In this document: positions 1 through 64,000 of the stretch, one piece after another
Numbering within the stretch: the first letter of the stretch is position 1
Layout of the letters: every line of letters starts with the position of its first letter
NCBI GenBank assembly: GCA_963674945.2
Contig: CAXXWQ010000002.1
Span: forward strand, 416,001-480,000
Source: an uncultured Desulfosarcina sp.
GTDB taxonomy: Bacteria; Desulfobacterota; Desulfobacteria; Desulfobacterales; Desulfosarcinaceae
Reading direction: 5' to 3'
DNA: 64,000 bases
Notes under the pieces: generated by a model
Database searches by the model: none
Seen by the model: the letters and a program-made list of their open reading frames with translations, nothing else
What the model was told of the DNA's origin: nothing
Translations under genes and position numbers: made by a program

Positions 1-51
1 AAAAATAAATTATCTGCATCTATTAAAAGTTAATTTTATTGGTCACATAAA

Positions 52-1437
52 ATGGCATTAGATCTATTTAGTATATATAATAATACACCAATTTATTTGC
101 AAAATGTTTTTTGCTCTATATATGGTGCTAAATTATTTAAAGAGAGATATTCAGGAAAATGGAAAGAATATTATAATTTTTTATGCAGAACCCAATACCT
201 AAACCCCGAAGAGATATTAAATAATCAGACCATTGCCTTAAAAAACATTTTAAAACATTCAATAAATTTTGTGCCATATTATAAAAAAAATATTGATTTA
301 AAACCAAATGAGATCGATTCTATAAAAGATATTGAATTTATATCAGAATTACCAATTATTGAAAAAAAAAGTATAAGGGAATCATATAAAGATTTTTTGT
401 CCCAAAAATTCAATAGATCATCCTTGATACGTATTGGTACAAGTGGTACAACTGGTACACCACTAACTATATATATAGCTCCTGATGCTAGAAAATTGAA
501 CTATGCTTTTTTCGCCAGGTCAAAAAAATGGGCCGGAATTGAAGGTTTTGAACGTAGTATAACACTTGCAGGTAGACCTATAGTACCCTCATCACAAAAT
601 ACACCACCTTTCTGGAGAAAAAATATTCTTTTTAAAAATTTATTATTTTCTTCATATCATATAAGTGAAAACAATCTTAAATATTATGTAAGTCAGATAA
701 GAAAATATAAGCCAGTGTTTATTGATAGCTATCCATCTAGTATCTATAGAATCGCTGATTATATTATTAAAAATAATATTGAAAATATTAAATTGAAAGC
801 AGTTATTACTTCTGCAGAAACTTTATTAGAGCATCAAAGGGACATTATTGAAAAAGCGTTTCAATGTAAAGTTTTCGACCAATATGGAAGTGCAGAACAA
901 GTTGTGTTCGCCTGTCAGTGTTCTAAAGGGTCATATCATATTAATCCTGAATATGGTTACCTTGAAGTTGTAGACAAAAATAATTGTAAAGTAAAAAATG
1001 GTGAAATAGGAGAGTTTGTTTGTACAGGATTTACTAATTTTGCGATGCCTTTTATTAGATATAAAATAGGTGATAAGGGTATAATTACTAACGAATCATG
1101 TAGTTGTGGAAACAATTTTCCTATTATTAAACAAATTGTTGGAAGAAATGATGATATTTTAATTACTCCTGACAGGAAATATATTGGCCGATTGGATCCC
1201 ATATTCAAAGGCGTTGATAGTTCAATAAAGGAGACTCAGATAATTCAGGAACGTTTAGATTATATTGTCATAAAGCTTGTAAAAACGTCTAATTATAAAG
1301 ATAAGCATGGTCAATTTATTATTAACGAATTGCAAAAACGGATGGGCTACAATATCAATTTTTCAATTCAATATGTAAATTCAATTCCATTAACAAAATC
1401 AGGTAAATTTAGAGCGGTCATTTGTAAAATCGATTAA
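52..1437 (+). CDS. Phenylacetate-CoA ligase family protein (CapK-like, polysaccharide locus)
   Basis: AMP-binding motifs TSGTTGTP, YGSAE, MPFIRYKIGD and GRNDD; C-terminal KSGKFR. Confidence 0.85.
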   Translation: MALDLFSIYNNTPIYLQNVFCSIYGAKLFKERYSGKWKEYYNFLCRTQYLNPEEILNNQTIALKNILKHSINFVPYYKKNIDLKPNEIDSIKDIEFISELPIIEKKSIRESYKDFLSQKFNRSSLIRIGTSGTTGTPLTIYIAPDARKLNYAFFARSKKWAGIEGFERSITLAGRPIVPSSQNTPPFWRKNILFKNLLFSSYHISENNLKYYVSQIRKYKPVFIDSYPSSIYRIADYIIKNNIENIKLKAVITSAETLLEHQRDIIEKAFQCKVFDQYGSAEQVVFACQCSKGSYHINPEYGYLEVVDKNNCKVKNGEIGEFVCTGFTNFAMPFIRYKIGDKGIITNESCSCGNNFPIIKQIVGRNDDILITPDRKYIGRLDPIFKGVDSSIKETQIIQERLDYIVIKLVKTSNYKDKHGQFIINELQKRMGYNINFSIQYVNSIPLTKSGKFRAVICKID

Positions 1438-1497
1438 AACATATGTACGCTAGCATTTTATTATTCCACTTTCAATAATTGTCAATGGGAATGAAAA

Positions 1498-1560
1498 GGG
1501 CGGTGGACCCCAAAAACTGGACAATTTGATAAGCTATAAGTCAGACTAAAATGAAGGAGA
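1498..1560 (+). mobile_element. IS3-family terminal inverted repeat remnant (no transposase)
   Basis: GGTGGACCCCAAAAACTGGACA resembles IS3/IS150-group ends and is followed by an orphan RBS AAGGAG; imperfect inverted partner at 4073-4099. Confidence 0.55.
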
Positions 1561-1562
1561 AT

Positions 1563-1698
1563 CTGATAGCCCTTGCAGGTGCAATGCAATAATGTCCATT
1601 TACGCCTCCCATGAAATCATGGCGACACCTCCCTTCCTGGAAGGAGTCTACCACGGGGTTATTTTTCTGGGTGGTACATTTTTGCATTCCCGCTGAAA
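1563..1698 (-). pseudogene. IS21-family left end plus 5' stub of istA
   Basis: Minus strand: TCAGCGGGAATGCAAAAATGTACCACC end, RBS GGAGG, then MISWEA*MDIIALHLQGLS, which resembles an IstA N-terminus and carries an in-frame stop. Confidence 0.6.
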
Positions 1699-1817
1699 AT
1701 AATATTTATTTGATAGAAGCCTTGTTGTGGTATAACAATTGCAGAAAATCAATAAAATTTGATTATGGTGATTTTGGAATAATAATTTGTATTAAATATT
1801 ACAATGGAGGGTTCGAC

Positions 1818-3851
1818 ATGAATTTATATAAAAAGAAATTTTATACAATCTTTTTTTTATTTGTTGTCCTTTGGTGTTTTCCTGTAGATGTACTAGCAGA
1901 TATATATGTTTCGTGTGGGGGAGGGGTGCTACCTGAAGGTAATGACACGACTGGTACAGGTACGACTGGTAAACCATACAGAACAATTCAAGTTGGAATT
2001 GATGCTTTAAAACAACAGGGGCCTGGAAATATTTTGTATCTTGGCGGCGGGTCATATACTACGATTCCAAGCGGTTCTCCGTGGGAATCAAGAAGAATAT
2101 CGTTTGAGACACTTAACGACGCCACGTCATGGACTAATTCGTACACAATATGCTCATATCCTGGGGAGTGGGCGGTTATAGACGCATCGTCTTATACAGA
2201 AGAAGATAGGATTTTTGTTTTTAACGGTAGCGATTCAAATGGTGGGCAGGGATTTATAGAGTTTTCAAGACTTGAGATAAAGGGTGCACACGCGGCCTTG
2301 TCTTGCGCTGGAATTCGAGGAAGAGGGGGGCCGTATAAATTTAGATACCTTTATATACATGACAATACATGTGACACTGGAGCCACAAACCCAGCCGGTT
2401 TACAACTGGAAAATGGTACTGGTGATTCTATTATTGAGTATTGTTATTTTTACGGAAATGGATATCTCGGTGTAAATGAAAATTCTGCTAATGTGGCTAT
2501 TTTTGGAGATTATTTATATCATTGGGGGGACCAGCAGCTGAATAACATCAGTGGGTTTTCTACTGCCAGGCATAATAATATTGTACGATATAATTTGTTT
2601 GATGGTGGAAATGGAAGTGGTGATCAAAAAACTTCAGTTGGTTTTAAGCATAAGTCAGTTCAATTTTTAGCAAATAATTCGGATAACGAAGGTGTGCCCC
2701 AGGATGTAAATAATTGGAAGGCCGAGGGTGATAATATACACCACAATATATTTTTAAATCATAGTTATGCTGCCATAATAGATAAGGGTGATTTTACACA
2801 AATCCATCACAATATTATTGATTCATATAGCAATACAGCAGAAGGTATTCTGGGGGGGTCAACTACAGATACTCAAAGGCCTCCTTGGAGTCCAGTTGTC
2901 TATAATAATCTGGTCATAAATACACGCGGTGGGGTACATTATTTCAATGGGAGTGGAGATGTTTATACACAAGATTGGATTTTAAATAATATAATTGATG
3001 CAAGTACATACTATTCATTTATACAGGAAATAACGTTTTTTAGATATAATTCTACAGAAACATGGGATATCGACACTTATTTAAAAATAAATAATAACAT
3101 ATTTTATAGGCCGCCAGATACTACACTTATACGAATTTTAGGCAATGACTACACCCTATCGCAAGCAAACAGCAATGCGTGGGCGAGTGATAATTATAGT
3201 TACGAATACAACGAAAGCGATTATTTATATGCTGCTCAAAGTGGAGCGGACAAATATAAGTTAAATTCGGCATATTCAAATTTTAGCACTGTGTCCGCGG
3301 GCGGTGTTGGTGGCGTTCATCCATATCTTACAGGTATTACAATCCCTTCTTATATTGGCGCAGCTAATCCAGATGATAATGATTGGGTAGATGGTGTTTT
3401 GAGTTTAGCAAATGTTTCACAACTTCAGAATGGCGGTTCTGGTGATCCAGATTGGATAGAAGGTGGACAATCCTATAATTGTGATGTTCAAAATGCCACA
3501 GTTAAAGGAAATTTTGAAGAAGACGGAGTCATCGTAGAATGGACAAACCCAGATTGTAGCGATTACAAAGGTGTTGAAATACGAATTAAAGAGGGTAGCC
3601 AATGTGTTGACCATACCGATGGTTACGAGATATATGATGATGAAGAAAGTGGTCAACCGAATATTGCTTATTCGTACGAGTACAAATACGATGAAGACAA
3701 TTTTGTAAAAGGAATACAATATTATTATTCATTTTATACATATAAAGTAGTAGAGAGTGAGCGTATATATTCACATACTGTTGTTATTCCTTTTCCACCT
3801 ACACCTGATACACCAACTAACTTAAAAGTTGTTGATGACAATGGCAATTAG
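1818..3851 (+). CDS. Secreted protein with probable right-handed beta-helix and FN3-like C-terminus (possibly polysaccharide-acting)
   Basis: RBS GGAGG at 1806-1810 before ATG 1818; signal peptide MNLYKKKFYTIFFLFVVLWCFPVDVLA; GND..G.GT..KPYRTIQ start typical of beta-helix proteins; Asn-rich NNII repeats. Confidence 0.65.
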   Translation: MNLYKKKFYTIFFLFVVLWCFPVDVLADIYVSCGGGVLPEGNDTTGTGTTGKPYRTIQVGIDALKQQGPGNILYLGGGSYTTIPSGSPWESRRISFETLNDATSWTNSYTICSYPGEWAVIDASSYTEEDRIFVFNGSDSNGGQGFIEFSRLEIKGAHAALSCAGIRGRGGPYKFRYLYIHDNTCDTGATNPAGLQLENGTGDSIIEYCYFYGNGYLGVNENSANVAIFGDYLYHWGDQQLNNISGFSTARHNNIVRYNLFDGGNGSGDQKTSVGFKHKSVQFLANNSDNEGVPQDVNNWKAEGDNIHHNIFLNHSYAAIIDKGDFTQIHHNIIDSYSNTAEGILGGSTTDTQRPPWSPVVYNNLVINTRGGVHYFNGSGDVYTQDWILNNIIDASTYYSFIQEITFFRYNSTETWDIDTYLKINNNIFYRPPDTTLIRILGNDYTLSQANSNAWASDNYSYEYNESDYLYAAQSGADKYKLNSAYSNFSTVSAGGVGGVHPYLTGITIPSYIGAANPDDNDWVDGVLSLANVSQLQNGGSGDPDWIEGGQSYNCDVQNATVKGNFEEDGVIVEWTNPDCSDYKGVEIRIKEGSQCVDHTDGYEIYDDEESGQPNIAYSYEYKYDEDNFVKGIQYYYSFYTYKVVESERIYSHTVVIPFPPTPDTPTNLKVVDDNGN

Positions 3852-3865
3852 AATAGGAATCTAAA

Positions 3866-3915
3866 AATAATAAATAGCAGTATTTCTGGGTATGGAAATA
3901 CTGCTATTTATTATT
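3866..3915 (+). terminator. Hairpin, probable intrinsic terminator
   Basis: Perfect 21-bp stem AATAATAAATAGCAGTATTTC / GAAATACTGCTATTTATTATT with 8-nt loop, just after the 3851 stop. Confidence 0.75.
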
Positions 3916-4029
3916 GACAAATATAAATTATAAATACAAATTCATAGAATTGTAGATCGTTTGTTGTTTTAGAGGTGTGAGCGACTTTCGCTTTAAAATA
4001 TGAACAATTATTGTGCATTTTACCCCATC

Positions 4030-4099
4030 ACAAAAAACTCCTCTATTTTTTCCTGTCATGAAGCTTACTATATTCTCCAGTTTTTAGGGGCAACCACCC
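4030..4099 (-). mobile_element. IS3-family terminal inverted repeat remnant
   Basis: Minus strand TGGTTGCCCCTAAAAACTGGAGAA followed by orphan RBS GAGGAG; 22/27 match to 1498-1524. Confidence 0.5.
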
Positions 4100-4160
4100 C
4101 CAATTAATGGCTAATGTTAAGAACATAATAGATATCGATTATCAACTTTGACATAATATA

Positions 4161-5183
4161 ATGAATTTTTCTATATTAATTAAAAAGCTTTTTGCCTCTA
4201 TACTGTATTCATCAGGTGTTGTTGAGAAGAGGTTAAAAAACTATTCTGAAAATAAATGTTTGATTTTAATGTATCATCGCATTTTGCCAGAATCAGCAAT
4301 AAATAAATGTATCCAACCTGGTATGTATGTAACACCAGATTCATTTAGAAATCATTTATGTTTTATTAAAAAATATTTTCAAATAGTTACACTTTTAGAC
4401 TTATCTAATAGATTAATTAAAAAAGATGTAGAGGGCAATAATAAACCAATCTGCTCACTTACATTTGATGATGGCTGGAAGGATTTCTATGAATACGCAT
4501 ACCCTGTTTTAAAAGAGTTCAGGATACCTGCTACAGTTTTTTTACCAACTAGCTACATTGGAACAAATCAATGGTTTTGGACGGACCGATTAGCATATAT
4601 ATTATTACAAAGAAGTGAAAGAGAAACTCAAAATAAAATGCAAACTGATCCTGCTTTGCAAGAGATAGAGAACCTTAATGGATCCTTGAAATTTCGATTA
4701 GAAAAGTCAATTGAAATGCTAAAAAAATTTCGTCATGATAGAATTGATAGGCTTCTGAGTGAATTATCAAATAAGTGGTGCAATAGTTCAATAATACCTG
4801 GTCGGGCATTTCTTTCTTGGGAAGAAATTCAAGAGATGCAGGAATCAAAAATTATTACATATGGTTCACATACTTCCAAACATTCCATTCTTACAACTAT
4901 TAGTGCCAATGAAATACAAAAGGAGTTAATAAAATCAAAAGAAAAGCTTATTTTCGAAAATGCAGTTGAGAATGAATTTGTGCCGTTTTGTTATCCAAAC
5001 GGAAATTTTAATGAAGATATTGTTAAGATGGTAGAAAATACAGGTTATAGTATGGCTGTAACCACAACAAACGGTTGGAATAGGATTAATGCAAATCCAT
5101 ATTGTTTAAAAAGAATCGGAATACATCAAGATATGGCGTCGAATTTGACGATGTTTGGTTGTAAAATTACAAAAGTTATTTGA
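4161..5183 (+). CDS. Polysaccharide deacetylase (CE4/NodB family)
   Basis: ILMYHRI, LTFDDG, GSHTSKH and FCYPNG motifs. Confidence 0.9.
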   Translation: MNFSILIKKLFASILYSSGVVEKRLKNYSENKCLILMYHRILPESAINKCIQPGMYVTPDSFRNHLCFIKKYFQIVTLLDLSNRLIKKDVEGNNKPICSLTFDDGWKDFYEYAYPVLKEFRIPATVFLPTSYIGTNQWFWTDRLAYILLQRSERETQNKMQTDPALQEIENLNGSLKFRLEKSIEMLKKFRHDRIDRLLSELSNKWCNSSIIPGRAFLSWEEIQEMQESKIITYGSHTSKHSILTTISANEIQKELIKSKEKLIFENAVENEFVPFCYPNGNFNEDIVKMVENTGYSMAVTTTNGWNRINANPYCLKRIGIHQDMASNLTMFGCKITKVI

Positions 5184-5206
5184 ATATTTAGGATTCAATC
5201 TCATAT

Positions 5207-6307
5207 ATGTTAAATGTCTGTCACATTATTTCTGGTGATCTTTGGGCTGGTGCAGAAGTGATGGCGTTTCAACTATTAAAAGAGCAAAGTAGATGTAAGG
5301 AACTTGATATTTCCGTTGTTTTGCTTAATAAAGGGCGCCTTTACAAAGAAATAAAAAAATTGGGTGTAAAAATTTACTTGATTGATGAAAACCAGCAGTC
5401 GTTTATAGAAGTGCTGATAAAAATGAGGAAGATAATAAGAGAACAATATATTGAAATTATACATTCGCATCGATATAAAGAGAATATCCTTGCGCTTTTT
5501 TCACTAAATCCCTTGTCGAAGAAAAAATTGATTGCAACTCAACATGGTATGGCGGATGTTCAGGTAGGAAAAGTAAAATTAAGGAGCCATTTTATATCCT
5601 GGCTAAATCTATTAATCTTAAAAAGGAAATTTAATATCATTGTAGGGGTTTCCGATGATATTAAAAGACAGTTTGTTGAAAAACACAAAATTAATGAGAA
5701 AACTGTTGATGTAATTCATAATGGTATAGAAATCCCAAAAATTTTGACGAATAGAGATAAATACTCCTATTTTACTATAGGATCTGCCGGACGATTTTTC
5801 CCAATTAAAGATTACTCTTTTTTTATAGAAATCGCTAGGTTGATTAGGGATAATACAGATCAAATACGGTTCAAGCTGGCTGGTGATGGGCCGGATATGG
5901 AAAAACTTCAACAAAAAGTTCGATTATACAATCTCAAGGATTGTTTTGAATTCGTTGGGCACATTGATGATATGGATTATTTTTACCAGGGACTAGATCT
6001 ATATATAAATACTTCCATTCATGAAGGCATTCCAATGAGTATATTGGAAGCCATGGCGTATAAACTACCAATAATTGCGCCAAACGTTGGGGGATTTAAT
6101 GAGATTGTTGATAGCGGAATTGATGGCTATCTGATTGAAATAAGAACGCCTGAACAATTCGCGGAAAAATGTCTATATTTATATGAAAATCGTACATTGA
6201 GTAAAAAAATGGCAGAATCAGCAAGAGAAAAAGTGATCAAAAAGTTTTCCGTGGAAAACATGGCTGAGAAATATTATTCGTTATATAAAAATATTGTATC
6301 TGTTTAA
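5207..6307 (+). CDS. Glycosyltransferase family 4
   Basis: GAE N-terminal motif, VIHNGI, EGIPMSILEAMA (EX7E), NVGG. Confidence 0.92.
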   Translation: MLNVCHIISGDLWAGAEVMAFQLLKEQSRCKELDISVVLLNKGRLYKEIKKLGVKIYLIDENQQSFIEVLIKMRKIIREQYIEIIHSHRYKENILALFSLNPLSKKKLIATQHGMADVQVGKVKLRSHFISWLNLLILKRKFNIIVGVSDDIKRQFVEKHKINEKTVDVIHNGIEIPKILTNRDKYSYFTIGSAGRFFPIKDYSFFIEIARLIRDNTDQIRFKLAGDGPDMEKLQQKVRLYNLKDCFEFVGHIDDMDYFYQGLDLYINTSIHEGIPMSILEAMAYKLPIIAPNVGGFNEIVDSGIDGYLIEIRTPEQFAEKCLYLYENRTLSKKMAESAREKVIKKFSVENMAEKYYSLYKNIVSV

Positions 6308-6324
6308 AGAAATAAGGCAATAAT

Positions 6325-6540
6325 GGGGACAGGTACCAAATGGTTACTGGGGGCTTGGAGCATGGAGGAAGCGGGGAGCAAAAAGTGATGGGTGGTGCGT
6401 GAGTTATAAAACAACGGGGTCAGGTCTACATTCTTGACAAAACATCGTCGCCCTCATTAACACACAGATCCACACAACCCCACACGAACATTAAAAAAAC
6501 TGAAGATGGGAAGGTAAGAAATTTGGAAGCATAGAAAAGG
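6325..6540 (+). repeat. First mosaic spacer (REP-like GGGG[AT]CAGG, GAGC-heptamer, GTGATG, degenerate CACAC and AGAAG modules)
   Basis: ggggacaggtacc 6325; gcttggagcatggag; ggggtcaggtctacattcttgaca 6416-6439; gaagatgggaaggtaagaa. Confidence 0.7.
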
Positions 6541-6584
6541 CCTCTCCGCTTCCTAAGATTTTATAGGCTAAATAGAATAACGCT

Positions 6585-6985
6585 TTACAGCACTCGGGTG
6601 AACTCTGATGCCTCCCTTATGACAGATTCGATATCAGGTTTAGAAGCCGCTACAACTTCATTTATAAGGTGCTTGTGTTCAGGATGACTATTTAAATGTG
6701 GGAAATGTGGTGTGTTGTCATATCTGAAGATCAAATTATTCTGTTCATCTTGAAAATGGTACCTATAACCAAGATGCCGAATGAAATGATCTTCCGCTAT
6801 GGCTGCTTCATTCAGTTCAAGCAAGCAAGCAAGAATCCGTCAATCATGCGAATTCTCAAGCGGATATTGATCCGATCTTCGGTAAGGGCCTCCACATAGT
6901 AGGCTTCAACATATGCATCTTCAAGACTATGAATCACATCATCCAAGTCTGAAATATATTTCTCAAGAGCTGAGTTAAGCAACAT
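6585..6985 (-). pseudogene. DUF6516 (TumE-like) putative toxin, frameshifted at a (CAAG)4 tract
   Basis: ATG 6985 gives MLLNSALEKYI...GFLL, then the frame shifts to ...ELNEAA...YRYHFQD...FRYDNTPH...HPEHKH; removing 8 nt joins the frames. Confidence 0.8.
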
Positions 6986-7205
6986 GGCGAAGCTGCTTTT
7001 CCAATTTTCGATAAATCGCTAAATAATGACGATAATCATTTGCCCATTCAATAAATTCTATTGAATCATCCAGAAGCCCTTTGGAAAATTTGTCATAGAA
7101 GTCCTCGGAAGCCATCTTGTGATTTTTTTCAGACCAACTTAGGCGTTTGGAAAGTGCAACCAAAGCATCAAGGCTTGAATCATATTCAATGCGGTTTTTT
7201 TGCAT
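6975..7205 (-). CDS. Putative antitoxin partner of DUF6516 toxin (TumA-like)
   Basis: Small helical protein with SEDFYDKFSKG.LDD...FIEW motif, overlaps toxin start, RBS GGAGG. Confidence 0.7.
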   Translation of the reverse strand: MQKNRIEYDSSLDALVALSKRLSWSEKNHKMASEDFYDKFSKGLLDDSIEFIEWANDYRHYLAIYRKLEKQLRHVA

Positions 7206-7353
7206 TTGCATGGCCTCCATTTTATTTGAAAACGTCCCGAACATATTAGATCAATATATCAATAACTTACTGTGTTGTCAATTGGAGAATAATAATGGAT
7301 ATGGAACAGCTATGGGGTCAGGCAGGGTAATGAATCCGTTAAATATAATTTTA

Positions 7354-7530
7354 GCCTCTCGCAGAGTTGCAGAGAGCGCAGAGCTAAAGAACAGGTTTGG
7401 GTTGGCTTCGCCAAAAAGAGATATAAACGATTCAGCTACTTTCTTGATTTGATTTCCATCTCAGAAATCAAATGAAACTCCGCGTCTCTGTGTTCTTGAG
7501 CGAAGCGGGCGGGATGAAATAATATGGACC
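7354..7530 (+). repeat. ~176-bp MITE-like element, copy 1
   Basis: CGCAGAG-type left end and CTCCGCGTCTCTGTG...GAGCGAAGCGGGCG right end; near-identical to 7615-7790. Confidence 0.85.
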
Positions 7531-7614
7531 TTAACAGGCTATCCTCCCAAATTATCAAAGCTACTATCAATATACATAGGGAACTGGGTCCCGGATTGTA
7601 AACCAAAAGAATTG

Positions 7615-7790
7615 GCCTCTCGCAGAGTCGCAGAGAGCGCAGAGCTAAAGAACAGGTTTGGGTTGGCTTCGCCAAAAAGAGATATAAACGATTCAGCTAC
7701 TTTCTTGATTTGATTTCCATCTCAGAAATCAAATGAAACTCCGCGTCTCTGTGTTCTCGAGCGAAGCGGGCGAGAGAAATAATATGGGCC
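7615..7790 (+). repeat. ~176-bp MITE-like element, copy 2
   Basis: Direct repeat of 7354-7530 with few substitutions. Confidence 0.85.
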
Positions 7791-7791
7791 T

Positions 7792-8161
7792 AAGCCGTGG
7801 AAACCGTTTCCGGTGAAGAGATCAATGCCTTTCTGAACCGACATCTTGCAAATAGCCAACATGTTCGTACCGATGCACTGCCAGCTATGAACATTATTGA
7901 AGAAGGGTATGAACATGAGAAAAAAGTGACACCCCGGAAGAGGCTTCTAAATGGCTGCCCTTGGTTCACATTGTTATTGGAAATATGAAAACCTTTTTGA
8001 ACGGCACATTTCATGGCGTAACTCACAAATATCTCCAGGAGTACCTGGATGAATTTTGCTACCGTTTTAATCGACGCTTCTGGGAGTCCGAACTCCCATT
8101 TCGTTTGTTGAATGCCTGCATGGCTCATGCACCAGCTACTGGCTGAAAATAGTTAAGAGCC
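7792..8161 (+). pseudogene. IS1595-family (ISXO2-like) transposase 3' fragment, frameshifted, with right end
   Basis: VRTDA..., then in a second frame VHIVIGNMKTFLNGTFHGV..KYLQEYLDEFCYRFNRR; ends in ...AGTTAAGAGCC. Confidence 0.8.
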
Positions 8162-8208
8162 ATTTAAATTAATGTTCCGAAGGGCCGAAATAAGCCCCTT
8201 GTTAAAGG

Positions 8209-8613
8209 TTAATACCAATCTTCGATATTAAGCCCTCTAATACGTTCAAACTCTTTGAGATTATGTGTTACCAGGACACCTTTGTTCGCTAAGGCAGTTC
8301 CAGCAATCAATACATCATATGGACCAATTGGAGTGCCCTGTTTCTCAAGTGTCGCACGAATGTTTGCAGCACATTCTGCTTCATCTGTCCCAAAGGGAAG
8401 GATGCTGGTAATGGATAATAAGGATTGAAGCTGTTTCATACGTTCTTCAGGATAAACTGATTTGGCGATGCCGACCTCCAACTCATAGAGTGCCACTGTT
8501 GGGATTCCGATGCGATTCGGAGGATTTGCCAGCAGAGACTTAGCTACGTTCCCCACTCCTTTGAAAAAGTAAATCAGAGTATTGGTATCCAGGACATACA
8601 TGCTTCCCATCAT
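8209..8613 (-). CDS. vapC: VapC PIN-domain toxin
   Basis: YVLDTN, YELEVG, GTPIGPYDVLIAGTA, LVTHNLKEFERI. Confidence 0.92.
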   Translation of the reverse strand: MMGSMYVLDTNTLIYFFKGVGNVAKSLLANPPNRIGIPTVALYELEVGIAKSVYPEERMKQLQSLLSITSILPFGTDEAECAANIRATLEKQGTPIGPYDVLIAGTALANKGVLVTHNLKEFERIRGLNIEDWY

Positions 8614-8840
8614 ATTTTTTCTCGACTATAATCTTTGCCCATACTATCTCTAATCTCTTCAGCATTTGGCATCTCTTTCCACGCCCCTGCAAGACGTACA
8701 ACATTTTCCGGCCATGTTGTTGCGGTTTTTTCACGAATCAATTCCGCAATCCATTTGCTTTTTGACACACCGTTTTTTTCAATCATATTCAGCATTTTCT
8801 TTTCAGTATGATCGTCGAGGTAGATTGTTACTTGTCCCAT
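8610..8840 (-). CDS. CopG/RHH-type antitoxin
   Basis: MGQVTIYLDD...SKSKWIAELI; directly upstream of vapC. Confidence 0.85.
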   Translation of the reverse strand: MGQVTIYLDDHTEKKMLNMIEKNGVSKSKWIAELIREKTATTWPENVVRLAGAWKEMPNAEEIRDSMGKDYSREKI

Positions 8841-8989
8841 GCTTTCTGCTCCTTTTGAAATGCGATAAAGTATAAGTTAGCATATATGTGGTTAAAGTCA
8901 AGTTCTGTTTCTTAAGGTCAAATCGGGGTCACATTCTTGACAGAACTACCGGGGGGAAGATGTAACACCGCCGCCGAGTGGGCGGTATT

Positions 8990-9157
8990 GATTACTGTTT
9001 ACCGACCGGATCCTGAAAAATGGGTAATTGGACACAAAGGAAGAAAACATCATGAAACCTTTTGAGAAATGCCCTGTCAGATGAAGCATGTAAAAATCCC
9101 CTTGAAGGGGTCATCGGTTCAACCCTGTTGGGTAGCCCGGAATTTGTCACATTCATT
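8990..9157 (+). pseudogene. Degenerate internal fragment resembling a REP-associated tyrosine transposase (RAYT)
   Basis: KNPLEGVIGSTLLGSPEFVTFI resembles the NP...LGS..F segment of long RAYT proteins; REP-like GGGGTCACATTCTTGACA at 8925. Confidence 0.45.
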
Positions 9158-9354
9158 ATCGTATACACGATCCGGTCTTGAAAGCTTAAACGAGCAGAAT
9201 AAAAGCCTTTCAACTGTCCGACCAATTTTTTGCAGGAATAAGGTTCGTGGCATATTTGGTGCTCAAGAATATCTTTGAGTTTGGATTTCAGGCGTGGTGT
9301 GAGTTTATTCACATCTTTTAAAGATTCTTTCGTGAATCTGACTTCATACATCAA
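9155..9354 (-). pseudogene. RelE/YoeB-family toxin, 3'-truncated copy
   Basis: Matches 27312-27566 up to RIVYTI, then runs into unrelated sequence. Confidence 0.85.
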
Positions 9355-9611
9355 GATTCCCCAAAGACGTCATTCATTGAATAGGTGTCGCCATCATTCA
9401 TTTGGTTCACAGATCGGTTCAAACTTTTCAGCATGCCTGGAATTGAAAGAAGTTCAAGGGTTTCAATGAGGCTTTCATATTTTTCTTCAGAGAGCATGAC
9501 AACGGTACCTTTTGGGTGCTGAATTCGAAATATCTGGTGCTTTTCGTTGGCACCTTTCACGATTTCGAAAAAATTACGGCGGGCATCCGTTGCTGATATG
9601 TTGTTTTTCAT
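9351..9611 (-). CDS. Phd/YefM antitoxin (copy 1)
   Basis: SATDARRNFFEIV...VMLSEEKYESLIETLELLSIP; paralog of 27563-27823. Confidence 0.9.
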   Translation of the reverse strand: MKNNISATDARRNFFEIVKGANEKHQIFRIQHPKGTVVMLSEEKYESLIETLELLSIPGMLKSLNRSVNQMNDGDTYSMNDVFGES

Positions 9612-9689
9612 TCTAAACTCCAATAAAAATGTACATTATTACGTACACCATAGGCCTGTGGATGATTTTTGTCAATATTCATATTTTAT

Positions 9690-9810
9690 CTTGACCACCC
9701 TCATTTCCGGTATTTTCGAACCAGAAAGCGGTCGAGCGTTGCTCTTCCTTTACGGCATCATCTTCGAAAACGCTGTCGTAAGCATCCTTTAAACAGGTCG
9801 CTTTTTCATC
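9690..9810 (-). pseudogene. 3' remnant of RHH antitoxin paralogous to 16925-17179
   Basis: Co-linear nucleotide similarity to 16934-17053 (ttgaccaccc...cgctttttcatc). Confidence 0.8.
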
Positions 9811-9849
9811 TGCTGTCCTTTGTCCAACTGCAAGCCATATTTTTGGAGG

Positions 9850-9897
9850 TTGACATTTGTCGATAGAGTAGCTACTTTTGTCACTTAAGGTAGCTAC
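9850..9897 (+). promoter_or_regulatory. TA promoter/operator
   Basis: TTGACA at 9850 and two GTAGCTAC palindromes (9868, 9890). Confidence 0.6.
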
Positions 9898-9910
9898 AAA
9901 AGGGGGCGAA

Positions 9911-10189
9911 ATGATTCAAGCGGGCGTAAAGGAAGTGAAGAATAATTTAAGCCGCTTTTTAAGCCGGGTAAAAACGGGAGACGAAGTTTTGATCACAGAA
10001 AGGGGCAAACCAATAGCACGCATTATCAAAGAAAACTCAAAGCGAATGGATATACGTGAAGAGCTCAGGCCTTTAATTGATAGCGGTTCGGTTGTACTGC
10101 CAAGCAATAGACTGAAAAAGGAAAAGTTACGTAGTTACACGGTCCCTGGAAAGGCCGCTTCTGAAATGGTCATTGAGGATCGCAGATGA
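9911..10189 (+). CDS. Phd/YefM antitoxin
   Basis: GVKEVKNNLSRFL..VKTGDEVLITERGKPIARI. Confidence 0.9.
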   Translation: MIQAGVKEVKNNLSRFLSRVKTGDEVLITERGKPIARIIKENSKRMDIREELRPLIDSGSVVLPSNRLKKEKLRSYTVPGKAASEMVIEDRR

Positions 10190-10614
10190 TCCTGTATTTG
10201 GATACAAGTGCGCTCGTGAAAAGATACTTCCGTGAACCTCATACGGAAGAAATCATCTCACTGTGGCAAAAAGCGGATGAAGTCATTACATCATCGGTTG
10301 CGTATGCGGAAGCGATGGCGACTTTTTATAGAAAAAAGAGAGAAACCGGGATCCATGTTGATGAAATTCAAGCGATCATTAATGATTTTTCGGAGGATTG
10401 GAACTGTTTCATCCGAATTAGAGCAGATGACGAATTAAATCGATATATAAACCAGGTTACTGCCCGGTATCCACTTCGTGGATTTGATGCCATTCATCTT
10501 TCTTCAGCACTGATCGTTTTTCCGAAATTTGAAAAGGAACTGCTTTTTTGTTGCTTCGACAAACAATTGGTCGATGCTGCCGAAAAGGAAGGGCTTTGGA
10601 TTTTCCAAGGGTGA
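10186..10614 (+). CDS. vapC: VapC PIN-domain toxin
   Basis: YLDTSALVKRY, LRGFDAIHLSSA, FDKQL; ATGA overlap with antitoxin. Confidence 0.9.
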   Translation: MILYLDTSALVKRYFREPHTEEIISLWQKADEVITSSVAYAEAMATFYRKKRETGIHVDEIQAIINDFSEDWNCFIRIRADDELNRYINQVTARYPLRGFDAIHLSSALIVFPKFEKELLFCCFDKQLVDAAEKEGLWIFQG

Positions 10615-10664
10615 TTGGTGAGAAACAACAGGCTGTAGGAAGTAAGGACAGAGTGATGAGCAAA

Positions 10665-10949
10665 CTAAGACAAGGAATGGATGCTTTGCAACACATCTGT
10701 TGCTCTAATATTTCCTTTAACACCCTTTTCAGATAGCATGTCGATGGCTTCGGATATGGAAACGCCTAATTCGGTCGACACCTCTCTAATGGAGAGTTTT
10801 CCGTTTTGATATAGGTCTGCGATGTATGTTTCAAAACCGATCCTGGCAAGTTTTCGGAATGACTGGGTGCTGTCAATTTTTTCGATTCTAGACAGGAAGT
10901 TAACAGCATGCTCTATGTCTTGGGGAATCCGGATGGATTTCACTTTCAT
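10665..10949 (-). CDS. UPF0175-family putative antitoxin (copy 1)
   Basis: LYQNGKLSIREVSTELGVS; 3 aa differences from 20927-21211. Confidence 0.75.
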   Translation of the reverse strand: MKVKSIRIPQDIEHAVNFLSRIEKIDSTQSFRKLARIGFETYIADLYQNGKLSIREVSTELGVSISEAIDMLSEKGVKGNIRATDVLQSIHSLS

Positions 10950-11058
10950 GGTACCCTCCCAATCATGGTATAAACCATCGCATATTCGTCATCGCTGATA
11001 AACGGCGCCAACTGCTCGAACATCCAGATCGCCTTTTCCTGTTTGAAATGTTTCAGTG
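10946..11058 (-). pseudogene. PIN toxin remnant (5' ~360 bp deleted)
   Basis: Matches 21208-21318, then jumps directly to the upstream sequence seen at ~21680. Confidence 0.85.
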
Positions 11059-11186
11059 TTTTGTAATTATTGTATTACGCGTCGTCAACGAAAAACAAGG
11101 CAAAGGGCTCGCACAAATAGGTCGGTCTGCATTCTTGATAGGCCCCCATTATAAACTACTGCCTCACGAAAATGTCAGAGAAATGA

Positions 11187-11505
11187 TTAGCCACGGACAC
11201 ACACGGACGGGAAAACAGGTGGTAGACTATCGGCTACAGGGGGAGAGGTGAAAGCGTTGAGCCTGGCGCGTGGAACAAACAGTTATGGGTGATGAGTGAG
11301 GAACGCAGGTGGATAGGCTATAGACTGTAGGCTGTAGGAAAAGGGTTTAGATCGGATATGGGAAGGGAAATAGGATTTGGGTCATGGGCAAATAGCTTAG
11401 AGAAGGGAGCGGGGAGCAAACAGTATGGGTGATAGGAAAATTAGCTGATATCTCATAGGGGATAGCTGATAGGGTAAAAAGAAATAAGCAAGAAGCGGAG
11501 AGCGG
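11187..11505 (+). repeat. Mosaic heptamer spacer
   Basis: ttagccacggacacacacggac; ggctatagactgtaggctgtagg; gtgatgagtgagg; tagctgatatctcataggggatagctgatagg; gagcggggagc. Confidence 0.85.
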
Positions 11506-11520
11506 GTTGTCAATAAATGA

Positions 11521-11560
11521 TTGACAAAAGGCTATTGTATATCCATATATGTATATACAA
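11521..11560 (+). promoter_or_regulatory. vapBC promoter/operator
   Basis: TTGACA 11521; inverted repeat TTGTATAT...ATATACAA. Confidence 0.6.
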
Positions 11561-11582
11561 TAGCTTTTATTTGGAGAGCGAA

Positions 11583-11813
11583 ATGGATACGGCAAAAATC
11601 TTTAAAAGTGGAAACTCTCAAGCGGTTCGGTTGCCCAAAGCATATCAATTCGATGTGACAGAGGTGCAAATATTTCGAAGGGGTGATGAAATTGTTTTGA
11701 AACGTAAACCCCAGAACCTATCCAAAGCATTCGAGCTTTTAACCAGCATGTCGGATGATTTCATGGACGATGGACGTTGTCAGCAACCGTTACAGAATAG
11801 GGAGCCACTATGA
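11583..11813 (+). CDS. vapB: VapB antitoxin (AbrB/SpoVT fold)
   Basis: MDTAKIFKSGNSQAVRLPK. Confidence 0.93.
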   Translation: MDTAKIFKSGNSQAVRLPKAYQFDVTEVQIFRRGDEIVLKRKPQNLSKAFELLTSMSDDFMDDGRCQQPLQNREPL

Positions 11814-12217
11814 CGGTGATGCTGGACACTGATATTTGCATCTATACGATAAAGAAAAAACCTCGAAATGTCCTCAAACATTTTGAGAGATGCCAGCCAG
11901 GATCGGTTGTTATGTCGGTTATCACTTTTGCCGAATTGATCAATGGAGCGAAAAAGAGCCAATACGTGGAAGATAATGTTCGTCGTTTGAATGCCCTGAG
12001 TGAACTTATCGAGGTGCTTCCTTTCGAAAAAAGCGCAGCTATTGCATATGGTGATGTTCGCTCAGACCTTGAGAAAAGAGGCTTGATTATCGGTAGCAAT
12101 GATATGTTTATCGCTGCCCATGCATTGAGCTTGGACCTGACATTGGTTACCAACAACCAAAAGGAGTTTGGCCGGGTCAAAGGATTAAAAATCGAGAATT
12201 GGGTTAATGGTGAGTGA
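11810..12217 (+). CDS. vapC: VapC PIN-domain toxin
   Basis: MLDTDICIY, IIGSNDMFIAAHA, LVTNNQKEFGRV. Confidence 0.93.
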   Translation: MTVMLDTDICIYTIKKKPRNVLKHFERCQPGSVVMSVITFAELINGAKKSQYVEDNVRRLNALSELIEVLPFEKSAAIAYGDVRSDLEKRGLIIGSNDMFIAAHALSLDLTLVTNNQKEFGRVKGLKIENWVNGE

Positions 12218-12400
12218 TGAGGGGGGGAACGCAGGTGGATAGGCTATAGACTGTAGGGTTATATGCAAAGAGCATACGGCGTGGGGCTTGGAGCTTGGAG
12301 GAGAGAAACAGAAGTCAGGAATTTGGGAAAAGCAGAAATTAGGAAGAGCCAAGGCCCTTTTTTGCACCGCAGAGTCGCAGAGTCGCAGAGATCCCAGAGG
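12210..12400 (+). repeat. Mosaic spacer; 12266-12353 duplicated at 13470-13559
   Basis: gcaaagagcatacggcgtggggcttggagcttggaggagagaaacagaagtcagg...agagccaag identical in both places. Confidence 0.85.
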
Positions 12401-12421
12401 GTTATCATTTTTTGAGATAAA

Positions 12422-12742
12422 TCATGCTGCGAAAAGAATTTCACCATCACGAGCGAAATCAGTTACAAATGAATCTCCTTGCTCCCATTCCTCTTGGGTC
12501 ATTGCTATTGCTTCAATCGGTTCAAATATTTCATAAATTGCTTCTGACATAATATCAATTCGTTCCCAGTAATCTTTGCCAATGAAATTTTCAGATATGA
12601 CGATAAGGTCAATATCACTTCCTTCTTGATGGATACCGGAAACATATGATCCATAGAGTATGATTTTTGACGGGCTGATACCTTTTGCCTTAATTGCTTG
12701 ATGAAATTCATCGACTATTTTTATAACTGCTTTTTTATCCAT
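12422..12742 (-). CDS. Minimal nucleotidyltransferase (MNT)
   Basis: LYGS...SDIDL (GSX10DXD) motif. Confidence 0.9.
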   Translation of the reverse strand: MDKKAVIKIVDEFHQAIKAKGISPSKIILYGSYVSGIHQEGSDIDLIVISENFIGKDYWERIDIMSEAIYEIFEPIEAIAMTQEEWEQGDSFVTDFARDGEILFAA

Positions 12743-13101
12743 GCAACGACCTCCCTTCCCTGGGTCAGGATATCATCGACCACTGCTTTGCTATAAACTT
12801 TCTGAAGTTTAACGAGATTTTCCGGATATCGGGTAGGAATGCTGGCTTCGTTTAATTTTACGATAAACTTGCCATGGTCGGGTGACGGTTTGATACCCAT
12901 TTGGTTTAATAGATATATCAGATTGTGGGATTTAGGTGGTATTGAATGATGTTTTTCGTAATAAAGACCTTTCAACGCCTTCTCAATGGCAAGATGGCAC
13001 ATGAAAACAGCATAGATGTACCGTCCGCCATCATACATGTAGACTGCTGTGTCCATATCATAGTCAGATTGGTTCATCCATTCTATTGTCCGTTTTTCCA
13101 T
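12721..13101 (-). CDS. HEPN domain protein
   Basis: FMCHLAIEKALK, PKSHNL, TRYP; paired with MNT. Confidence 0.9.
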   Translation of the reverse strand: MEKRTIEWMNQSDYDMDTAVYMYDGGRYIYAVFMCHLAIEKALKGLYYEKHHSIPPKSHNLIYLLNQMGIKPSPDHGKFIVKLNEASIPTRYPENLVKLQKVYSKAVVDDILTQGREVVAWIKKQL

Positions 13102-13149
13102 AATAAATGATTAACAGACAAATTATTGTAAATTCAAGCAGTAATTTAT

Positions 13150-13710
13150 TGGTGAGGTAAGCAGGTGGATAGGCAATAGAAAAATAGTGGTCAGTGATGC
13201 GTAATGGATGATGCGCGAATTAGCTGATAGCTCATAGGAGATAGCTGATAGTGGTTATAGGCTTTAGGCTAAGCAAGATGACTTTCATCCATTTAGCCAC
13301 GGACACACACATATTACAGGCTATAGATTTTAGGCTGTAGGAAAATAGCGGTTAATGATCAGTCATGGGTGATGGGAAAAGGGCAAATAGCTTGGAGCGA
13401 AGAGCGGAGAACAGAAGTTAGGAAGAGCGGAGGACCGGAAGGGAAAGAGGTGATAGACTGTAGGCCGTAGGCAAAGAGCATACGGCGTGGGGCTTGGAGC
13501 TTGGAGGAGAGAAACAGAAGTCAGGAATTTGGGAAAAGCAGAAATTAGGAAGAGCCAAGACCCTTTGGTTTTGCACCGCCCTGCCTGTCCCGCCTATCGG
13601 GGCTTCGCTCGAGTCGCTGAGATCGCAGAGGGTTGTTTGTCCCCTTCGGGGAGAGTGGGGATGGGCGATAGGCCATAGACTTTAGGCTGTAGGCTGTAGA
13701 CTATAGGCGA
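13150..13710 (+). repeat. Longest mosaic spacer (nearly all repeat modules)
   Basis: gtgatgcgtaatgg, tagctgatagctcatagg, ttagccacggacacacac, ggctatag/ggctgtag runs, gagcggaga, cgcagag. Confidence 0.85.
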
Positions 13711-13729
13711 AACAGAAAACTTTATGTGC

Positions 13730-14080
13730 TTAAGCGAAACTACTTTCTTCAATACCAAAGATCGATGCAAATTTTTTTCGTGTTGCTTTTCGGTAAACAG
13801 CGTTTTGGCGTTCCCATTTGGCAATGGTTGATTGCTTTACGTTCATCCTGCGGGCGAGTTCCGCCTGCGTCCAACCCCTTTCAATACGTTCCCTTTTTAC
13901 AGGGTTCATGAAAATGTAATCTTCGGCCTCCTTGCGGTCATATAGCGATTCCGTCGCCACCGAACGGATTGCATCACAATCAGTGTCGTCTTCAATTTTT
14001 TCCAACAAACGGTTGAATTCGTCTACCGGTAATACGATGAATTTAATTTTCCCTTTTTCTTTAATGGTTTGATATTCCAT
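13730..14080 (-). CDS. XRE/HTH antitoxin (HigA-like)
   Basis: RIERGWTQAELARRMNVKQSTIAKWE; downstream of relE-like gene. Confidence 0.85.
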   Translation of the reverse strand: MEYQTIKEKGKIKFIVLPVDEFNRLLEKIEDDTDCDAIRSVATESLYDRKEAEDYIFMNPVKRERIERGWTQAELARRMNVKQSTIAKWERQNAVYRKATRKKFASIFGIEESSFA

Positions 14081-14083
14081 GAT

Positions 14084-14344
14084 TTATCCTTTGTAAATGT
14101 CTCCACGTGATCGTACCTTAACGATTTCAATTGTTAAAACATCATCATTGCGCGTGTATATGATGCGATATTTCCCCACCCTGAGTCTCCAACCGATCCT
14201 GCCTTTTGGCACAGCAGTATCGAGGTCCGGACTATCAGGGTTTTCAGCCAGGGCATGAATTTTCTCGACAATAGCGGTTTTCGATTTTAATGGGAGGCGC
14301 GCAATATAGTTTCTTGCGCTTCGCCTATATTTTAGTTCATACAT
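14084..14344 (-). CDS. RelE/ParE-family toxin
   Basis: WRLRVGKYRIIY...VRSRGDIYK. Confidence 0.9.
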   Translation of the reverse strand: MYELKYRRSARNYIARLPLKSKTAIVEKIHALAENPDSPDLDTAVPKGRIGWRLRVGKYRIIYTRNDDVLTIEIVKVRSRGDIYKG

Positions 14345-14409
14345 ATAGAGCTATATAGCTTAAAGGGGTATATTTGTCAAAGCGTATTTTTCTTTGAAAC
14401 GGCTTTCGG

Positions 14410-14605
14410 AGAAAGCAGGTGTTTAGGCTGTGGGCGATGGGTAATAGGCAATAGGTGATAGTCTATGGGCTATAGGGGATAGCTGATAGGCTGTAGGCTA
14501 TAGGGGGAGATAACAAAAGGGCCTCTCGCAGAGTCGCAGAGCTAAAAGAGGTTGTAGGATAAAGACAACCAATTTTAAATTATGAATCGGTAATTTTGAA
14601 TTAGA
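14410..14605 (+). repeat. Mosaic spacer
   Basis: GGC(T/A)ATAG/GGCTGTAG heptamers, gatagctgatagg, ctctcgcagagtcgcagag, ttttaaattatgaat/ttttgaatt. Confidence 0.8.
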
Positions 14606-14777
14606 TAAGCCTCCGGCAATGGGGCTTAAATAATTTCGCAAAAGGAATTTGTAAAATGAAAGGGTTCTCGATATGGTATTGCTTTTATTTTTATGTATTG
14701 TATAAATGTTATAGGCATTGAAAAAGATATTTAATAATACATATATTTAAATGTAATGATCGTAGTTGGGGGGCAAC

Positions 14778-15023
14778 ATGGTTTCAACGGTAACTATCAA
14801 AGGCCAGGTAACAATTCCTAAAGAAATCAGATTGTTTCTTAATATTAAACCTAGTGACAAGGTTGATTTTTCTGTTGAAAACGGACTAGTCGTCCTGAGA
14901 CCAATCAAAACATTGAAAAATTTCAGAGGGAGTGTCCCAGCCAAAGGGACAGGAGACTTTGATTTGGAAAGATCAAAAGCCAAGCATGAAGTTGCTAATC
15001 GTATCGTTGAGGCTATGGAATGA
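14778..15023 (+). CDS. AbrB/MazE/SpoVT antitoxin
   Basis: TVTIKGQVTIPKEIR. Confidence 0.9.
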   Translation: MVSTVTIKGQVTIPKEIRLFLNIKPSDKVDFSVENGLVVLRPIKTLKNFRGSVPAKGTGDFDLERSKAKHEVANRIVEAME

Positions 15024-15430
15024 AGACCTGCTTTATCGACACCAATCTTTTCATTCGATATTTGACCAATGATGATCTCGAAAAGGCAGATCGTGTTGAC
15101 AGATTGCTTGATAAAGCAGCTAATTCAGATATTAAGCTTATCACTGCTGAAATCGTTATAGCTGAGGTCGTCTGGGTATTGGAATCGTATTATAAGCTTG
15201 AAAAGAAACAAATTGCTGAAATGCTGAGGGCTATTCTGTCTACCCCTGGCCTTGATGTGCAAAATGGGAAAATTGTTGAGAACGCACTACAGTATTACGC
15301 GCCCAATAATATTGATTTCGTGGATGCTTGCATTGTTGCGCTGATGCAAAAGCAAGAAATAACAGGAATCTATTCGTTTGACAAGAAACACCTTGATCGC
15401 ATTACGAATGTTAATCGACTCGAGCCATAG
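15020..15430 (+). CDS. vapC: VapC/PIN toxin
   Basis: FIDTNLFIRYL, AEVVWVL, IDFVDA, YSFDK. Confidence 0.88.
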   Translation: MKTCFIDTNLFIRYLTNDDLEKADRVDRLLDKAANSDIKLITAEIVIAEVVWVLESYYKLEKKQIAEMLRAILSTPGLDVQNGKIVENALQYYAPNNIDFVDACIVALMQKQEITGIYSFDKKHLDRITNVNRLEP

Positions 15431-15635
15431 TTTATACAATTAAGAAAGGGGGCAGCAAAGAGCGTGGAGTGGAGAACAGAAGTTAGGAAGAGCGGAGGAT
15501 GAACAAAATAATTTGAATTATAAATTTTGAAATAAAATTGTTAATATTCACCGCCCGCTGCGCTTGAGTCGCAGAGAACGCAGAGCAGACTATGGGCTAT
15601 GTGCTATTGTTTCTGTCGATGGCAACCAGGTTATC

Positions 15636-16013
15636 TTACGTTTTTGGAATGTAGGTTGCACAGGATTGATCTTTCAGGTCAATATCCGAGGTGATCACGT
15701 TGCAGTTGTTTTGTCGGGCTGTCGCAATAATAATGGCGTCCGCCATTGCTAACCGTTCCTGGAGCGCGACATCCGCTGCGGCCAAGGCAAGAGTATCATC
15801 GAGCGGAATAATTGTTGAATTCTTCATATATCCGGTGGCAAGCAGGGCCTTGTCTTCACCCACTTCCCGTTTTAAAATTTTATACACTTCGTAAAGAATA
15901 ATCGAAGGCATCAATATCTTGCTTTGATCGACAAGATATTTTTCATACTTGGCTGCCAGTTTGCTGTCGGTAAACCACTCCAGCCAACCGCAAGAATCGA
16001 CAATAAACATCAA
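15636..16013 (-). CDS. vapC: VapC/PIN toxin
   Basis: VDSCGWLEWF, YEVYK, LAMADAIIIATA, TSD. Confidence 0.88.
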   Translation of the reverse strand: MMFIVDSCGWLEWFTDSKLAAKYEKYLVDQSKILMPSIILYEVYKILKREVGEDKALLATGYMKNSTIIPLDDTLALAAADVALQERLAMADAIIIATARQNNCNVITSDIDLKDQSCATYIPKT

Positions 16014-16216
16014 AAACGATCCCTTTTTTCACGGTAATCATCCACATTGGCCCCGGCTGCTATGCCTCTCAACGATTCAATCGAGGTCTGGGGGATTAGG
16101 ATGAGCATGTGATCTTTTTCGATTACGGTGAGTTTTTGTTTGGGTTTCAGGTTCATATGTTCCCTGACGGGTTTGGGGATGACCACCTGAAATTTGCTTG
16201 AAATCGTTGTCTGCAT
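16010..16216 (-). CDS. AbrB/MazE/SpoVT antitoxin
   Basis: TTISSKFQVVIPKPVRE; RBS GGAG. Confidence 0.88.
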   Translation of the reverse strand: MQTTISSKFQVVIPKPVREHMNLKPKQKLTVIEKDHMLILIPQTSIESLRGIAAGANVDDYREKRDRF

Positions 16217-16339
16217 TAAATTCTCCATATTTATGATCGATAACGATAGTGTAAGAAATATCATCCTTCATGTCAAGCATTCAACGCTGATGCCGATGTG
16301 ATTGGATGGTGCGCTTCGTTGAAACGGCATTCGGAAATA

Positions 16340-16585
16340 ATTTAGCCACAGACCCATTTGGACGAATCAGGTGATAGGCTATAGGCTGTAGGCAAAGAGC
16401 ATAGAGCTTGGAGCGTAGAGTTTTTTGCCACGGACACACACGAACAGGGTTTAATCTTAGATCAAATGTAAAGAGTAATGCGTAATGAGTGATGGGCAAC
16501 TTAGGCGATAGGCTATGGGCTATGGGCTATGGGGGATAGGAAAATTAGCTTATAGCTCATAGGGGATAGCTGATAGGGTAAAAAA
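16340..16585 (+). repeat. Mosaic spacer
   Basis: ttagccacagaccc, ggctataggctgtagg, gagcatagagcttggagc, tttgccacggacacacac, gtaatgcgtaatgagtgatggg, tagcttatagctcatagg. Confidence 0.85.
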
Positions 16586-16586
16586 T

Positions 16587-16931
16587 TTATAGGTCCAAGA
16601 CCAGCTTTATTCCTTCAGTGACCGCTGCCATTTTTTCTTTTGTAAGGGTCCCAATTTTTTCCCTGATGCTGTTTTTATCGACCGATTTAATCTGTGACAC
16701 ATTGATCACGCAGCGTTTTGGTATATTGGCCTCGCCTTTTTGTAAGGTGACGTTTCCGGGAAGGTCGCCGAATCTCATTGTTGACGTAATCGCCAGCATT
16801 ATTACTGTATTAATATTACTGTCGTTTATCGCGTCGGCCTGAATCACCAAACCCGGACGCCGACCCATCGGTTCAGAACCTTTTGCTGGCGAAAAGTCGA
16901 CCCAGTATATGGATCCTTTTCGAATCACCAC
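16587..16931 (-). CDS. mazF: MazF/PemK toxin
   Basis: GSIYWVDFSPAKGSEPMGRRPGLVIQ, ITST, SQIKSVDK. Confidence 0.9.
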   Translation of the reverse strand: MVIRKGSIYWVDFSPAKGSEPMGRRPGLVIQADAINDSNINTVIMLAITSTMRFGDLPGNVTLQKGEANIPKRCVINVSQIKSVDKNSIREKIGTLTKEKMAAVTEGIKLVLDL

Positions 16932-17179
16932 TCTTGACCACCCTTATTTCCGGCATTCTCGAACCAAAAGGAGGTTGAGCGTTGCTCATTTTTCACGGCA
17001 TCATCCTCGAAAACGCTGTCGTATGCATCTTTTAGAAAGATCGCTTTTTCATCGACAAGCCTCTGTTCAAGCATCGAGGCAATCAATTTGCTTCGGGATA
17101 CCCCTTTGGCCTGACTGATATTGTCAATCATGGTAAGAATATTTTTGGGTATGGTAATTGCCACTTTTTGGGTATGCAT
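16925..17179 (-). CDS. RHH/CopG antitoxin of MazF
   Basis: KVAITIP...GVSRSKLI; overlaps mazF start. Confidence 0.82.
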   Translation of the reverse strand: MHTQKVAITIPKNILTMIDNISQAKGVSRSKLIASMLEQRLVDEKAIFLKDAYDSVFEDDAVKNEQRSTSFWFENAGNKGGQEW

Positions 17180-17490
17180 TTTATTGTCCCTTTTTTAGAG
17201 TGCTGATTTAGTATAATTACCTTTGATCTGGCGGTCAACCGTAGATATTGGAGCGTGGAGTTTGGAGCAGGGAGCTGGGAGCAAACAGTGATGTGTGATG
17301 TGTAAAGTGTGATGAGATGAAAAAATGTATTAATTGGCAATGATCCCTTGCCCATCACTGATCACTCATTACGTAAGGGTCAAATAAACCCCATCTTCAC
17401 ATAGCCCAGATATTATGACATCATAGGCTTGGCAATGAAAATGTGTATGGGAGACGATTGTGAACCGGCCGGTAGAAAGTAAGAGAAGAA

Positions 17491-19050
17491 TCAATAGCGA
17501 AGGATCGCCAGCGTCTGTTTGTCGATATTTTTTGGCAAAAGCGCCAGATGGTCCTCCCGCGTCCTGGCCAGCGGAAGTTTGGCGAACAGGTATCGAAGAT
17601 AGGCATAGGGTTCCAGCCCATTGGCTTTGGCCGTTTCGATCAAACCGAAGAAGGTGGCGCTGGCTTCCGCACCCCGGGGCGCGCCGGAAAACAGCCAGTT
17701 CTTGCGACCCAACACGAATGGCCGGATGACATTTTCAGCCACATTGTTGTCGGGCTTCAGAAATCCGGCATTGATATAGACAACCAGTTTGTCCCATTGG
17801 TTTAGGCAATATTGGATCGCTTTGCCGAGAAGGCTTTTCGGAGGAGCTTGCCAATGGTAGGTGTCCAGCCAGGTTTTAAATTGTTTCAGAATCGGCTTGG
17901 CCTTTTCCTGTCGCAGGTCACGGATCTGTTCATACGACAAATCCTTGTCTCGCGCATACCGTTCTATGCCATACAATGCGCCAATGTAATCCAGCGCCTC
18001 GTCGGCAAGCCCCTTGGCTGCTTTTTGTTTGCCGCGCGCCTTGCGCCCTTTGTTCACCTCGACAAATTTACGTCGGGCATGGGTCAGGCAACCTAAATGG
18101 ATGATCCCTTGCTTTTGGGACAGCTGATCATAGCCGCTGTAGCCGTCGCTTTGAACATAGCCCGAATAGTCTTCTATCATATCTTGCACTACCTTCCCAC
18201 TACGGGTGGGATGATACTGGTAAAGCACCACAGGGGCATCCAACGGGCCGCCACAAAACACCCACATATACGATTTTGTTGTATTGCTGCGGCCCGGTTC
18301 CTGAAGCACCTGAAACGGACTTTCATCGATATTGATCACAGGACCGCTTCGAATCTCCTGATGCATCAATTCGACGATCGGCTGGCAGCAACCGGCGGCC
18401 TGAATCATCCAATTGGCCATGGTTGACCGTGAGATGTCAACGCCCAGACGGTCAAATATCTTTTGTTGGCGATGCAGGGGAAGCGCATCGGCGAATTTTG
18501 AGACAGCGATGTGGGCCAGCAGTCCCTCAGTGGCGTTGCTCTTGGGAATCAGTTGTTCTGGCGGCGGAGCGATCCTAACGGTGGGGCCGTCATCCTCGAC
18601 GCCTTCGCAGGCCTTGCAGGCGTATTTGGGGCGGATGTGACGGATCACCTGGATTTTTGCCGGGATATAATCGAGCTTCTCACAGGTCTCTTCGCCGATA
18701 CGGCTCAGTTCAACTCCGCAAGCACACCGTTTCTCGGCCTCAGGGATATCGTGCAGGACCTCGACGCGGGGCAGATCCTCAGGCAACGGTTTGCGGCCAC
18801 GCTTTTTGCGGGTGTGCTCCGGGACGGTGATGTCGTCATCGGCAAGGACGGGCTCTGCGGTTTCGTCGGGTTTGAACAACTGGAGTTGGTTGGGATTGAC
18901 GGCCGGCAAAACTTCACTTTTGCGACCGAACAGCTCGTTCTTCAGCAGACGTACCATTTCTTGCAGATGGTCGATTTGCTGCTGCTGAGAAGAGATAATC
19001 TCCTTAAGCGATTGGGCGTCATCGGGCAGGTTGTTCGATTCCGAAAGCAT
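17491..19050 (-). CDS. tnpC: IS66 transposase TnpC
   Basis: LFGRKSE, zinc finger, IDES, SDGY, CLTHARRKF, DNNVAEN, GRKNWLF. Confidence 0.95.
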   Translation of the reverse strand: MLSESNNLPDDAQSLKEIISSQQQQIDHLQEMVRLLKNELFGRKSEVLPAVNPNQLQLFKPDETAEPVLADDDITVPEHTRKKRGRKPLPEDLPRVEVLHDIPEAEKRCACGVELSRIGEETCEKLDYIPAKIQVIRHIRPKYACKACEGVEDDGPTVRIAPPPEQLIPKSNATEGLLAHIAVSKFADALPLHRQQKIFDRLGVDISRSTMANWMIQAAGCCQPIVELMHQEIRSGPVINIDESPFQVLQEPGRSNTTKSYMWVFCGGPLDAPVVLYQYHPTRSGKVVQDMIEDYSGYVQSDGYSGYDQLSQKQGIIHLGCLTHARRKFVEVNKGRKARGKQKAAKGLADEALDYIGALYGIERYARDKDLSYEQIRDLRQEKAKPILKQFKTWLDTYHWQAPPKSLLGKAIQYCLNQWDKLVVYINAGFLKPDNNVAENVIRPFVLGRKNWLFSGAPRGAEASATFFGLIETAKANGLEPYAYLRYLFAKLPLARTREDHLALLPKNIDKQTLAILRY

Positions 19051-19113
19051 GCCTGATACATAGCATAACCAATTGAATTTGTACACACTTATTTTACTTC
19101 CAGGTGGATGTTC

Positions 19114-19461
19114 TCAGCTTGCATAACGGTAGTTTAAACGCACATGAGCATTCGTATAATCCAGTCCGGCGAGAAGCCATTCCAGTTCTTTCGCACTAAG
19201 GGAAACGACTTCTTTTGTGGTTGTTGGCCAGTGGAAACGGTGCTTCTCCAGCCGTTTGAGCCAGAGAGCAAATCCATTTTTATCCCAGTATAAAATTTTT
19301 ATCATGTTCCGACGCCGATTGCAGAAGACGAACAGGTCCCCTTCGAAGGGATTCAAATCCATGGCCTGTTCCACCAAAACCGAAAGCCCGTTGATCGATT
19401 TGCGCATATCGGTATTACCCACGGCCAGAAAGACCCTTTTGGGATTGGTGGGCAACATCAT
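19114..19461 (-). CDS. tnpB: IS66 accessory protein TnpB
   Basis: TDMRKSINGL, FVFCNRRR, KILYWD, KRLE. Confidence 0.95.
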   Translation of the reverse strand: MMLPTNPKRVFLAVGNTDMRKSINGLSVLVEQAMDLNPFEGDLFVFCNRRRNMIKILYWDKNGFALWLKRLEKHRFHWPTTTKEVVSLSAKELEWLLAGLDYTNAHVRLNYRYAS

Positions 19462-19787
19462 AATGTAGCCACCATTGCAACAAGCTTGTTGATTTCTATC
19501 GATCCGTTTTGATCATCGACTTCGATGGTAAATCCGTTGGGGGTATGAATACGAACGGATGGATGTTTCCTCGTCGCTGATCCGTTGAGCGCAACCGGCA
19601 AAAAAGTAACTCGGGTTTTATCAACGGGCATGATGCGCCGTTTCCAATCGTAAAACCGATGGAGAATGAGATCGTTTTTTTTACAATAGGCCCTTTGGCT
19701 TAGGCTGCTGATCTTCCATTTCTCGATATGATTTTCCCAAAATTTTCGCCTTTGCTTGGAATCGAATGAATCATAGTCTTCAGGCAT
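19458..19787 (-). CDS. tnpA: IS66 accessory protein TnpA
   Basis: W..HIEKW..SSLSQRAYC...FYDWKRR; first ORF of the IS. Confidence 0.88.
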   Translation of the reverse strand: MPEDYDSFDSKQRRKFWENHIEKWKISSLSQRAYCKKNDLILHRFYDWKRRIMPVDKTRVTFLPVALNGSATRKHPSVRIHTPNGFTIEVDDQNGSIEINKLVAMVATL

Positions 19788-19986
19788 GATATCTTCTCCT
19801 TTCTTTGGGGAAACACATTGCCATGCCTGAACAATTTTGTGAAGATGGGGTTAATAAACCGCTTACCTCATTACTGATTACTGGCTTGTAAAGAGTTGGG
19901 AGCGTGGAGAGAAAAAGCGATAAAAAAATAGAATTGTGAATGATAAATTTTAAATTTCTCTTATTTATTGGAGCAAATTGTGGAAC

Positions 19987-20388
19987 TTACGGTTCGATAC
20001 GATTCATTTTAAATTTATCGAAGTCCTTGTCGTAGCTATAGATACTATTTTTTGGATCTTTTTCCAAAAGTGCGATCAAATAGGCATCAACGATTTCGAT
20101 ATTGTTCGAATCCCAGATGTCGATCATTCGGGCGATAATTTTCTTGTCTCTTATCTTCAACCCCTTGAACGTTAATAGTTTTCTAATGATCTCTGTAATC
20201 TGGTCTTTGGGTACCTTATAGAATCTTTTCAGAACGAAAATGGTCTGAAAAAGAACGATGGGCTTGAGTTCGACATTAACTTTTCCAAGTTCGATATCCT
20301 GGAAAAAACCAAACACACCTTTATATTTATCATCAGGATTACCTGTCAAAAATCGAAGAATGACGTTGGTGTCAAGAAGTGGTATCAT
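19987..20388 (-). CDS. vapC: VapC/PIN toxin
   Basis: LLDTNVILRFL, IVDAYL, YSYDKDFD. Confidence 0.88.
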   Translation of the reverse strand: MIPLLDTNVILRFLTGNPDDKYKGVFGFFQDIELGKVNVELKPIVLFQTIFVLKRFYKVPKDQITEIIRKLLTFKGLKIRDKKIIARMIDIWDSNNIEIVDAYLIALLEKDPKNSIYSYDKDFDKFKMNRIEP

Positions 20389-20678
20389 TTAAACCACCTT
20401 GATGAAAAACCGACTTCCGTTGCCTTTTCGACCATTTTTTTATCAGGAAGGTCACCTTCTGGCGAGTAGCTGCGTAGTAAACCAAAAAGTTCATCAGTTA
20501 ATGTCCGACCCGTCTTCCTGTGCTTAGATGGCTTTAAAAGAATACCATCTTGAGAAGTGATGAACTCGATTTGGTCACCGATTTCTATGTTATACCTGCG
20601 TCTTATATCGGCCGGAATCACGACTTGTCCTTTTGGAAAAATCTTCATTTTTAGTGTCTTTCTTGCAGTTTGCGGCAT
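20385..20678 (-). CDS. AbrB/MazE/SpoVT antitoxin
   Basis: KIFPKGQVVIPADIRRRYNI..GD. Confidence 0.88.
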   Translation of the reverse strand: MPQTARKTLKMKIFPKGQVVIPADIRRRYNIEIGDQIEFITSQDGILLKPSKHRKTGRTLTDELFGLLRSYSPEGDLPDKKMVEKATEVGFSSRWFK

Positions 20679-20702
20679 CGGGCCTCTCCTTTTTTCTGCA
20701 AA

Positions 20703-20743
20703 TTGTTATACACAAAAATAAATTATGTATAACAACCTGTCAA
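20703..20743 (-). promoter_or_regulatory. TA operator/promoter
   Basis: Perfect inverted repeat TTGTTATACA...TGTATAACAA beside a minus-strand TTGACA. Confidence 0.65.
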
Positions 20744-20754
20744 GGTGTTTGTGG

Positions 20755-20915
20755 CGACAGCTGATAGGGTAAAAAGCTAAGAGCAAGGAGCGTGGAGCAG
20801 GAAGCAAACAGTGATGGGTGATGAGTGAGGAACGCAGATGGGTAGGCTATAGACTTTAGGCTGTAGGAAATTAGCTGACAGCACAGAGCCTATAGCTGGG
20901 AGTTTAGAGTGTAGA
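20755..20915 (+). repeat. Mosaic spacer
   Basis: 20810-20870 closely matches 11280-11341 and 23780-23834. Confidence 0.85.
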
Positions 20916-20926
20916 GATCACTTCAA

Positions 20927-21211
20927 CTAAAACAAGGAATGGATGCTTTGCAACACATCTGCTGCTCTAATATTTCCTTTAACACCCTTTTCAGATAGCA
21001 TGTCGATGGCTTCGGATATGGAAACGCCTAATTCGGTCGACACCTCTCTAATGGAGAGCTTTCCGTTTTGATATAGGTCTGCGATGTATGTTTCAAAACC
21101 GATCCTGGCAAGTTTTCGGAATGACTGGGTACTGTCAATTTTTTCGATTTTAGACAGGAAATTAACCGCATGCTCTATGTCTTGGGGAATCCGGATGGAT
21201 TTCACTTTCAT
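20927..21211 (-). CDS. UPF0175-family putative antitoxin (copy 2)
   Basis: Near-identical to 10665-10949. Confidence 0.75.
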   Translation of the reverse strand: MKVKSIRIPQDIEHAVNFLSKIEKIDSTQSFRKLARIGFETYIADLYQNGKLSIREVSTELGVSISEAIDMLSEKGVKGNIRAADVLQSIHSLF

Positions 21212-21678
21212 GGTACCCTCCCAATCATGGTATAAACCATCGCATATTCATCATCGCTGATAAACGGCGCCAACTGCTCGAGCATCCAGATCGCCTTTTC
21301 CTGTTTGAAATGTTTCAGCGTAAACAGTTTGTAGATAATCACGGCGGGTAATATGAACGGTATACCGTTTGTAGCGAGCCGTTTTGCCAGTTTGGCATCG
21401 TCTGTCCCGACAGCATCATGCAGTGACTTATCAAATAATCCCACGAGTGCATCGTCTCCCTTGCCACCCTCTTCTGTATTACCGAAAACACTTATTGTTT
21501 CAGCCAATATGTTATTTTCGACGACGAAAGCGTCTTCACAACCTTTTTTCTTGCCGGCGTCAACAACCTCAACTTTGACAGCATGTGGAATTGAGATTGC
21601 ACAAAAGGAGGCGACAACTTCTTTCAAACCGGCTTTTGTAAGTTTTATCAGGCAGTCGGCATCCATCAATATCTTCAT
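21208..21678 (-). CDS. PIN-like (DUF3368-type) putative toxin
   Basis: LMDADCLIKL, V..EVV, GKGD, GTDD acidic PIN pattern; ATGA overlap with UPF0175 gene. Confidence 0.7.
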   Translation of the reverse strand: MKILMDADCLIKLTKAGLKEVVASFCAISIPHAVKVEVVDAGKKKGCEDAFVVENNILAETISVFGNTEEGGKGDDALVGLFDKSLHDAVGTDDAKLAKRLATNGIPFILPAVIIYKLFTLKHFKQEKAIWMLEQLAPFISDDEYAMVYTMIGRVP

Positions 21679-21819
21679 GTGTTAGATTGTAATTATTGTA
21701 TTACGCGTTGTCAACGAAAAACGAAGCAAGGGGGGCGCACAATTAGCTCGGTCTGCATTCTTGTCAGGCTCTGCTATAAATTTCTGCCTCACGAAAAAGT
21801 CAGAGAAATGATTAGCCAC

Positions 21820-21870
21820 CCCAGTTAAATTCGCTTCGCTTTTCACTATCGTGAATGTAACGGGATAGAC
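21820..21870 (+). repeat. ~51-bp palindromic mini-element inserted in the TTAGCCAC module
   Basis: CCCAGTTAAATTCGCTTCGCT...GTGAATGTAACGGGATAGAC; second copy at 41679-41730. Confidence 0.75.
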
Positions 21871-22079
21871 AGACCCATTCGGAAGGACACGGACAATATA
21901 GGTGATAGGCTATAGGCTGTAGGCGATGGGTAATGAACGAATGCTGAAGGCCGCCAATTCGCTCAATTTTTAAATTGGGAACAGTTGGGGTAGGTTAACC
22001 TAAGCAGTATCGGTACAAATATATATCGGATTTTAAATTTGAAAATTAAGATTAGCTTTTTTTCATCCTGTCCGTTTGA

Positions 22080-23003
22080 ATGAAGAATTCCTATTGTCAT
22101 TGCATCATAAAGGCTTCAAAAATATTTATATTTTTAAGTATTTTTGTCTTTCAATTTGTTTTGATCCAGACATTCAGTGACGTAGCCTTGGCTTATTTGA
22201 CCGTTTCCACAGAAAAAAGACTCATTAAAAGCATTGTACCTCATTCAAAAGATATCCCTGTTTCTGCATCGCACCTTCTTGAAATATGCGGTGATGATAC
22301 AAAAGATCCATCCATATACAGTGGCAATGTAAATTATCCAAACAACAAAACATTATTTTGCTATCTGCCCATTCCCGAGGTCGTTACAAGGCAAATGGAT
22401 CGATATGTCGCCTCGGAATTCAGCATTGAAAATCTGTTGTATGCCAACCTCAAAATTGAAAGGTTAATGAGAGAATACGATGACCTTGAAAAGAGAAGTC
22501 ATGAAATTTTAGAAGGGCTGGATGTACCATTTATCCATGGTGTAGAGTACGAACAACTGTTGCAGCAAAAAGCATCTTTCGTTACCCTTGAAATCGATCG
22601 TGTTACCGAACAGTCCAACTTCATCGCCGGTCCGGAACTGGTTTATGCAACACAAAATAATTCAACTGGTTCAAGAAAACCAATTGCTGCAAAGAAGACC
22701 TTCGGGTCGACACATCGGTTTCGATTCGAGAAACCAGGTGTCAGTTTATCGACCGGATCATCGGTAACCCGTGGATCCTCTCATAAATCCAATGATGCCA
22801 ATCATTCACAGCCGGAATTCGATGCATCCGAATCAAAAAATATACAGTATGGGGTTGATTCAAAGGATCAGTTGCCTCGGCTGATCAGAGTCCTGAGATC
22901 ATTATTCAGATATCTGTTTGAGAATAAAATCGAGGCGGTTTTGTATATCATTTTGATTTACGGTATTGGTCATTTGGTGTTTTCTGCGCGTGGTAAGGGC
23001 TAA
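22080..23003 (+). CDS. Hypothetical protein with N-terminal signal/TM segment and C-terminal membrane anchor
   Basis: 307-aa ORF; hydrophobic N- and C-termini with basic tail; no recognised motif. Confidence 0.6.
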   Translation: MKNSYCHCIIKASKIFIFLSIFVFQFVLIQTFSDVALAYLTVSTEKRLIKSIVPHSKDIPVSASHLLEICGDDTKDPSIYSGNVNYPNNKTLFCYLPIPEVVTRQMDRYVASEFSIENLLYANLKIERLMREYDDLEKRSHEILEGLDVPFIHGVEYEQLLQQKASFVTLEIDRVTEQSNFIAGPELVYATQNNSTGSRKPIAAKKTFGSTHRFRFEKPGVSLSTGSSVTRGSSHKSNDANHSQPEFDASESKNIQYGVDSKDQLPRLIRVLRSLFRYLFENKIEAVLYIILIYGIGHLVFSARGKG

Positions 23004-23170
23004 TTGGTGATGGGGAAATAAGCTGATAACTCATAGGCGATCGCTGATAGGACACGGATGATGATCGAAGGGAAAAAATGAATTATTGTTTTGCCACGGA
23101 CACACACAGACGCACACGGACAAAAGAAAAAGCAGTAAATTTTACATTTCAGTATGGGATACAGGCAAAC

Positions 23171-23325
23171 CTTATCGATAGGCCCGGCTGCGATGGTGAG
23201 CGCCAATCATGAAAACAATGTTTTCCTGCTCGTCAATTTCGTAGAAAAATCGCCATGAACCGATACGATAACGCCATGTTGGCGGTGTAAAATTTTTTAG
23301 TTTTTTTATGTTGGAACCGTAATGG
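23171..23325 (-). pseudogene. RelE-family toxin 3' half (frameshifted)
   Basis: HYGSNIKKLKNFTPPTWRYRIGSWRFFYEID... then a +1 shift to IVFMIGAHHRSRAYR*. Confidence 0.8.
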
Positions 23326-23455
23326 TGACCGTTCCCGAATACTGATTGTTGATATCATTCGATATGATGACAACTGGCCTGGTTTTGGCGATTTCCCGCC
23401 CCAGTGTCGGATCTAATGAGGCCAGATGAATCTCCCCCCTTTTAATATCGGTCAT
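23306..23455 (-). pseudogene. MazF/PemK toxin 5' half
   Basis: KRGEIHLASLDPTLGREIAKTRPVVIISND, stops after 49 aa. Confidence 0.85.
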
Positions 23456-23693
23456 CCCATCCCTCCAAATCGATGACATGAAATTCATCTGCCATATCAA
23501 GGCTTTCTGTATTACAGGCGCGATACCCTTCAGCGAGTTGCTTTTCTAGTTCTGTTTTTCTATCTTGCCCAATCTTGAAGCGAATGGCGTCGGCGATGAA
23601 TGAACTCCGTTTTCTTGGGCCTGATATGGAATCCACCAATTGGATTAATTCTTTCGGTAGGGTGATATTAATGCGTACATTTTCTACGTTCAT
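23442..23693 (-). CDS. RHH/CopG antitoxin
   Basis: RINITLPKEL...KRSSFIADAI...LAEGY. Confidence 0.85.
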   Translation of the reverse strand: MNVENVRINITLPKELIQLVDSISGPRKRSSFIADAIRFKIGQDRKTELEKQLAEGYRACNTESLDMADEFHVIDLEGWDDRY

Positions 23694-23759
23694 AAGTTCG
23701 CCCCTTTTTTGTGACATATTGTGTGTAAAATAATGTGTCAAATTGTGGTGAGTGTCAAG

Positions 23760-23945
23760 AGCTTAGAGCGGAGAGTAATCAGTGATGAGTGAGGAAAGCA
23801 GGTAGATAGTCTTTAGACTGTAGGCTGTAGGAAATTAGCTTATAGCTCATAGGGGATAGCTGATAGGGTAAAAAGCATTGAGCCTGGAGCTGGGAGCAAG
23901 CAGTGATGGGTGATGCGTAATGAGTGATAGGAAACAGGTGGTGTG
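23760..23945 (+). repeat. Mosaic spacer
   Basis: GAGC, GTGATGA, GGCTGTA and TAGCTGA modules in the same order as 11259-11478. Confidence 0.85.
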
Positions 23946-23949
23946 ATAC

Positions 23950-24369
23950 TTATGACTGCAGACTATGGGGTATGGTTTCTGTCACAAAACCTGGAAAACG
24001 CTTTTGAAGTTTTTTATCAAAACTGAAGAGATTTTTAGCCCCATAGTTTTTTGCTTGTTCTACAATTAACAGATCAGCAAAATCACCACCATTTACATAT
24101 TGCTGGGCAGCCTTACGAATCGCTGTCGAGTCGGGAAGGGAAAAAACCGGTGCGGATAGAAGGTTTCCCATGAACATCGAAATTTCTTCACGGTTGCATT
24201 GATAAACAGATTCAAGAACCCATACGGTTTCAATAATCACTTCTGTCAGAAGCAACAGCTTTTTCCCGTTGGCTTCAGCAATATCAATAATTTCTTGTGC
24301 TTTTTTTGCCTGACGTTCATCATCTTCAACCAGCACCCTGACAATGGCGTTGGTATCGAGTGCAATCAT
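23950..24369 (-). CDS. vapC: VapC/PIN toxin
   Basis: IALDTNAIVR, ETVWVLES, DFADLLI, FSFDK. Confidence 0.9.
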   Translation of the reverse strand: MIALDTNAIVRVLVEDDERQAKKAQEIIDIAEANGKKLLLLTEVIIETVWVLESVYQCNREEISMFMGNLLSAPVFSLPDSTAIRKAAQQYVNGGDFADLLIVEQAKNYGAKNLFSFDKKLQKRFPGFVTETIPHSLQS

Positions 24370-24620
24370 TTCGCCGCCCGTTGAAGACGTCTTTTCTGAA
24401 TTTCATTTTCCATCTGGTCAAGAGAAACTATCCGTTCTTTCTTTCTATGTTTTAACATTCCAAAAATAGATGATCCCGATCTTTGTTCTTTCGTAACAAG
24501 GACCTTCCCATCCTCAATTGGAGTGAAGACAAGCTTCTCAGAAGTTTCGATATTAAGAAAATCTCTGATTTTTTTGGGAATTGTTATTTGTCCCTTGGAT
24601 GTTACAGTTCCTGTTTCCAT
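24366..24620 (-). CDS. AbrB/MazE/SpoVT antitoxin
   Basis: TVTSKGQITIPKKIR; upstream operator TCCTTAC..GTAAGGA 24645-24664. Confidence 0.9.
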   Translation of the reverse strand: METGTVTSKGQITIPKKIRDFLNIETSEKLVFTPIEDGKVLVTKEQRSGSSIFGMLKHRKKERIVSLDQMENEIQKRRLQRAAK

Positions 24621-24933
24621 AGTCGTTCTTTTCTGTTTTAAATTTCCTTACATGTTGGTAAGGATATCAGCGCGACCTGCTATTGTCAATGGTGATTGGG
24701 GAGGGCAAAGGGTGATGGGCTGTAGGAAAAGAGCATGGAGCTGGGAGCGTAAAAATTTTTTGCCACGGACACACACGGACTGACACGGACGAGGTTTTTA
24801 TTAGCCTTCGGCTGGAAATGATTCACCGCCCACTTCGTTAAAATTACAGTGATCGCAAAGGTTTGTTTGTCCCCTTCGGGTAGAAAAACATTACATCTCT
24901 ACGAGCTTTGCGTCTTTGTGGTGAAAAATAACA

Positions 24934-25070
24934 TCATAGATAGGCTTGGCAGCGGGGATGCGTGCCAATCATGAAAACAATTTTCTCCAGTTCTTCAATT
25001 TCTTAGAAAAACCGCCATTAACCTATACGGTATGCCACGTTGGAGGTGTAAAATTTTTTAGTTTTTTTTA
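24934..25070 (-). pseudogene. Second degraded copy of the RelE 3' half
   Basis: Co-linear with 23171-23308 (gccaatcatgaaaacaat...ggtgtaaaattttttagttttttt). Confidence 0.75.
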
Positions 25071-25147
25071 GGACAGGATTAACAAGATCGACATGGTTAT
25101 TTCGCCACGGGCGAATAAAACTCCTTTTTGCATTCCAGTATCTTCTT

Positions 25148-26119
25148 TTATATGTTTGCCTGGTAAACGGCAGTACGTTTATCTCCGGTTTTTTTTAGAA
25201 GCTCCAATTTAACTCCATGTTGCAGGTCGCGACTGGCTGTAGCTGTGGAAATTGTTTTAAATAATGCTTGGTATGCTTTTCGTGTAAAAAAATCTGCACC
25301 GAACGAGTCGATCGCCAGATTCAACCTGTCTATGGAAGTAAGCATCACGGATCGCGTTGCGGTCATTAACTCATGAAGCGCATCTATGATGAGGCGTAGC
25401 ATCAAAATGACAAAACCGGTGCAGTCACCTGAATCATCACCCGTGGCCAATTCCCGATAATAGTCATCTTGGCGGGCTTTGATGAAATCTTCAACTGGAA
25501 GATACTCAAAGATGGGATGATATACCATCAATAACCGGGTTTGCCATAGCCTTCCCATTCGGCCGTTACCATCAATAAACGGATGAATGTACTCCACTTG
25601 GTAATGAAACCGGCAGGATTTTATAAGCCAATGATCATCACTGCTTTTCAGATAGGTGAAAAGACTCTGCATCATGGATGCAACGTTTTTCCAGGAAGGA
25701 GACTCATGAAATATATCACCTGGCCGCATTACCCCAATGGGACCGGTGCGAAATGTACCCGATGATGGAATTAGATCCTCCATCAACATCTTATGCGCTT
25801 TCAGGAATGAGGAGATCGACAAGGGCGCAAGTCTTTCGATGGACCGATAGGTGCGAATGGCATTTTGAACTTCCAAGATATCCTGCTTGGGACCGATAAC
25901 CCGTTTTTCATCGATCAGACTTGTCACCTGTTCACGAGTTAACGAATTACCTTCGATGGCAAGGGACGACTGGATCGTATGGATACGGTTTTTTCTCTGT
26001 AGCATAGGGCTTGGCCTGCGCAGTTTGACCCCTTCCAACTGGCCGATTTGTTCTGCGATGCCGGTCATCAGGTTAATTGCTTTTGGAGTTGTCCGGCAGG
26101 TATGCATTTTATGCTTCAT
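25148..26119 (-). CDS. Fic family protein
   Basis: HPFIDGNGRMGR catalytic motif; SLAIEGN inhibitory helix; perfect 20-bp palindrome upstream (26172-26191). Confidence 0.92.
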   Translation of the reverse strand: MKHKMHTCRTTPKAINLMTGIAEQIGQLEGVKLRRPSPMLQRKNRIHTIQSSLAIEGNSLTREQVTSLIDEKRVIGPKQDILEVQNAIRTYRSIERLAPLSISSFLKAHKMLMEDLIPSSGTFRTGPIGVMRPGDIFHESPSWKNVASMMQSLFTYLKSSDDHWLIKSCRFHYQVEYIHPFIDGNGRMGRLWQTRLLMVYHPIFEYLPVEDFIKARQDDYYRELATGDDSGDCTGFVILMLRLIIDALHELMTATRSVMLTSIDRLNLAIDSFGADFFTRKAYQALFKTISTATASRDLQHGVKLELLKKTGDKRTAVYQANI

Positions 26120-26367
26120 TTCCGTGATCTCACTGTTGTTCGTCCAGAAATAGCTTTTACAGCGGATATTTATAGTATCATATGATACTATCATGTCAAG
26201 TATGCGTTTTTTCGAATTCATAGGGGGCGCATCTTAATTATAGACATTTCTGGTGAGAAGAGCTTGGGGCATGGAGAAGGGAGCGGAGAACAGAAGGTAG
26301 GAAGTTGGGAAGAGCAGAAGGGCGGAAAAGCTATTTTGATATTCCACCGCAAAGGCCTTAATTGCAC

Positions 26368-26632
26368 GAAAGGGCTTTCTGCCATCGATAGCCATTCCTT
26401 GATGTCTATTTTCAGGATGAGTCTCTTTTTTGCTGCCAGTAATGCCATTTCCCAGACACTGATGCACGATACATAAATACTATCGTTTTTTACCGCTTTT
26501 TCTATATGTTCGCTGGCTGTTTTGGACAGTAAATCCGGGTTGCTGAGAAACCAGATCCAAACGTGGGGATCCATTACGATCATTTCAGAGTTTCCCAGTC
26601 GTCAAGACCAATCGGCGCAAACGGATCGATAT
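26368..26632 (-). pseudogene. Remnant antitoxin 3' end plus 3'-truncated VapC
   Basis: ...PIGLDDWETLK* overlapping MIVMDPHVWIWF...ISVWEMALL...EWL, then runs into spacer repeats; same family as 41987-42612. Confidence 0.75.
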
Positions 26633-26636
26633 TGCA

Positions 26637-26670
26637 TTGAGTCTCATATGAATATATTATTGAGACTCAA
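26637..26670 (+). promoter_or_regulatory. TA operator
   Basis: Perfect inverted repeat TTGAGTCTCA...TGAGACTCAA just before RBS GGAGG. Confidence 0.65.
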
Positions 26671-26684
26671 AGGGAGGTCATTAG

Positions 26685-26972
26685 ATGAAATTTTTAAGTG
26701 TAAGAGAGCTAAAATCCAAATCGGCAAAGGTTTGGAAAGAGTTACCCAGTCAGAAAGAAATGATCGTGACCAGCAATGGCAGGCCTATTGCCATGCTTTC
26801 TTCTATAAATGAAGATAATCTCGAGCAGGTATTAAATGCATTTAGAATTGCAAGAGCAACCAATGCAGTGGCTTCGATCCAATACGAATCGGCAGAACAA
26901 GGGACGGATAAAATTTCTATGGAGGAAATCGAAGTTGAAATCCAAGCAGTAAGATCCAGCCGAAAACAATGA
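26685..26972 (+). CDS. Phd/YefM antitoxin
   Basis: MKFLSVRELK...IVTSNGRPIAML. Confidence 0.88.
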   Translation: MKFLSVRELKSKSAKVWKELPSQKEMIVTSNGRPIAMLSSINEDNLEQVLNAFRIARATNAVASIQYESAEQGTDKISMEEIEVEIQAVRSSRKQ

Positions 26973-27310
26973 AAATTGTACTGGATACAAATGCACTTGT
27001 TTCTGGTCTGCTCACGCCATTTGGTTCGAGCGGCGAGATCGTTCGAATGGTTTTTTCAGGTGAACTTACGTTGTTTTTGGATGCTCGGATATTATCCGAG
27101 TACAAAGATGTTTTGCAGCGTCCAACATTTTGTTTTAACAAGGAAAATGTTGCGACCTTGATTGATTTCATAAAATATTTCGGGCGTTTCGTTTCGAGTT
27201 CACCATTAAGAGATCGGTTGCCGGATCATGACGACGAACCATTTCTCGAAGTGGCCATTGCCGGTGATGTAAATGCCTTGATTAGTGGAAATATCGTTCA
27301 TTACTTTTGC
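26969..27310 (+). pseudogene. PIN-family toxin (TIGR00305-like), apparently 3'-truncated
   Basis: IVLDTNALVSG, EY.DVL.RP, PDHDDEPFLEVA, ISGN..H; no stop of its own, reads on antisense into the relE gene. Confidence 0.7.
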
Positions 27311-27311
27311 A

Positions 27312-27566
27312 TCAGTCACCATAATGGGTCCTTGCCCTATGTATGTAGACCTTATGGTTATCTTCGTCAATTGTATACACTATTCGGTCTTGAAAGCTTA
27401 AACGAACAGAATAAAAACCTTTTAATTGACCAATCAATTTTTTGCCGGAATAGGGTTCGTGGCATAGTTGGTGCTCAAGAATATCTTTGAGTTTGGATTT
27501 CAGGCGTGGTGTGAGTTTGTTCACATCTTTTAAGGCTTCTTTCGTGAATCTGGCTTCATACATCAA
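27312..27566 (-). CDS. RelE/YoeB-family toxin (intact copy)
   Basis: GKKLIGQLKGFYSVRLSFQDRIVYTI...RTHYG. Confidence 0.9.
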   Translation of the reverse strand: MMYEARFTKEALKDVNKLTPRLKSKLKDILEHQLCHEPYSGKKLIGQLKGFYSVRLSFQDRIVYTIDEDNHKVYIHRARTHYGD

Positions 27567-27823
27567 GAATCCCCAAAGACGTCATTCATAGAATAGGTAT
27601 CACCATCATTCATTTGGTTGACAGATCGGTTCAAACTTTTCAGCAAGCCTGGAATTGAAAGAAGTTCAAGGGTTTCGATGAGGCTTTCATACTCTTCTGC
27701 AGAGAGCATGACAACGGCACCTGTAGGATGCTGAATTCGAAATATCTGGTGTTTTTCGGTGGCCCCTTTCACGATTTCGAAAAAATTACGGCGGGCATCC
27801 GTTGCTGTTATATTGTTTTTCAT
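27563..27823 (-). CDS. Phd/YefM antitoxin (copy 2)
   Basis: Close paralog of 9351-9611. Confidence 0.9.
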   Translation of the reverse strand: MKNNITATDARRNFFEIVKGATEKHQIFRIQHPTGAVVMLSAEEYESLIETLELLSIPGLLKSLNRSVNQMNDGDTYSMNDVFGDS

Positions 27824-28027
27824 TCTAAATTCCTATGAAAATGTACACTATTCCGTACAGGATAGGCCTGTGGATGATTTTTGTCAATATTCAAGTTTTG
27901 AAAAGAATAAATCAGCCACAGACCCACACAAATTACAGACTATAGGCTGTAGGCTGCAGAAAATTAGCTGAGAGGTCGTAGGTGATAGCTGATAGGACAT
28001 GGATGATGATCGAAACAAAAATTTGAA

Positions 28028-29075
28028 CTGGGGTATGCACTTAAATCCAGCACATACTATATGTTGTGGCCCAGGTCATCGTCAATTGGATCGAGATTTA
28101 AATTTGCTGCCCCTTCCAAAAACGGTAACGATGCACCTTTAAGAGTACTAGCTGGGGCAGGGTCCACCATCACGGCCTGTTGGACCAGCCTGTAAAATAG
28201 TTTTCCGCGAGACACTGATGTTCTACGGTTGAACCTGAATGTGAATTCATCCAAATAGTACATCAAATGAGACGGTCTGACCGCCCCTTGATAAGTACCA
28301 AGTAACCATCGTTTCATGAGCGACGCTACCAAATGTACAATCTTCAAGTCATGCGATGGAATCGCAATATGCTTAAATCCTTTATCGCCAAGGCTGCTAT
28401 AGCCGGGCCAATCATCCGTCCTGATGGTGCTGCCTGGCTGGGCGATTTCTTGTACAAATTGAGTCAGACTATCTCCCGATGCGTCTTCGAGGTGCCAGAG
28501 TCTAATTCGCCCAATTCCTTTTCGGCCTTTATCCTCCACGGCAATACCGACCAAAGCTTTACCTTCAGCACCCCGACCGCGTTTTCCAGACTTTTTCCCA
28601 CCGACATAGGTTTCATCAACTTCAACAATCCCGGACAATCGGTCACGTCCTGGACGAACCATTGCTCTTCGAAGTTTATGGAGCCATTGCCAGGCGGTAT
28701 TATAACTCCCAAGGTTAAGTACTCTCTGAAGCCCAAGTGCATTAGCTCCGTACTTCTGACCTGTAATGTGCCACATAGCCCGAAACCAAAGAGACAAGGG
28801 CTTTCTGGTGCCGTGAAAAATTGTACCGGAAGTTATCGTAGATTGATTTCCACAATCAGTACAATGAAACTGGGATCGTTTAGTTCTCCACGAGGATGCA
28901 GAACCGCAATGAGGGCAACGGAAGCCTTCGGGCCATCTAAGAGCCATCAAATAGTCAGTGCATCCAGCTTCAGAGCTAAATCGTTTTTCAAATTCTATCA
29001 ACGTTCTGGGGTAATCTTCCTCCATAGACTGGTACACTATATGTTGTGGCCACTGGAGTCAAGTGCATACCCCAG
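28028..29075 (-). mobile_element. Complete IS1595-family element (1048 bp)
   Basis: Inverted ends CTGGGGTATGCACTT; 8-bp target duplication AATTTGAA (28020-28027, 29076-29083). Confidence 0.93.
28057..29037 (-). CDS. IS1595-family transposase
   Basis: RWPEGFRCPHCG zinc ribbon, VEVDETYVGG, TDDW, YLDEFTFRFNRR. Confidence 0.95.
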   Translation of the reverse strand: MYQSMEEDYPRTLIEFEKRFSSEAGCTDYLMALRWPEGFRCPHCGSASSWRTKRSQFHCTDCGNQSTITSGTIFHGTRKPLSLWFRAMWHITGQKYGANALGLQRVLNLGSYNTAWQWLHKLRRAMVRPGRDRLSGIVEVDETYVGGKKSGKRGRGAEGKALVGIAVEDKGRKGIGRIRLWHLEDASGDSLTQFVQEIAQPGSTIRTDDWPGYSSLGDKGFKHIAIPSHDLKIVHLVASLMKRWLLGTYQGAVRPSHLMYYLDEFTFRFNRRTSVSRGKLFYRLVQQAVMVDPAPASTLKGASLPFLEGAANLNLDPIDDDLGHNI

Positions 29076-29168
29076 AATTTGAATTGTTGTTTTGCCACGG
29101 ACACACACAGACGGACAAGGACGGGGTTTGATCAACTGTTCAACTTCGGTTGGGAGAGTAGAATTATA

Positions 29169-30065
29169 ATGCGTAGAACGATAATTTTTTGCATTTGCTC
29201 GTTATCCATTCTATCAATCTCATGTGGTCACCAGGCCAAAAAGCTCAATGCGGCCAATTCACGGCAGGCGCCCATCATTATTGATCACACCTGCACAGAC
29301 CTCGACCGTATTCCTGAGGAGTGGATTGGAAATGCCAAGAAGGACATCCGCATCGCTTATGGCCATACCTCCCACGGCAGTCAGATCATCAGCGGCATGG
29401 AACGTCTTTATCGTGAAAACAAGCTTTTTGCATTCAGCAACGCAGGCTATGGAAGCACTCTTGCCGTCTTTGACCGAGAACCCGGAGGTGATCTGGGAAA
29501 TCCCGACTGCGTCACGTGGGCCGAGCGTACGCGCGAGTACCTGAATTCATGGGGTGATGTAAATGTCATCATGTGGTCATGGTGCGGACAGGTTTCATCC
29601 GCAACCGACAAAGATATCGAAACCTACCTGAATTTAATGAATGAGCTCGAGAACGAATTTCCAGAAGTTGTCTTTGTCCATATGACAGGCCACTTGGACG
29701 GAACCGGTAAGAATGGCAACCTGAATGTAAGAAACGATCAGATCCGCCAGTATTGCAGGGAAAACAACAAGGTGTTGTATGATTTCGCCGATATTGAAAG
29801 CCATGACCCTGATGGCCGGTATCTGCTGGAAGAGTATGCGGACGATGGGTGCAATTACAGAAAGAACAACCAAAAGAGAAATTGGGCCGATGAGTGGTGT
29901 TTACGCCATCCAGGCAGTTGTGAACCATACGCGTGCGCCCATTCCAGACCTCTTAACTGCGATTTGAAAGCCAGAGCCTTTTGGTGGATGGTGGCACGGC
30001 TGGCTGGATGGGGGGATTCGCCACGGACCCACACGGACGCACACGGACAAAGAAAGAAAAGATAA
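29169..30065 (+). CDS. Putative lipoprotein of unknown function (paralog of 40671-41663)
   Basis: Signal ending ISC; motifs IAYGHTSHGSQ, WSWCGQ, MTGH, DFADIE, AHS, KA.A.WW. Confidence 0.7.
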   Translation: MRRTIIFCICSLSILSISCGHQAKKLNAANSRQAPIIIDHTCTDLDRIPEEWIGNAKKDIRIAYGHTSHGSQIISGMERLYRENKLFAFSNAGYGSTLAVFDREPGGDLGNPDCVTWAERTREYLNSWGDVNVIMWSWCGQVSSATDKDIETYLNLMNELENEFPEVVFVHMTGHLDGTGKNGNLNVRNDQIRQYCRENNKVLYDFADIESHDPDGRYLLEEYADDGCNYRKNNQKRNWADEWCLRHPGSCEPYACAHSRPLNCDLKARAFWWMVARLAGWGDSPRTHTDAHGQRKKR

Positions 30066-30101
30066 ATTCGCCACGGACCCACACGGACGCACACGGACAA
30101 A
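30016..30101 (+). repeat. Two copies of ATTCGCCACGGACCCACACGGACGCACACGGACAAA
   Basis: Exact 36-bp copies at 30016 and 30066. Confidence 0.9.
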
Positions 30102-30181
30102 AAACAGATAGGAGATAGCGAACAGGAAGGAATAAAACTGCAAATCGCCTATTGACACACCCCAAAAGTCATTGAATTTTC

Positions 30182-30396
30182 GCTATCAGCTATCAGCTAT
30201 CAGCTATCAGCTATCAGCTATCAGCTATCAGCTATCAGCTATCAGCTATCAGCTATCAGCTATCAGCTATCAGCTATCAGCTATCAGCTATCAGCTATCA
30301 GCTATCAGCTATCAGCTATCAGCTATCAGCTATCAGCTATCAGCTATCAGCTATCAGCTATCAGCTATCAGCTATCAGCTATCAGCTATCAGCTAT
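30182..30396 (+). repeat. Perfect tandem repeat (GCTATCA)30
   Basis: 30 exact heptamers plus GCTAT; reverse complement of the TGATAGC spacer module. Confidence 0.97.
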
Positions 30397-30472
30397 ATCG
30401 TCTGTGTTCGTCCGTGTGTGTCCGTGGCTAAAATTAAACGGCTCTGACGAAAAAGAATTTAGAAAAGCTTTA

Positions 30473-32149
30473 ATGAAAAATACAACAATCCTATTGATGG
30501 CAGCGGCCATCAGTTTATTGCTTTCCTGTAACCAGGATACACGAAGTCAATTCGCGGAATTGGTGACAGCAGGTCAGGAAAGTTACGATGCCGGCGACTA
30601 TGCCCACGCCGTCGGGCAGTGGGACGCTGCCTTGCAGCTTGCACCAGACAAACCCGAGCTCTTGGTGAAGATTGCAAATGCCTACCAGCGATCGGGAGAA
30701 TTCGACAAATCAAACGAAAAACTTCAACAGGCCATCGAGAAAAATTCTCAATCTGTCGAATGTTATTATAAGATGGCCCAAAATCATATCTTGTCCGGTT
30801 ATTTCGATTCGGCCCTGGAAATTTGCCGGAATCTAGAAAAGATGACGCGCCGGGACTATCGACTGATCCTCCTGGAAGGTGATATCTCCTCTTTTAAAGG
30901 GGATTACGATGAAGGCGAATCCCTTTACAGGGAAGCAATCCGGTCAAAAAGCGCACCTTGGGAGGGATATTTCAAGCTGGCGGCCAACCTGTTGGCACAG
31001 GAACGGCCTGATGATGCAGATCAATGTTTCCAGAACGCGGTGAATACCGGTGATCGAACGGCGATCTTGTACTGGCTCCACCGGGCTGAATTCATGGCTT
31101 TGAACGGGGACGCCGAGAGCGCGGAGGCGGCGATGAAGCAAGCCCTGGAGATCGAACCGGACGATCTTTTCATCAAACTGCGAATCGTCAACCTGATGTT
31201 ATCCTATAAAAAGTACGAGTCCCTGCTGGCCTTTTTGGGTGAGCCGGCCGAAGATGAAACGGAGCATCCGGCCATCGAGAAGATAAGGGCGGAGACACTG
31301 CTCAATACCCATCGGCTTGACAAGGCTCGTCCCCTGATCATGCGTCACCGCCTTTCCTCCGATGCCGAGTGGATGCTGGTTTCAGGAAAATACAACCTTC
31401 TGCGCGGAAATGAAACCGCTGCTATCGGTAATCTGGAGATGGCGCTGGAAAAACGAAAAGAGGATCCCAATGCATACTACATGCTGGCGTTGGCCTATAT
31501 AGCCGGCGATAAACTCAATTTGGCAAGCCAGACCCTGATTCAATGTCTCACGCGTTTTCCCCATATGACGGAAGCGCAAATGGCGCTGGCAGCCATTTAT
31601 TACATGAAAGAGGATTACGATCTCAGCGTGGATTATCTGGAAAGGGTGATATCCCATAACCCTGAAAATTTCAGGGCACATCTTTTGCTCGGCAACTGCA
31701 TGCTGGCGACCGGTCAACTCGTTGCGGCCGAGCAAGATTTCAAAAAGGCCACGATCCTCGCCCCCCAATCGATACCCGCACGATACAATCTGGCCTGGCT
31801 CTATCTCGAAAAGGACGTTAACCTGGCAAACGCCTTTGACCTGGCCCGAAAAGCATTCGAAGCAAAACCGGACAATTCGCATTTTGCCCATACACTGGGA
31901 TGGGCGTACCATAAGAAATGTATCAACAATCAGGCCCAGTGGTATTTAAACGAGGCCATACGTCTGGCAGGCGGTCAGGAAAAGGAGTGCAACCCGTATA
32001 GCTGCAAGGCCATATACGCCTATCACCTTTCATTGACCATGCTGGCGGCAGGTCAACAAAAGGAGGCGAAAGAAAAACTTCATTTGGCCGTGGGTGCCGG
32101 CCTGCCGTCTCGATATGAGAAAAGGGCCCTGGAGATTTTACGCCATTAG
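30473..32149 (+). CDS. TPR-repeat lipoprotein (PrsT-like, PEP-CTERM/EPS context)
   Basis: Lipobox LLSC; many TPR helices; YNLAWLY...A..LARKA...P......HTLGWAY motif. Confidence 0.8.
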   Translation: MKNTTILLMAAAISLLLSCNQDTRSQFAELVTAGQESYDAGDYAHAVGQWDAALQLAPDKPELLVKIANAYQRSGEFDKSNEKLQQAIEKNSQSVECYYKMAQNHILSGYFDSALEICRNLEKMTRRDYRLILLEGDISSFKGDYDEGESLYREAIRSKSAPWEGYFKLAANLLAQERPDDADQCFQNAVNTGDRTAILYWLHRAEFMALNGDAESAEAAMKQALEIEPDDLFIKLRIVNLMLSYKKYESLLAFLGEPAEDETEHPAIEKIRAETLLNTHRLDKARPLIMRHRLSSDAEWMLVSGKYNLLRGNETAAIGNLEMALEKRKEDPNAYYMLALAYIAGDKLNLASQTLIQCLTRFPHMTEAQMALAAIYYMKEDYDLSVDYLERVISHNPENFRAHLLLGNCMLATGQLVAAEQDFKKATILAPQSIPARYNLAWLYLEKDVNLANAFDLARKAFEAKPDNSHFAHTLGWAYHKKCINNQAQWYLNEAIRLAGGQEKECNPYSCKAIYAYHLSLTMLAAGQQKEAKEKLHLAVGAGLPSRYEKRALEILRH

Positions 32150-32244
32150 CAGACGGCTTTTTGCCACGGACACACACAGACGCACACGGACGGGGTTTGA
32201 TCTTATATCAAAGGTAAAGAGTGATGAGGTGAAAAGTAAAACAC

Positions 32245-33345
32245 ATGCACATCAAACTCGATCGATGGGCGATCCTTACAATCACGATGGTATTGATCGC
32301 CCTTTTTTTCGGATTGCGTCCCCACGCCTGGTTTGTCGATAATGATGCCAGGTGGCTGCCAAACCATGATGGCCTCCAATTCATGGGCAACGGCATCGCA
32401 TACGTTAGAGATTTGCGCCCGGATATGACAGAAAGCCATCCGGATGCGTTCACGATCGAATTGGTCGCGACGCCGGGAACTGTTCAAATCCGTGGCTTCA
32501 GTCCGCTGCTGGTCCTTAGCGATGGTTCCGATGACCGGCAATTGGCCGTCTGGCAGTATTTGGGGTCACTCATTGTCATGAACGGCGACGATTACGACTA
32601 TCGGCAACGACGGCCGCGCGTCGTTGCCCGCGATGTTTTTTCCGCCGGCCAGGTACGAATGGTCACGATCACGTCCTGTGATCGGGGAACCCGATTGTAT
32701 ATGGATGGTGTGCTTGCGGCGGCCAAGGAAAGCTGGCGGTTGACCATTCCACGAAATTCTCAACCACTGCATCTGGTGCTGGGCAATTCCCTGTATGCCA
32801 AGCATGGGTGGTATGGCCGCCTGCATGGCCTGGCCCTGTTCACCGAAGCCATTGGTGCCGAAGAGATCGAACATCGTTATGATCAATGGGCGGGTAGTAA
32901 TGATTTCAGCCGGATACATGGATCAATGCCGCAGCCTGTCTATTCGTTCGGCAAGCTATCGGGCCAAACCATCGGTGACGAAACCGGAGGCGAACGGCGC
33001 CTCGAATTGCCCAGGCATCTGAAAGTCCTGAAACGATCTTTTCTGTCGGTACCAGGTCGAAAGGAAGCATGGAACCGCAACCTGTTTGGTGACATGCTGA
33101 TCAATGTGATCGGCTTTATCCCCCTGGGATTGGTATTCCGTCGTTTCCTGTCACGAACGTCCCGTATGGGCAATAGTACCATTTTCTGGATGGTCGTTCT
33201 CGCCTGTCTGATGCTCAGCCTGGCCATCGAAATCGTCCAGGCGTGGATCCCGGGCCGAACGTCGAGCCTAACGGACCTGGTGCTGAATACCACCGGGGGA
33301 ATGCTGGGCGCTTGGGTGGGGAAGCAGCCGGTGGATAGGCTCTAG
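32245..33345 (+). CDS. VanZ-family membrane protein with LamG-like periplasmic domain
   Basis: INVIGFIPLG, SLAIEIVQAWIPGRTSSLTDLVLNT.G; LYMDG and LVLGN LamG-like segments. Confidence 0.85.
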   Translation: MHIKLDRWAILTITMVLIALFFGLRPHAWFVDNDARWLPNHDGLQFMGNGIAYVRDLRPDMTESHPDAFTIELVATPGTVQIRGFSPLLVLSDGSDDRQLAVWQYLGSLIVMNGDDYDYRQRRPRVVARDVFSAGQVRMVTITSCDRGTRLYMDGVLAAAKESWRLTIPRNSQPLHLVLGNSLYAKHGWYGRLHGLALFTEAIGAEEIEHRYDQWAGSNDFSRIHGSMPQPVYSFGKLSGQTIGDETGGERRLELPRHLKVLKRSFLSVPGRKEAWNRNLFGDMLINVIGFIPLGLVFRRFLSRTSRMGNSTIFWMVVLACLMLSLAIEIVQAWIPGRTSSLTDLVLNTTGGMLGAWVGKQPVDRL

Positions 33346-33633
33346 AAACTTGGCTCATAGCTCATAGGTGATAGCTGATAGCCCATAGGTGATAGCTGAT
33401 AGGTTATAGCTTGGACAACCTACAAATGACCTGTTGATGGTACAGACGATTCATGACTTTTGCGCTATCAGCGAAAAGCCGACAACCTGTTTTTTCTGCG
33501 CATTTTGTGTCTCTTTGGCGGAAAAATATTCGGGAGTGATCTTTATGGTTTCAGTTGACAGCCGATAAAATACTGTGAAATGAAACGAGGTCATCCTTTT
33601 GCCAACCAATACAAAGCGCCATGGGGGGAATAC

Positions 33634-34128
33634 ATGAAGCGATCAGTTTGGATACTACTCTTTTTGATTTGTGCGACTGTGGTGATGCCGGACGGGGCGA
33701 TGGCAATTGATTTCTCATGGAGTTGGGCGCCCAATGGGTCGACCTATACATCGGGACCGGATGGCGACATCGTTTACGATCTGTACATGCGGGACGACGA
33801 TGATGCCGATTATGCATACGACTATCCGTTGATGGCTGGAATCGAGGATTGCACTGGGGATGATGACCTGTACTCGTGCAGGGCTTCTTTGGATTATGAC
33901 TTTATGCCCGGAGTAAACTACTATTTCGTCGTTGTCGCCTATCTTTCGGAAGATCCCGCTTTGCGAAGCGCCTCTTCCAACGAAGTGCACTACTATATCG
34001 ATCCTGCCAATGAAGAACCGGTCATTGAAGAACCCGGCTTGCAGGATAGTGGTGCCGGAGGGGGCGGCGGATGTTTCGTTGATTCCAATATCATTGAATT
34101 TTTTTCCGGTTGTGATACGAATAAATAA
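33634..34128 (+). CDS. Secreted FN3-like protein with GGGGGCFV C-terminal motif
   Basis: Signal peptide; FSWSW, YDLY, PGVNYYFVVVAY...S..SNEV; CFI-box-like tail. Confidence 0.7.
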   Translation: MKRSVWILLFLICATVVMPDGAMAIDFSWSWAPNGSTYTSGPDGDIVYDLYMRDDDDADYAYDYPLMAGIEDCTGDDDLYSCRASLDYDFMPGVNYYFVVVAYLSEDPALRSASSNEVHYYIDPANEEPVIEEPGLQDSGAGGGGGCFVDSNIIEFFSGCDTNK

Positions 34129-34240
34129 ATCTTTCTATTACTTGCGGCAAATTCGACAATCGTTTGGATTAATTTCGTTTCCGTTTTTAACTCCCCTATG
34201 TGAACCGCTGGGGGAAACCGTGACCATCGATCGGTACCGC

Positions 34241-35536
34241 ATGCGCATTCAAGATACCGCTGACCGACGTGCTTTCTGCAGCTTTTCCCTGTGCTTGTGG
34301 CTTCTGTTTTGCCTCGGGACGGATGCCATCGCCGATTTTCATTTCACCCCACGCCTATCGGCCGGTGTCGCCTATACGGACAACGTTTTTTTGACTCCGG
34401 ATCGCGAAGAGCACGACATCATCACCTTCGTTTCTCCCGGTATCGCTCTGGAGTGGACGGGTCGAAACAGTGCTCTGGGCATTGACTATGCCCCGATTTA
34501 CAACAGCTACCTGCGGTTTCCGGAATATACCTATTGGGGCCACAGTGCGACGTTGGACGGGTGGACCGAAGTTGCCCGTGGCACCCGGCTGGAATTGACC
34601 AACACCGCTACCTATACCCAGGATCCGCCGGATACCGAGACCGATACCACGGTCCGGCAAGGCAGAGAACCGTATTTCACCAACACGGCCACCATCGGCG
34701 TGGTCAATCAGTTCGGTGCCGAAAACAGCATCGCATTGCATTACACCCACTACATTCTCGAAAACGAAGACATTACCATCGAAGACAGTTCCTATCATCG
34801 GCCGGAAATCCTGATCACCCACTGGTTTTCCCCCAACCGCTATGCCTTGGAAATGGAGGCGCTGTATACCGTCAGCAACTTCGATGTGTCTGCGGATTTC
34901 GATGATCTGGACGCCCGGATTCGATTTACCAAGCGTTTCAACAGCCACCTGGACGGGTATCTCGAATATGGTCATGTCTACCTCGACTATTACGACGACA
35001 CCGAGGAGGATTATCAGGTATACAGTCCACTGGCGGGTTTCATCTGGGATGAGCGGTCCAACACGCACTTTGGCGCCAGCTTCGGTTATTTTTATCGGGA
35101 CAACGAGTTCAGCGAAGACGACGACGGCATCGTCGGAACCATTGAGATGAGCTATGCCTATTCCAGAGAGAGCACTTTCTCGATGCTCGGAGACGTGGGG
35201 TATGACCGTGCCAATTTCGGTGCGGAAAACCTGGGATTCAATCCCTACTATTCGGTTTCGGGCTCCGTTGATCACCGGATCAACCGCCTGCTCGCGGGCA
35301 TTGTGACCGCCGGGTATCGACGGAACCTCTACATCGACGAAACCCCCGACAGGGAGGATGCCGTATGGTATGCCGGCGCCGGTCTGGCCTACCAGCCGCT
35401 GGCATGGCTGACGTTCAATCTGGATTATGAATACAGGCAGATCAACTCCAACGTCGACATCAACGATTATACGGAGAACCGGGTAACCTTTTCGTTTCGG
35501 TTGGCGCCGGGGCAGCCGGTGCGGTTTGGGAGATAG
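34241..35536 (+). CDS. Outer-membrane beta-barrel protein (EPS/PEP-CTERM-associated)
   Basis: TPRLS....YTDNVFL, SPG, alternating aromatic strands, SN....DYTENRV C-terminus; start uncertain (34219 GTG possible). Confidence 0.8.
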   Translation: MRIQDTADRRAFCSFSLCLWLLFCLGTDAIADFHFTPRLSAGVAYTDNVFLTPDREEHDIITFVSPGIALEWTGRNSALGIDYAPIYNSYLRFPEYTYWGHSATLDGWTEVARGTRLELTNTATYTQDPPDTETDTTVRQGREPYFTNTATIGVVNQFGAENSIALHYTHYILENEDITIEDSSYHRPEILITHWFSPNRYALEMEALYTVSNFDVSADFDDLDARIRFTKRFNSHLDGYLEYGHVYLDYYDDTEEDYQVYSPLAGFIWDERSNTHFGASFGYFYRDNEFSEDDDGIVGTIEMSYAYSRESTFSMLGDVGYDRANFGAENLGFNPYYSVSGSVDHRINRLLAGIVTAGYRRNLYIDETPDREDAVWYAGAGLAYQPLAWLTFNLDYEYRQINSNVDINDYTENRVTFSFRLAPGQPVRFGR

Positions 35537-35586
35537 GCTGTAGCCCAAAGACTGCAGGCTGTAGGCCGATGGTATGGGAGATACCT

Positions 35587-35796
35587 TTGCGGGACCACAC
35601 GAAGTTAAGAGCATTTGAATTGGCGGATGAATTAGCGATACTTACTTATCGTGTGACACGTAATTTCCCAAAATCCGAGATTTATGGACTTTCTTCCCAG
35701 ATGAGAAGGGCCGCCGTTTCGGTGCCGTCAACGATTGTGGAGGGGTGTGCTAGAGAACGCCAGGCAGAATATCTGCAAAACTATGAGGCATTATAG
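35587..35796 (+). pseudogene. Four-helix-bundle protein (TIGR02436 / 23S-IVP family), 3'-truncated
   Basis: RDHTKLRAFELAD...FPKSEIYGLSSQMRRAAVSVPS.IVEGCAR; only ~69 aa versus roughly 115-120 usual; RBS GGGAG before TTG. Confidence 0.88.
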
Positions 35797-35870
35797 ACTA
35801 TAACCTGTCGCCTACAGTCTAATCTGCTAAACTTATTGGAGGCTCCATGAACATATATACAGGCCATGGC

Positions 35871-38804
35871 ATGATAAGGTTTCTGCTCGTCTTGGTTTTG
35901 GTGACGCTGATGGGACCGGCGAGGGGCCTGGCGCTGGATGTCAACGGCATTGTCGACACTGACAGCCGCTGGACAACGGACGACAGTCCCATAAAGATCA
36001 CGGGCGATCTTCTGGTGGCCCAGGGGGCGACCCTGACCATCGATCCGGGTGTTCAGGTGGTGTTCATGACGCGTGCCGATACGGCCCGGGGATACAATCT
36101 CAGGGTCGAGGGGACACTGTTTGCCCGGGGCACCGCAGCAAATACCATCTCCTTTACCGCCCAGGACCCGTTGCTTCCCTGGGGCGCAATTCTCTTCGAG
36201 GATATCAGCGCGGATTGGGATGCCGACCAGGGGACCGGGAGCAGAATCTCCCATTGCGTCATCGAATACGGGGGCAATACCGCAGATTTCGGTATGATCG
36301 TTACCCGAAATGCCATGCCCCTGATACGTGACAACGCCATCCGTTTCAGCGCCGGCGCAGGCATTGCCGCCTTTGCCGACGACGGCGTGGTGACGGTCGG
36401 AGAGAATCTTCAGATCATCGACAATTGGATTTACGGCAACCCCATCGGTCTCGTCATGTTCGCGGAGGAAGGGGTGGTGACCGGTAACTACTTTCTGAGC
36501 AACGGATCGGCCATGGACGTCACGGCCCGCTCCAACGCTGTCGTCATACAAAACAACACCATTTCAGGCGCTTCAACCAACCTTCTCGGGTCGGGGATTC
36601 GTCTCGAACTTGCCGAACCGGCCAGCGGTCTTGCCGGCTACAATTGGGTGCAGACCGGAGGGCCCACTGTTTCTCTGGACTCGACCGACGGCAATCAAGC
36701 CTCGTTTGTCGCGCCGGATCCGGGAAGCGACGTTTATGTCCTGACCTTCGAGCTGACGGCAACGGGTGTCGATGGTTTGCGTGCCGCCGATACGGTGGCG
36801 GTGACCGTAACCGGAACGAATCTGCCGCCGGTGGCAAACGCCGGGTCCGATGCCAACGTTCTTCGCACCGCCGGAATGATGGTAACCCTGAGCGGGGTCG
36901 GTTCAACGGATCCCGACAATGGGATCGCCTCCCTTTTCTGGGAGCAAGAGTCCGGAACAACGGTCTCTTTGCAGGATACGGATACGATCGCACCCTATTT
37001 TTACATCCCTTACACGGTCGTTGCCGGAGAAGAGATGACCTTCCGGCTTACGGTGACCGACCAGGGCGGACTCGAATCGACGGACACGGTTACGCTTCGT
37101 TTTTACAGCGACAACATCTACCCTCGTGCCGGTGTCGGGGAGGAGATGGCCGCCGCAACGGCACAGACCGTCGAGCTGGATGGCACCGGATCCGTGGATC
37201 CGGACGGCGTGATCGCAACCTATCTTTGGGAGCAGACGGACGGGACGACGGTCACCCTGGAAAATGCCGACACGGCCACCGCCAGTTTCGAAGTGCCGGC
37301 GGTTGCGGACGGTGGTGAGGTCTTGACCTTTGCGCTGACCGTTACCGACGATGGCGGATTGACGGACACCGAGACGCTGACGGTCCGGATCAACCCCGTT
37401 GCGGTGGATGCCGGGGAAGACCGGACCGTTTCGGCCGGCGACGAGGTGATTCTCGACGGCAGCGGTTCCATCGATCCCAATGCCTCTGCCGACATCCAGA
37501 TCCAGCACAATACCATCGTGTCCGACGGTGACGGTGCCGGTTTGATGGCCGTTACCGGGGTCGAGGAGGCCCGGTATCAATTGTCATTTTCCGAAAACAA
37601 CCTCGAATTCGACGATGCACAAGGCTATGCGTTTTATCTGTACGATTGGGATGAATCGACCACAGAAATCAACATAACCCACAACTGGTGGGGAAGCGTT
37701 TCCATTCCTGCCATCGACACCTTGATTTACGATCAGGCCGATGATTTCCAATTGCCTTCGGTGGTGTACCGGCCTGTCGCCGCACAGTTGATCGCGGCAG
37801 CCGGATCAGACCTGGTTTATCCACCCCTGGCCAATGCGGGGCCGGATATGGAAACCACCATGGATGCGGCCGTGACCCTTGATGGCAGCCAATCCTACGA
37901 TCCCGACGGGATCGGCACGTATCGATGGGAACAGACAGAAGGGGAATCCGTGACAATTCGTACATCCAATCAGGCCGTCGCGACTTTCGTCGCGCCCTCC
38001 GGCGGCACCGACGGTCGGGAGCTTCGCTTCTCCCTCACCGTATCCACGGGCGGACCGTTCACCCATACCGATGAGGTCGTGGTTACCGTCGTGCCCGATG
38101 AAACCGTGCCTCTGGTCGAGGTGGGCGAAGGCTGCTTCATCGGTTCGACGATTGCCCCATCCGTCGAAGCGGGAAAGGGGTGCGTGATGATGATTGTCGC
38201 AACCTTGGCAATGGTTTCGTGTCTGGTTTTGGGGTCCCGAAAGAGAAGGCAAGGTTTTGCCGCACTGTTTGCGGTTTTGCTGGTTGTTTTCATTCCATCG
38301 TCACACGCCGGCTTTTTTGCCGTTGGCGGTGGCGGCGGTGGTGAAGCGGAGAGGTATAACATCACCATCGAAACCGGGGCCAAGGACATTACCGCCGGCT
38401 CCTTGGAGATGATGTTCGCATTCGGGATCCCGTTCATTCCCCACGGTGACAAGAATATTCCCGAAAATACCGTTGCGATGCCGTGCCCCAACGACCAGTG
38501 CATGTCGCTGGGAGAAGAGAGAAAAGGGACCGAAGTGGGGTTTTATGGAAAATTGGGGATCGAGATCGGATCCACCAACCTCTATTGTAACCTCCTTGGT
38601 GGTTTTACCGCATACACGGAAAGTGAACTGGTGCGATCAACGGGTTCCGGCACAACATTCGAAGAATCGTCCGATACGGTTTTAGAACCCCTCTATGGCG
38701 CCGGGTTGAGCTATTTTCCGGATTACTGGAAATGGCCCATCCTCCTGCAGGTGGACTGGGACATCACCCGGGGAGTTACGGGCACCATTGGTTGGTGTTG
38801 GTGA
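35871..38804 (+). CDS. Large surface protein: beta-helix, PKD/K319L-like repeats, internal GCFI+TM segment, C-terminal beta-barrel-like domain
   Basis: Signal peptide; LTIDPGV; repeated PVANAG.D/LDG..S.DPD/Y.WEQT.G; ends GVTGTIGWCW. Confidence 0.8.
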   Translation: MIRFLLVLVLVTLMGPARGLALDVNGIVDTDSRWTTDDSPIKITGDLLVAQGATLTIDPGVQVVFMTRADTARGYNLRVEGTLFARGTAANTISFTAQDPLLPWGAILFEDISADWDADQGTGSRISHCVIEYGGNTADFGMIVTRNAMPLIRDNAIRFSAGAGIAAFADDGVVTVGENLQIIDNWIYGNPIGLVMFAEEGVVTGNYFLSNGSAMDVTARSNAVVIQNNTISGASTNLLGSGIRLELAEPASGLAGYNWVQTGGPTVSLDSTDGNQASFVAPDPGSDVYVLTFELTATGVDGLRAADTVAVTVTGTNLPPVANAGSDANVLRTAGMMVTLSGVGSTDPDNGIASLFWEQESGTTVSLQDTDTIAPYFYIPYTVVAGEEMTFRLTVTDQGGLESTDTVTLRFYSDNIYPRAGVGEEMAAATAQTVELDGTGSVDPDGVIATYLWEQTDGTTVTLENADTATASFEVPAVADGGEVLTFALTVTDDGGLTDTETLTVRINPVAVDAGEDRTVSAGDEVILDGSGSIDPNASADIQIQHNTIVSDGDGAGLMAVTGVEEARYQLSFSENNLEFDDAQGYAFYLYDWDESTTEINITHNWWGSVSIPAIDTLIYDQADDFQLPSVVYRPVAAQLIAAAGSDLVYPPLANAGPDMETTMDAAVTLDGSQSYDPDGIGTYRWEQTEGESVTIRTSNQAVATFVAPSGGTDGRELRFSLTVSTGGPFTHTDEVVVTVVPDETVPLVEVGEGCFIGSTIAPSVEAGKGCVMMIVATLAMVSCLVLGSRKRRQGFAALFAVLLVVFIPSSHAGFFAVGGGGGGEAERYNITIETGAKDITAGSLEMMFAFGIPFIPHGDKNIPENTVAMPCPNDQCMSLGEERKGTEVGFYGKLGIEIGSTNLYCNLLGGFTAYTESELVRSTGSGTTFEESSDTVLEPLYGAGLSYFPDYWKWPILLQVDWDITRGVTGTIGWCW

Positions 38805-38809
38805 TTGAT

Positions 38810-39215
38810 CGTGATGAGCAAAGAGCGGAGAGCAACGAGTGATGAGGAAATAAGCTGATAGCTCATGGGTGATAGCTCATAGGACATGGATGATGATCGA
38901 AGGAAAAAATTGAATTATTGTTTTGCCACGGACACACACGGACGGGGTTTGATCTTAGATCAAAGGTAAAGAGCAATGCGTAATGAGTGATGGGGAAAGG
39001 AGCCTAAAGATCATTTCCAAAATAATTCACTGCCCGCTTCGCTCGAGCCGCAGAGTTTCATTATTACCCCGAAGATAAATGAAAAAACATTTGCGTTTCT
39101 GCGGTGCAAACAAAAATAACTTCGACTCTTTACAAGCCAGTAATCAGTTATGCGTTATGTGTTATGAAAAACAACATGGTAATAGGCCATAGACTACAGC
39201 CTACAGCCTGTAGTT
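38810..39215 (+). repeat. Mosaic spacer
   Basis: 38851-38995 matches 23020-23121, 16424-16496 and 32160-32228; inverted GGCTGTA module at 39190-39213. Confidence 0.8.
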
Positions 39216-39224
39216 TATCCCATC

Positions 39225-39270
39225 ACGAGAAAGGCGGATGATGGTCTACACCATCATCCGCCTTTCTCGT
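39225..39270. terminator. Hairpin between convergent genes
   Basis: Perfect 21-bp stem ACGAGAAAGGCGGATGATGGT, loop CTAC. Confidence 0.75.
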
Positions 39271-39288
39271 TGCATGCAAGAAAAAGAA

Positions 39289-40107
39289 TTATCTTCTATT
39301 GTTAATTTTTTTTCGTGCGGTACCTGCCAGTCCGATCAAGCCGGTACCGAACAAGAGCAGGGTGGCCGGTTCGGGAACGGGGGCGGTGCCGCTTCCCATG
39401 AGGTTGTCATTGCCGCACCCCATCGTGAAGTGGGATGTGAAGACACCATCCCAGTTTTGTAGATTATCATCATTCAGGATAATGCTCAGGTCAAGGCCGG
39501 TTACCGTATAATGTTGATCGCCAAAGAATGTCTTATCGGCAGCGTATGAGTAAGCGCCATAGGCTATTGAACCGGAACCCAAAATATCTGTTCTCGAACC
39601 AGCATAAAATTGCCATGGATCAGACTCCGGAGAATTTAAGTCCTCTTTTACTCGTTCAAGTGTATCAGAACTACTAATTGAAAATACTTCATAATTGCCT
39701 GTTGCCCAATTGACATCAAAAACATAATCATATCCCATGGTAAGGTCGCTGCTATCAGCACCTGTTCCAAATTCTGCATCCCCGTCAACATCTATGAATA
39801 TATCACCGGAAGTATAACCAGGGTATCCGTTTACTCCATTTTGAAAATCAAATCCACCGACCATTGACAGGATAAACCCTTCGAGGAAAAAACCCTCCAG
39901 ATCCCAAACCTGGCTGGCAACCATTCCAGGTTCAACTTCGTTATCTTCTCCAATTGAAGTCCGTGAATCGGATTCACCGAAATATCCCCGGCTGTCCTCC
40001 CTTTGGTCGAATATTGTAATGTCGGCACCAAAATTAAGCGCCCAGGCCCCGCTGCACAATAGCAACACTAAAAATGGTGCAATCAACATCTTCATCCAAC
40101 GATTCAT
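39289..40107 (-). CDS. PEP-CTERM sorting domain protein
   Basis: Signal peptide; C-terminal VPEPATLLLFGTGLIGLAGTARKK. Confidence 0.95.
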   Translation of the reverse strand: MNRWMKMLIAPFLVLLLCSGAWALNFGADITIFDQREDSRGYFGESDSRTSIGEDNEVEPGMVASQVWDLEGFFLEGFILSMVGGFDFQNGVNGYPGYTSGDIFIDVDGDAEFGTGADSSDLTMGYDYVFDVNWATGNYEVFSISSSDTLERVKEDLNSPESDPWQFYAGSRTDILGSGSIAYGAYSYAADKTFFGDQHYTVTGLDLSIILNDDNLQNWDGVFTSHFTMGCGNDNLMGSGTAPVPEPATLLLFGTGLIGLAGTARKKINNRR

Positions 40108-40168
40108 GTTTTTTCCCTTTCTGCGAAACAATAAAACGCGATAGGTATATTATTGACGGTTATTGGGT

Positions 40169-40185
40169 AAGCAAATGTAATGCCT
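40169..40185 (-). promoter_or_regulatory. Sigma-54 -24/-12 promoter of PEP-CTERM gene
   Basis: AGGCATTACATTTGCTT, GG-N10-GC spacing. Confidence 0.7.
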
Positions 40186-40670
40186 TGTGGCATAAAGTGG
40201 TCGATATTTTTTTATAATTATTTTATTTCAACGGGTTGCGGCCAACAGAATGTTTGAATTGGGAAAGGAAAGAGCAAAAAATAGATCGAAAAATGAGAAA
40301 ATAAATATATAAAAATATGGTTGTATGTGTAAAAATATTCCCAATGAGATTCAATTTTAATCTGGCATGTTGCTTGACTGTAACAAAACCATTCGTCATG
40401 CAATATGAATTGGGAAAACAAGAAGATGCCGGCCGAAATGAGTGATGGGGTATGAGCAGGGGAATTGAACGGTCGTTCTTGACTCATTGTCTCTGTTCTA
40501 TGCCCCCCCCCCTCCGCCTGTGTCCAGAACTAAAGATATTTCGTTGAAAACCGATAAAGTACGGAGAAGGGAAACGAGATTGCCCTTTTTATCTTTGCGA
40601 TCTTGGCGACTCGAGTGAAGTCCGGTCAATGTGACGGGATAAACAGTGCGGTCAAATTAGAAAAGGAACG

Positions 40671-41663
40671 ATGATGAGATTTTTTACGATTCGTATGTGG
40701 CTTTTTCTCCCAATTTTGTGCGCTGTCTCCTGGTTGTCAACGGAGGCCATCTTTGCCGAATCGGTGATCGTTGACCACAATCATACAGATATTACCGCGA
40801 TACCACAGTCGGCCATCGCACAGGCGAAACAGACACTTCACATCGCCTATGGCCACACCTCCCACGGAAGTCAGTTGACAACGGGCATGACCGGGTTGGT
40901 GAGCTTTGCCAATGGCGGTGGATTGGGTCTTTCCCTTCCGGACAACTTCTTTGCATGGGACAACGGCGGGACGGACGGTGCTTTAGACCTTCACGATTAC
41001 GCCATGGGTGGGGATGTGGGTTACTACCCCCAATGGGTAGACAACACGCGGGCCTATCTGGATGATCCGGAAAACGCGGATGTCAACGTGATCATCTGGT
41101 CATGGTGCGGACAGGTGGACGACAAGTACGCCGCCGGCACCCTGGATACCGAGTATCTGACACCCATGGCCCAGTTGGAAGCCGACTATCCCGATGTTAC
41201 CTTCGTATACATGACCGGGCATGTGGATATCGACGACGACGCAGACAACAAGGCCGCCAATCAGGTGATTCGGGACTTTTGCGAGAACAATGGCAAGGTG
41301 CTTTTCGATTTTGCCGATATCGAACACTACGATTCCGACGGCCAATATTTCGAATATGTCGATGACGATTGCAGTTATTACGATGGTCCCCGCGGTACCT
41401 ACCTGGGAAATTGGGCCGTTGCGTGGCAAGATGCCCACGTGGAAGGGCAGGACTGGTACGATTGCAGTTCCGCCCACAGTGAGCCGCTCAACGCGAACAG
41501 AAAAGCCTATGCCGCATGGTGGTTGTGGGCGAGGCTTGGCGGCTGGGATCCGGCGCCGGTTGTCGATGGCAACGATGATGACGATTCCCCTCCGGTTGCT
41601 TTTCAGGCTGACGATGGTGGCAGTGGCGGTTGTTTCATTCGTGCCGCCATCTTTGACAGGTAA
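40671..41663 (+). CDS. Secreted protein (paralog of 29169-30065) with GGSGGCFI tail
   Basis: Signal peptide; IAYGHTSHGSQ, WSWCGQ, YMTGH, DFADIE, AHS. Confidence 0.75.
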   Translation: MMRFFTIRMWLFLPILCAVSWLSTEAIFAESVIVDHNHTDITAIPQSAIAQAKQTLHIAYGHTSHGSQLTTGMTGLVSFANGGGLGLSLPDNFFAWDNGGTDGALDLHDYAMGGDVGYYPQWVDNTRAYLDDPENADVNVIIWSWCGQVDDKYAAGTLDTEYLTPMAQLEADYPDVTFVYMTGHVDIDDDADNKAANQVIRDFCENNGKVLFDFADIEHYDSDGQYFEYVDDDCSYYDGPRGTYLGNWAVAWQDAHVEGQDWYDCSSAHSEPLNANRKAYAAWWLWARLGGWDPAPVVDGNDDDDSPPVAFQADDGGSGGCFIRAAIFDR

Positions 41664-41670
41664 AAATAAA

Positions 41671-41862
41671 TTAGCCATCCCAGTTAAAATTCGCTTCGCT
41701 CTTCACTATCGTGCATTTTATGGGATAGACGGACACACACGGAAAAAAGAGGTGATGGGCCGTAGACGGTAGGCTGTAGGAAAGCATAGAGCGGAGAGCA
41801 ACCAGTGATGGGTGATGCGTAATGGGTGATGAGTGGAAAGAGCTGAAAGCAGGGAGTGGGAA
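41671..41862 (+). repeat. Mosaic spacer containing the palindromic mini-element (41679-41730)
   Basis: ttagcca..ggacacacacgg, ggctgtagg, gagcggagagc, gtgatgggtgatgcgtaatggg. Confidence 0.8.
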
Positions 41863-41986
41863 GCGAATTATTGGATCGATGCACGTACTGCGATTCATGA
41901 TGATTGGAATTCGAATTTCGGCCATTGTCGGTTGACTTTATGTTGTGTACGTTTTAAAGTGTACACATTAGAAAGGGGCTATTATC

Positions 41987-42220
41987 ATGAAAATCAATGC
42001 CGCCGAATTCAGAATGAAATGTTTCAAAATATTGGATCAGGTGAATTCTACCCATCGGGAGGTGATTATCACGAAACGGGGTAAACCCATTGTAAAGATA
42101 GTACATGTAGAGCAGGATGATAAAAGGGACCCGATGTTGGGAGCGCTGTCAGGCACCGGAAGGACCCTTGAAGACCTTACGCTACCGATAGTCGAATCGG
42201 ATGCATGGGAATTGGATTGA
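41987..42220 (+). CDS. Phd/YefM antitoxin
   Basis: INAAEFRMKCFKILDQV...IITKRGKP. Confidence 0.9.
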   Translation: MKINAAEFRMKCFKILDQVNSTHREVIITKRGKPIVKIVHVEQDDKRDPMLGALSGTGRTLEDLTLPIVESDAWELD

Positions 42221-42612
42221 TGATCTTGCTGGACACACATGTCTGGTGGTGGAGTCTTGCCGAACCGGAGAATCTTTCAGCGGATACAATGGCGGTGATT
42301 CGCACCACAAAAACAGACGAACGTTTCATCTCATCGATTTCGATTTGGGAATTTGCCATGATGTTGGCAAAAAACAGGATTGAGTTGAAAATTTCTCCAA
42401 CCAAATGGTTGTCGAAAGCCATCGATGCATCCGGAATTACAGTGATCGAATTGTCTCCGGAAATCGCTGTCGATTCATGTAATCTGCCTGGTGATTTTCA
42501 TAAAGATCCTGTTGATCGAATTATCGTCGCTACCGCCAGAATTCATAACCTCACATTGTTAACCAAGGATAAAAAGATATTGGACTATCCGCATGTAAAA
42601 TCTTTTTGGTGA
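42220..42612 (+). CDS. vapC: VapC/PIN toxin
   Basis: LLDTHVWWW, SIWE, HKDPVDRIIVATA, LLTKD. Confidence 0.92.
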   Translation: MILLDTHVWWWSLAEPENLSADTMAVIRTTKTDERFISSISIWEFAMMLAKNRIELKISPTKWLSKAIDASGITVIELSPEIAVDSCNLPGDFHKDPVDRIIVATARIHNLTLLTKDKKILDYPHVKSFW

Positions 42613-42650
42613 TTTGATGAAGATTCTAAGGGCATAATCAATTAGAAGGA

Positions 42651-42800
42651 TTAGCCACAGACCCACACAGACGAACACGGACAGAAAAATAGGTGGTAGA
42701 CTATAGGCTGTAGGTTATAGGCTACGGGTATTGAGTTATGAGTGGAAAAAGCTCAGAGTTTGGAGCAGGGAGCGAGGAGCGAAGGTGGTGAGTGGAGACT
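42651..42800 (+). repeat. Last mosaic spacer
   Basis: ttagccacagacccacacagac, agactataggctgtaggttatagg, ggagcagggagcgaggagcg. Confidence 0.8.
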
Positions 42801-42985
42801 TGAAACCTTCCCCCGTAAGGTATTGAAAAAGGGGCTTGGCGATGGTTTTCGTCAGGCCTTTTTCTTTCTCCAAGTTATCCCCTCACATTTGTGGGGATTC
42901 GCTCGATGTCACGGAGACAATAGAGAAAAAAATCTGAATATTTCTTCAGTTGGCTTTTTCAACCATCAATTCTTGGAATCATCCG

Positions 42986-43174
42986 TTAATCAAGGTGGTC
43001 ATCTTTTTTTCTCTTAATTGATATAATCATGAAACAAGCTCCTGAGGCTAATCCTAAAGAGCCCCAATTTGAACTGAGAACAAGGTTGCCAAAACAAATA
43101 AATTTGTCAGAGCTCATCCAATAGCCAGAAGCCAATATTATTATTAGAGATATTGCAGTTAAGAAGTTATTCAT
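42986..43174 (-). CDS. Small two-TM protein, possible orphan immunity protein
   Basis: AT-rich, hydrophobic, downstream of RHS gene. Confidence 0.4.
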   Translation of the reverse strand: MNNFLTAISLIIILASGYWMSSDKFICFGNLVLSSNWGSLGLASGACFMIISIKRKKDDHLD

Positions 43175-43199
43175 AAAGGATGATATCTTACATCATTAT

Positions 43200-43415
43200 T
43201 TAGAATGTTTTAAAAATACCAATTAAAATTAATACACCTATCAAGATAAATACGATACCAATGAGACCTCGTAATTTATATTGAGCACGCAATTGGAAAA
43301 GAGCATTAGGTTCAGGAGGGGCAATGTATTTCCCTGAGACGGAAGAGTAAACCATAAGGGCACCGCAAACAGAAAAGACAACTGCAATTATAACTATCAT
43401 AATAAGATAAACCAT
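43200..43415 (-). CDS. Small two-TM protein, candidate RHS immunity protein
   Basis: Starts 18 nt after RHS stop; AT-rich; two hydrophobic helices. Confidence 0.5.
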   Translation of the reverse strand: MVYLIMIVIIAVVFSVCGALMVYSSVSGKYIAPPEPNALFQLRAQYKLRGLIGIVFILIGVLILIGIFKTF

Positions 43416-43433
43416 ATTGATTACGAATCCAAT

Positions 43434-46400
43434 CTATTTACATTTGTTATGATCTATTGTGTCAATTGTTTTCGATATATTTATGGGTGGGGTTATACCC
43501 AGTCCTACATTGATACCGAATTGTCCGCTCAACGGGTAATAGCTTATTCCCAAATAACGATTTAAGCCAAATGTAAAAGCAAGATTACCTATTGCATTAA
43601 AACCATTTAAATCGGAAATATTAAATACAAACTCTGTGCCACCACCAATCAAACTTGTAGAAACGCCTATATCAGTCTTAGTGCTAAACCAGTTACCATT
43701 TCGGTTATGAATTTGAGTAGAGTAATCAGTGAAAAGTATTGAACCTCCAACATTCGTACGACTATAGTGTATCGTACTATCTGGAACGAAGTTTTCAATC
43801 ATTTCTGGACCAAAAGCCTCTAATCCCATCGGATCAGTCCAATTAACTGGATTATTACCTACATACCCATAAACATTAATCCCCCCAACCAAACCAATGG
43901 GATCGGTCCGCATGTATCTTCCGGTTCGGGGATCATAATACCGATGGTAGTTATAATGAAGGCCGGTTTCACCATCATGGCACTGGCCCGGGAACCGGAA
44001 ATTATTAACAAAGCCGTTGGCCGTTATATCAACCTGGCCGAAGGGTCGGTAATCGCCTTGCCAGACGACATCGCCGAACTCATCGGTAATGATGATCGGG
44101 GTCCCAAGATGATCGTTGATGAAAAAATAGAGTTTGTCAACGGTCCGTTGGGCGGTGATGGCCTCCGGCAGGATTCCCGTGAGGGGGCCGAAGGATGCCA
44201 GAAGGATGGGTTCGGGTGAGAATACCGGCGGCGTGCCGTCGAACCGGACCGGAAACGGCGACAGGGTCATATCGGCAAGGAGAATGTCCAGATCCATCTC
44301 CACATTGGTGTTTTCGCCGGCCATGATGTTGACGGCCGGCGACCAGACCTGGCTGCCGTCGTGGTCCACCCGGAATTTGTAGGCGCCGTCGGGCACAAGG
44401 AAGTCGGCCATACCGGAAGAATCGGTGCGTTCCATCCGGCCGAGATAGGCGCCGGATTCTGAGAAGAGATAGACCGGGGCATCGAACAGGTCCCAGCCGC
44501 CGACGGTTACGTGGACTGCTGCCCGGCCGTGTTCGATGGAAATGATCGTATCGGTCTGATTGATCACTTCGGACCAGGTTTGTACGGATAGGCAGTCCGC
44601 CCTGAACGCATAGTCGGCCGGCGGAAGGTTGAAGGTTGCCTGGCCGTCTGCATCGGTGAAGGCGCTTCGACCCATGTAGGCGCCGGCGGCGGAGAACAGG
44701 TAGACCGGCACGTCCGCCAGGGGCGCGGCAACCGGGCCGAACTGTCCGTCGACGGTCACTGTTACCATCTGGTGGGTGATGGTGAGCAGATCGGACCGAA
44801 TGTCGGGGATGACATGGTCCGGGGTCCAGTACCGATAACCCAGATAATCGACACGGAACCGATAGCCGCCGTCGGCAAGATCGAAGGCGACCTGGCCGGA
44901 ATCATCGGTATGGGCCGAGAGCCCCAGATAGGCGCCGGCATCGTTGAACACATAAACCGGAACGTCGACCAGAGGCGCGCCGGTCTCCGTTTGGACGGTC
45001 AGGGCGAAGCTGCCGCCGCCTGTGGAAACGGCGATGGGCGTCGTCCCATGGGCCGCCACCGTTGCCGTGGCCCAGAATTGATTTCCCATGTGGTCGGCCC
45101 GGAACCGATAGGTCCCCTGGGGCAGGCGGAAGTTCACTTCTCCCCGGGCATCGGTCTCGCCGCTGATGTTCAGATAGGCATCGGTTATACCGAACACGTA
45201 GACACTGACATTTTCCAGGGGCTGGATTTCCTGCAGTACGGTGACGGCCGCGGTCCCCTCCTCGATGAGGATGTCCGCATCGGCCAGGGTAACGGGATCG
45301 GTCCAGTACTGCCGGCCCATGTAATCGGCCCGGACGGTATAGGCCTGGGCCGGCAGGTTGAACGAGGCCTGGCCGGCGGCGTCGGTGACGGCCGACATGC
45401 CCAGGTAGGCCCCATCGGGTGTGAACAGGTACACCGGTACGCTATCCCTGGCTTCCATATCACCGTCGTCGTTGCCGGCGACCGTGATGACGACATCTTC
45501 ATGGGCGATGGTCATCCCCACGGCATCGGTGGCCGGTACGGAAAAGGCGTCGGTCCAATACCGGTAGCCCAGATAATCGACACGAATCTGATACCCTCCA
45601 TCGGCCAGATGGAAATCGGCGGTACCGTCCCCGCCGGTGGCGGCGCTCTGGCCTAAATAAACGCCGTCATCCGAAAAGAGATAGCAGGAGATTCCGGCCA
45701 TGGGATTTCCTGGGGATTTTTCCATCGTGAAGGTGAGGTTGCCACCGCCGGTGGAGACGGTGACCGGATTGTCCACATGGGCTAACACAGGGGCTGTGCC
45801 GGAAAAATAGCGGCTGCCCAGATAGTCTGCCCTGAAGTTGTAGTTTCCCCGGGGCAAACGAAAGGATATTTCCCCCTGACTGTCGGTCTGGCCGGACAGC
45901 CCCAGGTAGGCACCCGCCTCGTTAAACGTGTGAACATTTACGCCGCCCAGGGGCAGGCCCTGTCCGGTGACCGAAACCGTTGCGATTCCTTCGTCGATCG
46001 TAACGGTTTCGTCGTTCTGGTTGAAGATCGCAGACCAGTATTGTCCACCGATAAAGTCGACCCGGACCTTGTACTCCCCGGCCGGCACCTGGAAGGTCGT
46101 TTGGCCCTGGTCATCGGTGAAGGCGTTGATGCCCAGATGGGAACCGGAGGCGGTGAACAGGTAGACGGGAACTTGCTCCGGAAGCCGTACATCGGCATTA
46201 CAATCCCGCAGGACCGTGATTCCCACATCCTGGTGATCGATGATCAGTTCGGATACGGTGTCGGTGGTCACCGCGATTTCCTCGGTCCAGAACTGATATC
46301 CCATGTAGTCTGCCCGGACCTTGTACATGCCTTCCGGCACAGTGTAGGAAACCCGGCCGGCGGGATCGGTTCGGCCGCTTGCTCCCAGGTAGGCGCCGGA

Positions 46401-49400
46401 TGAGGAAAACAGGTAGACATGAATCCCGTCCAGGGGGGTATGGTCCTGGGTCGTCAGGGTGACGGTCAAGGTCCCCCCGCCGGTGGCAACGGCGAAATCG
46501 TTGGCACCATCCGGTGACACGGTAAGGACGTCGGACATGAACCGGCCACCCAGTACGTCGGCTCGGAACCGGTACCCCTGTCCGGCGGGCAGGATGAACG
46601 AAACATTTCCGTTTTCGTCGGTGATCGCGAAGATGCCCAGGTAAGCGCCGGCCTCATTGAACAGGTAGACCCTGACCCCGGCCTTTGGTCCATCCGCCTG
46701 GGTGATCAGTACTTCGACGGTTTCCACATCGATGACGATGCCGGCGGATGTCGCTCCAGGAAGGGTGACGGCAGAGGACCAGAATCGGTCGCTCAGGTAG
46801 TCGGCCCGGAATGTGTAGCCGCCGGTCGAGAAATCACCGGGATTGAAAGCGGCCTCTCCTGTATCGTCCGTGACGGCAAACCGGCCGGTATAGGCGCCGC
46901 TTTCGGTAAAGGCATAGACGCGAATGCCGGACAGGGCCATGCCCTGTGATGTGGACACCGTGACGGTGAATTCGTCCGATACCGGAGTCGCTGCCACGGC
47001 CGCCAGGCGATGGTCGCCCAAATAAATATAATGGGCGATAAAATCCCCATCGATCGTGGATTCTCCGATGAGATGACCGAATTGATCGTAGTGAAACACC
47101 GTGGTGCCGTCGGCTGTGGTGGCCCGGGTTCGCTGGCCGAGGGAATTGTACATGTACTCGCCCAGGCTGCCGCCGGCGTCGGAGACCTGGATGAGGCGGT
47201 TGTTCCGGTTGTAGGCGTAGGTGATTCCATCTGTGGCGGTCATGTTGCCGGCATCGTCGAATGTGAAACCGGAGGGAAGGGCGCCGGTGATGGTTTGGAG
47301 CCGATGGGTTCCGGGATGGTATTGATAGGTTTCGGTCTGACCATCGACCGTCCGGGTGAGGCGGTTGCCCACACCGTCATAGGCATAGCCGATGGTGCCG
47401 TAGATCCCCGTGGCTTGGGTCAGACGATACAAATCGTCATATTGAAAGGACTGGAAACGGTCGGGGGCCTGGGTGTCGGTGATGGCGGTAATGTTGCCCA
47501 TTGGATCCAGGGTGTAGGACCGATCCATGAGGGACGGGGCGGTGACACCGGTGGTACGGTAGCCGTCGTCGAAGGTGTGGATGACGCGAATGCCGGAACC
47601 GTTGGTGTAATCCGCCACGGGTCCGAAGGGAAGATGTTCGATTTCCTCTGCCACGATCTGCGTGGTTTGATCCATGGTCGTGGTGATCCGAACCACCCGT
47701 CCGGCCCCATCCAGCTCATAGTCCACCTGCCGTCCGTCGGGATAGGTGATGCCGGTGAGCACATCGGCGGCATCGTATTCATAGGAGATGGTGTATATAC
47801 TTCCCGCCATGGTGCGCCGGTCCTGGATCAGATTGCCCGATGGATCATAGGAAAAGGAACAGCTGCCGCCACTGTCGCGAATGCCGGTCAGCCGGCCCTT
47901 TCCGTTTTCACCCGCATCGTACGTGTAGGTGACGTTTTCCTTCGGATCTGCATAGGCGATGTCCGTCAGTCGATACTCGTCGTCATAGGCGAAGTTGACG
48001 ATGATTCCGTTGCCGTCGGTTTTGGAAACCGGATTGCCGGCCTCGTCGAAGAGATAGGCGGTGGTGCCGGCATCGGGAGAAACGATCCTCACCGTGCGGC
48101 CCAGATCGTCGACCACGTATTGTGTGGCCACGTTTTCGGGGTCGGTCACCAGGACCAGGTTGCCCTGTTCGTCGTAATCATAGCCGGTGACCACCGATCC
48201 CGGTTGCACCATGGCGGTCATTCGATTCATCAGGTCATAGGCGTATGTGGTGATCTTGCCCGCGGGATCCGTGACCCGGCGGACATTGCCCGCTGCGTCA
48301 TAATCGTAGGCGAAGAAGGTATCGTCCGGGTTGATCGCCCGATACAGCTTTCCGGGGCGGCTCGGGTGCTGGTAATCGAACCGCTGCCGGAACGTGCGGG
48401 TGCCCGACGGAAGGAAGTAGCCGGTGTCGATGATGTTGCCCTGGCCGTCATAGCCCCGGCCGATCCGGTTGCCCAGGGCGTCGATGGTGGACGTCAAACG
48501 GCCGGTGGCCGGGTCGTATTCATGGGTCAGCGTCGCGCCGTTGGGCAAGGTAACCGTATCCAACATGCCGGCCGATGTGTAGGAAAAACCGGTTGTCGCG
48601 CCGTCCCATTGCCGTGTCATGGCCGTAACCCGCCCCCGACCATCATAACCATAGTCGACGCTGTTCAGGTTGGGATCGGTGATGCGACCGGGTCTGCCGG
48701 CGGCATCGTGCTCGCTGAAGGTCGTCGTGCCCGAAACCGGCCGGGTGACGCCGAGCAGATCACCGGTGATCGAATCATAGGTGCAAGTGGTGGTATCACC
48801 GGTGCCGGAGAGGGGACCATCCACACTTTTCAGCTGCCCTCGGGTATTGTAGGCAAATGTAGTGACCGATTCCACCGGGGCCACTGCTCCCGATGCATCT
48901 TGTGTGAATCCACCGACGATCAACCGATGGACCAGGGGCGTCGGATCTTCATTGGCAATATCGTCGCCGTCATCGTCGTAGTCCCAGGTTGTCATTTTGT
49001 TTCCACTTGCCAGAACGCTCTGCTCAATGCGGGTCAGCGGTTTGTTCAGCGTCGGATGCCAGATCGAAATAACCTCCTTTTCATCCCCCGTTCCCGCAGC
49101 CCGGACAGTCCTGCCGGCATTGCCCCGGTCGTCGAAGTCTGAAAACAGGTCGATCCTTCCGTTGGCATATTCCATCTCGATGACGTTCAAATGCTCATCG
49201 TATTCCCAACGGATTGGCTCTTCCACACAACCGGCGCATCCGGAATCTCCGGTGACACCGAAAATCCGCCTACGTCCCTTGATGGCAGTAAATTGATACG
49301 TTCTCGAGACCCCATAGGCATCGGTTACGACAGCGGCGTTGGCAATGGTATCGTAATCGATGGTAACGCCCCGGCCGTCCGTGGTGTCGTTACGATAACA

Positions 49401-51329
49401 GCGGTCCTGATCATCATAGACCCAGGTTGCCAGGAGATGACCCATTGTGTCGGTTTTTTTCGTCAGGTTATTGATAAACGGCGCCGTATCCGCATCGTCG
49501 TAGTCGTAGACAAAACCGGAACCGTCGGCAAACGTCGCCGTAGTGAGGTTTTTGTTCTCATCGTAGTCGTAGGCGACCTGGATGCCCCCGTCCAAGATGC
49601 CGGACAACAGTCGGATCGACGTGAGAAAACCATCCGTATAGGCAAACACCAGGGAACGGCCGCTGGCCTCATCGATGACGGTTTCGATCAACCCGGGTTC
49701 GGTTGTACCATAGACCATGGTCCGACGGTTTCCCATATGGTCGGTGATATACAGCAATTGGCGGGTTGTTGCATCGAAAGTATACGTGTTGCCGTTCTCG
49801 CGTTCCCAGATATAGGTGTCATCCCGGGCGATGAGATTGGTCCTCTCCTGGAACAATGGAAGTATGGTTCCGGTATTCGGATCCTCTTTGAAATAACGTC
49901 CAAAACCGGTATCATCCAGAATCAACAGATACTCGCTATCCACACCCGTCACCGATTGCAGCGTGATATTGTAGTTATGGGTCCAGCCGTATCCCATGGG
50001 GCTGACAACTTCGCTCCGGCTGTTGTAGAATCTTTTAAAGATCAGACCGCCGGCAAAGGGAGACGGTACGTCGAGATCCGCTTCTGATTCAACCAGATTA
50101 CCGGTATAGATAGAGACGGGATCACCTTTTTCGGCCACATTATTGCAATTTATCTTACCCTTGGGATCTCGTCCCAGATCCAGAGGGATGTATTCGCATC
50201 CATCCGCTGCATTGCCGTATCCCTGCGGGCAAGCATCCATACAGTCATTGATCCCGTCGCCGTCATAGTCCAGACCGTAGGCGCCGGGATCCTGGCAGCC
50301 GACGATAAACAATACAGACTTGATCGTTCTACTTCCATTGGTGGATACAGCCTTCAAACTCAATGAGTGAAAGCCGTCTTCCCAATAGCCGTACAAGGCT
50401 GGATCCAATTCTCTATAATTTTCGTTGTCCGTGTTGAAGCTAAAAGTGTAATCTGTTCCATTGATCGTTTTGGACGTCCTTTGTTTTCCATCGAGGTAAT
50501 ACGTAATCGTGCCTTCCGCACCGACTGGATTTTCCTTAAATGACACCGACCCTGTAAAATCAAATTTTCCGGATATTTTCTCATTGGGAGAAGGCGTGGA
50601 TATGGTAATTTCCGGTGTGTTGTCTACAATAAACGTTGCTGTCTTCTCACTTTTTGTTCCATTCTTGGCAACTGCCCTGACCGTTACCGTGTGCGGACCA
50701 TTGGTCATTCTTCCCGCATTGAGTTTTGTGGTCGGATTTGCCGTGTTATAGCTGAATGGAATTTCTGTGCCTTCGCAGTATTTGCTTAATCGCATCGAAC
50801 CGTCCAGATAAATATAAATCTCCCCCTCAGCACCCTCGGGGTTATCTTTGAAATTGACGAGCCCTGAGATATCGAACTCTCCTGCCACTTCTTCACCAGG
50901 AAATGGGGTGTTTACGTAAACATCCGGAGTGTTGTCGACATTGATCGAGACAGAATCGGTACTTGAATTGTCTTTGCAATCCGTTGCCCTTGCGACGAAT
51001 GTATGTGTTCCGTTCTGCATCCTGGCGGTATTTACCCCATAGGAACAAAATGCGCTGCCGTTTCCTTCATCAGAACACCAATGGGATCCGTCTCGATACC
51101 CAACTAATGTTCCATGACTATTATCATGACAGGCCGGTGGATCATCGGGGCTGCAAAACTCGTAGGTGGAAAAGGACGCCGCATTGCTGACGGTTATCAA
51201 TCCTTCGGTTGCAGACAAAGAAACTGAAGCGCTGGTGGCAAGGGCTATTTCTGAAACACCCCATATGACAGAAAAAGCGAGGATAAAATAAAATGGTTTT
51301 CTTTTTCTAATGTTGTTTTTACAGGTCAT
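43434..51329 (-). CDS. RHS/YD-repeat protein with signal peptide, Ig-like domains, DUF6531, 11 internal repeats and variable C-terminus
   Basis: GDPVSIYTGN, YD repeats, DHLGTP, RFPGQ..D.ETGLHYNYHRYYDP.TGRY...DPIG, NPVNWTDPMGL; RBS GGAG before 51329. Confidence 0.93.
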   Translation of the reverse strand: MTCKNNIRKRKPFYFILAFSVIWGVSEIALATSASVSLSATEGLITVSNAASFSTYEFCSPDDPPACHDNSHGTLVGYRDGSHWCSDEGNGSAFCSYGVNTARMQNGTHTFVARATDCKDNSSTDSVSINVDNTPDVYVNTPFPGEEVAGEFDISGLVNFKDNPEGAEGEIYIYLDGSMRLSKYCEGTEIPFSYNTANPTTKLNAGRMTNGPHTVTVRAVAKNGTKSEKTATFIVDNTPEITISTPSPNEKISGKFDFTGSVSFKENPVGAEGTITYYLDGKQRTSKTINGTDYTFSFNTDNENYRELDPALYGYWEDGFHSLSLKAVSTNGSRTIKSVLFIVGCQDPGAYGLDYDGDGINDCMDACPQGYGNAADGCEYIPLDLGRDPKGKINCNNVAEKGDPVSIYTGNLVESEADLDVPSPFAGGLIFKRFYNSRSEVVSPMGYGWTHNYNITLQSVTGVDSEYLLILDDTGFGRYFKEDPNTGTILPLFQERTNLIARDDTYIWERENGNTYTFDATTRQLLYITDHMGNRRTMVYGTTEPGLIETVIDEASGRSLVFAYTDGFLTSIRLLSGILDGGIQVAYDYDENKNLTTATFADGSGFVYDYDDADTAPFINNLTKKTDTMGHLLATWVYDDQDRCYRNDTTDGRGVTIDYDTIANAAVVTDAYGVSRTYQFTAIKGRRRIFGVTGDSGCAGCVEEPIRWEYDEHLNVIEMEYANGRIDLFSDFDDRGNAGRTVRAAGTGDEKEVISIWHPTLNKPLTRIEQSVLASGNKMTTWDYDDDGDDIANEDPTPLVHRLIVGGFTQDASGAVAPVESVTTFAYNTRGQLKSVDGPLSGTGDTTTCTYDSITGDLLGVTRPVSGTTTFSEHDAAGRPGRITDPNLNSVDYGYDGRGRVTAMTRQWDGATTGFSYTSAGMLDTVTLPNGATLTHEYDPATGRLTSTIDALGNRIGRGYDGQGNIIDTGYFLPSGTRTFRQRFDYQHPSRPGKLYRAINPDDTFFAYDYDAAGNVRRVTDPAGKITTYAYDLMNRMTAMVQPGSVVTGYDYDEQGNLVLVTDPENVATQYVVDDLGRTVRIVSPDAGTTAYLFDEAGNPVSKTDGNGIIVNFAYDDEYRLTDIAYADPKENVTYTYDAGENGKGRLTGIRDSGGSCSFSYDPSGNLIQDRRTMAGSIYTISYEYDAADVLTGITYPDGRQVDYELDGAGRVVRITTTMDQTTQIVAEEIEHLPFGPVADYTNGSGIRVIHTFDDGYRTTGVTAPSLMDRSYTLDPMGNITAITDTQAPDRFQSFQYDDLYRLTQATGIYGTIGYAYDGVGNRLTRTVDGQTETYQYHPGTHRLQTITGALPSGFTFDDAGNMTATDGITYAYNRNNRLIQVSDAGGSLGEYMYNSLGQRTRATTADGTTVFHYDQFGHLIGESTIDGDFIAHYIYLGDHRLAAVAATPVSDEFTVTVSTSQGMALSGIRVYAFTESGAYTGRFAVTDDTGEAAFNPGDFSTGGYTFRADYLSDRFWSSAVTLPGATSAGIVIDVETVEVLITQADGPKAGVRVYLFNEAGAYLGIFAITDENGNVSFILPAGQGYRFRADVLGGRFMSDVLTVSPDGANDFAVATGGGTLTVTLTTQDHTPLDGIHVYLFSSSGAYLGASGRTDPAGRVSYTVPEGMYKVRADYMGYQFWTEEIAVTTDTVSELIIDHQDVGITVLRDCNADVRLPEQVPVYLFTASGSHLGINAFTDDQGQTTFQVPAGEYKVRVDFIGGQYWSAIFNQNDETVTIDEGIATVSVTGQGLPLGGVNVHTFNEAGAYLGLSGQTDSQGEISFRLPRGNYNFRADYLGSRYFSGTAPVLAHVDNPVTVSTGGGNLTFTMEKSPGNPMAGISCYLFSDDGVYLGQSAATGGDGTADFHLADGGYQIRVDYLGYRYWTDAFSVPATDAVGMTIAHEDVVITVAGNDDGDMEARDSVPVYLFTPDGAYLGMSAVTDAAGQASFNLPAQAYTVRADYMGRQYWTDPVTLADADILIEEGTAAVTVLQEIQPLENVSVYVFGITDAYLNISGETDARGEVNFRLPQGTYRFRADHMGNQFWATATVAAHGTTPIAVSTGGGSFALTVQTETGAPLVDVPVYVFNDAGAYLGLSAHTDDSGQVAFDLADGGYRFRVDYLGYRYWTPDHVIPDIRSDLLTITHQMVTVTVDGQFGPVAAPLADVPVYLFSAAGAYMGRSAFTDADGQATFNLPPADYAFRADCLSVQTWSEVINQTDTIISIEHGRAAVHVTVGGWDLFDAPVYLFSESGAYLGRMERTDSSGMADFLVPDGAYKFRVDHDGSQVWSPAVNIMAGENTNVEMDLDILLADMTLSPFPVRFDGTPPVFSPEPILLASFGPLTGILPEAITAQRTVDKLYFFINDHLGTPIIITDEFGDVVWQGDYRPFGQVDITANGFVNNFRFPGQCHDGETGLHYNYHRYYDPRTGRYMRTDPIGLVGGINVYGYVGNNPVNWTDPMGLEAFGPEMIENFVPDSTIHYSRTNVGGSILFTDYSTQIHNRNGNWFSTKTDIGVSTSLIGGGTEFVFNISDLNGFNAIGNLAFTFGLNRYLGISYYPLSGQFGINVGLGITPPINISKTIDTIDHNKCK

Positions 51330-51503
51330 GTTTTTCTCCGATATTCCCCGGTGGAGGAGATAATTCATGCAAGAACGGATTTTCTGATGGAATCCAGTGG
51401 AGAATCGAATCGGAGGGAGAACATACCTGGTGTGGTGGAACTGGAACGCAATGCCTGGTAGTACTTAAAACGGATTTTACATATGATCTTTTTTATGGCT
51501 TTC

Positions 51504-51521
51504 CAGCAAGCGTCATGCCAA
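51504..51521 (-). promoter_or_regulatory. Sigma-54 promoter upstream of RHS gene
   Basis: TTGGCATGACGCTTGCT, near-consensus TGGCA-N-TTGC with GG-N10-GC. Confidence 0.7.
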
Positions 51522-51779
51522 AGCAGAAAGCGTCGAAATCCGGGTATGGACGGTTCGGTTCTTCGGGGCCCTTTGGAAGGGGGGATAAGCGTCGTGATCC
51601 CTGAGGACCGCAGGCGTCAGAAGCCGGTATGCAAGAACCAGGATGTGTGTCGCTGCAGCGACTGGATAAAATGGATCGCGCCGGAGGCAATATCTGAACC
51701 GTGCTACGCGTTAAATTTTTCATACAGGAATGGAAACGAAAATCTACTTCTTCTGCTTCTTCGATCGAACGGTTTTTCC

Positions 51780-52628
51780 TTATTGTTCCTTGATAAAGGT
51801 GCCGTCCCGGTAATCGCGAAATGCCGTCTCCAACTCCGCTTCGGTATTCATGACGATCGGTCCCCGCCAGGCCACCGGTTCGTTTAAGGGTTTTCCGGTC
51901 AGCAACAAAAATCGCAAGGGTTCGTCTCCCGCGTGGACAACCAATTGCTCGCCATCATCAAACAGCACCGCCTTGCCGTTCTTGATTGTCTGGCCATCGG
52001 TTTGCCCGACACCTCCAATGACATAGATGAAGGCCGTGTAACCGGGCACCGTTGGATGAACAAAGGTTTGGCCGGTCGATACCGTACAGTCGAGATATTC
52101 CGGATCGATGACGATGTCGTCCACGGGCCCCCGGACACCGCCGACAGAACCGGCAATCACCTTGATCGTCGTCCCGTTGACCTGTTCGACCACCGGTATC
52201 TGCGCGGCGGTAATGTCGCGGTAGCGGGGAGCCATCATCTTTTGGGCCGCCGGCAGGTTGGCCCACAACTGAAAACCATACATTGCGCCGCCGGCATCGC
52301 CCTTTGGCATCTCCTGATGAATGATGCCGCTGCCGGCAGTCATCCACTGGACGTCCCCGGAAGAGATGATCCCCTTGTTGCCCAGGCTGTCCCCGTGTTC
52401 CACATCGCCCTTGAGCACGTATGTGATCGTTTCGATGCCCCGGTGGGGATGCCAGGGAAAGCCTTTGCGATAATGGTCGGGGGTATCGGAACGAAAATCG
52501 TCGAGCATCAGAAACGGGTCGAAGCGGGGGGATTGGCCATAGCCAAAAACACGATTCAGGTGAACCCCCGCTCCCTCCAGCGTCGGTTGCCGGGTCAGCA
52601 TCGATTGAATCTTGCGAGTCGTCTTCAT
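51780..52628 (-). CDS. Pirin family protein
   Basis: DPFLMLD, FPWHPHRGIETITY, QWMTAGSGIIHQE, GPIVMN. Confidence 0.95.
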   Translation of the reverse strand: MKTTRKIQSMLTRQPTLEGAGVHLNRVFGYGQSPRFDPFLMLDDFRSDTPDHYRKGFPWHPHRGIETITYVLKGDVEHGDSLGNKGIISSGDVQWMTAGSGIIHQEMPKGDAGGAMYGFQLWANLPAAQKMMAPRYRDITAAQIPVVEQVNGTTIKVIAGSVGGVRGPVDDIVIDPEYLDCTVSTGQTFVHPTVPGYTAFIYVIGGVGQTDGQTIKNGKAVLFDDGEQLVVHAGDEPLRFLLLTGKPLNEPVAWRGPIVMNTEAELETAFRDYRDGTFIKEQ

Positions 52629-52699
52629 TTCTTCCTCCTCCGTTACAAAATCCAGTTGGCAAATTCTATGGCAGCATGCTTGCCGATGCAAACTTGAAT

Positions 52700-52952
52700 T
52701 TGACTCCAAGAAAAACGCCCGATACCGGCGTTTCGCTTCATCCCTCCTCGCTGCGACATATTTTTCTGTACGTCGCATTCCTCGGGATTGAACATGAATG
52801 TTCGCCGTAGGGATAAAAAGCGTTCCCCTTGTTTCCGTCTATCTGCAAAGAAAATAAGAACGAGTTTCTTGCATGCGATTGTTTGGCCATATCTGCCCTG
52901 GAAAAGCTTTTTGCGAAGCCGCCCGAAAAGTGACTTCTTATGGGTGTATCAA
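52700..52952. repeat. Degenerate intergenic MITE-like repeat
   Basis: cgcttcatccctcctcgctgcgac...gtacgtcgcattcctcgggatt and ctttttgcgaagccg segments; single copy in window. Confidence 0.4.
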
Positions 52953-53129
52953 TTGTCTGGCAAATGAAAAAAGAAGCATGGGGAATGCGGCCCGTAAATC
53001 ACCCGTGCTCGCCGGAGTCCCTTTTTTGCAAGCTTTGTGCAATGTGTCGTTTGGGGCTGGCACAACGATACAAATTATCGTTGCTGAAGAGAGTGGAAGC
53101 TTTGTACGATACGACCGTTTCAATGATCA

Positions 53130-53360
53130 TCATTCGATGATCTCGAGAACCGTTCTTTTTTTCACCTTTGACGAGACCGCACTCAAGATCGTCCGGATCG
53201 CCTGGGCCGTTCTTCCCTGCTTACCGATAACCTTACCCAAATCTTCCTTGGCCACCGTTAATTCGAGTACGGTGGTCTGATTCCCCTCCACTTCCTCGAC
53301 GGTGACATCATTTGGCCTGTCCACAAGACTCTGTGCGATATACGTCACGAGTTCCTTCAT
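53130..53360 (-). CDS. khpA: KH-domain RNA-binding protein KhpA
   Basis: MKELV.YIA..LVD.P...[17 protein letters not shown]. Confidence 0.92.
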
Positions 53361-53734
53361 CAAATCCTCTCCTTTTCCATTTATCCAAGTAGTGTTCCAT
53401 TCATATTCGGTATCGTATGAATCTTGAATTACGTATCTGGTTGTGATGAATAGGGGTAAATCGTTCGGCCTGTTGACGAACCAGATAACAAAGCATATTC
53501 ATATGACGTTAAACTATATGAAACGGATAGCAAATAACAACACTATATTGTTATATATATACCACGTTTATAAATAAAGTAGTAAATTTTTGTTTTTCGT
53601 TTGCGATTGTTTGAAAACTACTTTTTTTTATTGAAAAATGTTGTATTAAAGCAGGCTGAACTGGTTATGTCTTGTCTCGAGTTGCGTTGCACACGAGACC
53701 CCGTCGGGAGGCAGCGGTGGGGGGAAATGGGAAG

Positions 53735-55126
53735 ATGAAGGATTTTCGTTGGGCATACGGTTTTACCCCTTTCGTGTTTTGGATTTTATTATCGTGCACC
53801 GCCTTTCACCCACAAGTGTTGGAGGATGCGGCGGGGACGGTACCCGAGACCTACGGGTTATACGATTCCGGACCTTATGTGCCCTCACCCTGGTGGGAAT
53901 CCATTGCGTCGGTGGAACTTTCCCGCCTGATCGACGAAGCCTTGACCGGAAGCTTCACCATCCAGGAGGCATGGGCCCGATTGTCCCAGGCCCGGTCCAT
54001 TGCAAGAAGGGTGGGTGCCGATCGGTACCCTGACATCACCGCAGGCGGAGATGCCCAAGCGACCCGTATGGCAACGCCTCCTGCTTCCGGATCCACGGGG
54101 GCGCAAGATGTTTCCCTGTGGTTTGCCGGAAGTTACGAACTGGACCTGTGGGGGCGTGTTCGAGGTGAGCGGGAAGCCGCATCTTTGGACGCTGTGGCTT
54201 CCCGGGAGGACCTTTTGACGGCGATGTTGACCGTGTCGGGGGAAGTGGCCGATCGATGGGTGCAGATCCTCTCCCAACGGCTGCAGATGCAATTGCTCGA
54301 AAAACAATTGGAAAACAATCTGACCTTTCTGGAGCTTATCGAGCTTCGGTTCGACAAGGCAATGGTTTCGGCATTGGACGTGTACCAGCAGAAACAGGCG
54401 GTGGAAAGCGTTCGTGCGCGAATTCCCCTGGTGAAAGCCCAGATCCAGCTCCTGCAGCATGAATTGGCGGTCCTATTGGGACGCCCCCCGCGAACCGACC
54501 TCGGTCTGACCCAAGGGCAGATGCCCGTGCTGGGGGCACTTCCCGCTGTCGGACTGCCGGCGGATCTGTTGGCCAATCGTCCGGACGTTCGGGCCGCCGG
54601 CATACGACTGCAATCGGCACAATGGCAAGTATCCGCCGCAAGGGCCAATCGTCTTCCCTCCATTTCACTTACAGCCGGTGCCCAGTACGGCCCGAGCGAT
54701 TTGGATCTGTTGTTCGATACCTGGCTGCTCCGTCTTGCCGCCAATCTCACGGCACCGGTTTTCGACGGCGGACGGCGCGTGGCCGAGGTGGATCTGGCCC
54801 GCGCCCGGATGGACGAAAATCTGTGGGCCTACCGTCAAACGGTGGTAACGGCAATCAGGGAGGTGGAGGATGCCCTGGTCAACGAGACAACGCAGCGGGA
54901 GCATCTTCATGGCCTCGAGGCGGTGAAGTCGGCGGCGGAAAAAGGGCTCAAGGAAGCCATTTCCCGATATCAAAGCGGACTCAGCGACTACTTGCCCGTA
55001 CTCACCCAATTGCTCACCGTGCAGGACCTGGAACGGAATCTGATCGACCAGCGGGCGCAGTTGATCCGCTATCGTATCGGTTTGCACCGGGCGCTGGGGG
55101 GCGGGCTACTGGCCGATTCGCAATAG
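53735..55126 (+). CDS. Efflux outer-membrane factor lipoprotein (NodT/OprM family)
   Basis: LLSC lipobox, SYELDLWGRVR, LPADLLANRPDVRAA, ALGGG. Confidence 0.92.
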   Translation: MKDFRWAYGFTPFVFWILLSCTAFHPQVLEDAAGTVPETYGLYDSGPYVPSPWWESIASVELSRLIDEALTGSFTIQEAWARLSQARSIARRVGADRYPDITAGGDAQATRMATPPASGSTGAQDVSLWFAGSYELDLWGRVRGEREAASLDAVASREDLLTAMLTVSGEVADRWVQILSQRLQMQLLEKQLENNLTFLELIELRFDKAMVSALDVYQQKQAVESVRARIPLVKAQIQLLQHELAVLLGRPPRTDLGLTQGQMPVLGALPAVGLPADLLANRPDVRAAGIRLQSAQWQVSAARANRLPSISLTAGAQYGPSDLDLLFDTWLLRLAANLTAPVFDGGRRVAEVDLARARMDENLWAYRQTVVTAIREVEDALVNETTQREHLHGLEAVKSAAEKGLKEAISRYQSGLSDYLPVLTQLLTVQDLERNLIDQRAQLIRYRIGLHRALGGGLLADSQ

Positions 55127-55141
55127 GCAATCGGGGAACCA

Positions 55142-55279
55142 CAGGAGTCAGAATCCAATATTCAGGAGCCAGAATAAGTCTGATGTCGCTTCGCTCCGTC
55201 GATTGGATAAGATGGATCGAGACGAAGGCGAATACCTTCTTCTGAATACTGGATTCCGACTCCTGGATTCTTGTAACAA
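55142..55279 (+). repeat. ~138-bp MITE-like element with heptamer-repeat inverted ends (copy 1)
   Basis: AGGAGTC-AGAATCC...AGGAGCC-AGAAT left end, ATTCCGACTCCTGGATTCT right end; inverted copy at 60451-60588. Confidence 0.8.
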
Positions 55280-55347
55280 TATCACGGCAGAGCAATCAGT
55301 CTTTTGACATGGCCCTAAGTACGAGGTTTTCTGGACTAAAAAAGAAA

Positions 55348-56613
55348 ATGAAAGACAAGAACGTGACATCATCGAATCCATCCACCGGCGAGCCTGTCAA
55401 TAAATCGTGGCGCCGGGTTGCCCACTTTTTTTTATGCCTGGTCATCGTGGTTGTGGGGCTTGGCGTTGCGCAATACCTGAAGAAAACCGCTCCCAAGGCC
55501 CAAAGGCGCGCACCCGAGCGAACGCTTTCCCAGGTGAAGACGATAACCCTTCGTCCAGGCGATCACCGGATTACTGTCAGTGCCATGGGATCGGTCGTCC
55601 CTGCCCGGGAGTTGACCGTAAAGTCCCGGGTTTCCGGCCAGGTGCAATCCCTTCACCCCGATTTCGTTGTCGGCGGAACCGTGGCAAAGGGGCAGCGTAT
55701 GTTGAAGATCGATTCCCAGGATTACCAGTTGGCCCTGGCACGCAAAGAGAGCGAGGAGGTCAATGCCCAATACGAGCTCAAGGTGGAGATGGGCTATCAG
55801 GATGTCGCCGAAAGGGAGTGGAAGCTGCTGAATCCCGGTAAATCAAAGGATTCGGAAGATGCGGAACTGGCACTCAGAAAGCCCCACCTGGCCAAGGCCC
55901 GTTCGGATCTCGCCGCGGCCCGGGCCGAATTGGAGATGGCCCGGCTCGACCTGTCACGCACCGATATCACGGCGCCCTTCAATGCCTTCGTTCGGGAAAA
56001 ATTCGTGGAGGTGGGATCCCAGGTCTCCACCCAGGATGTGCTGGCCGAGCTCGTGGGCACGGACGAATACTGGATCCGTGTCTCTCTGCCCGTCGACCGG
56101 CTTCGTTGGATTCACATCCCCACCGATGGATCCCAGGCCGGATCTTTGGCGACGATCCAATATCGGGGTCACAGCAGAGAAGGCCGCGTGATTCGGATGC
56201 TCGGCGACCTGGAGGCCGAGGGGCGAATGGCCCGGATTCTGGTTTCGGTAAAAGATCCCCTGGGCCGGAAAGATACAACGAAACAAACCGCACCGCTTCT
56301 CATCGGCGAGTATGTCCGGGTGGAAATACAGGGAGACTACCTGAAAGATGTAATTCCCATCCCTCGAACCGCACTTCGCGATAACGATACGGTCTGGCTG
56401 GTGGATGAGAAAAACATCCTTCGGATCCGGTCCGTCGAGACCGTATGGCGGGATGAGGGAATCGTTTACATGCAGAACCATGTCACTTCCGGGGATCGCC
56501 TCATCGTGTCCGATCTGGCCGCTGTCGTGGAGGGCATGCCGGTGGCCGTGCAAGGGGATGAACCGGCATCCGAAAAGCCGGCACATGAGAAGAAAGACAC
56601 CGAAAATGGATAA
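55348..56613 (+). CDS. RND efflux membrane-fusion protein
   Basis: TM anchor, G.V.P...V...VSGQV, LSRTDITAPF, LLIGEYV. Confidence 0.92.
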   Translation: MKDKNVTSSNPSTGEPVNKSWRRVAHFFLCLVIVVVGLGVAQYLKKTAPKAQRRAPERTLSQVKTITLRPGDHRITVSAMGSVVPARELTVKSRVSGQVQSLHPDFVVGGTVAKGQRMLKIDSQDYQLALARKESEEVNAQYELKVEMGYQDVAEREWKLLNPGKSKDSEDAELALRKPHLAKARSDLAAARAELEMARLDLSRTDITAPFNAFVREKFVEVGSQVSTQDVLAELVGTDEYWIRVSLPVDRLRWIHIPTDGSQAGSLATIQYRGHSREGRVIRMLGDLEAEGRMARILVSVKDPLGRKDTTKQTAPLLIGEYVRVEIQGDYLKDVIPIPRTALRDNDTVWLVDEKNILRIRSVETVWRDEGIVYMQNHVTSGDRLIVSDLAAVVEGMPVAVQGDEPASEKPAHEKKDTENG

Positions 56614-59600
56614 GGATCTTCGCCAGGATGGCCGGCAGCGTCAGACAGTGAACAAAGGGCCCATCGCCTGGATGGCCGGCAACGGCGTCGCCGCGAATCT
56701 GTTGATGCTTGTCTTTCTCGTAGGCGGCCTGATCTATGCCGGTGACATCAAGAAGGAGGTGTTTCCCGATTTCGAGCTGGATTTCGTTACCATCGTCGTC
56801 CCCTATCCCGGTGCCAGTCCCGAAGAGGTGGAAAGAGGCGTGATCCTGTCCATCGAGGAGGCGGTAAGCGGACTCGACGGCATCAAGGAGATTACTTCCA
56901 CCGCCAATGAGGGATCGGGGACCATCCTCGTGGAGATCATCGAAGGCGAAAATATCCAGCGGATCGCCCAGGACATCCAATCCGAGGTGGACCGTATCAC
57001 CTCCTTTCCCGAGGAGGCGGAAGAACCCCAGGTGACCATCGCCCAGCATAAGCGCAGCGTGGTTTCCCTGGCCCTTTACGGCGGCCAGGAGGATAAGGTG
57101 CTTCGGGAAACGGCGGAGCAGGTGAGAGACCTACTGCTTCAGTCACCAACCATTACCCAGGTGGATTTTTCCGGAACCCGGGATTTCGAAATCGACGTTT
57201 CGGTGCCCCAGGCCAACCTTCGCGCATACGGATTGACGTTGGAACAGATCGCCCAGACGATCCGAAGGGCTGCCGTGGAACTGCCCGGCGGCGCCATCAA
57301 GACAGAGGGCGGCGACGTGCTGGTACGAATGAAGGAGCGCCGCGACTATGGCCGCGAATTTGGCCAAATTCCCATCATCACCAGCAACACGGGCACTCAG
57401 ATCCTGCTCTCCGACATCGCCCACATCACCGACGGATTCGAGGATACCGACAATTTCGCCACCTACAACGGTTTTCCCGCCATCCTCATCGATGTCTACC
57501 GTGTGGGTGACCAGACTCCCATCGAAGTCTCCGAGGCCGTCCATGAAAAACTGGTGGAGATCAATGCGGACCTGCCGCCGGGGATCCATTTGGATGCACG
57601 AAACGACCGTTCGGACATCTACAAACAGCGAATGGATTTGATGCTGCGGAACGGATACCTGGGCCTTTTCCTGGTTTTCATCTTACTGGCAATTTTCCTC
57701 GAGCTGCGGCTCGCCATTTGGGTAAGTCTGGGTATTCCCATTTCCATCCTCGGATCCCTCTTTTTTCTTCCCATGGCAGGTGTCAGCATCAACATCATCT
57801 CCATGTTCGCCTTTATCGTCACCCTGGGTATCGTCGTGGATGATGCCATCGTGGCCGGTGAGAACATGTTTCACCACCACCAGAAGGGCAAATCGTGGTA
57901 CGTGGCCGCCGTGGACGGGGCGAGGGAAGTCGCAAAGCCGGTGACCTTTTCCGTGTTGACCAATATGGTGGCCTTTGCCCCCCTCTTTTTCGTGGCTGGT
58001 TTCATGGGAAAGGTCTTTCGGCAGGTTCCGGTCGTGGTCATCGGCGTCTTTGCCATTTCCCTGATCGAAAGCCTTTTTATCCTGCCGGCCCACATCGGCC
58101 ATCAACGAAAAAGCGCACCCACCAGTGGTTTCCTCGGATGGATATTCAATCTGCAGGGTCGGTTCAGTGCCGACTTCATCCGGTTTGTTCACACCCGATA
58201 CGGCCCTTTTCTACATTGGGTGCTGAAGAATCGATATGTTGCGGTAAGCATCAGCGTCGCCGTGTTGATCATCACCTTCGGCTACGTGAAGAGCGGCCGC
58301 ATGGGATTCGAGCTTTTTCCCAAGATAGAATCGGACTACGCAATGGTGACTGCGGTCTTGCCTTACGGCACCGCCGTTCAACGAACAAAGGCGGTCCAGC
58401 AGCGATTGGTCGATGCAGCCAAATCCGTGGCCGATGAAAACGGTGGTGACAAACTGGTGGAGGGAATTTTCGCCAGGATAGAGGCAAACGAGGTTACCAT
58501 ACGGTTCTACCTTACACCACCGGAAGTTCGGCCCATTTCCACTGCCGAAGTTACCCGCCTGTGGCGGGAGCGGGTTGGGTCCATTACAGGCCTGGAGTCC
58601 ATCAAATTCGAATCCGATGCAGGCGGCCCCGGGCGTGGCGCCGCGATCTCCGTGGAACTCAGTCACCGCGACGAGGCGATCCTGGCACGGGCCAGTGAGC
58701 AAGTGGCCCAGGCCCTCGGTTATTTTCCCAATGTCACGGATATCGACGATGGATATTCGCCCGGTAAGCGGCAAATCGATTTCAAGATGCGTCCCGAAGC
58801 CCGCAGTCTGGGCCTTCGCTCCCAGGATATCGCCCGCATTGTGCGAAACGCCTATTACGGCGCCGAAGCCTTACGGCAGCAACGGGGGCGAAACGAAGTG
58901 CGGGTGATGGTTCGGTTGCCCAAAGAGGAGCGAATGTCCGAAGAGCAACTGGAGGAAATGGTGTTGCTGACGCCCGCCGGTACGGAGATTCCACTGATGG
59001 AGGCGGTGACCGTCCAATACGGGCGGGCCTACACGACCATCAACCACAGGAACGGCCGGCGTGTGGTAACCGTCAGCGCCGACGTCCGGCCGAGAAGCAA
59101 GGCGGACCAAGTGATTGAGTCCCTTGTCCGGGAAACCCTTTCCGCACTTACAGAACAATATCCGGGACTGACCTATAGTTTCGAAGGCACGCAGGCGGAT
59201 CGCCGGGAGAGTTTCCAGAGCCTCATGCGGGGACTGATGTTCGCCCTGATCGTCATCTATGCCATGTTGGCCGTCCCCTTCAACAGTTTCGTCCAGCCGT
59301 TGATCATCATGCTGGTGATACCATTCGGCGTCGTCGGCGCGGTAATGGGCCATCTGATCATGGGATTCAGCCTGAGTCTCATGAGCCTTTTTGGCATAGT
59401 GGCACTCTCCGGCGTGGTGATCAACGATTCACTGGTGCTCATCGATTTCGCCAATCGCCAGCGGATAGACGGAGCCGGCAGCCAAGATGCCATTATCCTT
59501 TCCGGCATCAACCGTTTCCGCCCCATTATGTTGACCACCTTTACCACTTTCGGCGGCCTGGCACCCATGATTTTCGAAACCTCCCGCCAGGCACGGTTTC

Positions 59601-59743
59601 TCATCCCCATGGCCCTTTCCCTGGGATTCGGCATTTTGTTCGCTACCCTGATCACCCTCTTGCTGGTGCCATGTCTCTACCTGATCGTGGAGGATGGGAA
59701 AAATCTTTTTCGACTGGTATATGGAGCGCAGGCAAAGCAATGA
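56606..59743 (+). CDS. RND efflux permease (AcrB/AcrD/AcrF family)
   Basis: YPGASPEEVE, LGIVVDDAIV, GVVINDSLVL, RFRPIMLTT. Confidence 0.95.
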   Translation: MDKDLRQDGRQRQTVNKGPIAWMAGNGVAANLLMLVFLVGGLIYAGDIKKEVFPDFELDFVTIVVPYPGASPEEVERGVILSIEEAVSGLDGIKEITSTANEGSGTILVEIIEGENIQRIAQDIQSEVDRITSFPEEAEEPQVTIAQHKRSVVSLALYGGQEDKVLRETAEQVRDLLLQSPTITQVDFSGTRDFEIDVSVPQANLRAYGLTLEQIAQTIRRAAVELPGGAIKTEGGDVLVRMKERRDYGREFGQIPIITSNTGTQILLSDIAHITDGFEDTDNFATYNGFPAILIDVYRVGDQTPIEVSEAVHEKLVEINADLPPGIHLDARNDRSDIYKQRMDLMLRNGYLGLFLVFILLAIFLELRLAIWVSLGIPISILGSLFFLPMAGVSINIISMFAFIVTLGIVVDDAIVAGENMFHHHQKGKSWYVAAVDGAREVAKPVTFSVLTNMVAFAPLFFVAGFMGKVFRQVPVVVIGVFAISLIESLFILPAHIGHQRKSAPTSGFLGWIFNLQGRFSADFIRFVHTRYGPFLHWVLKNRYVAVSISVAVLIITFGYVKSGRMGFELFPKIESDYAMVTAVLPYGTAVQRTKAVQQRLVDAAKSVADENGGDKLVEGIFARIEANEVTIRFYLTPPEVRPISTAEVTRLWRERVGSITGLESIKFESDAGGPGRGAAISVELSHRDEAILARASEQVAQALGYFPNVTDIDDGYSPGKRQIDFKMRPEARSLGLRSQDIARIVRNAYYGAEALRQQRGRNEVRVMVRLPKEERMSEEQLEEMVLLTPAGTEIPLMEAVTVQYGRAYTTINHRNGRRVVTVSADVRPRSKADQVIESLVRETLSALTEQYPGLTYSFEGTQADRRESFQSLMRGLMFALIVIYAMLAVPFNSFVQPLIIMLVIPFGVVGAVMGHLIMGFSLSLMSLFGIVALSGVVINDSLVLIDFANRQRIDGAGSQDAIILSGINRFRPIMLTTFTTFGGLAPMIFETSRQARFLIPMALSLGFGILFATLITLLLVPCLYLIVEDGKNLFRLVYGAQAKQ

Positions 59744-60390
59744 CAACCTGCCAACGCTGCGGAGCATGCTGTGAAAAAGGCGGCCCGGCACTTCACCAGG
59801 AGGATCGCTACCTGGTTGACGGCGGCCGGGTACCCGCCAGCGCCCTGTTCACCATCCGATGCGGGGAACTGGCCCGGGACAACGTCAAGGGGACCTTGTC
59901 CCCCGTCACCCACGAAATCATCAAAATCAAGGGAAAGCCGGGGCGTTGGACCTGTCTTTTTTTCGAGGACGCGACGAAAGGTTGTGGAATATACGCCGAC
60001 CGGCCACTGGAGTGCCGTGCGTTGAATTGCCGCGACACGCGACAGATCGAACGGGTATACCAACACACCCGGCTGACTCGCAAGGACCTGCTATCCGGCA
60101 TCGAGGGACTCTGGGACCTGATTGTCGATCATGAGACACGCTGCCGTTACAAAGAGATCAGGCGTCTGATGGATCAGGGCAAGGGGAAGGGCAGGCTGAA
60201 ACAGGAGGCGGCCATTTTGGAGATCCTTCGCTACGACCACCAGATTCGTGCGTTGACCGCGCAAAAGGGAGGCATGGAGCCGCAGATGCTGGATTTTATC
60301 TTCGGTCGCCCGCTTTCCCGGACGATCGGGATGTTTGACGTGGAACTTGTGAAGAGGAAGGGGAAATTTCGTCTCGTACCCCGTTTTTAG
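59740..60390 (+). CDS. YkgJ-family cysteine-cluster protein
   Basis: CQRCGACC...CLFF....C.IY..RPLECR...C. Confidence 0.88.
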   Translation: MTTCQRCGACCEKGGPALHQEDRYLVDGGRVPASALFTIRCGELARDNVKGTLSPVTHEIIKIKGKPGRWTCLFFEDATKGCGIYADRPLECRALNCRDTRQIERVYQHTRLTRKDLLSGIEGLWDLIVDHETRCRYKEIRRLMDQGKGKGRLKQEAAILEILRYDHQIRALTAQKGGMEPQMLDFIFGRPLSRTIGMFDVELVKRKGKFRLVPRF

Positions 60391-60450
60391 TGAGGTTCAG
60401 AAAACCTGATCCTATGGACCAAGTCAACGTTCATTGGCTTTGCCGTATGC

Positions 60451-60588
60451 TTGTTATAAGAATCCAGGAGTCAGAATTCAGAATCCAGAATAAGGTACTC
60501 GCCTTCGGCTCAATCCATCATATCAAATCGACGGAGCGAAGCGACATCACATTCATTCTGGCTCCTGAATTCTGGCTTCTGGCTCCTG
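60451..60588 (-). repeat. ~138-bp MITE-like element (copy 2, inverted)
   Basis: tcgacggagcgaagcgacatca is the reverse complement of the copy-1 core. Confidence 0.8.
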
Positions 60589-60667
60589 CGGTATCATGTG
60601 TTCGCAATGCATCTCCTTTATGGGGGAGCCCAAAGCCGAGCCCTCTGGCCCCGGATCGATAATTGGA

Positions 60668-61507
60668 TCACTCGTCCAATTCCATTAATCGCGGCTTCTT
60701 TCGATAGAGGACGGGACGCCGGTTGGGGAAGAAGTAGCGCATGCGGTGATTGCGGACATGATCGATTCGATCGGCCGTCAGATCTGCGATCAGCATGCCG
60801 GAATCACCGGACAGCCGGGAATCGATGATCTCCCCGGAGGGAGAGAAAACCACGGCATTTCCGGGAAAGGTCAGGCCGTTTTCGTTGTCGCCGCATTGGT
60901 TGCATGCGATGATGAACAGGCCGTTGTCAAAGGCCCGTGCGGGAAGGTGACGCATCCACGACTGATGTTTGTCTGCCGCCATCCCCCGGGGAGAGGCATG
61001 GGGGATGAAGATCATATCGGCTCCGGCTTTGGCCATGCGCGTCGTCAATTCGGGAAAGTGGGCATCGTAACACAATTGGATGCCGAACAGGATGCCCGCC
61101 CACTGAAATACCGGTACGTGGTTGCCGGGGCTGAATCGATCCCTCTCGGGGGGCGCCAGGTGCACCTTGCGATAGGAACCGGTGCGGCCGTTGGGCGTGA
61201 TCACCATGTGGGTGGCGAACAACCTGCCTTTCGCGTCTTTTTCCGCGAACCCAACCAGTAGTACCAGACCGAGATCATCGGCCAGGCGGATGAGCGCCCC
61301 CGTTTCCGGACCGTCCGCACGGATCGCCCGGTCTGTGATATCCGACCGGTTGCTGTAACCGGTGAGATTGAGCTCCGGGAAGCACACGATTGTCGCACCG
61401 GTTTCTTGTGCCTGTTTCGCCCAGTACCGGGTTCGCTCCAGATTCCGTTCCACCTGGCCTGAAGGGCATCGGCAGACTACCGCGGCGATGCGAACATCTT
61501 TCTTCAT
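60668..61507 (-). CDS. Nitrilase-family carbon-nitrogen hydrolase
   Basis: FPEL, YRKVHL, LCYD..FPE (E-K-C triad). Confidence 0.93.
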   Translation of the reverse strand: MKKDVRIAAVVCRCPSGQVERNLERTRYWAKQAQETGATIVCFPELNLTGYSNRSDITDRAIRADGPETGALIRLADDLGLVLLVGFAEKDAKGRLFATHMVITPNGRTGSYRKVHLAPPERDRFSPGNHVPVFQWAGILFGIQLCYDAHFPELTTRMAKAGADMIFIPHASPRGMAADKHQSWMRHLPARAFDNGLFIIACNQCGDNENGLTFPGNAVVFSPSGEIIDSRLSGDSGMLIADLTADRIDHVRNHRMRYFFPNRRPVLYRKKPRLMELDE

Positions 61508-61896
61508 AGGCCAATCAACCGGACATCCAGCTTACGGGTCCTGGGGCCGTCAAACTCACAGAAGAAGATGCCCTGCCAGGTGCCAAGCACCAGCTTGCCG
61601 TTTTCCACGGCAATCATCTCGGAACAGCCGATGATGGCGGTCTTCAGGTGGGCCGGTGAGTTCCCCTCCATGTGGCGGTAGTCCGCCTCCCACGGTACGA
61701 TCCGGTTGAGAACGGTAAGGATGTCCCGGCGAACGGCTGGGTCGGCACTTTCGTTTATGGTGACCGCGGCCGTGGTGTGGGGCACGAATACCATGCACAG
61801 GCCGTCTGACAAATTCCCTTCGGTGACCTGTTTCTGGACTATAGCTGTGACGTCGATCATTTCGGTTTGGGAATTGGTTTTTACCGTTAAGCGCAT
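61504..61896 (-). CDS. yjbQ: YjbQ / UPF0047 family protein
   Basis: PHTTAAVTINE, NSPAHLK, LGTWQGIFFCEFDGPR. Confidence 0.93.
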   Translation of the reverse strand: MRLTVKTNSQTEMIDVTAIVQKQVTEGNLSDGLCMVFVPHTTAAVTINESADPAVRRDILTVLNRIVPWEADYRHMEGNSPAHLKTAIIGCSEMIAVENGKLVLGTWQGIFFCEFDGPRTRKLDVRLIGL

Positions 61897-61925
61897 GAAA
61901 TTTCCAATCGGCACTACAAAAAAAC

Positions 61926-61960
61926 AAAAAACCCCGCTTGCAAACAAGCGGGGCTTTTTT
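61926..61960 (-). terminator. Intrinsic terminator after dsrC
   Basis: CCCCGCTTG/CAAGCGGGG stem flanked by A and T runs. Confidence 0.85.
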
Positions 61961-61982
61961 ATTATTCTGATGATTTGGCTGA

Positions 61983-62300
61983 TTAAACGCAGCCGGTGGG
62001 CTTGGGAAGACCCGCCATCTTACAAGCTCCCTTACCCGGTCCTGACGGGAACAGCTCGTAGATGTGTTTCAGTTTGAAGCCGGTAACCTTGGAGAGTACG
62101 CGAACCATGGGAGCGATCCCATTTTTTTCGTAGTACTCGCGAAGAACTGCGACGACTTTCTGATGCTCTTCGTTCAGTTCATCGATACCCTCTTCCTTTT
62201 TCACATACTGAACCCACTCCTGAGACCAGTTTGCGTAATCGTCGATAAAACCGTCTTCATCTACCGTAAAGGTTTTTCCACCAAATTCGACTGTCGGCAT
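61983..62300 (-). CDS. dsrC: DsrC sulfur-carrier protein
   Basis: VDEDGF, LFPSGPGKGACKMAGLPKPTGCV with both C-terminal cysteines (CX10C); RBS AGGAGG. Confidence 0.95.
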   Translation of the reverse strand: MPTVEFGGKTFTVDEDGFIDDYANWSQEWVQYVKKEEGIDELNEEHQKVVAVLREYYEKNGIAPMVRVLSKVTGFKLKHIYELFPSGPGKGACKMAGLPKPTGCV

Positions 62301-62466
62301 TGTACTCATTCCTCCTTTACAAATTTGTTAGTATTTCCGGCGCACTGCCGTTTAAGTTCTGTTATGGAAAAGTTTTCTAGTAGCGAATTCATGAATCCAT
62401 GTCAATACGAAATCGGAAACCAATGAAATAAAAAAGGATCAAATCGTTATTTTTCGATTCGATCGA

Positions 62467-63312
62467 TCAATATTCCCGAGGTGTCCCATTGAGCTGATTC
62501 AGGGTGAATACCGGTCCGTCCTTGCACACCAGTTCCTTGCCGATGCCGCATCGGCCGCACATGCCGAAGCCACACTTCATGCGATTTTCCAGGCTCATGA
62601 TAATGTGATCGTGGTCGTACCCCAATTTTTCCAGCACCGGCTGGGTGAATTTGATCATGATGGGCGGGCCGCACACGATGGCATAGGTATCGTCACCGCC
62701 CTGGGGGGCTTTTTGTTCGGTAATGGGGGGAACGAAGCCCACGTTGTACTTCCAGTTCGGATCATCGGTGCCATCCACGGTGATGTGCATGTTGATGTCG
62801 TCCCGCTTTTCCCATTCCACCAGTTCGTTCTTGTAGAGCAGCATGTTGGGATTTCGAGCGCCGTATACCACGTCGATCTGGCCGAATTTGGATCGATTGG
62901 CCGGATCGAGCATATAGACGATGGAAGAGCGAAGGGTGGTAAAGGCGAATCCACCACCCACGATAAGGATGTTCTTTCCCTCCAGCAGATCCCAGGGATA
63001 GCTATTGCCAAGCGGTCCCCGAATTCCCATGATGTCTCCGACCCTCATTTTGTGCAGGTAGGTGGTGACGACGCCGGCGCGATTGACGGTGAACTTGATG
63101 AACCCCTTTTCAACGGGAGAGGAGGCGATGCCGATGGGAATCTCCCCCGTGCCGGCAATGGAAAGCTCGGCAAACTGGCCCGCCTTATATGAAAATTTTT
63201 CTTCGTCGCCCTCGTTGAGGAAGACGAATTTGAATGTCTTGAGACTCTTGTCTTCGGCCTCGACGGTGATATCGTCGATGCGGACCGGATAGGGTAAATA
63301 CGGATTTTCCAC
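62467..63312 (-). CDS. FAD/NAD(P)-binding oxidoreductase subunit (FlxA-like)
   Basis: GQF, RGPLGN, GGG, CGPPIM, MKCGFGMCGRC..VCKDGPVF. Confidence 0.85.
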   Translation of the reverse strand: MENPYLPYPVRIDDITVEAEDKSLKTFKFVFLNEGDEEKFSYKAGQFAELSIAGTGEIPIGIASSPVEKGFIKFTVNRAGVVTTYLHKMRVGDIMGIRGPLGNSYPWDLLEGKNILIVGGGFAFTTLRSSIVYMLDPANRSKFGQIDVVYGARNPNMLLYKNELVEWEKRDDINMHITVDGTDDPNWKYNVGFVPPITEQKAPQGGDDTYAIVCGPPIMIKFTQPVLEKLGYDHDHIIMSLENRMKCGFGMCGRCGIGKELVCKDGPVFTLNQLNGTPREY

Positions 63313-63327
63313 GTGTCCCTCCCTCTA

Positions 63328-64000
63328 TCAACCCTGCGCGGCGCAGGCATCTGCGGGTTTGAAGCTGTTCATCCGTTCGCATACGCGGCGAATGTCGATG
63401 TTCACCGGACATTGGCGAACGCACCGGCCGCAGCCTACACACATGATGCCCGTTTCGTATTTGTCCACGAAATATTTCAATTTGTGCATGAATCGCTGGC
63501 GGACGCGTTGGGACTTGGTTCCCCGGGGGTTGTGCCCGGTGGTGTGGACGGTGAAGATGGGGAACATGCAGCTGTCCCAGTTTTTCATGCGTACGCCGGA
63601 TTTTCCGTACACCTCGTCCTGAATATCGAAACACCAGCAGGTAGGGCAGGTGAAGGTGCAGGTGCCGCAGTTCAGGCACCCAAAGGCGACATCGTCCCAA
63701 AAAGAGGCGCCATGAAGTTCCAAAAGGTCGGTGTCGGCCAGGTTGTCCGTCTCGACGGTCGAAACGATTTTCCCTTCGGCGGCTTCTTTTCCGGCCATGA
63801 AGGCATCGGCCGATTCGGGACTGCTCCGGTTCCAGCCGGCGACGTCGGCAAATGCCTTTCCCTTTTCGGTCAGGATTTTTGCCAGAAAGGAATCGTCTTT
63901 TTGCATCACCAGAATGTCCAGGCCGTCGGCATTGTAAGGGCCGCATCCGGCACTGGTGCAAAAGCAGGTGGACAGCGGCGTGTCACAGGCCATCCCGATG
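63328..64000 (-). CDS. 4Fe-4S dicluster protein (FlxB/AsrA-like), 5'-partial
   Basis: CLNCGTCTFTCPTCWC, WDSC, CVGCGRCVRQCP; frame open to window edge. Confidence 0.85.
   Translation of the reverse strand, partial: IGMACDTPLSTCFCTSAGCGPYNADGLDILVMQKDDSFLAKILTEKGKAFADVAGWNRSSPESADAFMAGKEAAEGKIVSTVETDNLADTDLLELHGASFWDDVAFGCLNCGTCTFTCPTCWCFDIQDEVYGKSGVRMKNWDSCMFPIFTVHTTGHNPRGTKSQRVRQRFMHKLKYFVDKYETGIMCVGCGRCVRQCPVNIDIRRVCERMNSFKPADACAAQG

Follow-up and report, generated by a model that had tools for sequence, protein, structure and literature searches.

Toxin-antitoxin units piled up among one-way repeat arms at the end of a surface-sugar gene cluster in an uncultured Desulfosarcina

Results

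An uncultured Desulfosarcina sp., a sulfate reducer, carries a pile of 18 small units where one of its surface-sugar gene clusters ends (Table 1). In the window, the 64,000-nt stretch of DNA analysed here, Pfam and NCBIfam matches to the translations point to 17 toxin-antitoxin (TA) pairs and a Fic gene between 6585 and 27823, with spacers of mosaic 7–9-nt repeats, much as the sequence-only reading had it (about 18 TA cassettes with mosaic repeat spacers). Besides Fic, the units include one TumA-TumE, two YefM-YoeB, one RelE-HTH, two RHH-MazF and one HEPN-MNT pair, eight PIN/VapC pairs with partners of AbrB, Phd or RHH type, and one further pair whose PIN gene is mostly gone. Twelve of the 17 pairs are intact; in the five that are broken it is invariably the toxin that is damaged, the antitoxin frame being intact in 5/5. 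The minus strand carries 14 of the 18 units. Promoters of their own had been proposed for many units, and an exact TTGACA indeed lies no more than 110 nt from the first start in 12/18 (2.6% expected); the palindromic operators proposed alongside are clear in some units only (VapB at 11583, Fic and AbrB at 24620). Diverged copies 10–18 kb apart were also confirmed: 10663–11059 and 20925–21321 are 97% identical at a distance of 10 kb, and 9158–9687 and 27370–27899 are 92% identical at 18 kb. The description of the locus as made almost entirely of TA modules captures the pile-up and overstates its purity, since an IS66, a remnant of IS1595, a non-TA gene of 307 aa and roughly 6 kb of spacer also lie in the array, along with the five broken pairs. 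The IS66 inserted at the array's one right-arm tract, and the 307-aa protein (22080–23003) is probably encoded by a host gene of the locus, because its homologs adjoin a TPR gene in 2/30 relatives.

Table 1. Features of the array and its flanks, from left to right in window coordinates
Feature	Coordinates	Strand	Basis
GT4 glycosyltransferase ending the upstream EPS block; anchors the array on the left	5207..6307	+	family match; G004 ortholog
First spacer, mosaic of G-rich arms	6308..6584	+	
5' end motif of RAYT-like element (GGGACAGGT...), weak match	6321..6345	+	E 0.56 genome-wide, second best in genome
TumA intact, TumE frameshifted	6585..7244	-	family matches
CGCAGAG-type repeat element, tandem duplication, 97%, period 261 nt	7351..7791	+	
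IS1595-family remnant	7790..8146	+	family match
VapBC pair	8209..8840	-	partner matches no family; assigned by position and from relatives
YefM intact, YoeB truncated; 92% copy of 27370-27899	8992..9687	-	
Phd-PIN pair	9878..10614	+	family match
UPF0175 intact, PIN gene internally deleted; copy of 20925-21819	10665..11194	-	
Spacer, five arm families	11077..11516	+	
VapBC (Leptospira-type) between 32-nt exact direct repeats	11583..12217	+	
Spacer; 89-nt exact repeat shared with next spacer	12218..12421	+	
HEPN-MNT pair	12422..13101	-	family match
Longest spacer, 628 nt, arm mosaic	13102..13729	+	
RelE-HTH pair, ~650-bp unit recurring across Desulfobacterota	13730..14344	-	
AbrB-PIN pair	14766..15430	+	family match
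AbrB-PIN pair	15636..16264	-	family match
3'-end remnant of RAYT-like gene, then CCACAGA/CCACGGAC arm	16302..16352	+	83% over 52 nt, E 7e-6; weak in second search
RHH-MazF pair	16587..17179	-	family match
IS66, 2.5 kb, multi-copy in genome, 8-nt target duplication	17373..19866	-	
AbrB-PIN pair	19987..20678	-	family match
PIN-UPF0175 pair	20927..21678	-	weak family matches
307-aa protein, no family	22080..23003	+	
RHH intact, MazF truncated, RelE-type 3' remnant (second copy 24930-25068)	23150..23741	-	
AbrB-PIN pair	23950..24620	-	family match
Fic gene, own TTGACA and palindromic operator	25148..26120	-	
Phd intact, 3' end of PIN_3 gene cut by next unit	26685..27312	+	
YefM-YoeB pair	27312..27823	-	family match
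IS1595, multi-copy, 8-nt target duplication, in last spacer	28028..29075	-	
Right-arm tracts beyond array: (TATCAGC)n and reversed CCACGGAC arm	30169..30433	+	

Contigs from two public runs of one sample, possibly the source sample, match 13530–16531 and 23845–27497 with zero differences, which excludes an assembly artefact over those two intervals. The sequence was listed in four sequencing runs, all of one study and none an RNA run. It concentrates TA genes: 35 of the genome's 64 TA-like genes lie in this 0.3% of its length, a count biased by profiles seeded from the array itself, as do 7 of 27 matches to PF01850. Rfam models gave zero matches across 5000–31000. A ComEC gene is present in the genome.

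The array holds 16 periodic 7–9-nt tracts where the genome average predicts about 1.1, and the repeats are unevenly spread. Their facing is uniform. On the + strand 15/16 tracts are G-rich and none is C-rich (against 12 and 9, respectively, elsewhere in the locus; p=0.005 by Fisher test), the minus strand, which carries most TA mRNAs, is C-rich in all spacers but one, and at least 14 exact nt are shared in direct orientation by 36/171 spacer pairs and in inverted orientation by 0/171. The HEPN-MNT unit is bracketed by 89-nt exact direct repeats. Adjacent spacers are marginally more similar than random pairs (p=0.053), an effect driven by two pairs. As the + strand is the sense of the locus and probably the leading strand as well, effects of locus sense and of replication strand are inseparable. 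Other heptamer families form polar arrays elsewhere (16 G-rich and 1 C-rich of 20 tracts in genome G022; 10 and 0 of 10 in G013), and polarity is not universal, the corresponding G-rich/C-rich counts being 10/20 in G009, 4/15 at the main locus of G004 and 7/7 in G018.

One-way stacks of G-rich 'left' arms line the site, and their families are those that flank four-helix-bundle (4HB) and GxxExxY genes: the array repeats match the left arms of 4HB cassettes and the GxxExxY-flanking repeat of the same genome. Elsewhere in the locus 4HB and GxxExxY genes are flanked by the same repeats, and at exact arm-motif loci of other genomes a TA gene was found in 0/5, so the repeats are not TA-specific. Nine of the genome's 10 matches to 4HB fall in two repeat-rich loci of contig C2. 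Within the array there is no 4HB or GxxExxY gene in the inverted-arm type of cassette, and just one right arm.

Unit ends are less regular than the arms. For one unit, 63 pairwise comparisons put the end of homology 0–27 nt past the -35 box; the other end lies near the stop codon, and unit ends fall in arms in some pairs only. A fixed cut at the -35 hexamer was rejected, the extension being variable and sense units ending there too, and no junction core common to unit ends was found. Duplicated units have homology that extends into the arms. The earlier proposal that breakpoints fall in the spacers therefore fits the pairs ending in arms and fails for the many ends at a stop codon or -35 box, as well as for deletions within the array, whose junctions lie outside repeats; likewise, of the idea that spacers are recombination or insertion landmarks, the uniform facing survives and a specific recombination site does not. 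Among the public-run contigs, searched over 8101–28100, no excised or joined forms were seen, no contig joint being counted as excision because the listed joints are short-sided and compatible with paralogous repeats. One X3 contig departs from the window inside the MNT gene (12648) and a second inside a spacer (14585).

Comparison with relatives, one genome per species, shows that self-promoted TA units have passed between species as pieces of about 650–800 bp and occur in differing orders. Relatives hold the same ~650-bp units, at up to 98% nucleotide identity, in a different order, and units of 93–98% identity have different neighbours from species to species. At the orthologous site in G004, after the GT4 ortholog, a different TA set is found and spacer matches keep the same polarity in 18/18 cases, so that neither content nor order is fixed, as a cassette-like array had been predicted to behave. 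Orientation relative to host markers is preserved in 24/27 orthologous units, which are not independent among kin, with 47 more lacking a marker. For the RelE-HTH unit in other genera the flank skew is weak (16/25 upstream, 17/23 downstream), and outside Desulfobacterota the HEPN-MNT unit gave no signal (11/33 and 12/32). With the RelE partner as sole query, viral contigs yielded HTH-domain matches only, at 19 loci and none full length, which lends no support to a phage vector.

The predicted lack of attC sites was upheld by three scans of the window. A strict scan gave 0 matches; a lenient one gave 21 (15–37 in shuffled sequence), none centred in a spacer; and a model built from five short attC sites of the genome itself, since the alignment of all eight candidates was too poor, recovered the genome's sites and one held out and none in the window. 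The GTT core, in which G|TT is the fixed crossover point, is absent from the unit ends. The accompanying claim of no integrase is right for contig C2, which has no match to PF00589 (tyrosine recombinase) and hence no IntI/attI heading the array, and wrong for the genome, whose real integron, an intact IntI with its own attC array, is on contig C3.

A RAYT-like gene has an intact copy in the genome (G000:C2:668685-669629) scoring 55 bits against NF047646, below the curated cut-off of 80 (relatives' copies, 48–58). Its open frame contains HFH and YIDLNP, candidates for the HUH motif and the catalytic Tyr. The gene occurs within relatives' arrays, invariably sense to the locus, and a 5' motif lies within 130 nt of its start in 39/46 homologs inspected; a TA pair or other cargo sits between motif and gene at L192, L193, L194, L202 and L227, in the genome's own copy and in both G004 copies. 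Traces in the window comprise a 5' motif at 6321 (weak) and 3' remnants at 16302 and 14388 (weak), with E values of 0.09–0.56 in a genome-wide end-motif search, each next to the -35 box of a TA unit that runs antisense, as also happens in G022, G025 and G010. Across 78 homolog loci, a TA gene lies within 6 kb in 27, a periodic tract in 26 and a 4HB or GxxExxY gene in none. As for a reverse transcriptase route, only three RT fragments were found genome-wide and none on C2.

Discussion

There is, in our judgement, an even chance that the 3' end of this EPS/PEP-CTERM operon serves as a safe-harbour hotspot, in which transferred TA units are reshuffled via short homology and retained by addiction. 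Arriving or duplicated units would bear arm sequence at their flanks, donor DNA perhaps entering through transformation or other transfer, and short-homology recombination between co-oriented arms, of the host RecA type or as homology-facilitated illegitimate recombination, would insert, duplicate and reorder them. Because the recombining arms are co-oriented, arm polarity and unit orientation would be maintained without a dedicated site. The one-way arms, the direct repeats around single units, the retained orientation, the near-identical units with changed neighbours, the different TA set at the G004 site, the consistent breakage of toxins and the presence of ComEC speak for this reading. 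Speaking against it are the marginal likeness of adjacent spacers, the unit ends and deletion junctions outside arms or repeats, the lapse of polarity in some relatives, the weak flank skew, the lack of excised or joined forms among the contigs, and the shared exact stretches, most of which (14–43 nt) are short for RecA. Deletion may then prune each unit until only the stretch between its -35 box and stop codon remains, and addiction would act as a ratchet by which non-addictive cargo drops out and TA units persist until the toxin gene breaks.

It is improbable that the pile-up was passive, with selfish mini-elements (4HB, GxxExxY, RAYT-like, IS66, IS1595 and TA units) landing independently in neutral DNA at the operon end, the arms being leftovers that guide no TA insertion and the polarity arising because left arms follow the stop codons of sense genes. 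The arm-flanked non-TA genes across the locus, the landing of IS66 and IS1595 in spacers, the many unit ends outside arms and the five TA-free arm loci elsewhere would all be accommodated, as would the mixed-family TA 'islands' described in the accessible text of Makarova et al., 2009 (PMC2701414); however, near-identical direct repeats bracketing single units, duplicated units with homology into arms, a fixed unit orientation and arm stacks following minus-strand units would be left unexplained. An RNA-level role that keeps the arms, for instance as C-rich terminators on the TA strand or in insulating the EPS transcript, with polarity reflecting selection and not an insertion route, could draw on the C-richness of the TA-mRNA strand and on the translational control proposed, in the part of the paper available, for TAACTGA repeats before start codons (MacGregor, 2015; PMC4679880). 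It is highly improbable, given that the same arms accompany sense-oriented units and that arm families vary by species.

A RAYT-like HUH (Y1) transposase might instead have built the arrays, elements with a GGGACAGGT..TTGACA 5' end capturing TA pairs, shedding their transposase gene and being moved in trans by an intact copy, here the one on C2, a proposal we regard as unlikely, if worth pursuing. HUH chemistry acts on single strands and is polar, which fits, together with the gene's constant sense within relatives' arrays, the conserved 5' motif, the cargo in several copies and the window traces beside -35 boxes. Against it, most window units have no RAYT end, unit ends are not fixed, the window remnants are weak, and TA genes, periodic tracts and above all 4HB or GxxExxY genes are too seldom found at homolog loci. 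Equally, it is doubtful that Desulfobacterota possess a dedicated, integrase-free cassette system in which such an enzyme, acting in trans on polar arm landing sites by single-strand chemistry, captures self-promoted TA units and produces superintegron-sized arrays at EPS operon ends. Least credible, and already largely refuted, is a CALIN whose attC sites decayed and which relied in the past on the C3 IntI: an intact IntI is available in trans and self-promoted TA cassettes are typical of large integrons in the accessible text of PMC13108822, whereas the attC scans were negative throughout and the unit ends lack a GTT core.

The likeness to sedentary chromosomal integrons and CALINs lies in a comparable number of self-promoted TA units, the V. 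cholerae integron having 19 TA cassettes according to the same portion of that source (PMC13108822), and, in working only, in polar delimiters, shuffled order and retained unit orientation. The array differs in having no attC, attI, nearby IntI or fixed crossover point, hardly any non-TA cargo, and delimiters that are a mosaic of several repeat families. Integron finders do not detect attC-free cassette-like arrays, so the number of such arrays may be underestimated. The TA islands, in what is accessible of Makarova et al., 2009 (PMC2701414), likewise have closely spaced TA pairs of several classes, and there the choice between 'preferential incorporation' and TA cassette transfer was left open; the landing site here differs in showing an anatomy, with polar stacks of arms where EPS operons end, and exchange between species is traceable unit by unit, so that this question gains a concrete, testable answer. 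With the 4HB (TIGR02436) and GxxExxY (TIGR04256) arm cassettes the array shares arm families and locus, and it differs in being nearly all left arms, with TA units replacing intact 4HB and GxxExxY genes. The modules of Acinetobacter plasmids between pdif sites are small, often TA pairs, and shuffled between repeats, as the units here are; in contrast, the array gave 0 matches to an 11-nt XerD-arm motif in a crude test that allowed one mismatch.

Cyanobacterial STRR are intergenic heptamer repeats. So is TAACTGA (PMC4679880), in the available part of which we found no mention of 'toxin' or 'four helix', and our literature search, which covered sources other than subscription journals and supplements, found no paper that connects TA arrays to heptamer arms, 4HB/GxxExxY or RAYT. 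A possible role for such long-unexplained repeats would be as polar landing pads for horizontally moving modules. RAYT/REPIN systems, as far as the accessible text describes them (Bertels et al., 2017; PMC5581495), also place a Y1 HUH-type gene by short repeats, and the family here differs in being multi-copy, with one conserved end and TA passengers; were its enzyme the engine, arrays of gene cassettes would have a second and unrelated chemistry of assembly.

Gene content and setting

The window (C2:416001-480000) belongs to a genome of 7.08 Mb (four contigs), and its array lies downstream of GT4, the final gene of the EPS block, and upstream of TPR, VanZ and PEP-CTERM genes; the closest named homologs of the window's genes come from Desulfosarcina and other Desulfobacterales. 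Family scans on 61 window proteins and six-frame reading of damaged genes bear out the sequence-only reading's count of about 18 toxin-antitoxin (TA) cassettes plus Fic, as we find 17 TA pairs and one Fic gene. Twelve pairs are intact and five are broken, the damaged member being the toxin in all five, and further remnants lie between units: DUF4258/YgiT-like (recognized by eye), RHH and PIN remnants and two RelE-type 3' ends. Both orientations and many promoters had been claimed, and indeed 14/18 units are antisense to the EPS genes and an exact TTGACA precedes 12/18 (expectation, 2.6%). The array holds 7 of the genome's 27 PF01850 matches and 35 of its 64 TA-like genes, the latter count being biased upward because the profiles were seeded from the array itself.

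Spacers and unit ends

About ten families of repeats make up the spacers, arranged as mosaics. A detector of period-7–9 tracts, run without any knowledge of spacer positions, found 16 in the array where about 1.1 were expected; 15 were G-rich on the + strand and none C-rich, against 12 G-rich and 9 C-rich in the rest of the locus (Fisher p=0.005). At least 14 exact bases are held in common by 36 of 171 spacer pairs in direct orientation and by none of 171 inverted, and the array's one right arm (arms being such repeat tracts) is interrupted by IS66. Overall, the likeness of adjacent spacers is borderline (p=0.053). The repeats are unevenly spread, as the sequence-only reading required: spacer-motif matches cluster at C2:349–459 kb, with few at C2:633–672 kb and elsewhere. 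Two repeat-rich loci of contig C2 contain nine of ten four-helix-bundle (4HB, TIGR02436) matches and the sole GxxExxY (TIGR04256) gene; in this genome 4HB genes have TAGGCTG, TAGCTGA and AGAAG-type modules as their upstream arms, while GxxExxY is flanked by a CCACGGAC module. The arms are not TA-specific, because in five other genomes the arm motif adjoins a 4HB gene once and a TA gene never.

Homology between units spans the -35 box to approximately the stop codon. For the RelE-HTH unit it reaches 0–27 nt past TTGACA in 63 pairwise comparisons, weakly farther in closer pairs (rho 0.30, the pairs not being independent), and among the closest pairs some ends fall within arms and others at the promoter or stop codon; no core sequence common to unit ends was found. 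Ends so ragged, coreless and only partly within arms do not sustain the claim that spacers are recombination or insertion landmarks in the strict sense of a specific site. Within the array, guidance by repeats is best indicated by two things: the exact repeats bounding HEPN-MNT (89 nt) and VapBC (32 nt), and one duplicated unit whose homology continues into an arm.

Variation among relatives

Part of window 9000–28000 is matched in 40/60 relatives, many via IS66. Across 20 stretches from nine same-genus genomes the same TA units (55–90% aa) reappear reordered and with different neighbours, frequently near VanZ, TPR, PEP-CTERM, 4HB or GxxExxY genes, and between species single units reach nucleotide identities of up to 93–98% over 520–1130 bp. 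Judged against a host marker, 24/27 orthologous units have retained their orientation; another 47 lack such a marker, and closely related genomes do not count as independent cases. Four arrays from relatives add HicAB, BrnT, HepT-MntA, DUF433 and DUF2442 (Pfam, 123 frames). Only one of 30 relatives, G004, has a clear GT4 ortholog, followed there by another set (RelE, MNT, DUF2442, RHH-MazF and two RAYT-like genes) in which 18/18 spacer matches share the array's polarity. With units reordered and a different set at this site, cassette content and order, which the sequence-only reading had proposed to compare across strains, are variable between species. G022 and G013 have polar arrays built of other heptamer families, and mixed-polarity arrays are present at the main G004 locus and in G009, G018 and G015.

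Comparison with known systems

No tyrosine recombinase was found on C2. A strict attC scan of the array gave no match and a lenient one gave 21, weak or within coding DNA, against 15–37 in five shuffles; a covariance model built from five sites on contig C3, which recovers all five and one held-out site (E 3e-4), found nothing in the window or in C2:340–416 kb. The predicted lack of attC is thus upheld, and that of an integrase holds for C2 but not for the genome, as C3 carries an intact IntI (470 bits; cut-off 265) with about eight attC-like hairpins upstream. Without a C2 recombinase or attC in the array, an integron is ruled out, and a decayed CALIN is very improbable.

TA islands are known, their origin being left open in one account (PMC2701414), and large integrons carry equally many TA cassettes (PMC13108822). 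Intergenic heptamers (PMC4679880) and RAYT groups (PMC5581495) have been described, and a passage of PMC8934634 names GxxExxY once, beside an RT. Our literature search found no paper uniting TA arrays with heptamer arms, 4HB/GxxExxY or RAYT. The array is a new variant of TA island, which works like a cassette array yet is not an integron, and for which a dedicated enzyme is a candidate only.

Possible mechanisms

What is observed is that the arms are polar, that units are exchanged one by one, that their order varies and their orientation is kept, that their ends are ragged and that decay strikes the toxin first. We give an even chance to a process in which short homologies between co-oriented arms would recombine, placing and duplicating units, deletion would then trim the inserts, and addiction would retain them. 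No movement of units was seen: sequencing-run contigs aligned to the array, which confirm the assembly in part, contain no credible excision joint. It is unlikely that units simply piled up passively, and very unlikely that the arms act at the RNA level.

A RAYT-like enzyme as the engine is conceivable but doubtful. Relatives' arrays contain a ~311-aa Y1/RAYT-like gene, of which this genome has one open copy. In 39 of 46 homologs, picked from 78 loci for usable flanks, GGGACAGG lies at most 130 nt upstream, near the gene's own TTGACA; no conserved sequence follows the stop codon in these 46. What speaks for such an engine is that several copies, this genome's included, have a TA pair between 5' motif and gene, and that the window has a weak 5' motif where the sequence-only reading began its array, as well as 3' remnants adjoining -35 boxes of antisense units; against it, RAYT-like ends are missing from most array units, and TA genes are nearby at only 27/78 homolog loci.

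Coordinates of the array and of associated features (window positions unless a contig or locus is named)
Feature	Position	Remarks
TA pairs and Fic	6585-27823	
RAYT-like 5' motif	6321	weak
RAYT-like 3' remnants	16302; 14388	second weak
IS66	17373-19866	multi-copy; landed in array spacer
IS1595	28028-29075	multi-copy; landed in array spacer
Hairpin element, ~52 nt	21820-21870; 41670-41740	within CCACGGAC arm, directly after GCCAC; insertion point coincides with alignment ends in relatives
307-aa protein	22080-23003	no family match; homologs adjoin TPR gene in G009, G020
TATCAGC repeats	30169-30410	~30, perfect
160-nt stretch	C2:349714-349873	same lead-in as TATCAGC repeats; 96 kb upstream, 96% identity, beside PIN gene
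4HB remnant	35620-35784	TAGGCTG-type left arm
Another PIN gene	42223-42588	between left-arm stacks, after + strand gene
RHS/YD-repeat protein, 2644 aa	43434-51368 (-)	carboxypeptidase-regulatory-like and DUF6531 domains
Inverted CCACGGAC arm pairs	C2:363000-382100	numerous, without gene; REPIN-like; between EPS genes
Second repeat-rich locus	C2:615956-640139	four 4HB matches; long (TCCTGGC)n right arms
Complete chromosomal integron	C3:2174795-2207270 (L167, L168)	intact IntI; ~8 attC-like sites; contains IS66 and two RT fragments
IntI	C3:2206329-2207270	intact
Truncated intI and PIN gene	C4:3239062	
Open RAYT-like copy	C2:668685-669629	
RAYT-like family	C2:667644-669629 (L187); L192-L269	multi-copy; single conserved 5' end GGGACAGGT then TTGACA; end also in tandem copies; TA passengers between end and gene
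RAYT-like mini-element, ~80 nt	G022 (L011:4260-4342)

Follow-up and report, generated by a model that had tools for sequence, protein, structure and literature searches.

In a stretch of 64,000 nucleotides from an uncultured Desulfosarcina sp. (the window), 20 toxin-antitoxin (TA) pairs or remnants and a Fic gene are separated by stacks of short repeat words that read almost exclusively on one strand. The explanation that we favour, with moderate confidence, is that these spacers are stacks of one-half arms of four-helix-bundle and GxxExxY genes, and that the TA modules likely entered them serially by short-homology recombination, building a 22-kb polar array. The repeat arms are likely landing sites for gene collection, since their words face one way in the array and form the mirror-image ends of two tiny-gene families elsewhere.

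The toxin-antitoxin array

The array (6308..28027) also holds one 307-aa orphan gene and IS elements, and its gene blocks (TA pairs or remnants and Fic) are located 17 on the minus and 4 on the plus strand. The modules are type II, i.e., small antitoxin-toxin pairs of the PIN, RelE/ParE, MazF, HEPN-MNT or TumE type, as assigned by 16 matches to Pfam toxin families, one of them below the cut-off; the labels RelE-like, PIN-like and CopG-like remnant were given by eye. The first word stack (D, E, A-like and G; 6308..6584, plus strand) starts directly 3' of the last glycosyltransferase gene and is followed by a TumA-TumE pair (6585..7244, minus; PF20126, NF045776) and by a complete F hairpin without a gene, present as two copies of 181 bp (97%; 7351..7791) and one of the two two-armed elements within the array. 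A PIN pair (minus), Phd with a truncated YoeB-like gene (minus), an antitoxin remnant (minus) and Phd-PIN (plus) occupy 8209..10614, and words are absent between these four blocks. Next comes a deleted copy of the 20925-21819 module (10663..11194, minus; 97% and 87% identity), whose homology to that module begins at the last stop codon and continues up to where word A starts. The stack A-E-B-D-C (11170..11520, plus) precedes a VapB-VapC unit delimited by its -35 box and the stop codon of the toxin gene (11520..12217, plus), and a 46-bp direct repeat is present in the two spacers flanking this unit. The stack E-B-D-G-F (12205..12421, plus), 93% identical to 13453-13579 over about 128 bp, leads to a HEPN-MNT pair (12422..13101, minus) with a near-identical spacer block on each side and to the longest stack, of 15 modules (13140..13729, plus).

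Between 13730 and 17179 we found ParE/RelE-HTH (minus), AbrB-PIN (plus), AbrB-PIN (minus) and antitoxin-MazF (minus), with plus-strand stacks at 14395-14600, 15431-15635 and 16330-16586. A D/E stack with a short inverted E arm (17235..19986) is interrupted by an IS66 copy (17373-19866) whose 8-bp target duplication is visible in the sequence. The first part of 19987..27823 contains AbrB-PIN (minus), a PIN-like pair (minus), the orphan ORF (plus), antitoxin-MazF (minus) and AbrB-PIN (minus), and the remainder Fic (minus), Phd-PIN_3 (plus) and Phd-YoeB (minus); the plus-strand stacks there are at 20740-20926, 21800-21960, 23000-23167, 23755-23949, 24685-24929 and 26255-26330. A small hairpin of ~50 bp lies inside word A (21816..21866, plus), with a second copy near 41675-41727 and a third in another genome (G015, locus L097 near 10325). 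The series closes with a stack A-B-C, an IS1595 copy (28028-29075) and word A (27900..29170).

Beyond the array, the first long inverted arm (30015..30430) is made of A, A, C-like, a core, 31 inverted C heptamers and inverted A; it folds strongly (z -5.9) and its core is 96% identical to G000:C2:349714-349873. A C arm, core and short inverted arm (33351..33520) lie 3' of a VanZ-like gene, and a stack E-D-E-C-A-E-F followed by short inverted arms (38780..39230) lies between convergent genes. A second, small one-sided array (41664..42800, plus) consists of a stack, a Phd-PIN pair (41987-42612, plus) and another stack. In the upstream polysaccharide cluster the arms are inverted hairpin pairs between genes. 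The 110-kb word-rich region contains 12 of the 27 PIN genes of the genome.

Repeat words and strand polarity

The initial annotation had described the spacers as a grammar of about eight words. Words A to G are real: all nine sites given for word A and all six for word C were recovered, and twenty dinucleotide shuffles produced 0-0.05 matches for each of the seven. Word H was at chance level (2 matches vs. 2.35 expected) and has been rejected as a module of the window. Strict patterns gave, over 6350-42800, plus/minus counts of 12/1 for A, 13/1 for B, 9/10 for C, 6/0 for D and 7/0 for each of E, F and G, all 10 minus matches of C belonging to a single 31-copy heptamer run (30182-30396). Two features are absent from that annotation: the strand polarity of the words and the TA nature of the genes that the spacers separate.

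In 6300-28100 we counted 90 word matches on the plus strand and 4 on the minus, whichever way the TA genes point, so that an orientation rule of the type published for heptamer repeats does not hold in the array. For word A in C2 359-388 kb the count was 49/51. When polarity was recounted with a word library leaving out whichever genome was scored, the window gave 32/4, and two Pfam-confirmed TA arrays of other genomes were as one-sided (G015 L097, 20/4; G007 L093, 16/2).

The sense of the words on either side of a gene differed among gene classes. Where both flanks could be called, they were in the same sense for 12 of 17 PIN modules (56 examined) and for only 1 of 12 large genes (100 examined), and inverted for 48 of 59 four-helix-bundle genes (96 examined), a figure partly built in because the word library derives from these arms. 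The comparison gave Fisher p values of 0.002 and 1e-5, over loci that are non-independent. One TA pair (C2:349862-350559) has minus-strand arms on either side.

Structure and origin of the spacers

In the 18 array spacers autocorrelation peaked at lags 7, 14 and 21 (0.396, 0.344 and 0.319; about 0.27 after shuffling), and there was no peak at lag 9, so of the two periods expected only the first was recovered. By these lags and by TRF, the spacers are non-coding period-7 tandem repeats of the kind described by Rehm and MacGregor. Parsing 23 word-bearing spacers into module strings showed that the modules do not follow one another at random (mutual information of bigrams, p=0.001 over 5000 shuffles made within spacers). 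However, 16 spacer pairs have blocks of 40-155 bp in common, so that much of the "grammar" is copied blocks, and the order reflects this copying more than a code. One such block, 12266-12353, is identical to 13472-13559 (initially given as 13470-13559). The other possibility raised at the outset, random order and end-to-end alignment as decayed copies of one MITE, did not agree with the data. The best single partner covers a median of 36% of a spacer (23 spacers), indicating that they are not copies of one MITE, and inverted arms are nearly absent; a single decayed MITE family was rejected. One spacer, used whole as a DNA query, found only word matches of 23-38 bp, in 9 of 30 relatives; the spacers are therefore lineage-specific.

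Within the array both spacer blocks and whole modules have been duplicated, four modules among them. This is what would be expected of a passive hot spot, i.e., fast-evolving simple repeats carried along with genes, made mosaic by RecA-type copying of spacer blocks and polar by a founder effect amplified by tandem duplication, with TA modules accumulating because polysaccharide loci are hot spots of transfer. Intergenic heptamer repeats have already been published (PMC4692102; PMC4679880), several IS elements occupy the same region, and the long blocks common to 16 spacer pairs and the lack of an adjacency signal also fit. Nevertheless, the different words that share one direction here number at least seven, each of them tied to a protein subfamily, and other species also have one-sided arrays, in which the words and the order of modules are different. 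Besides, the published rule (G-rich after the stop, C-rich before the start) predicts both forms in each spacer and is followed by 11 of 12 large genes and by only 4 of 17 PIN modules. We consider passive accumulation possible but rather improbable.

The 16 array spacers analyzed are mostly unfolded (z -2.9 to +1.4); z was -2.1 to -9.4 in nine spacers of the polysaccharide cluster, and three complete-looking elements of the window fold weakly (-0.4 to -1.2). Rho-loading (rut) sites are C-rich, G-poor and unfolded. The spacers contain 30% G and 15% C on the plus strand, so that the 17 blocks on the minus strand read into C-rich sequence; in the arrays of G015 and G007, too, most words are C-rich on the strand that encodes the TA genes. 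The polarity might then be due to selection on expression instead of to the route of insertion: most TA transcripts would run into a C-rich, G-poor, unfolded strand that loads Rho or a four-helix-bundle RNA binder and ends read-through. We regard this as unlikely, because G-rich words are found on both sides of the four plus-strand modules of the array, the 41987 module and the C2:349862 pair, the same-sense cases divide into 8 G/G vs. 4 C/C, and the coupling of words to proteins would be left unexplained.

The array might also be a cluster of integron-type cassettes (CALIN) on which the integron integrase of the genome acts in trans, given that an IntI scored above the cut-off (G000:C3:2206329) and that sedentary integrons are described as polar and enriched in TA cassettes (PMC13108822). 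This is very improbable: none of 22 tyrosine recombinase matches is on contig C2, IntI being on C3; fold z-scores and a hairpin search showed mostly unfolded spacers without a repeated short hairpin; and no repeat family or TA homologue is common to the array and the 110 kb around intI. Finding no repeat family or TA homologue shared with the intI region and no linked IntI, we rejected the integron link.

Cognate genes of the words

The proposal made at the start was that the spacers are half-sites stacked together, with a different cognate factor for each word. At the level of sequence comparison it is largely borne out: the array carries almost solely one half of each inverted pair. By pattern counts, words A and F flank two GxxExxY subfamilies and words B and C flank, on both sides, two four-helix-bundle subfamilies. 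Word D flanks another subfamily in one clear case, and words E, G and H flank others as read by eye. The window itself contains a cognate gene-plus-arms unit (35534..35821, plus), in which a truncated four-helix-bundle gene (35569-35796; PF05635, TIGR02436) has word B upstream and inverted B downstream; C2:369146-369505 is likewise a PF05635 gene between inverted tandem-word arms.

We compared 96 four-helix-bundle genes, obtained from 118 matches filtered for length, uniqueness and flank. In 74 of them the upstream arm was closer to the reverse complement of the downstream arm than to a direct copy. Binned by pairwise protein identity, the flanks had a 6-mer cosine of 0.36 in 53 pairs from different genomes at 80% identity or more, 0.19 in 112 pairs at 60-80% and 0.04 in 153 same-genome pairs below 40%, the bins counting together with the rest some close pairs that are orthologous loci with flanks shared by descent. 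Judged from these pairwise bins, arm sequence tracks protein subfamily across the genus, not host genome. Word A, present in 14 of 31 genomes, is commonest where a close GxxExxY exists: 45 copies in the genome studied here, 17 in G038 (70% identical protein) and 8 in G009 (76%, broken). GxxExxY proteins match the PD-(D/E)XK family and the four-helix-bundle proteins have five-chain structures (2GSC and 2RLD); word-specific recognition by the cognate protein is a putative function suggested by co-occurrence.

Proposed capture of modules into arms

Orthologues of the VapB-VapC unit (11520..12217) are found at other sites in five relatives, and in all five the homologous region has the -35 box and the stop as its limits. 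In three of six other cross-genome comparisons homology extends 27-41 bp beyond the -35 box. Orthologous TA units in other species are surrounded by different words. (Orthologues of the beta-barrel gene are present in 15 of 30 relatives.) Capture probably proceeded by minimal promoter-to-stop TA units entering an arm, with short words of the same sense as the sites of recombination. A donor piece, in which promoter, antitoxin and toxin have a word at either end, would pair with the resident arm; this would fix the strand of the words but not that of the TA genes. The modules would subsequently be shuffled by copying and deletion among blocks, and addiction might guard the TA pairs against loss. 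The GxxExxY nuclease may nick at the words, and the five-chain four-helix-bundle proteins may bind them as single-stranded DNA or RNA.

Several observations do not sit easily with serial capture. Homology limits at promoter and stop are also expected from selection alone. Spacers next to each other do not resemble one another more than spacers far apart do (median score 25 vs. 26; p 0.46 and 0.13). Direct repeats of at least 46 bp occur in just 2 of 17 neighbour pairs, so that target duplication is not the rule; as a general mark of insertion it is unsupported, most insertions being without it. The TA cluster L085 of G009 is two-sided (15/23), 39 of the 56 PIN loci have at most one callable flank, and five junctions between TA blocks are free of words. 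By the k-mer measure GxxExxY genes are inverted-flanked in only 9 of 27 cases, and they lie between whole hairpins. Of 43 loci selected with word D, a single one had a four-helix-bundle gene with D arms. Contigs from four public sequencing runs match parts of the assembly letter for letter (run X1 may be the source sample); they contained no clean excision joint, the joints found stemming from repeats or having short sides.

A more ambitious proposal, which we offer tentatively, is integrase-free gene capture. GxxExxY nucleases and four-helix-bundle pentamers would each recognise a specific word of 7-10 bases and cause strand-specific recombination there, mobilising their own genes, gene-less hairpins and promoter-to-stop modules caught between same-sense words, and assembling polar arrays of TA modules next to polysaccharide genes. 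Heptamer repeats are widespread in bacteria, as are TIGR02436 four-helix-bundle proteins and GxxExxY proteins, and all three await an explanation. The locus provides a table of words and protein subfamilies within one genus, hence binding specificity is testable as a cross matrix. The measurable consequence at the locus is the integrase-free gathering of TA modules in strand-polar arrays. Should the proteins drive array formation, this would be a new route of gene capture and a functional parallel to superintegrons; if they do not, the locus still shows repeat arms seeding TA and defence islands beside surface-polysaccharide genes.

Comparison with known systems

The locus is a variant of known heptamer-repeat and mosaic-spacer systems. 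Our literature search, which covered the main texts of mostly open-access papers, found no paper on a one-sided TA array or joining these genes, words and TA arrays. Intergenic heptamer repeats have been described in Xanthomonas and Nostoc (Rehm et al., 2015; PMC4692102) and in Beggiatoaceae, Cyanobacteria and Bacteroidetes (MacGregor, 2015; PMC4679880). As in those accounts, the 7-nt tandem units are located between genes with the G-rich strand 3' of stop codons, a pattern to which the large genes here conform, and word C resembles the Beggiatoaceae unit (PMC4679880). However, one or two words are described there genome-wide, whereas here many words occur at few loci, tied to subfamilies and one-sided in TA arrays. 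Rehm et al. report no general link of heptamers to mobile elements (PMC4692102), and the main text of MacGregor (PMC4679880) has no match for toxin, 23S, intervening or GxxExxY.

The S23p-encoding intervening sequence (IVS) of the Coxiella 23S rRNA, described as a selfish element excised from the transcript (PMC4990558), shares the PF05635 protein and the inverted ends. The units found here differ in lying between protein genes (there was no Rfam match within 6000-43500), in having tandem-word arms and in shedding gene-less and one-armed derivatives. REP/REPIN-RAYT systems (PMC3116915) resemble word A in that gene-less hairpin doublets are commonest where the cognate gene exists; the cognate genes here are not HUH transposases, though, and the words are tandem and non-palindromic. 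No HUH (Y1) transposase is linked to the locus, the two Y1 genes of the genome being on C3 and C4. Sedentary integrons and CALINs (PMC13108822; PMC4889954) are, like this locus, polar TA-rich arrays of small modules with their own promoters, but our array has variable mosaic spacers and, judging by folding, no attC-like hairpins, nor a linked integrase. Finally, NIME arrays and minimal mobile elements, proposed as recombination substrates growing by repeated exchange (PMC1797815), are also mosaic intergenic arrays beside surface-structure genes. They are built on a single inverted repeat of 20 bp that surrounds variable spacers, and they are described as specific to Neisseria, whereas the array described here has tandem 7-10-nt words, polarity and TA cargo.

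Mosaic structure of the spacers

The initial annotation described the intergenic spacers as shuffles of roughly eight short repeat words (A–H). Words A–G are indeed present at the sites claimed, with counts far above those in shuffled sequence; word H, with counts at chance level, does not stand as a module in the window. A period of 7 was strong as anticipated, but the companion period of 9 was not visible in bulk. The order of modules was non-random (p = 0.001), as had been proposed. Since long blocks are common to several spacers and the best partner spacer covers a median of 36%, the spacers are a mosaic and not decayed copies of a single MITE. Genome-wide, the words are nearly restricted to contig C2 of the source genome (word A, 58 matches on C2 and 2 elsewhere).

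Perfect long heptamer runs were seen in inverted (C-rich) arms, i.e., stacks of words, at 30182–30396 of the window and at C2:349788–349873, 369509–369591, 616230–616303 and past 631968, which suggests that slippage expansion takes place mainly on this side. A hairpin of ~50 bp interrupts word A at the identical point in three places in two species: 21816–21866 and ~41675–41727 of the window, with only two copies in the source genome, and ~10325–10375 of L097, a region of the relative G015. This is a putative tiny element that targets word A itself, similar to the cyanobacterial small dispersed repeats.

Words as arms of specific genes

In the upstream polysaccharide cluster (C2 350–388 kb) the words are paired in inverted form between genes, and nine such spacers gave fold z values from −2.1 to −9.4 (30 mononucleotide shuffles per spacer). 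The source genome contains 10 four-helix-bundle matches (PF05635/TIGR02436), nine of them on C2, and one GxxExxY gene (assigned to PF13366, PD-(D/E)XK), and these genes are flanked by word arms: word C around the four-helix-bundle gene at C2:369146–369505, word B around that at 35569–35796 of the window, word G around a split one (C2:360382 and 362214) and word A around the GxxExxY gene. A second word-rich region, C2:615000–672000, has other words and contains four genes or gene fragments of the four-helix-bundle type, belonging to one subfamily.

Across 31 genomes of the genus we retained 96 four-helix-bundle genes out of 118 matches and 27 GxxExxY genes out of 46. The upstream flank was mirrored by the downstream one in 74 of the 96, and flank similarity tracked protein identity rather than host genome (0.36 at 80% identity or more across genomes vs. 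0.04 for distant proteins within one genome, figures inflated by some close pairs being orthologous loci). Just 9 of the 27 GxxExxY genes were mirrored, because they are placed between whole hairpins; their flanks still track protein identity. Counting two-arm patterns recovered word B at five genes, C at two, F at five and A at two. Word D had one clear gene among 43 loci chosen by that word, and words E, G and H were assigned to genes by eye. Word A is most frequent in genomes with a close GxxExxY, with the exception of G042 (eight copies, GxxExxY 40%). At L055 (G037:C1:4260598–4263906), several near-identical four-helix-bundle units recur at intervals of ~1 kb, and the gene-plus-arm unit may have been amplified in tandem.

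A one-sided toxin-antitoxin array

The window, C2:416001–480000, starts with the terminal part of the polysaccharide cluster, followed at 6.6–27.8 kb by 20 toxin-antitoxin (TA) pairs or remnants (the remnants labelled by eye) plus a Fic gene, 17 minus and 4 plus, with IS66 and IS1595 copies among them; PEP-CTERM-system genes lie downstream. Sixteen toxin genes had a Pfam match, one of them below cut-off, and 12 of the 27 PIN genes of the genome are located within C2 349–459 kb. Between 6300 and 28100, word matches were 90 plus (G-rich) and 4 minus (C-rich), independent of TA gene strand. Because the first long inverted arm lies at 30182–30430, the whole array can be read as a single, greatly extended left arm starting from the glycosyltransferase stop.

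We compared polarity over 21 regions with a word library that excluded whichever genome was scored. Plus bias (plus/minus) was found in the window (32/4), L097 (20/4), L093 of G007 (16/2), L095 (6/1) and L090 (4/0), and minus bias in L096 (3/24), L087 (7/19), L088 (7/21) and L092 (6/18). L098, L099, L100, L102, L103 and L104 were near-balanced; L085 (15/23), L086, L089, L091, L094 and L101 were intermediate. L097 and L093 are TA arrays, the former having four modules in common with the window in a different order, and L085 (in G009), also a TA cluster, lacks this one-sidedness.

Flank sense differed by gene class, in counts whose loci are not mutually independent. Of 59 four-helix-bundle genes, 48 had flanks inverted inward, and 11 of 12 large genes had the ordinary gene pattern; among the 17 of 56 PIN loci with both flanks callable, 12 were same-sense, four ordinary and one inverted inward. 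Four-helix-bundle genes therefore occupy the hairpin loop; ordinary genes lie between one hairpin and the next, and most TA modules fall within an arm.

Other features of the window were recorded. The IS66 copy (17373–19866; at least nine further near-identical full copies in the genome) sits in the sole E arm of inverted orientation and is bounded by a target duplication of 8 bp. ORFs of 746 aa (1611–3851) and, inside the array, 307 aa (22080–23003) had no Pfam or NCBIfam family match, nor did two related secreted-looking proteins (29046–30065 and 40671–41663), the second with a 75% identical homologue at C4:1734831. A 2644-aa RHS protein with carboxypeptidase-regulatory-like domains (43434–51368) is followed by two small membrane-like ORFs (42986–43415) that may be immunity genes.

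A putative moving unit and its proposed capture

The VapBC pair at 11583–12217 has orthologues in five relatives amid different words (toxin identity 76–84%). In all five, DNA homology begins at the −35 box, 62–70 bp ahead of the first start codon, and stops at most 12 bp from the stop codon; selection alone could explain these ends. Six further cross-genome comparisons gave looser ends. Duplication within the array involves four modules or remnants, in one case with the boundary in word A, and direct repeats bracket HEPN-MNT and VapBC. Array-wide, adjacent spacers were no more similar than distant ones, and no clean excision was seen in public contigs. That the array is a passive hot spot is possible, if rather unlikely.

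Most likely, an incoming word-TA-word piece would pair through same-sense words with a resident arm, which would fix the strand of the words, leave that of the TA free and extend one arm. Block copying and deletion would later shuffle the modules, and addiction would retain them. The cognate GxxExxY and four-helix-bundle proteins are the natural putative catalysts; the latter weakly resemble the DGR protein Avd, and their relatives 2GSC and 2RLD have five chains each. RNA-level insulation as the role of the words appears improbable to us, and capture by an integron served in trans seems very improbable. An intact integron integrase exists at C3:2206329–2207270, and self-comparison of the 110 kb around it revealed no repeated attC-like family.

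Comparison with known systems

The spacer observation is real, and the underlying kind of system is known but unexplained. In our literature search no paper turned up that describes the coupling of words to proteins or TA arrays with words facing one way. Heptamer repeats with stop/start polarity have already been published (PMC4692102, PMC4679880). Also on record are rRNA intervening sequences that contain PF05635 genes (PMC4990558), mosaic arrays of NIMEs (PMC1797815), REPINs (PMC3116915) and integrons rich in TA modules (PMC13108822).

Follow-up and report, generated by a model that had tools for sequence, protein, structure and literature searches.

The window that we analyzed is a 64,000-nucleotide stretch of an uncultured Desulfosarcina sp. 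genome (GCA_963674945.2, contig CAXXWQ010000002.1, positions 416,001–480,000). Two plus-strand host genes within it are separated by a small broken gene that lies between inverted runs of a 7-base word, which we denote word B. The features of this locus, in window coordinates, are as follows.

33932–35536, plus strand: upstream host gene, an EpsL/TIGR03016-like outer-membrane protein (below the curated cut-off)
35524–35532, plus strand: degenerate outer edge of the left arm, pairing imperfectly with 35823–35832
35533–35567, plus strand: left arm, five word-B heptamers (consensus RTAGGCT / AGGCTGT)
35576–35581, plus strand: GGGAGA, a putative Shine–Dalgarno-like sequence 5′ of TTG 35587
35587–35796, plus strand: four-helix-bundle (TIGR02436/PF05635) pseudogene of the MRDHTKLRAF clade (hereafter clade B), with residues 1–63 kept and the remainder out of frame
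35775–35803, plus strand: deletion junction and other-frame remnant of the natural C-terminal tail, aligning with RSMR at residue 113 of relatives
35788–35832, minus strand: right arm, five degenerate word-B units and outer edge
35838–38804, plus strand: downstream host gene, a 985-aa surface-protein-like ORF with GGAGG and ATG 35847 (below the curated cut-off)

The left arm (35533–35567) reads ATAGGCT, GTAGCCC, AAAGACT, GCAGGCT, and GTAGGCC, and the right arm (35788–35822), read on the minus strand, gives TTAGACT, GTAGGCG, ACAGGTT, ATAGTCT, and ATAATGC; the two runs face inward around a TIGR02436-like gene, just as the preliminary description of this DNA had it. The pattern TAGRCTRTAG has 27 matches in the window (25 plus, two minus; chance mean 0.09, 0/100 shuffles), of which the plus-strand match at 35534 belongs to the left arm and the minus-strand match at 35812 to the right arm. 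Scored as an inverted repeat on their own, the decayed arms do poorly (20 bp, score 8.5, reached by 235 of 5000 random genome windows); the weight of this copy comes from the word match and the family. The arms pair in the predicted RNA fold (fold z = −2.77). No Rfam family matched window positions 6000–44000, and annotated phages gave no match. The contigs of X1 and X3 both span the cassette with identical letters, and no joints were found.

The gene scores above the cut-offs of both profiles (TIGR02436, 59.1 vs. 24 bits; PF05635, 65.3 vs. 33.8 bits), and its start, placed by the match to MRDHTKLRAF of relatives, is TTG 35587 and not ATG 35569. Comparison with intact relatives places a deletion of ∼146 nt inside it, with codon 63 joined out of frame to the tail; the product has 69 aa and lacks residues 64–112 of a complete four-helix protein of ∼117–125 aa. 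The gene had been called truncated and TIGR02436-like: its family membership stands, and the lesion is an internal deletion that leaves the tail in place rather than a loss of the end. Its N-terminal part is 75%–86% identical to the closest intact relatives.

The upstream gene's stop (TAG, 35534–35536) is the TAG of the first word-B unit; orthologues of this outer-membrane gene end RF-stop, without the arm. We sought the downstream gene in 65 genomes of the taxonomic family and obtained orthologous junctions in four congeneric genomes (G018, G019, G025, and G035). There, the gap between the outer-membrane gene and the downstream gene is ∼65–250 nt, compared to 313 nt here, and a four-helix match is absent from all four junctions. 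The same gene junction without the cassette identifies the cassette as an insert, in line with an earlier suggestion of presence/absence polymorphism. No excised form was seen, and the empty-site orthologues, too diverged at 50%–61% protein identity, showed no target-site duplication. In three of the four empty junctions (L115, L116, and L118), traces of CGCAGAG, GAAGATCGG, and AGGAGCC words are visible by eye, and the site looks as if it had been hit repeatedly.

Cassette architecture across the protein family

We sampled 455 loci of the family, corresponding to 427 distinct genes, and restricted the analysis to the 371 full-length genes with flanks, setting 56 aside. An initial arm criterion was too loose (146/258 random pairings passed) and was replaced. 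The arm-word threshold adopted was passed by 207 of the 371 genes, with 164 below it, compared to 11 of 250 mismatched pairings. The layout proposed from the one locus, a gene with heptamer runs facing it from both sides, is the rule for the family. By inspection, the 10 TIGR02436 matches of this genome have the same inward-facing layout with other words, and some of the genes are decayed or split.

The word goes with the protein clade. Word B was present on both arms of 56 of the 80 clade-B genes (and missing from one or both arms in 24), compared to two of 291 others, and its carriers span 12 named phyla. The fraction of gene pairs whose words differ by at most one mismatch was 81% at 80%–90% protein identity, 53% at 70%–80%, 35% at 60%–70%, 12% at 50%–60%, and 1%–2% below 50%. 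The expectation that each clade pairs with one heptamer word was borne out. The sample comprises few phyla and many kin, so p-values overstate; kin are not independent, and word conservation could in part reflect co-inheritance. We hold with high confidence that the cassette and the clade–word pairing are both real.

This pairing bears on the idea that the words serve the host in regulation or structure (translation, termination, G-quadruplex), with the gene among them by chance. Orphan heptamer repeats of the same geometry have been read in that way. The sections of PMC4692102 on GGGAATC repeats (Xanthomonas, Nostoc) describe a four-unit preference, a G-rich strand just after stops, and convergent pairs, so that period 7, preferred unit number, placement after the stop, and convergent pairing are all shared with our cassettes; those of PMC4679880 on TAACTGA repeats (Beggiatoaceae) place them for the most part directly ahead of start codons. 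Among our 371 genes, one cassette (L220) has TAACTGA on its right arm, GGGAATC was not found as an arm word, and the term "helix bundle" is absent from the main text of both papers. Against a host signal, the word tracks the protein clade and not the host, with several words per genome and one word in 12 phyla; word-B runs of at least three units are concentrated on one contig (19 on C2 within 334–459 kb, one on C3, none on C1 and C4); and word B has no G3 tract. We disfavor this idea as very improbable.

The number of units per arm peaks at four to five: among 742 arms, two units were found in 149, three in 119, four in 210, five in 130, and six in 39. The median stem length of 27–32 bp would also fit an RNase III substrate. 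G occupies word position 1 in 117 of 122 words, in part a product of the phasing; two measures are less circular, namely, the variability of the anchor G, which is the least variable position (9.0% vs. 10.7%–19.3% in 34 single-G words), and an RG versus CY asymmetry of 94 to 33 of 122. Three-frame stop codons were not enriched in the words (57/122 vs. 56.6 expected), and a second, outer inverted repeat turned up at just 11 of 200 loci (12/600 in the null). A cassette's own arms matched each other better than they matched sister arms in 92 of 117 comparisons and worse in 22, and mirror matching of the arms unit by unit gave 0.861, barely more than the 0.849 (maximum 0.864) of shuffled order.

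Could the arms be slippage microsatellites, kept complementary by template switching and hitch-hiking with a horizontally moved gene whose protein does not read them? Arms do expand, to (GCTATCA)31 in one element and to about 40 units behind a paralogue, and own arms still beat sister arms of the same word (46 better vs. 20 worse, of 72). On the other side, unit numbers peak at four to five with no steady fall, the anchor G is held more constant than its neighbors, and word B is kept across 12 phyla while clade gene DNA is only ∼67%–76% identical to this copy and the spacing of units varies. On balance, we consider slippage quite unlikely, though less so than a host signal.

The left arm begins at most 15 nt from the upstream stop in 99 of the 167 family loci with a stop found (207 examined), and of 206 loci examined with crude ORF calling, 184 could be called, 131 of them with both neighbors co-directional. 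Clade-B copies occupy junctions of diverse, unrelated operon gene pairs, including those of umuD/umuC, metK/ahcY, argF/argG, hypF/hypD, and gmd/fcl type (names read from Pfam domains). The 110 neighboring ORF fragments of 56 clade loci included no reverse transcriptase (RT), no DDE transposase, and one phage integrase.

Several variants were noted. L036, L041, L046, L047, and L049 are among the clade-B genes that have a complete left-plus-right hairpin on one side or on both; in L044, the arms are flipped. A four-helix paralogue (L008/L009, G000:C2:360394–362378) is split by an insert of ∼1.6 kb, and three tandem four-helix genes ∼1 kb apart have GTGAAC-type arms (G032:C1:4261058–4263406).

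Spacers of the toxin–antitoxin array

Word B and other words of this kind fill the spacers of a toxin–antitoxin (TA) array upstream of the cassette:

6308–30100, plus strand: toxin–antitoxin array, with modules in both orientations and spacers with left-type words only
30106–30427, plus strand: gene-less word-C element ending in (GCTATCA)31, then a right-type decamer run

Pfam matches in the array comprise PIN/VapBC, HEPN-MNT, ParE, PemK, and Fic modules in both orientations. All 43 matches to seven word patterns within 6308–30100 are left-type on the plus strand; because the patterns were written from spacers as well as arms, cassette arms settle the direction independently for B and C only (21 matches). 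An outer cap present on some clade-B arms (left, 15/80; right, 19/80; other genes, 1/291 on either side) recurs five times in the TA spacers, always on the plus strand, and in other genomes spacer 11-mers have matches in the left arms of clade B, the word-C clade, and further clades. The left-type words, the caps, and the 11-mer matches fit the proposal that spacers are stacked left arms, and TA spacers probably derived from left arms. The first right-type words after the array are at 30182–30427.

The proposal had also cast these arms as parts of complete units, and here it fared less well: TA modules are generally not such units. Homologous TA modules of relatives were not arm-enclosed (0/14 in 13 loci; inverted-repeat scores of 7–11, at noise level), and several homologous loci had same-direction stacks on both sides. 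One RHH-PIN module in this genome is arm-enclosed (L494, G000:C2:349670–350725), with inward-facing left and right B arms and other words nested. The array spacers share long direct repeats, and the array may have grown by recombination between left stacks or by nested insertion just inside a right arm. The one-sided word bias recurs in G015 and G017, for which a generic word map, otherwise too strict, was used only for orientation. It is absent in G031 and G037, where right-type words are the more numerous, and is therefore not universal. At 343–387 kb of C2 in the Desulfosarcina genome of the window, left and right words are mostly balanced, sometimes in nested pairs.

The broken gene had been put forward as a possible key to the spacers. 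This did not hold: spacers mix the words of several clades with words that also occur around a GxxExxY gene, and this one gene is therefore not the key to them. The genome (98.7% complete) yielded no intact clade-B gene, the sole match at E ≤ 1e-12 being the broken copy; the B words of the spacers are therefore without an intact cognate protein found in the genome.

The gene-less word-C element occurs twice, at window 30106–30396 and at G000:C2:349714–349870, with 92% identity over 78 nt and about 31 and 12 GCTATCA units, respectively. It looks like a copied non-autonomous derivative. Separately, gene-less CGCAGAG hairpin units stand in tandem inside polysaccharide/TA regions of G015 and G017 (L476–L479), with periods of ∼165–335 nt. 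A GxxExxY gene (TIGR04256, G000:C2:376512–376853) lies among paired decamer/octamer arms of CACGGAC and CGCAGAG types (C2 363–382 kb), the left forms of which also fill TA spacers, which raises the possibility of a second protein family with this architecture.

The array also holds a set at 17491–19787 that we take, from its sequence, to be IS66-like, an IS1595-family transposase at 28057–29037, and two small ORFs duplicated at 98% and 92%. Elsewhere in the window, left-type words lie on the minus strand at 39139–39218, just 3′ of the stop of a minus-strand PEP-CTERM gene and in the geometry seen elsewhere, and a 2644-aa minus-strand ORF occupies 43434–51368.

Known relatives and recognition of the word

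The largely open-access literature that we searched yielded no publication on this class and only parts of it, namely, one rRNA intervening sequence (IVS) with heptamers and the orphan heptamer repeats. A close known relative is the 23S rRNA IVS (S23p/IVP; Coxiella, Leptospira). As described in the sections of PMC4990558 on the insert, the Coxiella IVS has a PF05635-family ORF with GACAGAT heptamers 5′ of it and complementary termini of ∼28 bp, a stem that is cut by RNase III; sporadic distribution and decay by deletion are further likenesses. Those sections treat one locus and do not link the word to protein lineage. Inserts in CPR rRNA also carry PF05635 ORFs, according to parts of 10.1101/2024.02.27.582315. 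Complementary termini are common to our cassettes and the IVS, weak in this copy and of the length given above in the family. Unlike an IVS, the cassette lies between protein-coding operon genes; with two protein genes as neighbors and no Rfam match, an rRNA IVS was rejected as its identity.

We modeled L036, an intact clade-B relative, with AlphaFold (pLDDT 92) and obtained four helices. The closest solved structures are Xcc0516 (2GSC; 40%–42% identity to L036) and BT_0352 (2RLD; 17%–21%): the model matches Xcc0516 with a TM of 0.82–0.89, and BT_0352 also matches. Both entries have five chains, and their titles name neither ligand nor function. The match to Avd (4DWL/8UBx; TM 0.71–0.78, E 0.015–0.055), the accessory protein of diversity-generating retroelements (DGRs), is weaker and agrees with the four-helix fold that the preliminary description had ascribed to both. 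Avd (NF033474; PDB 4DWL, 8UB7) thus shares with our family the fold and, as judged from solved relatives, the pentamer, and protomer-wise base contacts are known for it. The sections of 10.1101/2023.10.23.563531 on the complex of the DGR describe a single RNA stem-loop that is touched by each of the five Avd protomers; flipped RNA bases sit in crevices between protomers, held by the same residues of different protomers. A DGR was rejected as the identity of our locus: the Avd profile scores 19.6 bits against a cut-off of 80, identity to Avd is 11%–15%, and no RT is adjacent, the RT matches of this genome being on C3 and C4 only and none on C2.

The IVS and Avd likenesses raise the alternative of an RNA element, in which RNase III would excise the loop of a transcript whose arms have paired, and the protein is either a passenger or an Avd-like RNA binder that recruits an RT in trans. 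The RNase III-cut stem of Coxiella with its related ORF and upstream heptamers, the stem lengths of the family, the pairing of the arms in the predicted fold, the co-directional neighbors, and the Avd fold all speak for it. Stems, however, do not favor G:U pairs on the sense strand (mismatches of G:U type, 306; of A:C type, 305), sense and antisense duplexes are equally stable (61 vs. 59, from loose alignments), pairing alone does not require a lineage-fixed word, and RT is lacking both among the neighboring ORF fragments and on C2. We regard the RNA element as doubtful, yet as the most serious of the alternatives considered here. The lack of a G:U bias slightly favors DNA over RNA as the recognized form.

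A five-fold ring and arms of four to five units would suggest one heptamer per subunit. We looked for a residue-to-base code behind such reading. By mutual information, residues 71 and 103 co-vary with the base before the anchor G (first 79 clusters). A basic residue 103 accompanies C before the anchor G with p = 3e-5 over 122 clusters and p = 0.17 in 45 held-out clusters; independent pairs gave three to four in the same direction and about none in the opposite one (median p 0.125–0.25), and even the best residue (z 3.5) stayed below the null of the pair scan (3.8). The signal is weaker in held-out clusters and fails phylogenetic controls, so we claim a trend only and no code, an outcome that counts in favor of the slippage alternative. 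We lean, if only slightly, toward the intact protein being a putative cognate binder of its word.

Integron cassette arrays rich in TA modules and MITE/REP elements offer further comparisons. Like integron arrays, the spacers here run in the same direction between TA modules of either orientation, and like MITE/REP elements, gene-less hairpin derivatives are copied as units. Unlike IS and MITE elements, the cassettes had no DDE transposase among the 110 neighbors tested. No integron integrase was found on this contig, the only IntI over the cut-off being on C3, and spacer words all face one way, so they would form no attC-like hairpins with each other. Both IS and integron were rejected, failing the transposase and integrase tests, respectively.

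Our best reading is an IVS-type gene cassette outside rRNA, here decayed and likely mobile. Such a cassette consists of a PF05635 four-helix-bundle gene flanked on both sides, in opposite orientation, by repeats of a 7-base word specific to its lineage, and we find it somewhat more credible than its negation that this copy is a decayed small insertion cassette whose intact protein binds the word as the end-recognition factor. A five-subunit ring would read one heptamer per subunit and thereby hold both cassette ends together. No transposase or RT lies beside the unit, so movement would depend on host or trans-acting enzymes. Gene loss would leave gene-less hairpins and stacked arms; the TA spacers would likely be relic left arms multiplied as direct repeats, with recombination probably adding a module and one left stack per step, and they are probably not active sites for this broken gene. 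More tentatively, PF05635 proteins at large may be lineage-programmed pentameric rings that read five heptamers, the ends of their own cassettes; these cassettes may be one source of the intergenic heptamer repeats of bacteria; and left-arm relics may form an integrase-free TA scaffold in polysaccharide islands.

PF05635 is very common and yet without a function (it was present in 104 of 121 sampled genomes of one phylum and in 35 of 61 in the phylum of this genome), and intergenic heptamer repeats have for years been described without an account of where they come from. The clade–word pairing merges these two questions into one. The copy described here, being a pseudogene, is of interest only for what it points to. 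If binding is specific, the family would be a naturally occurring collection of small rings that read repeats orthogonally; the Avd fold would have a likely ancestral role, and inserts would have a new way into operons and TA arrays.
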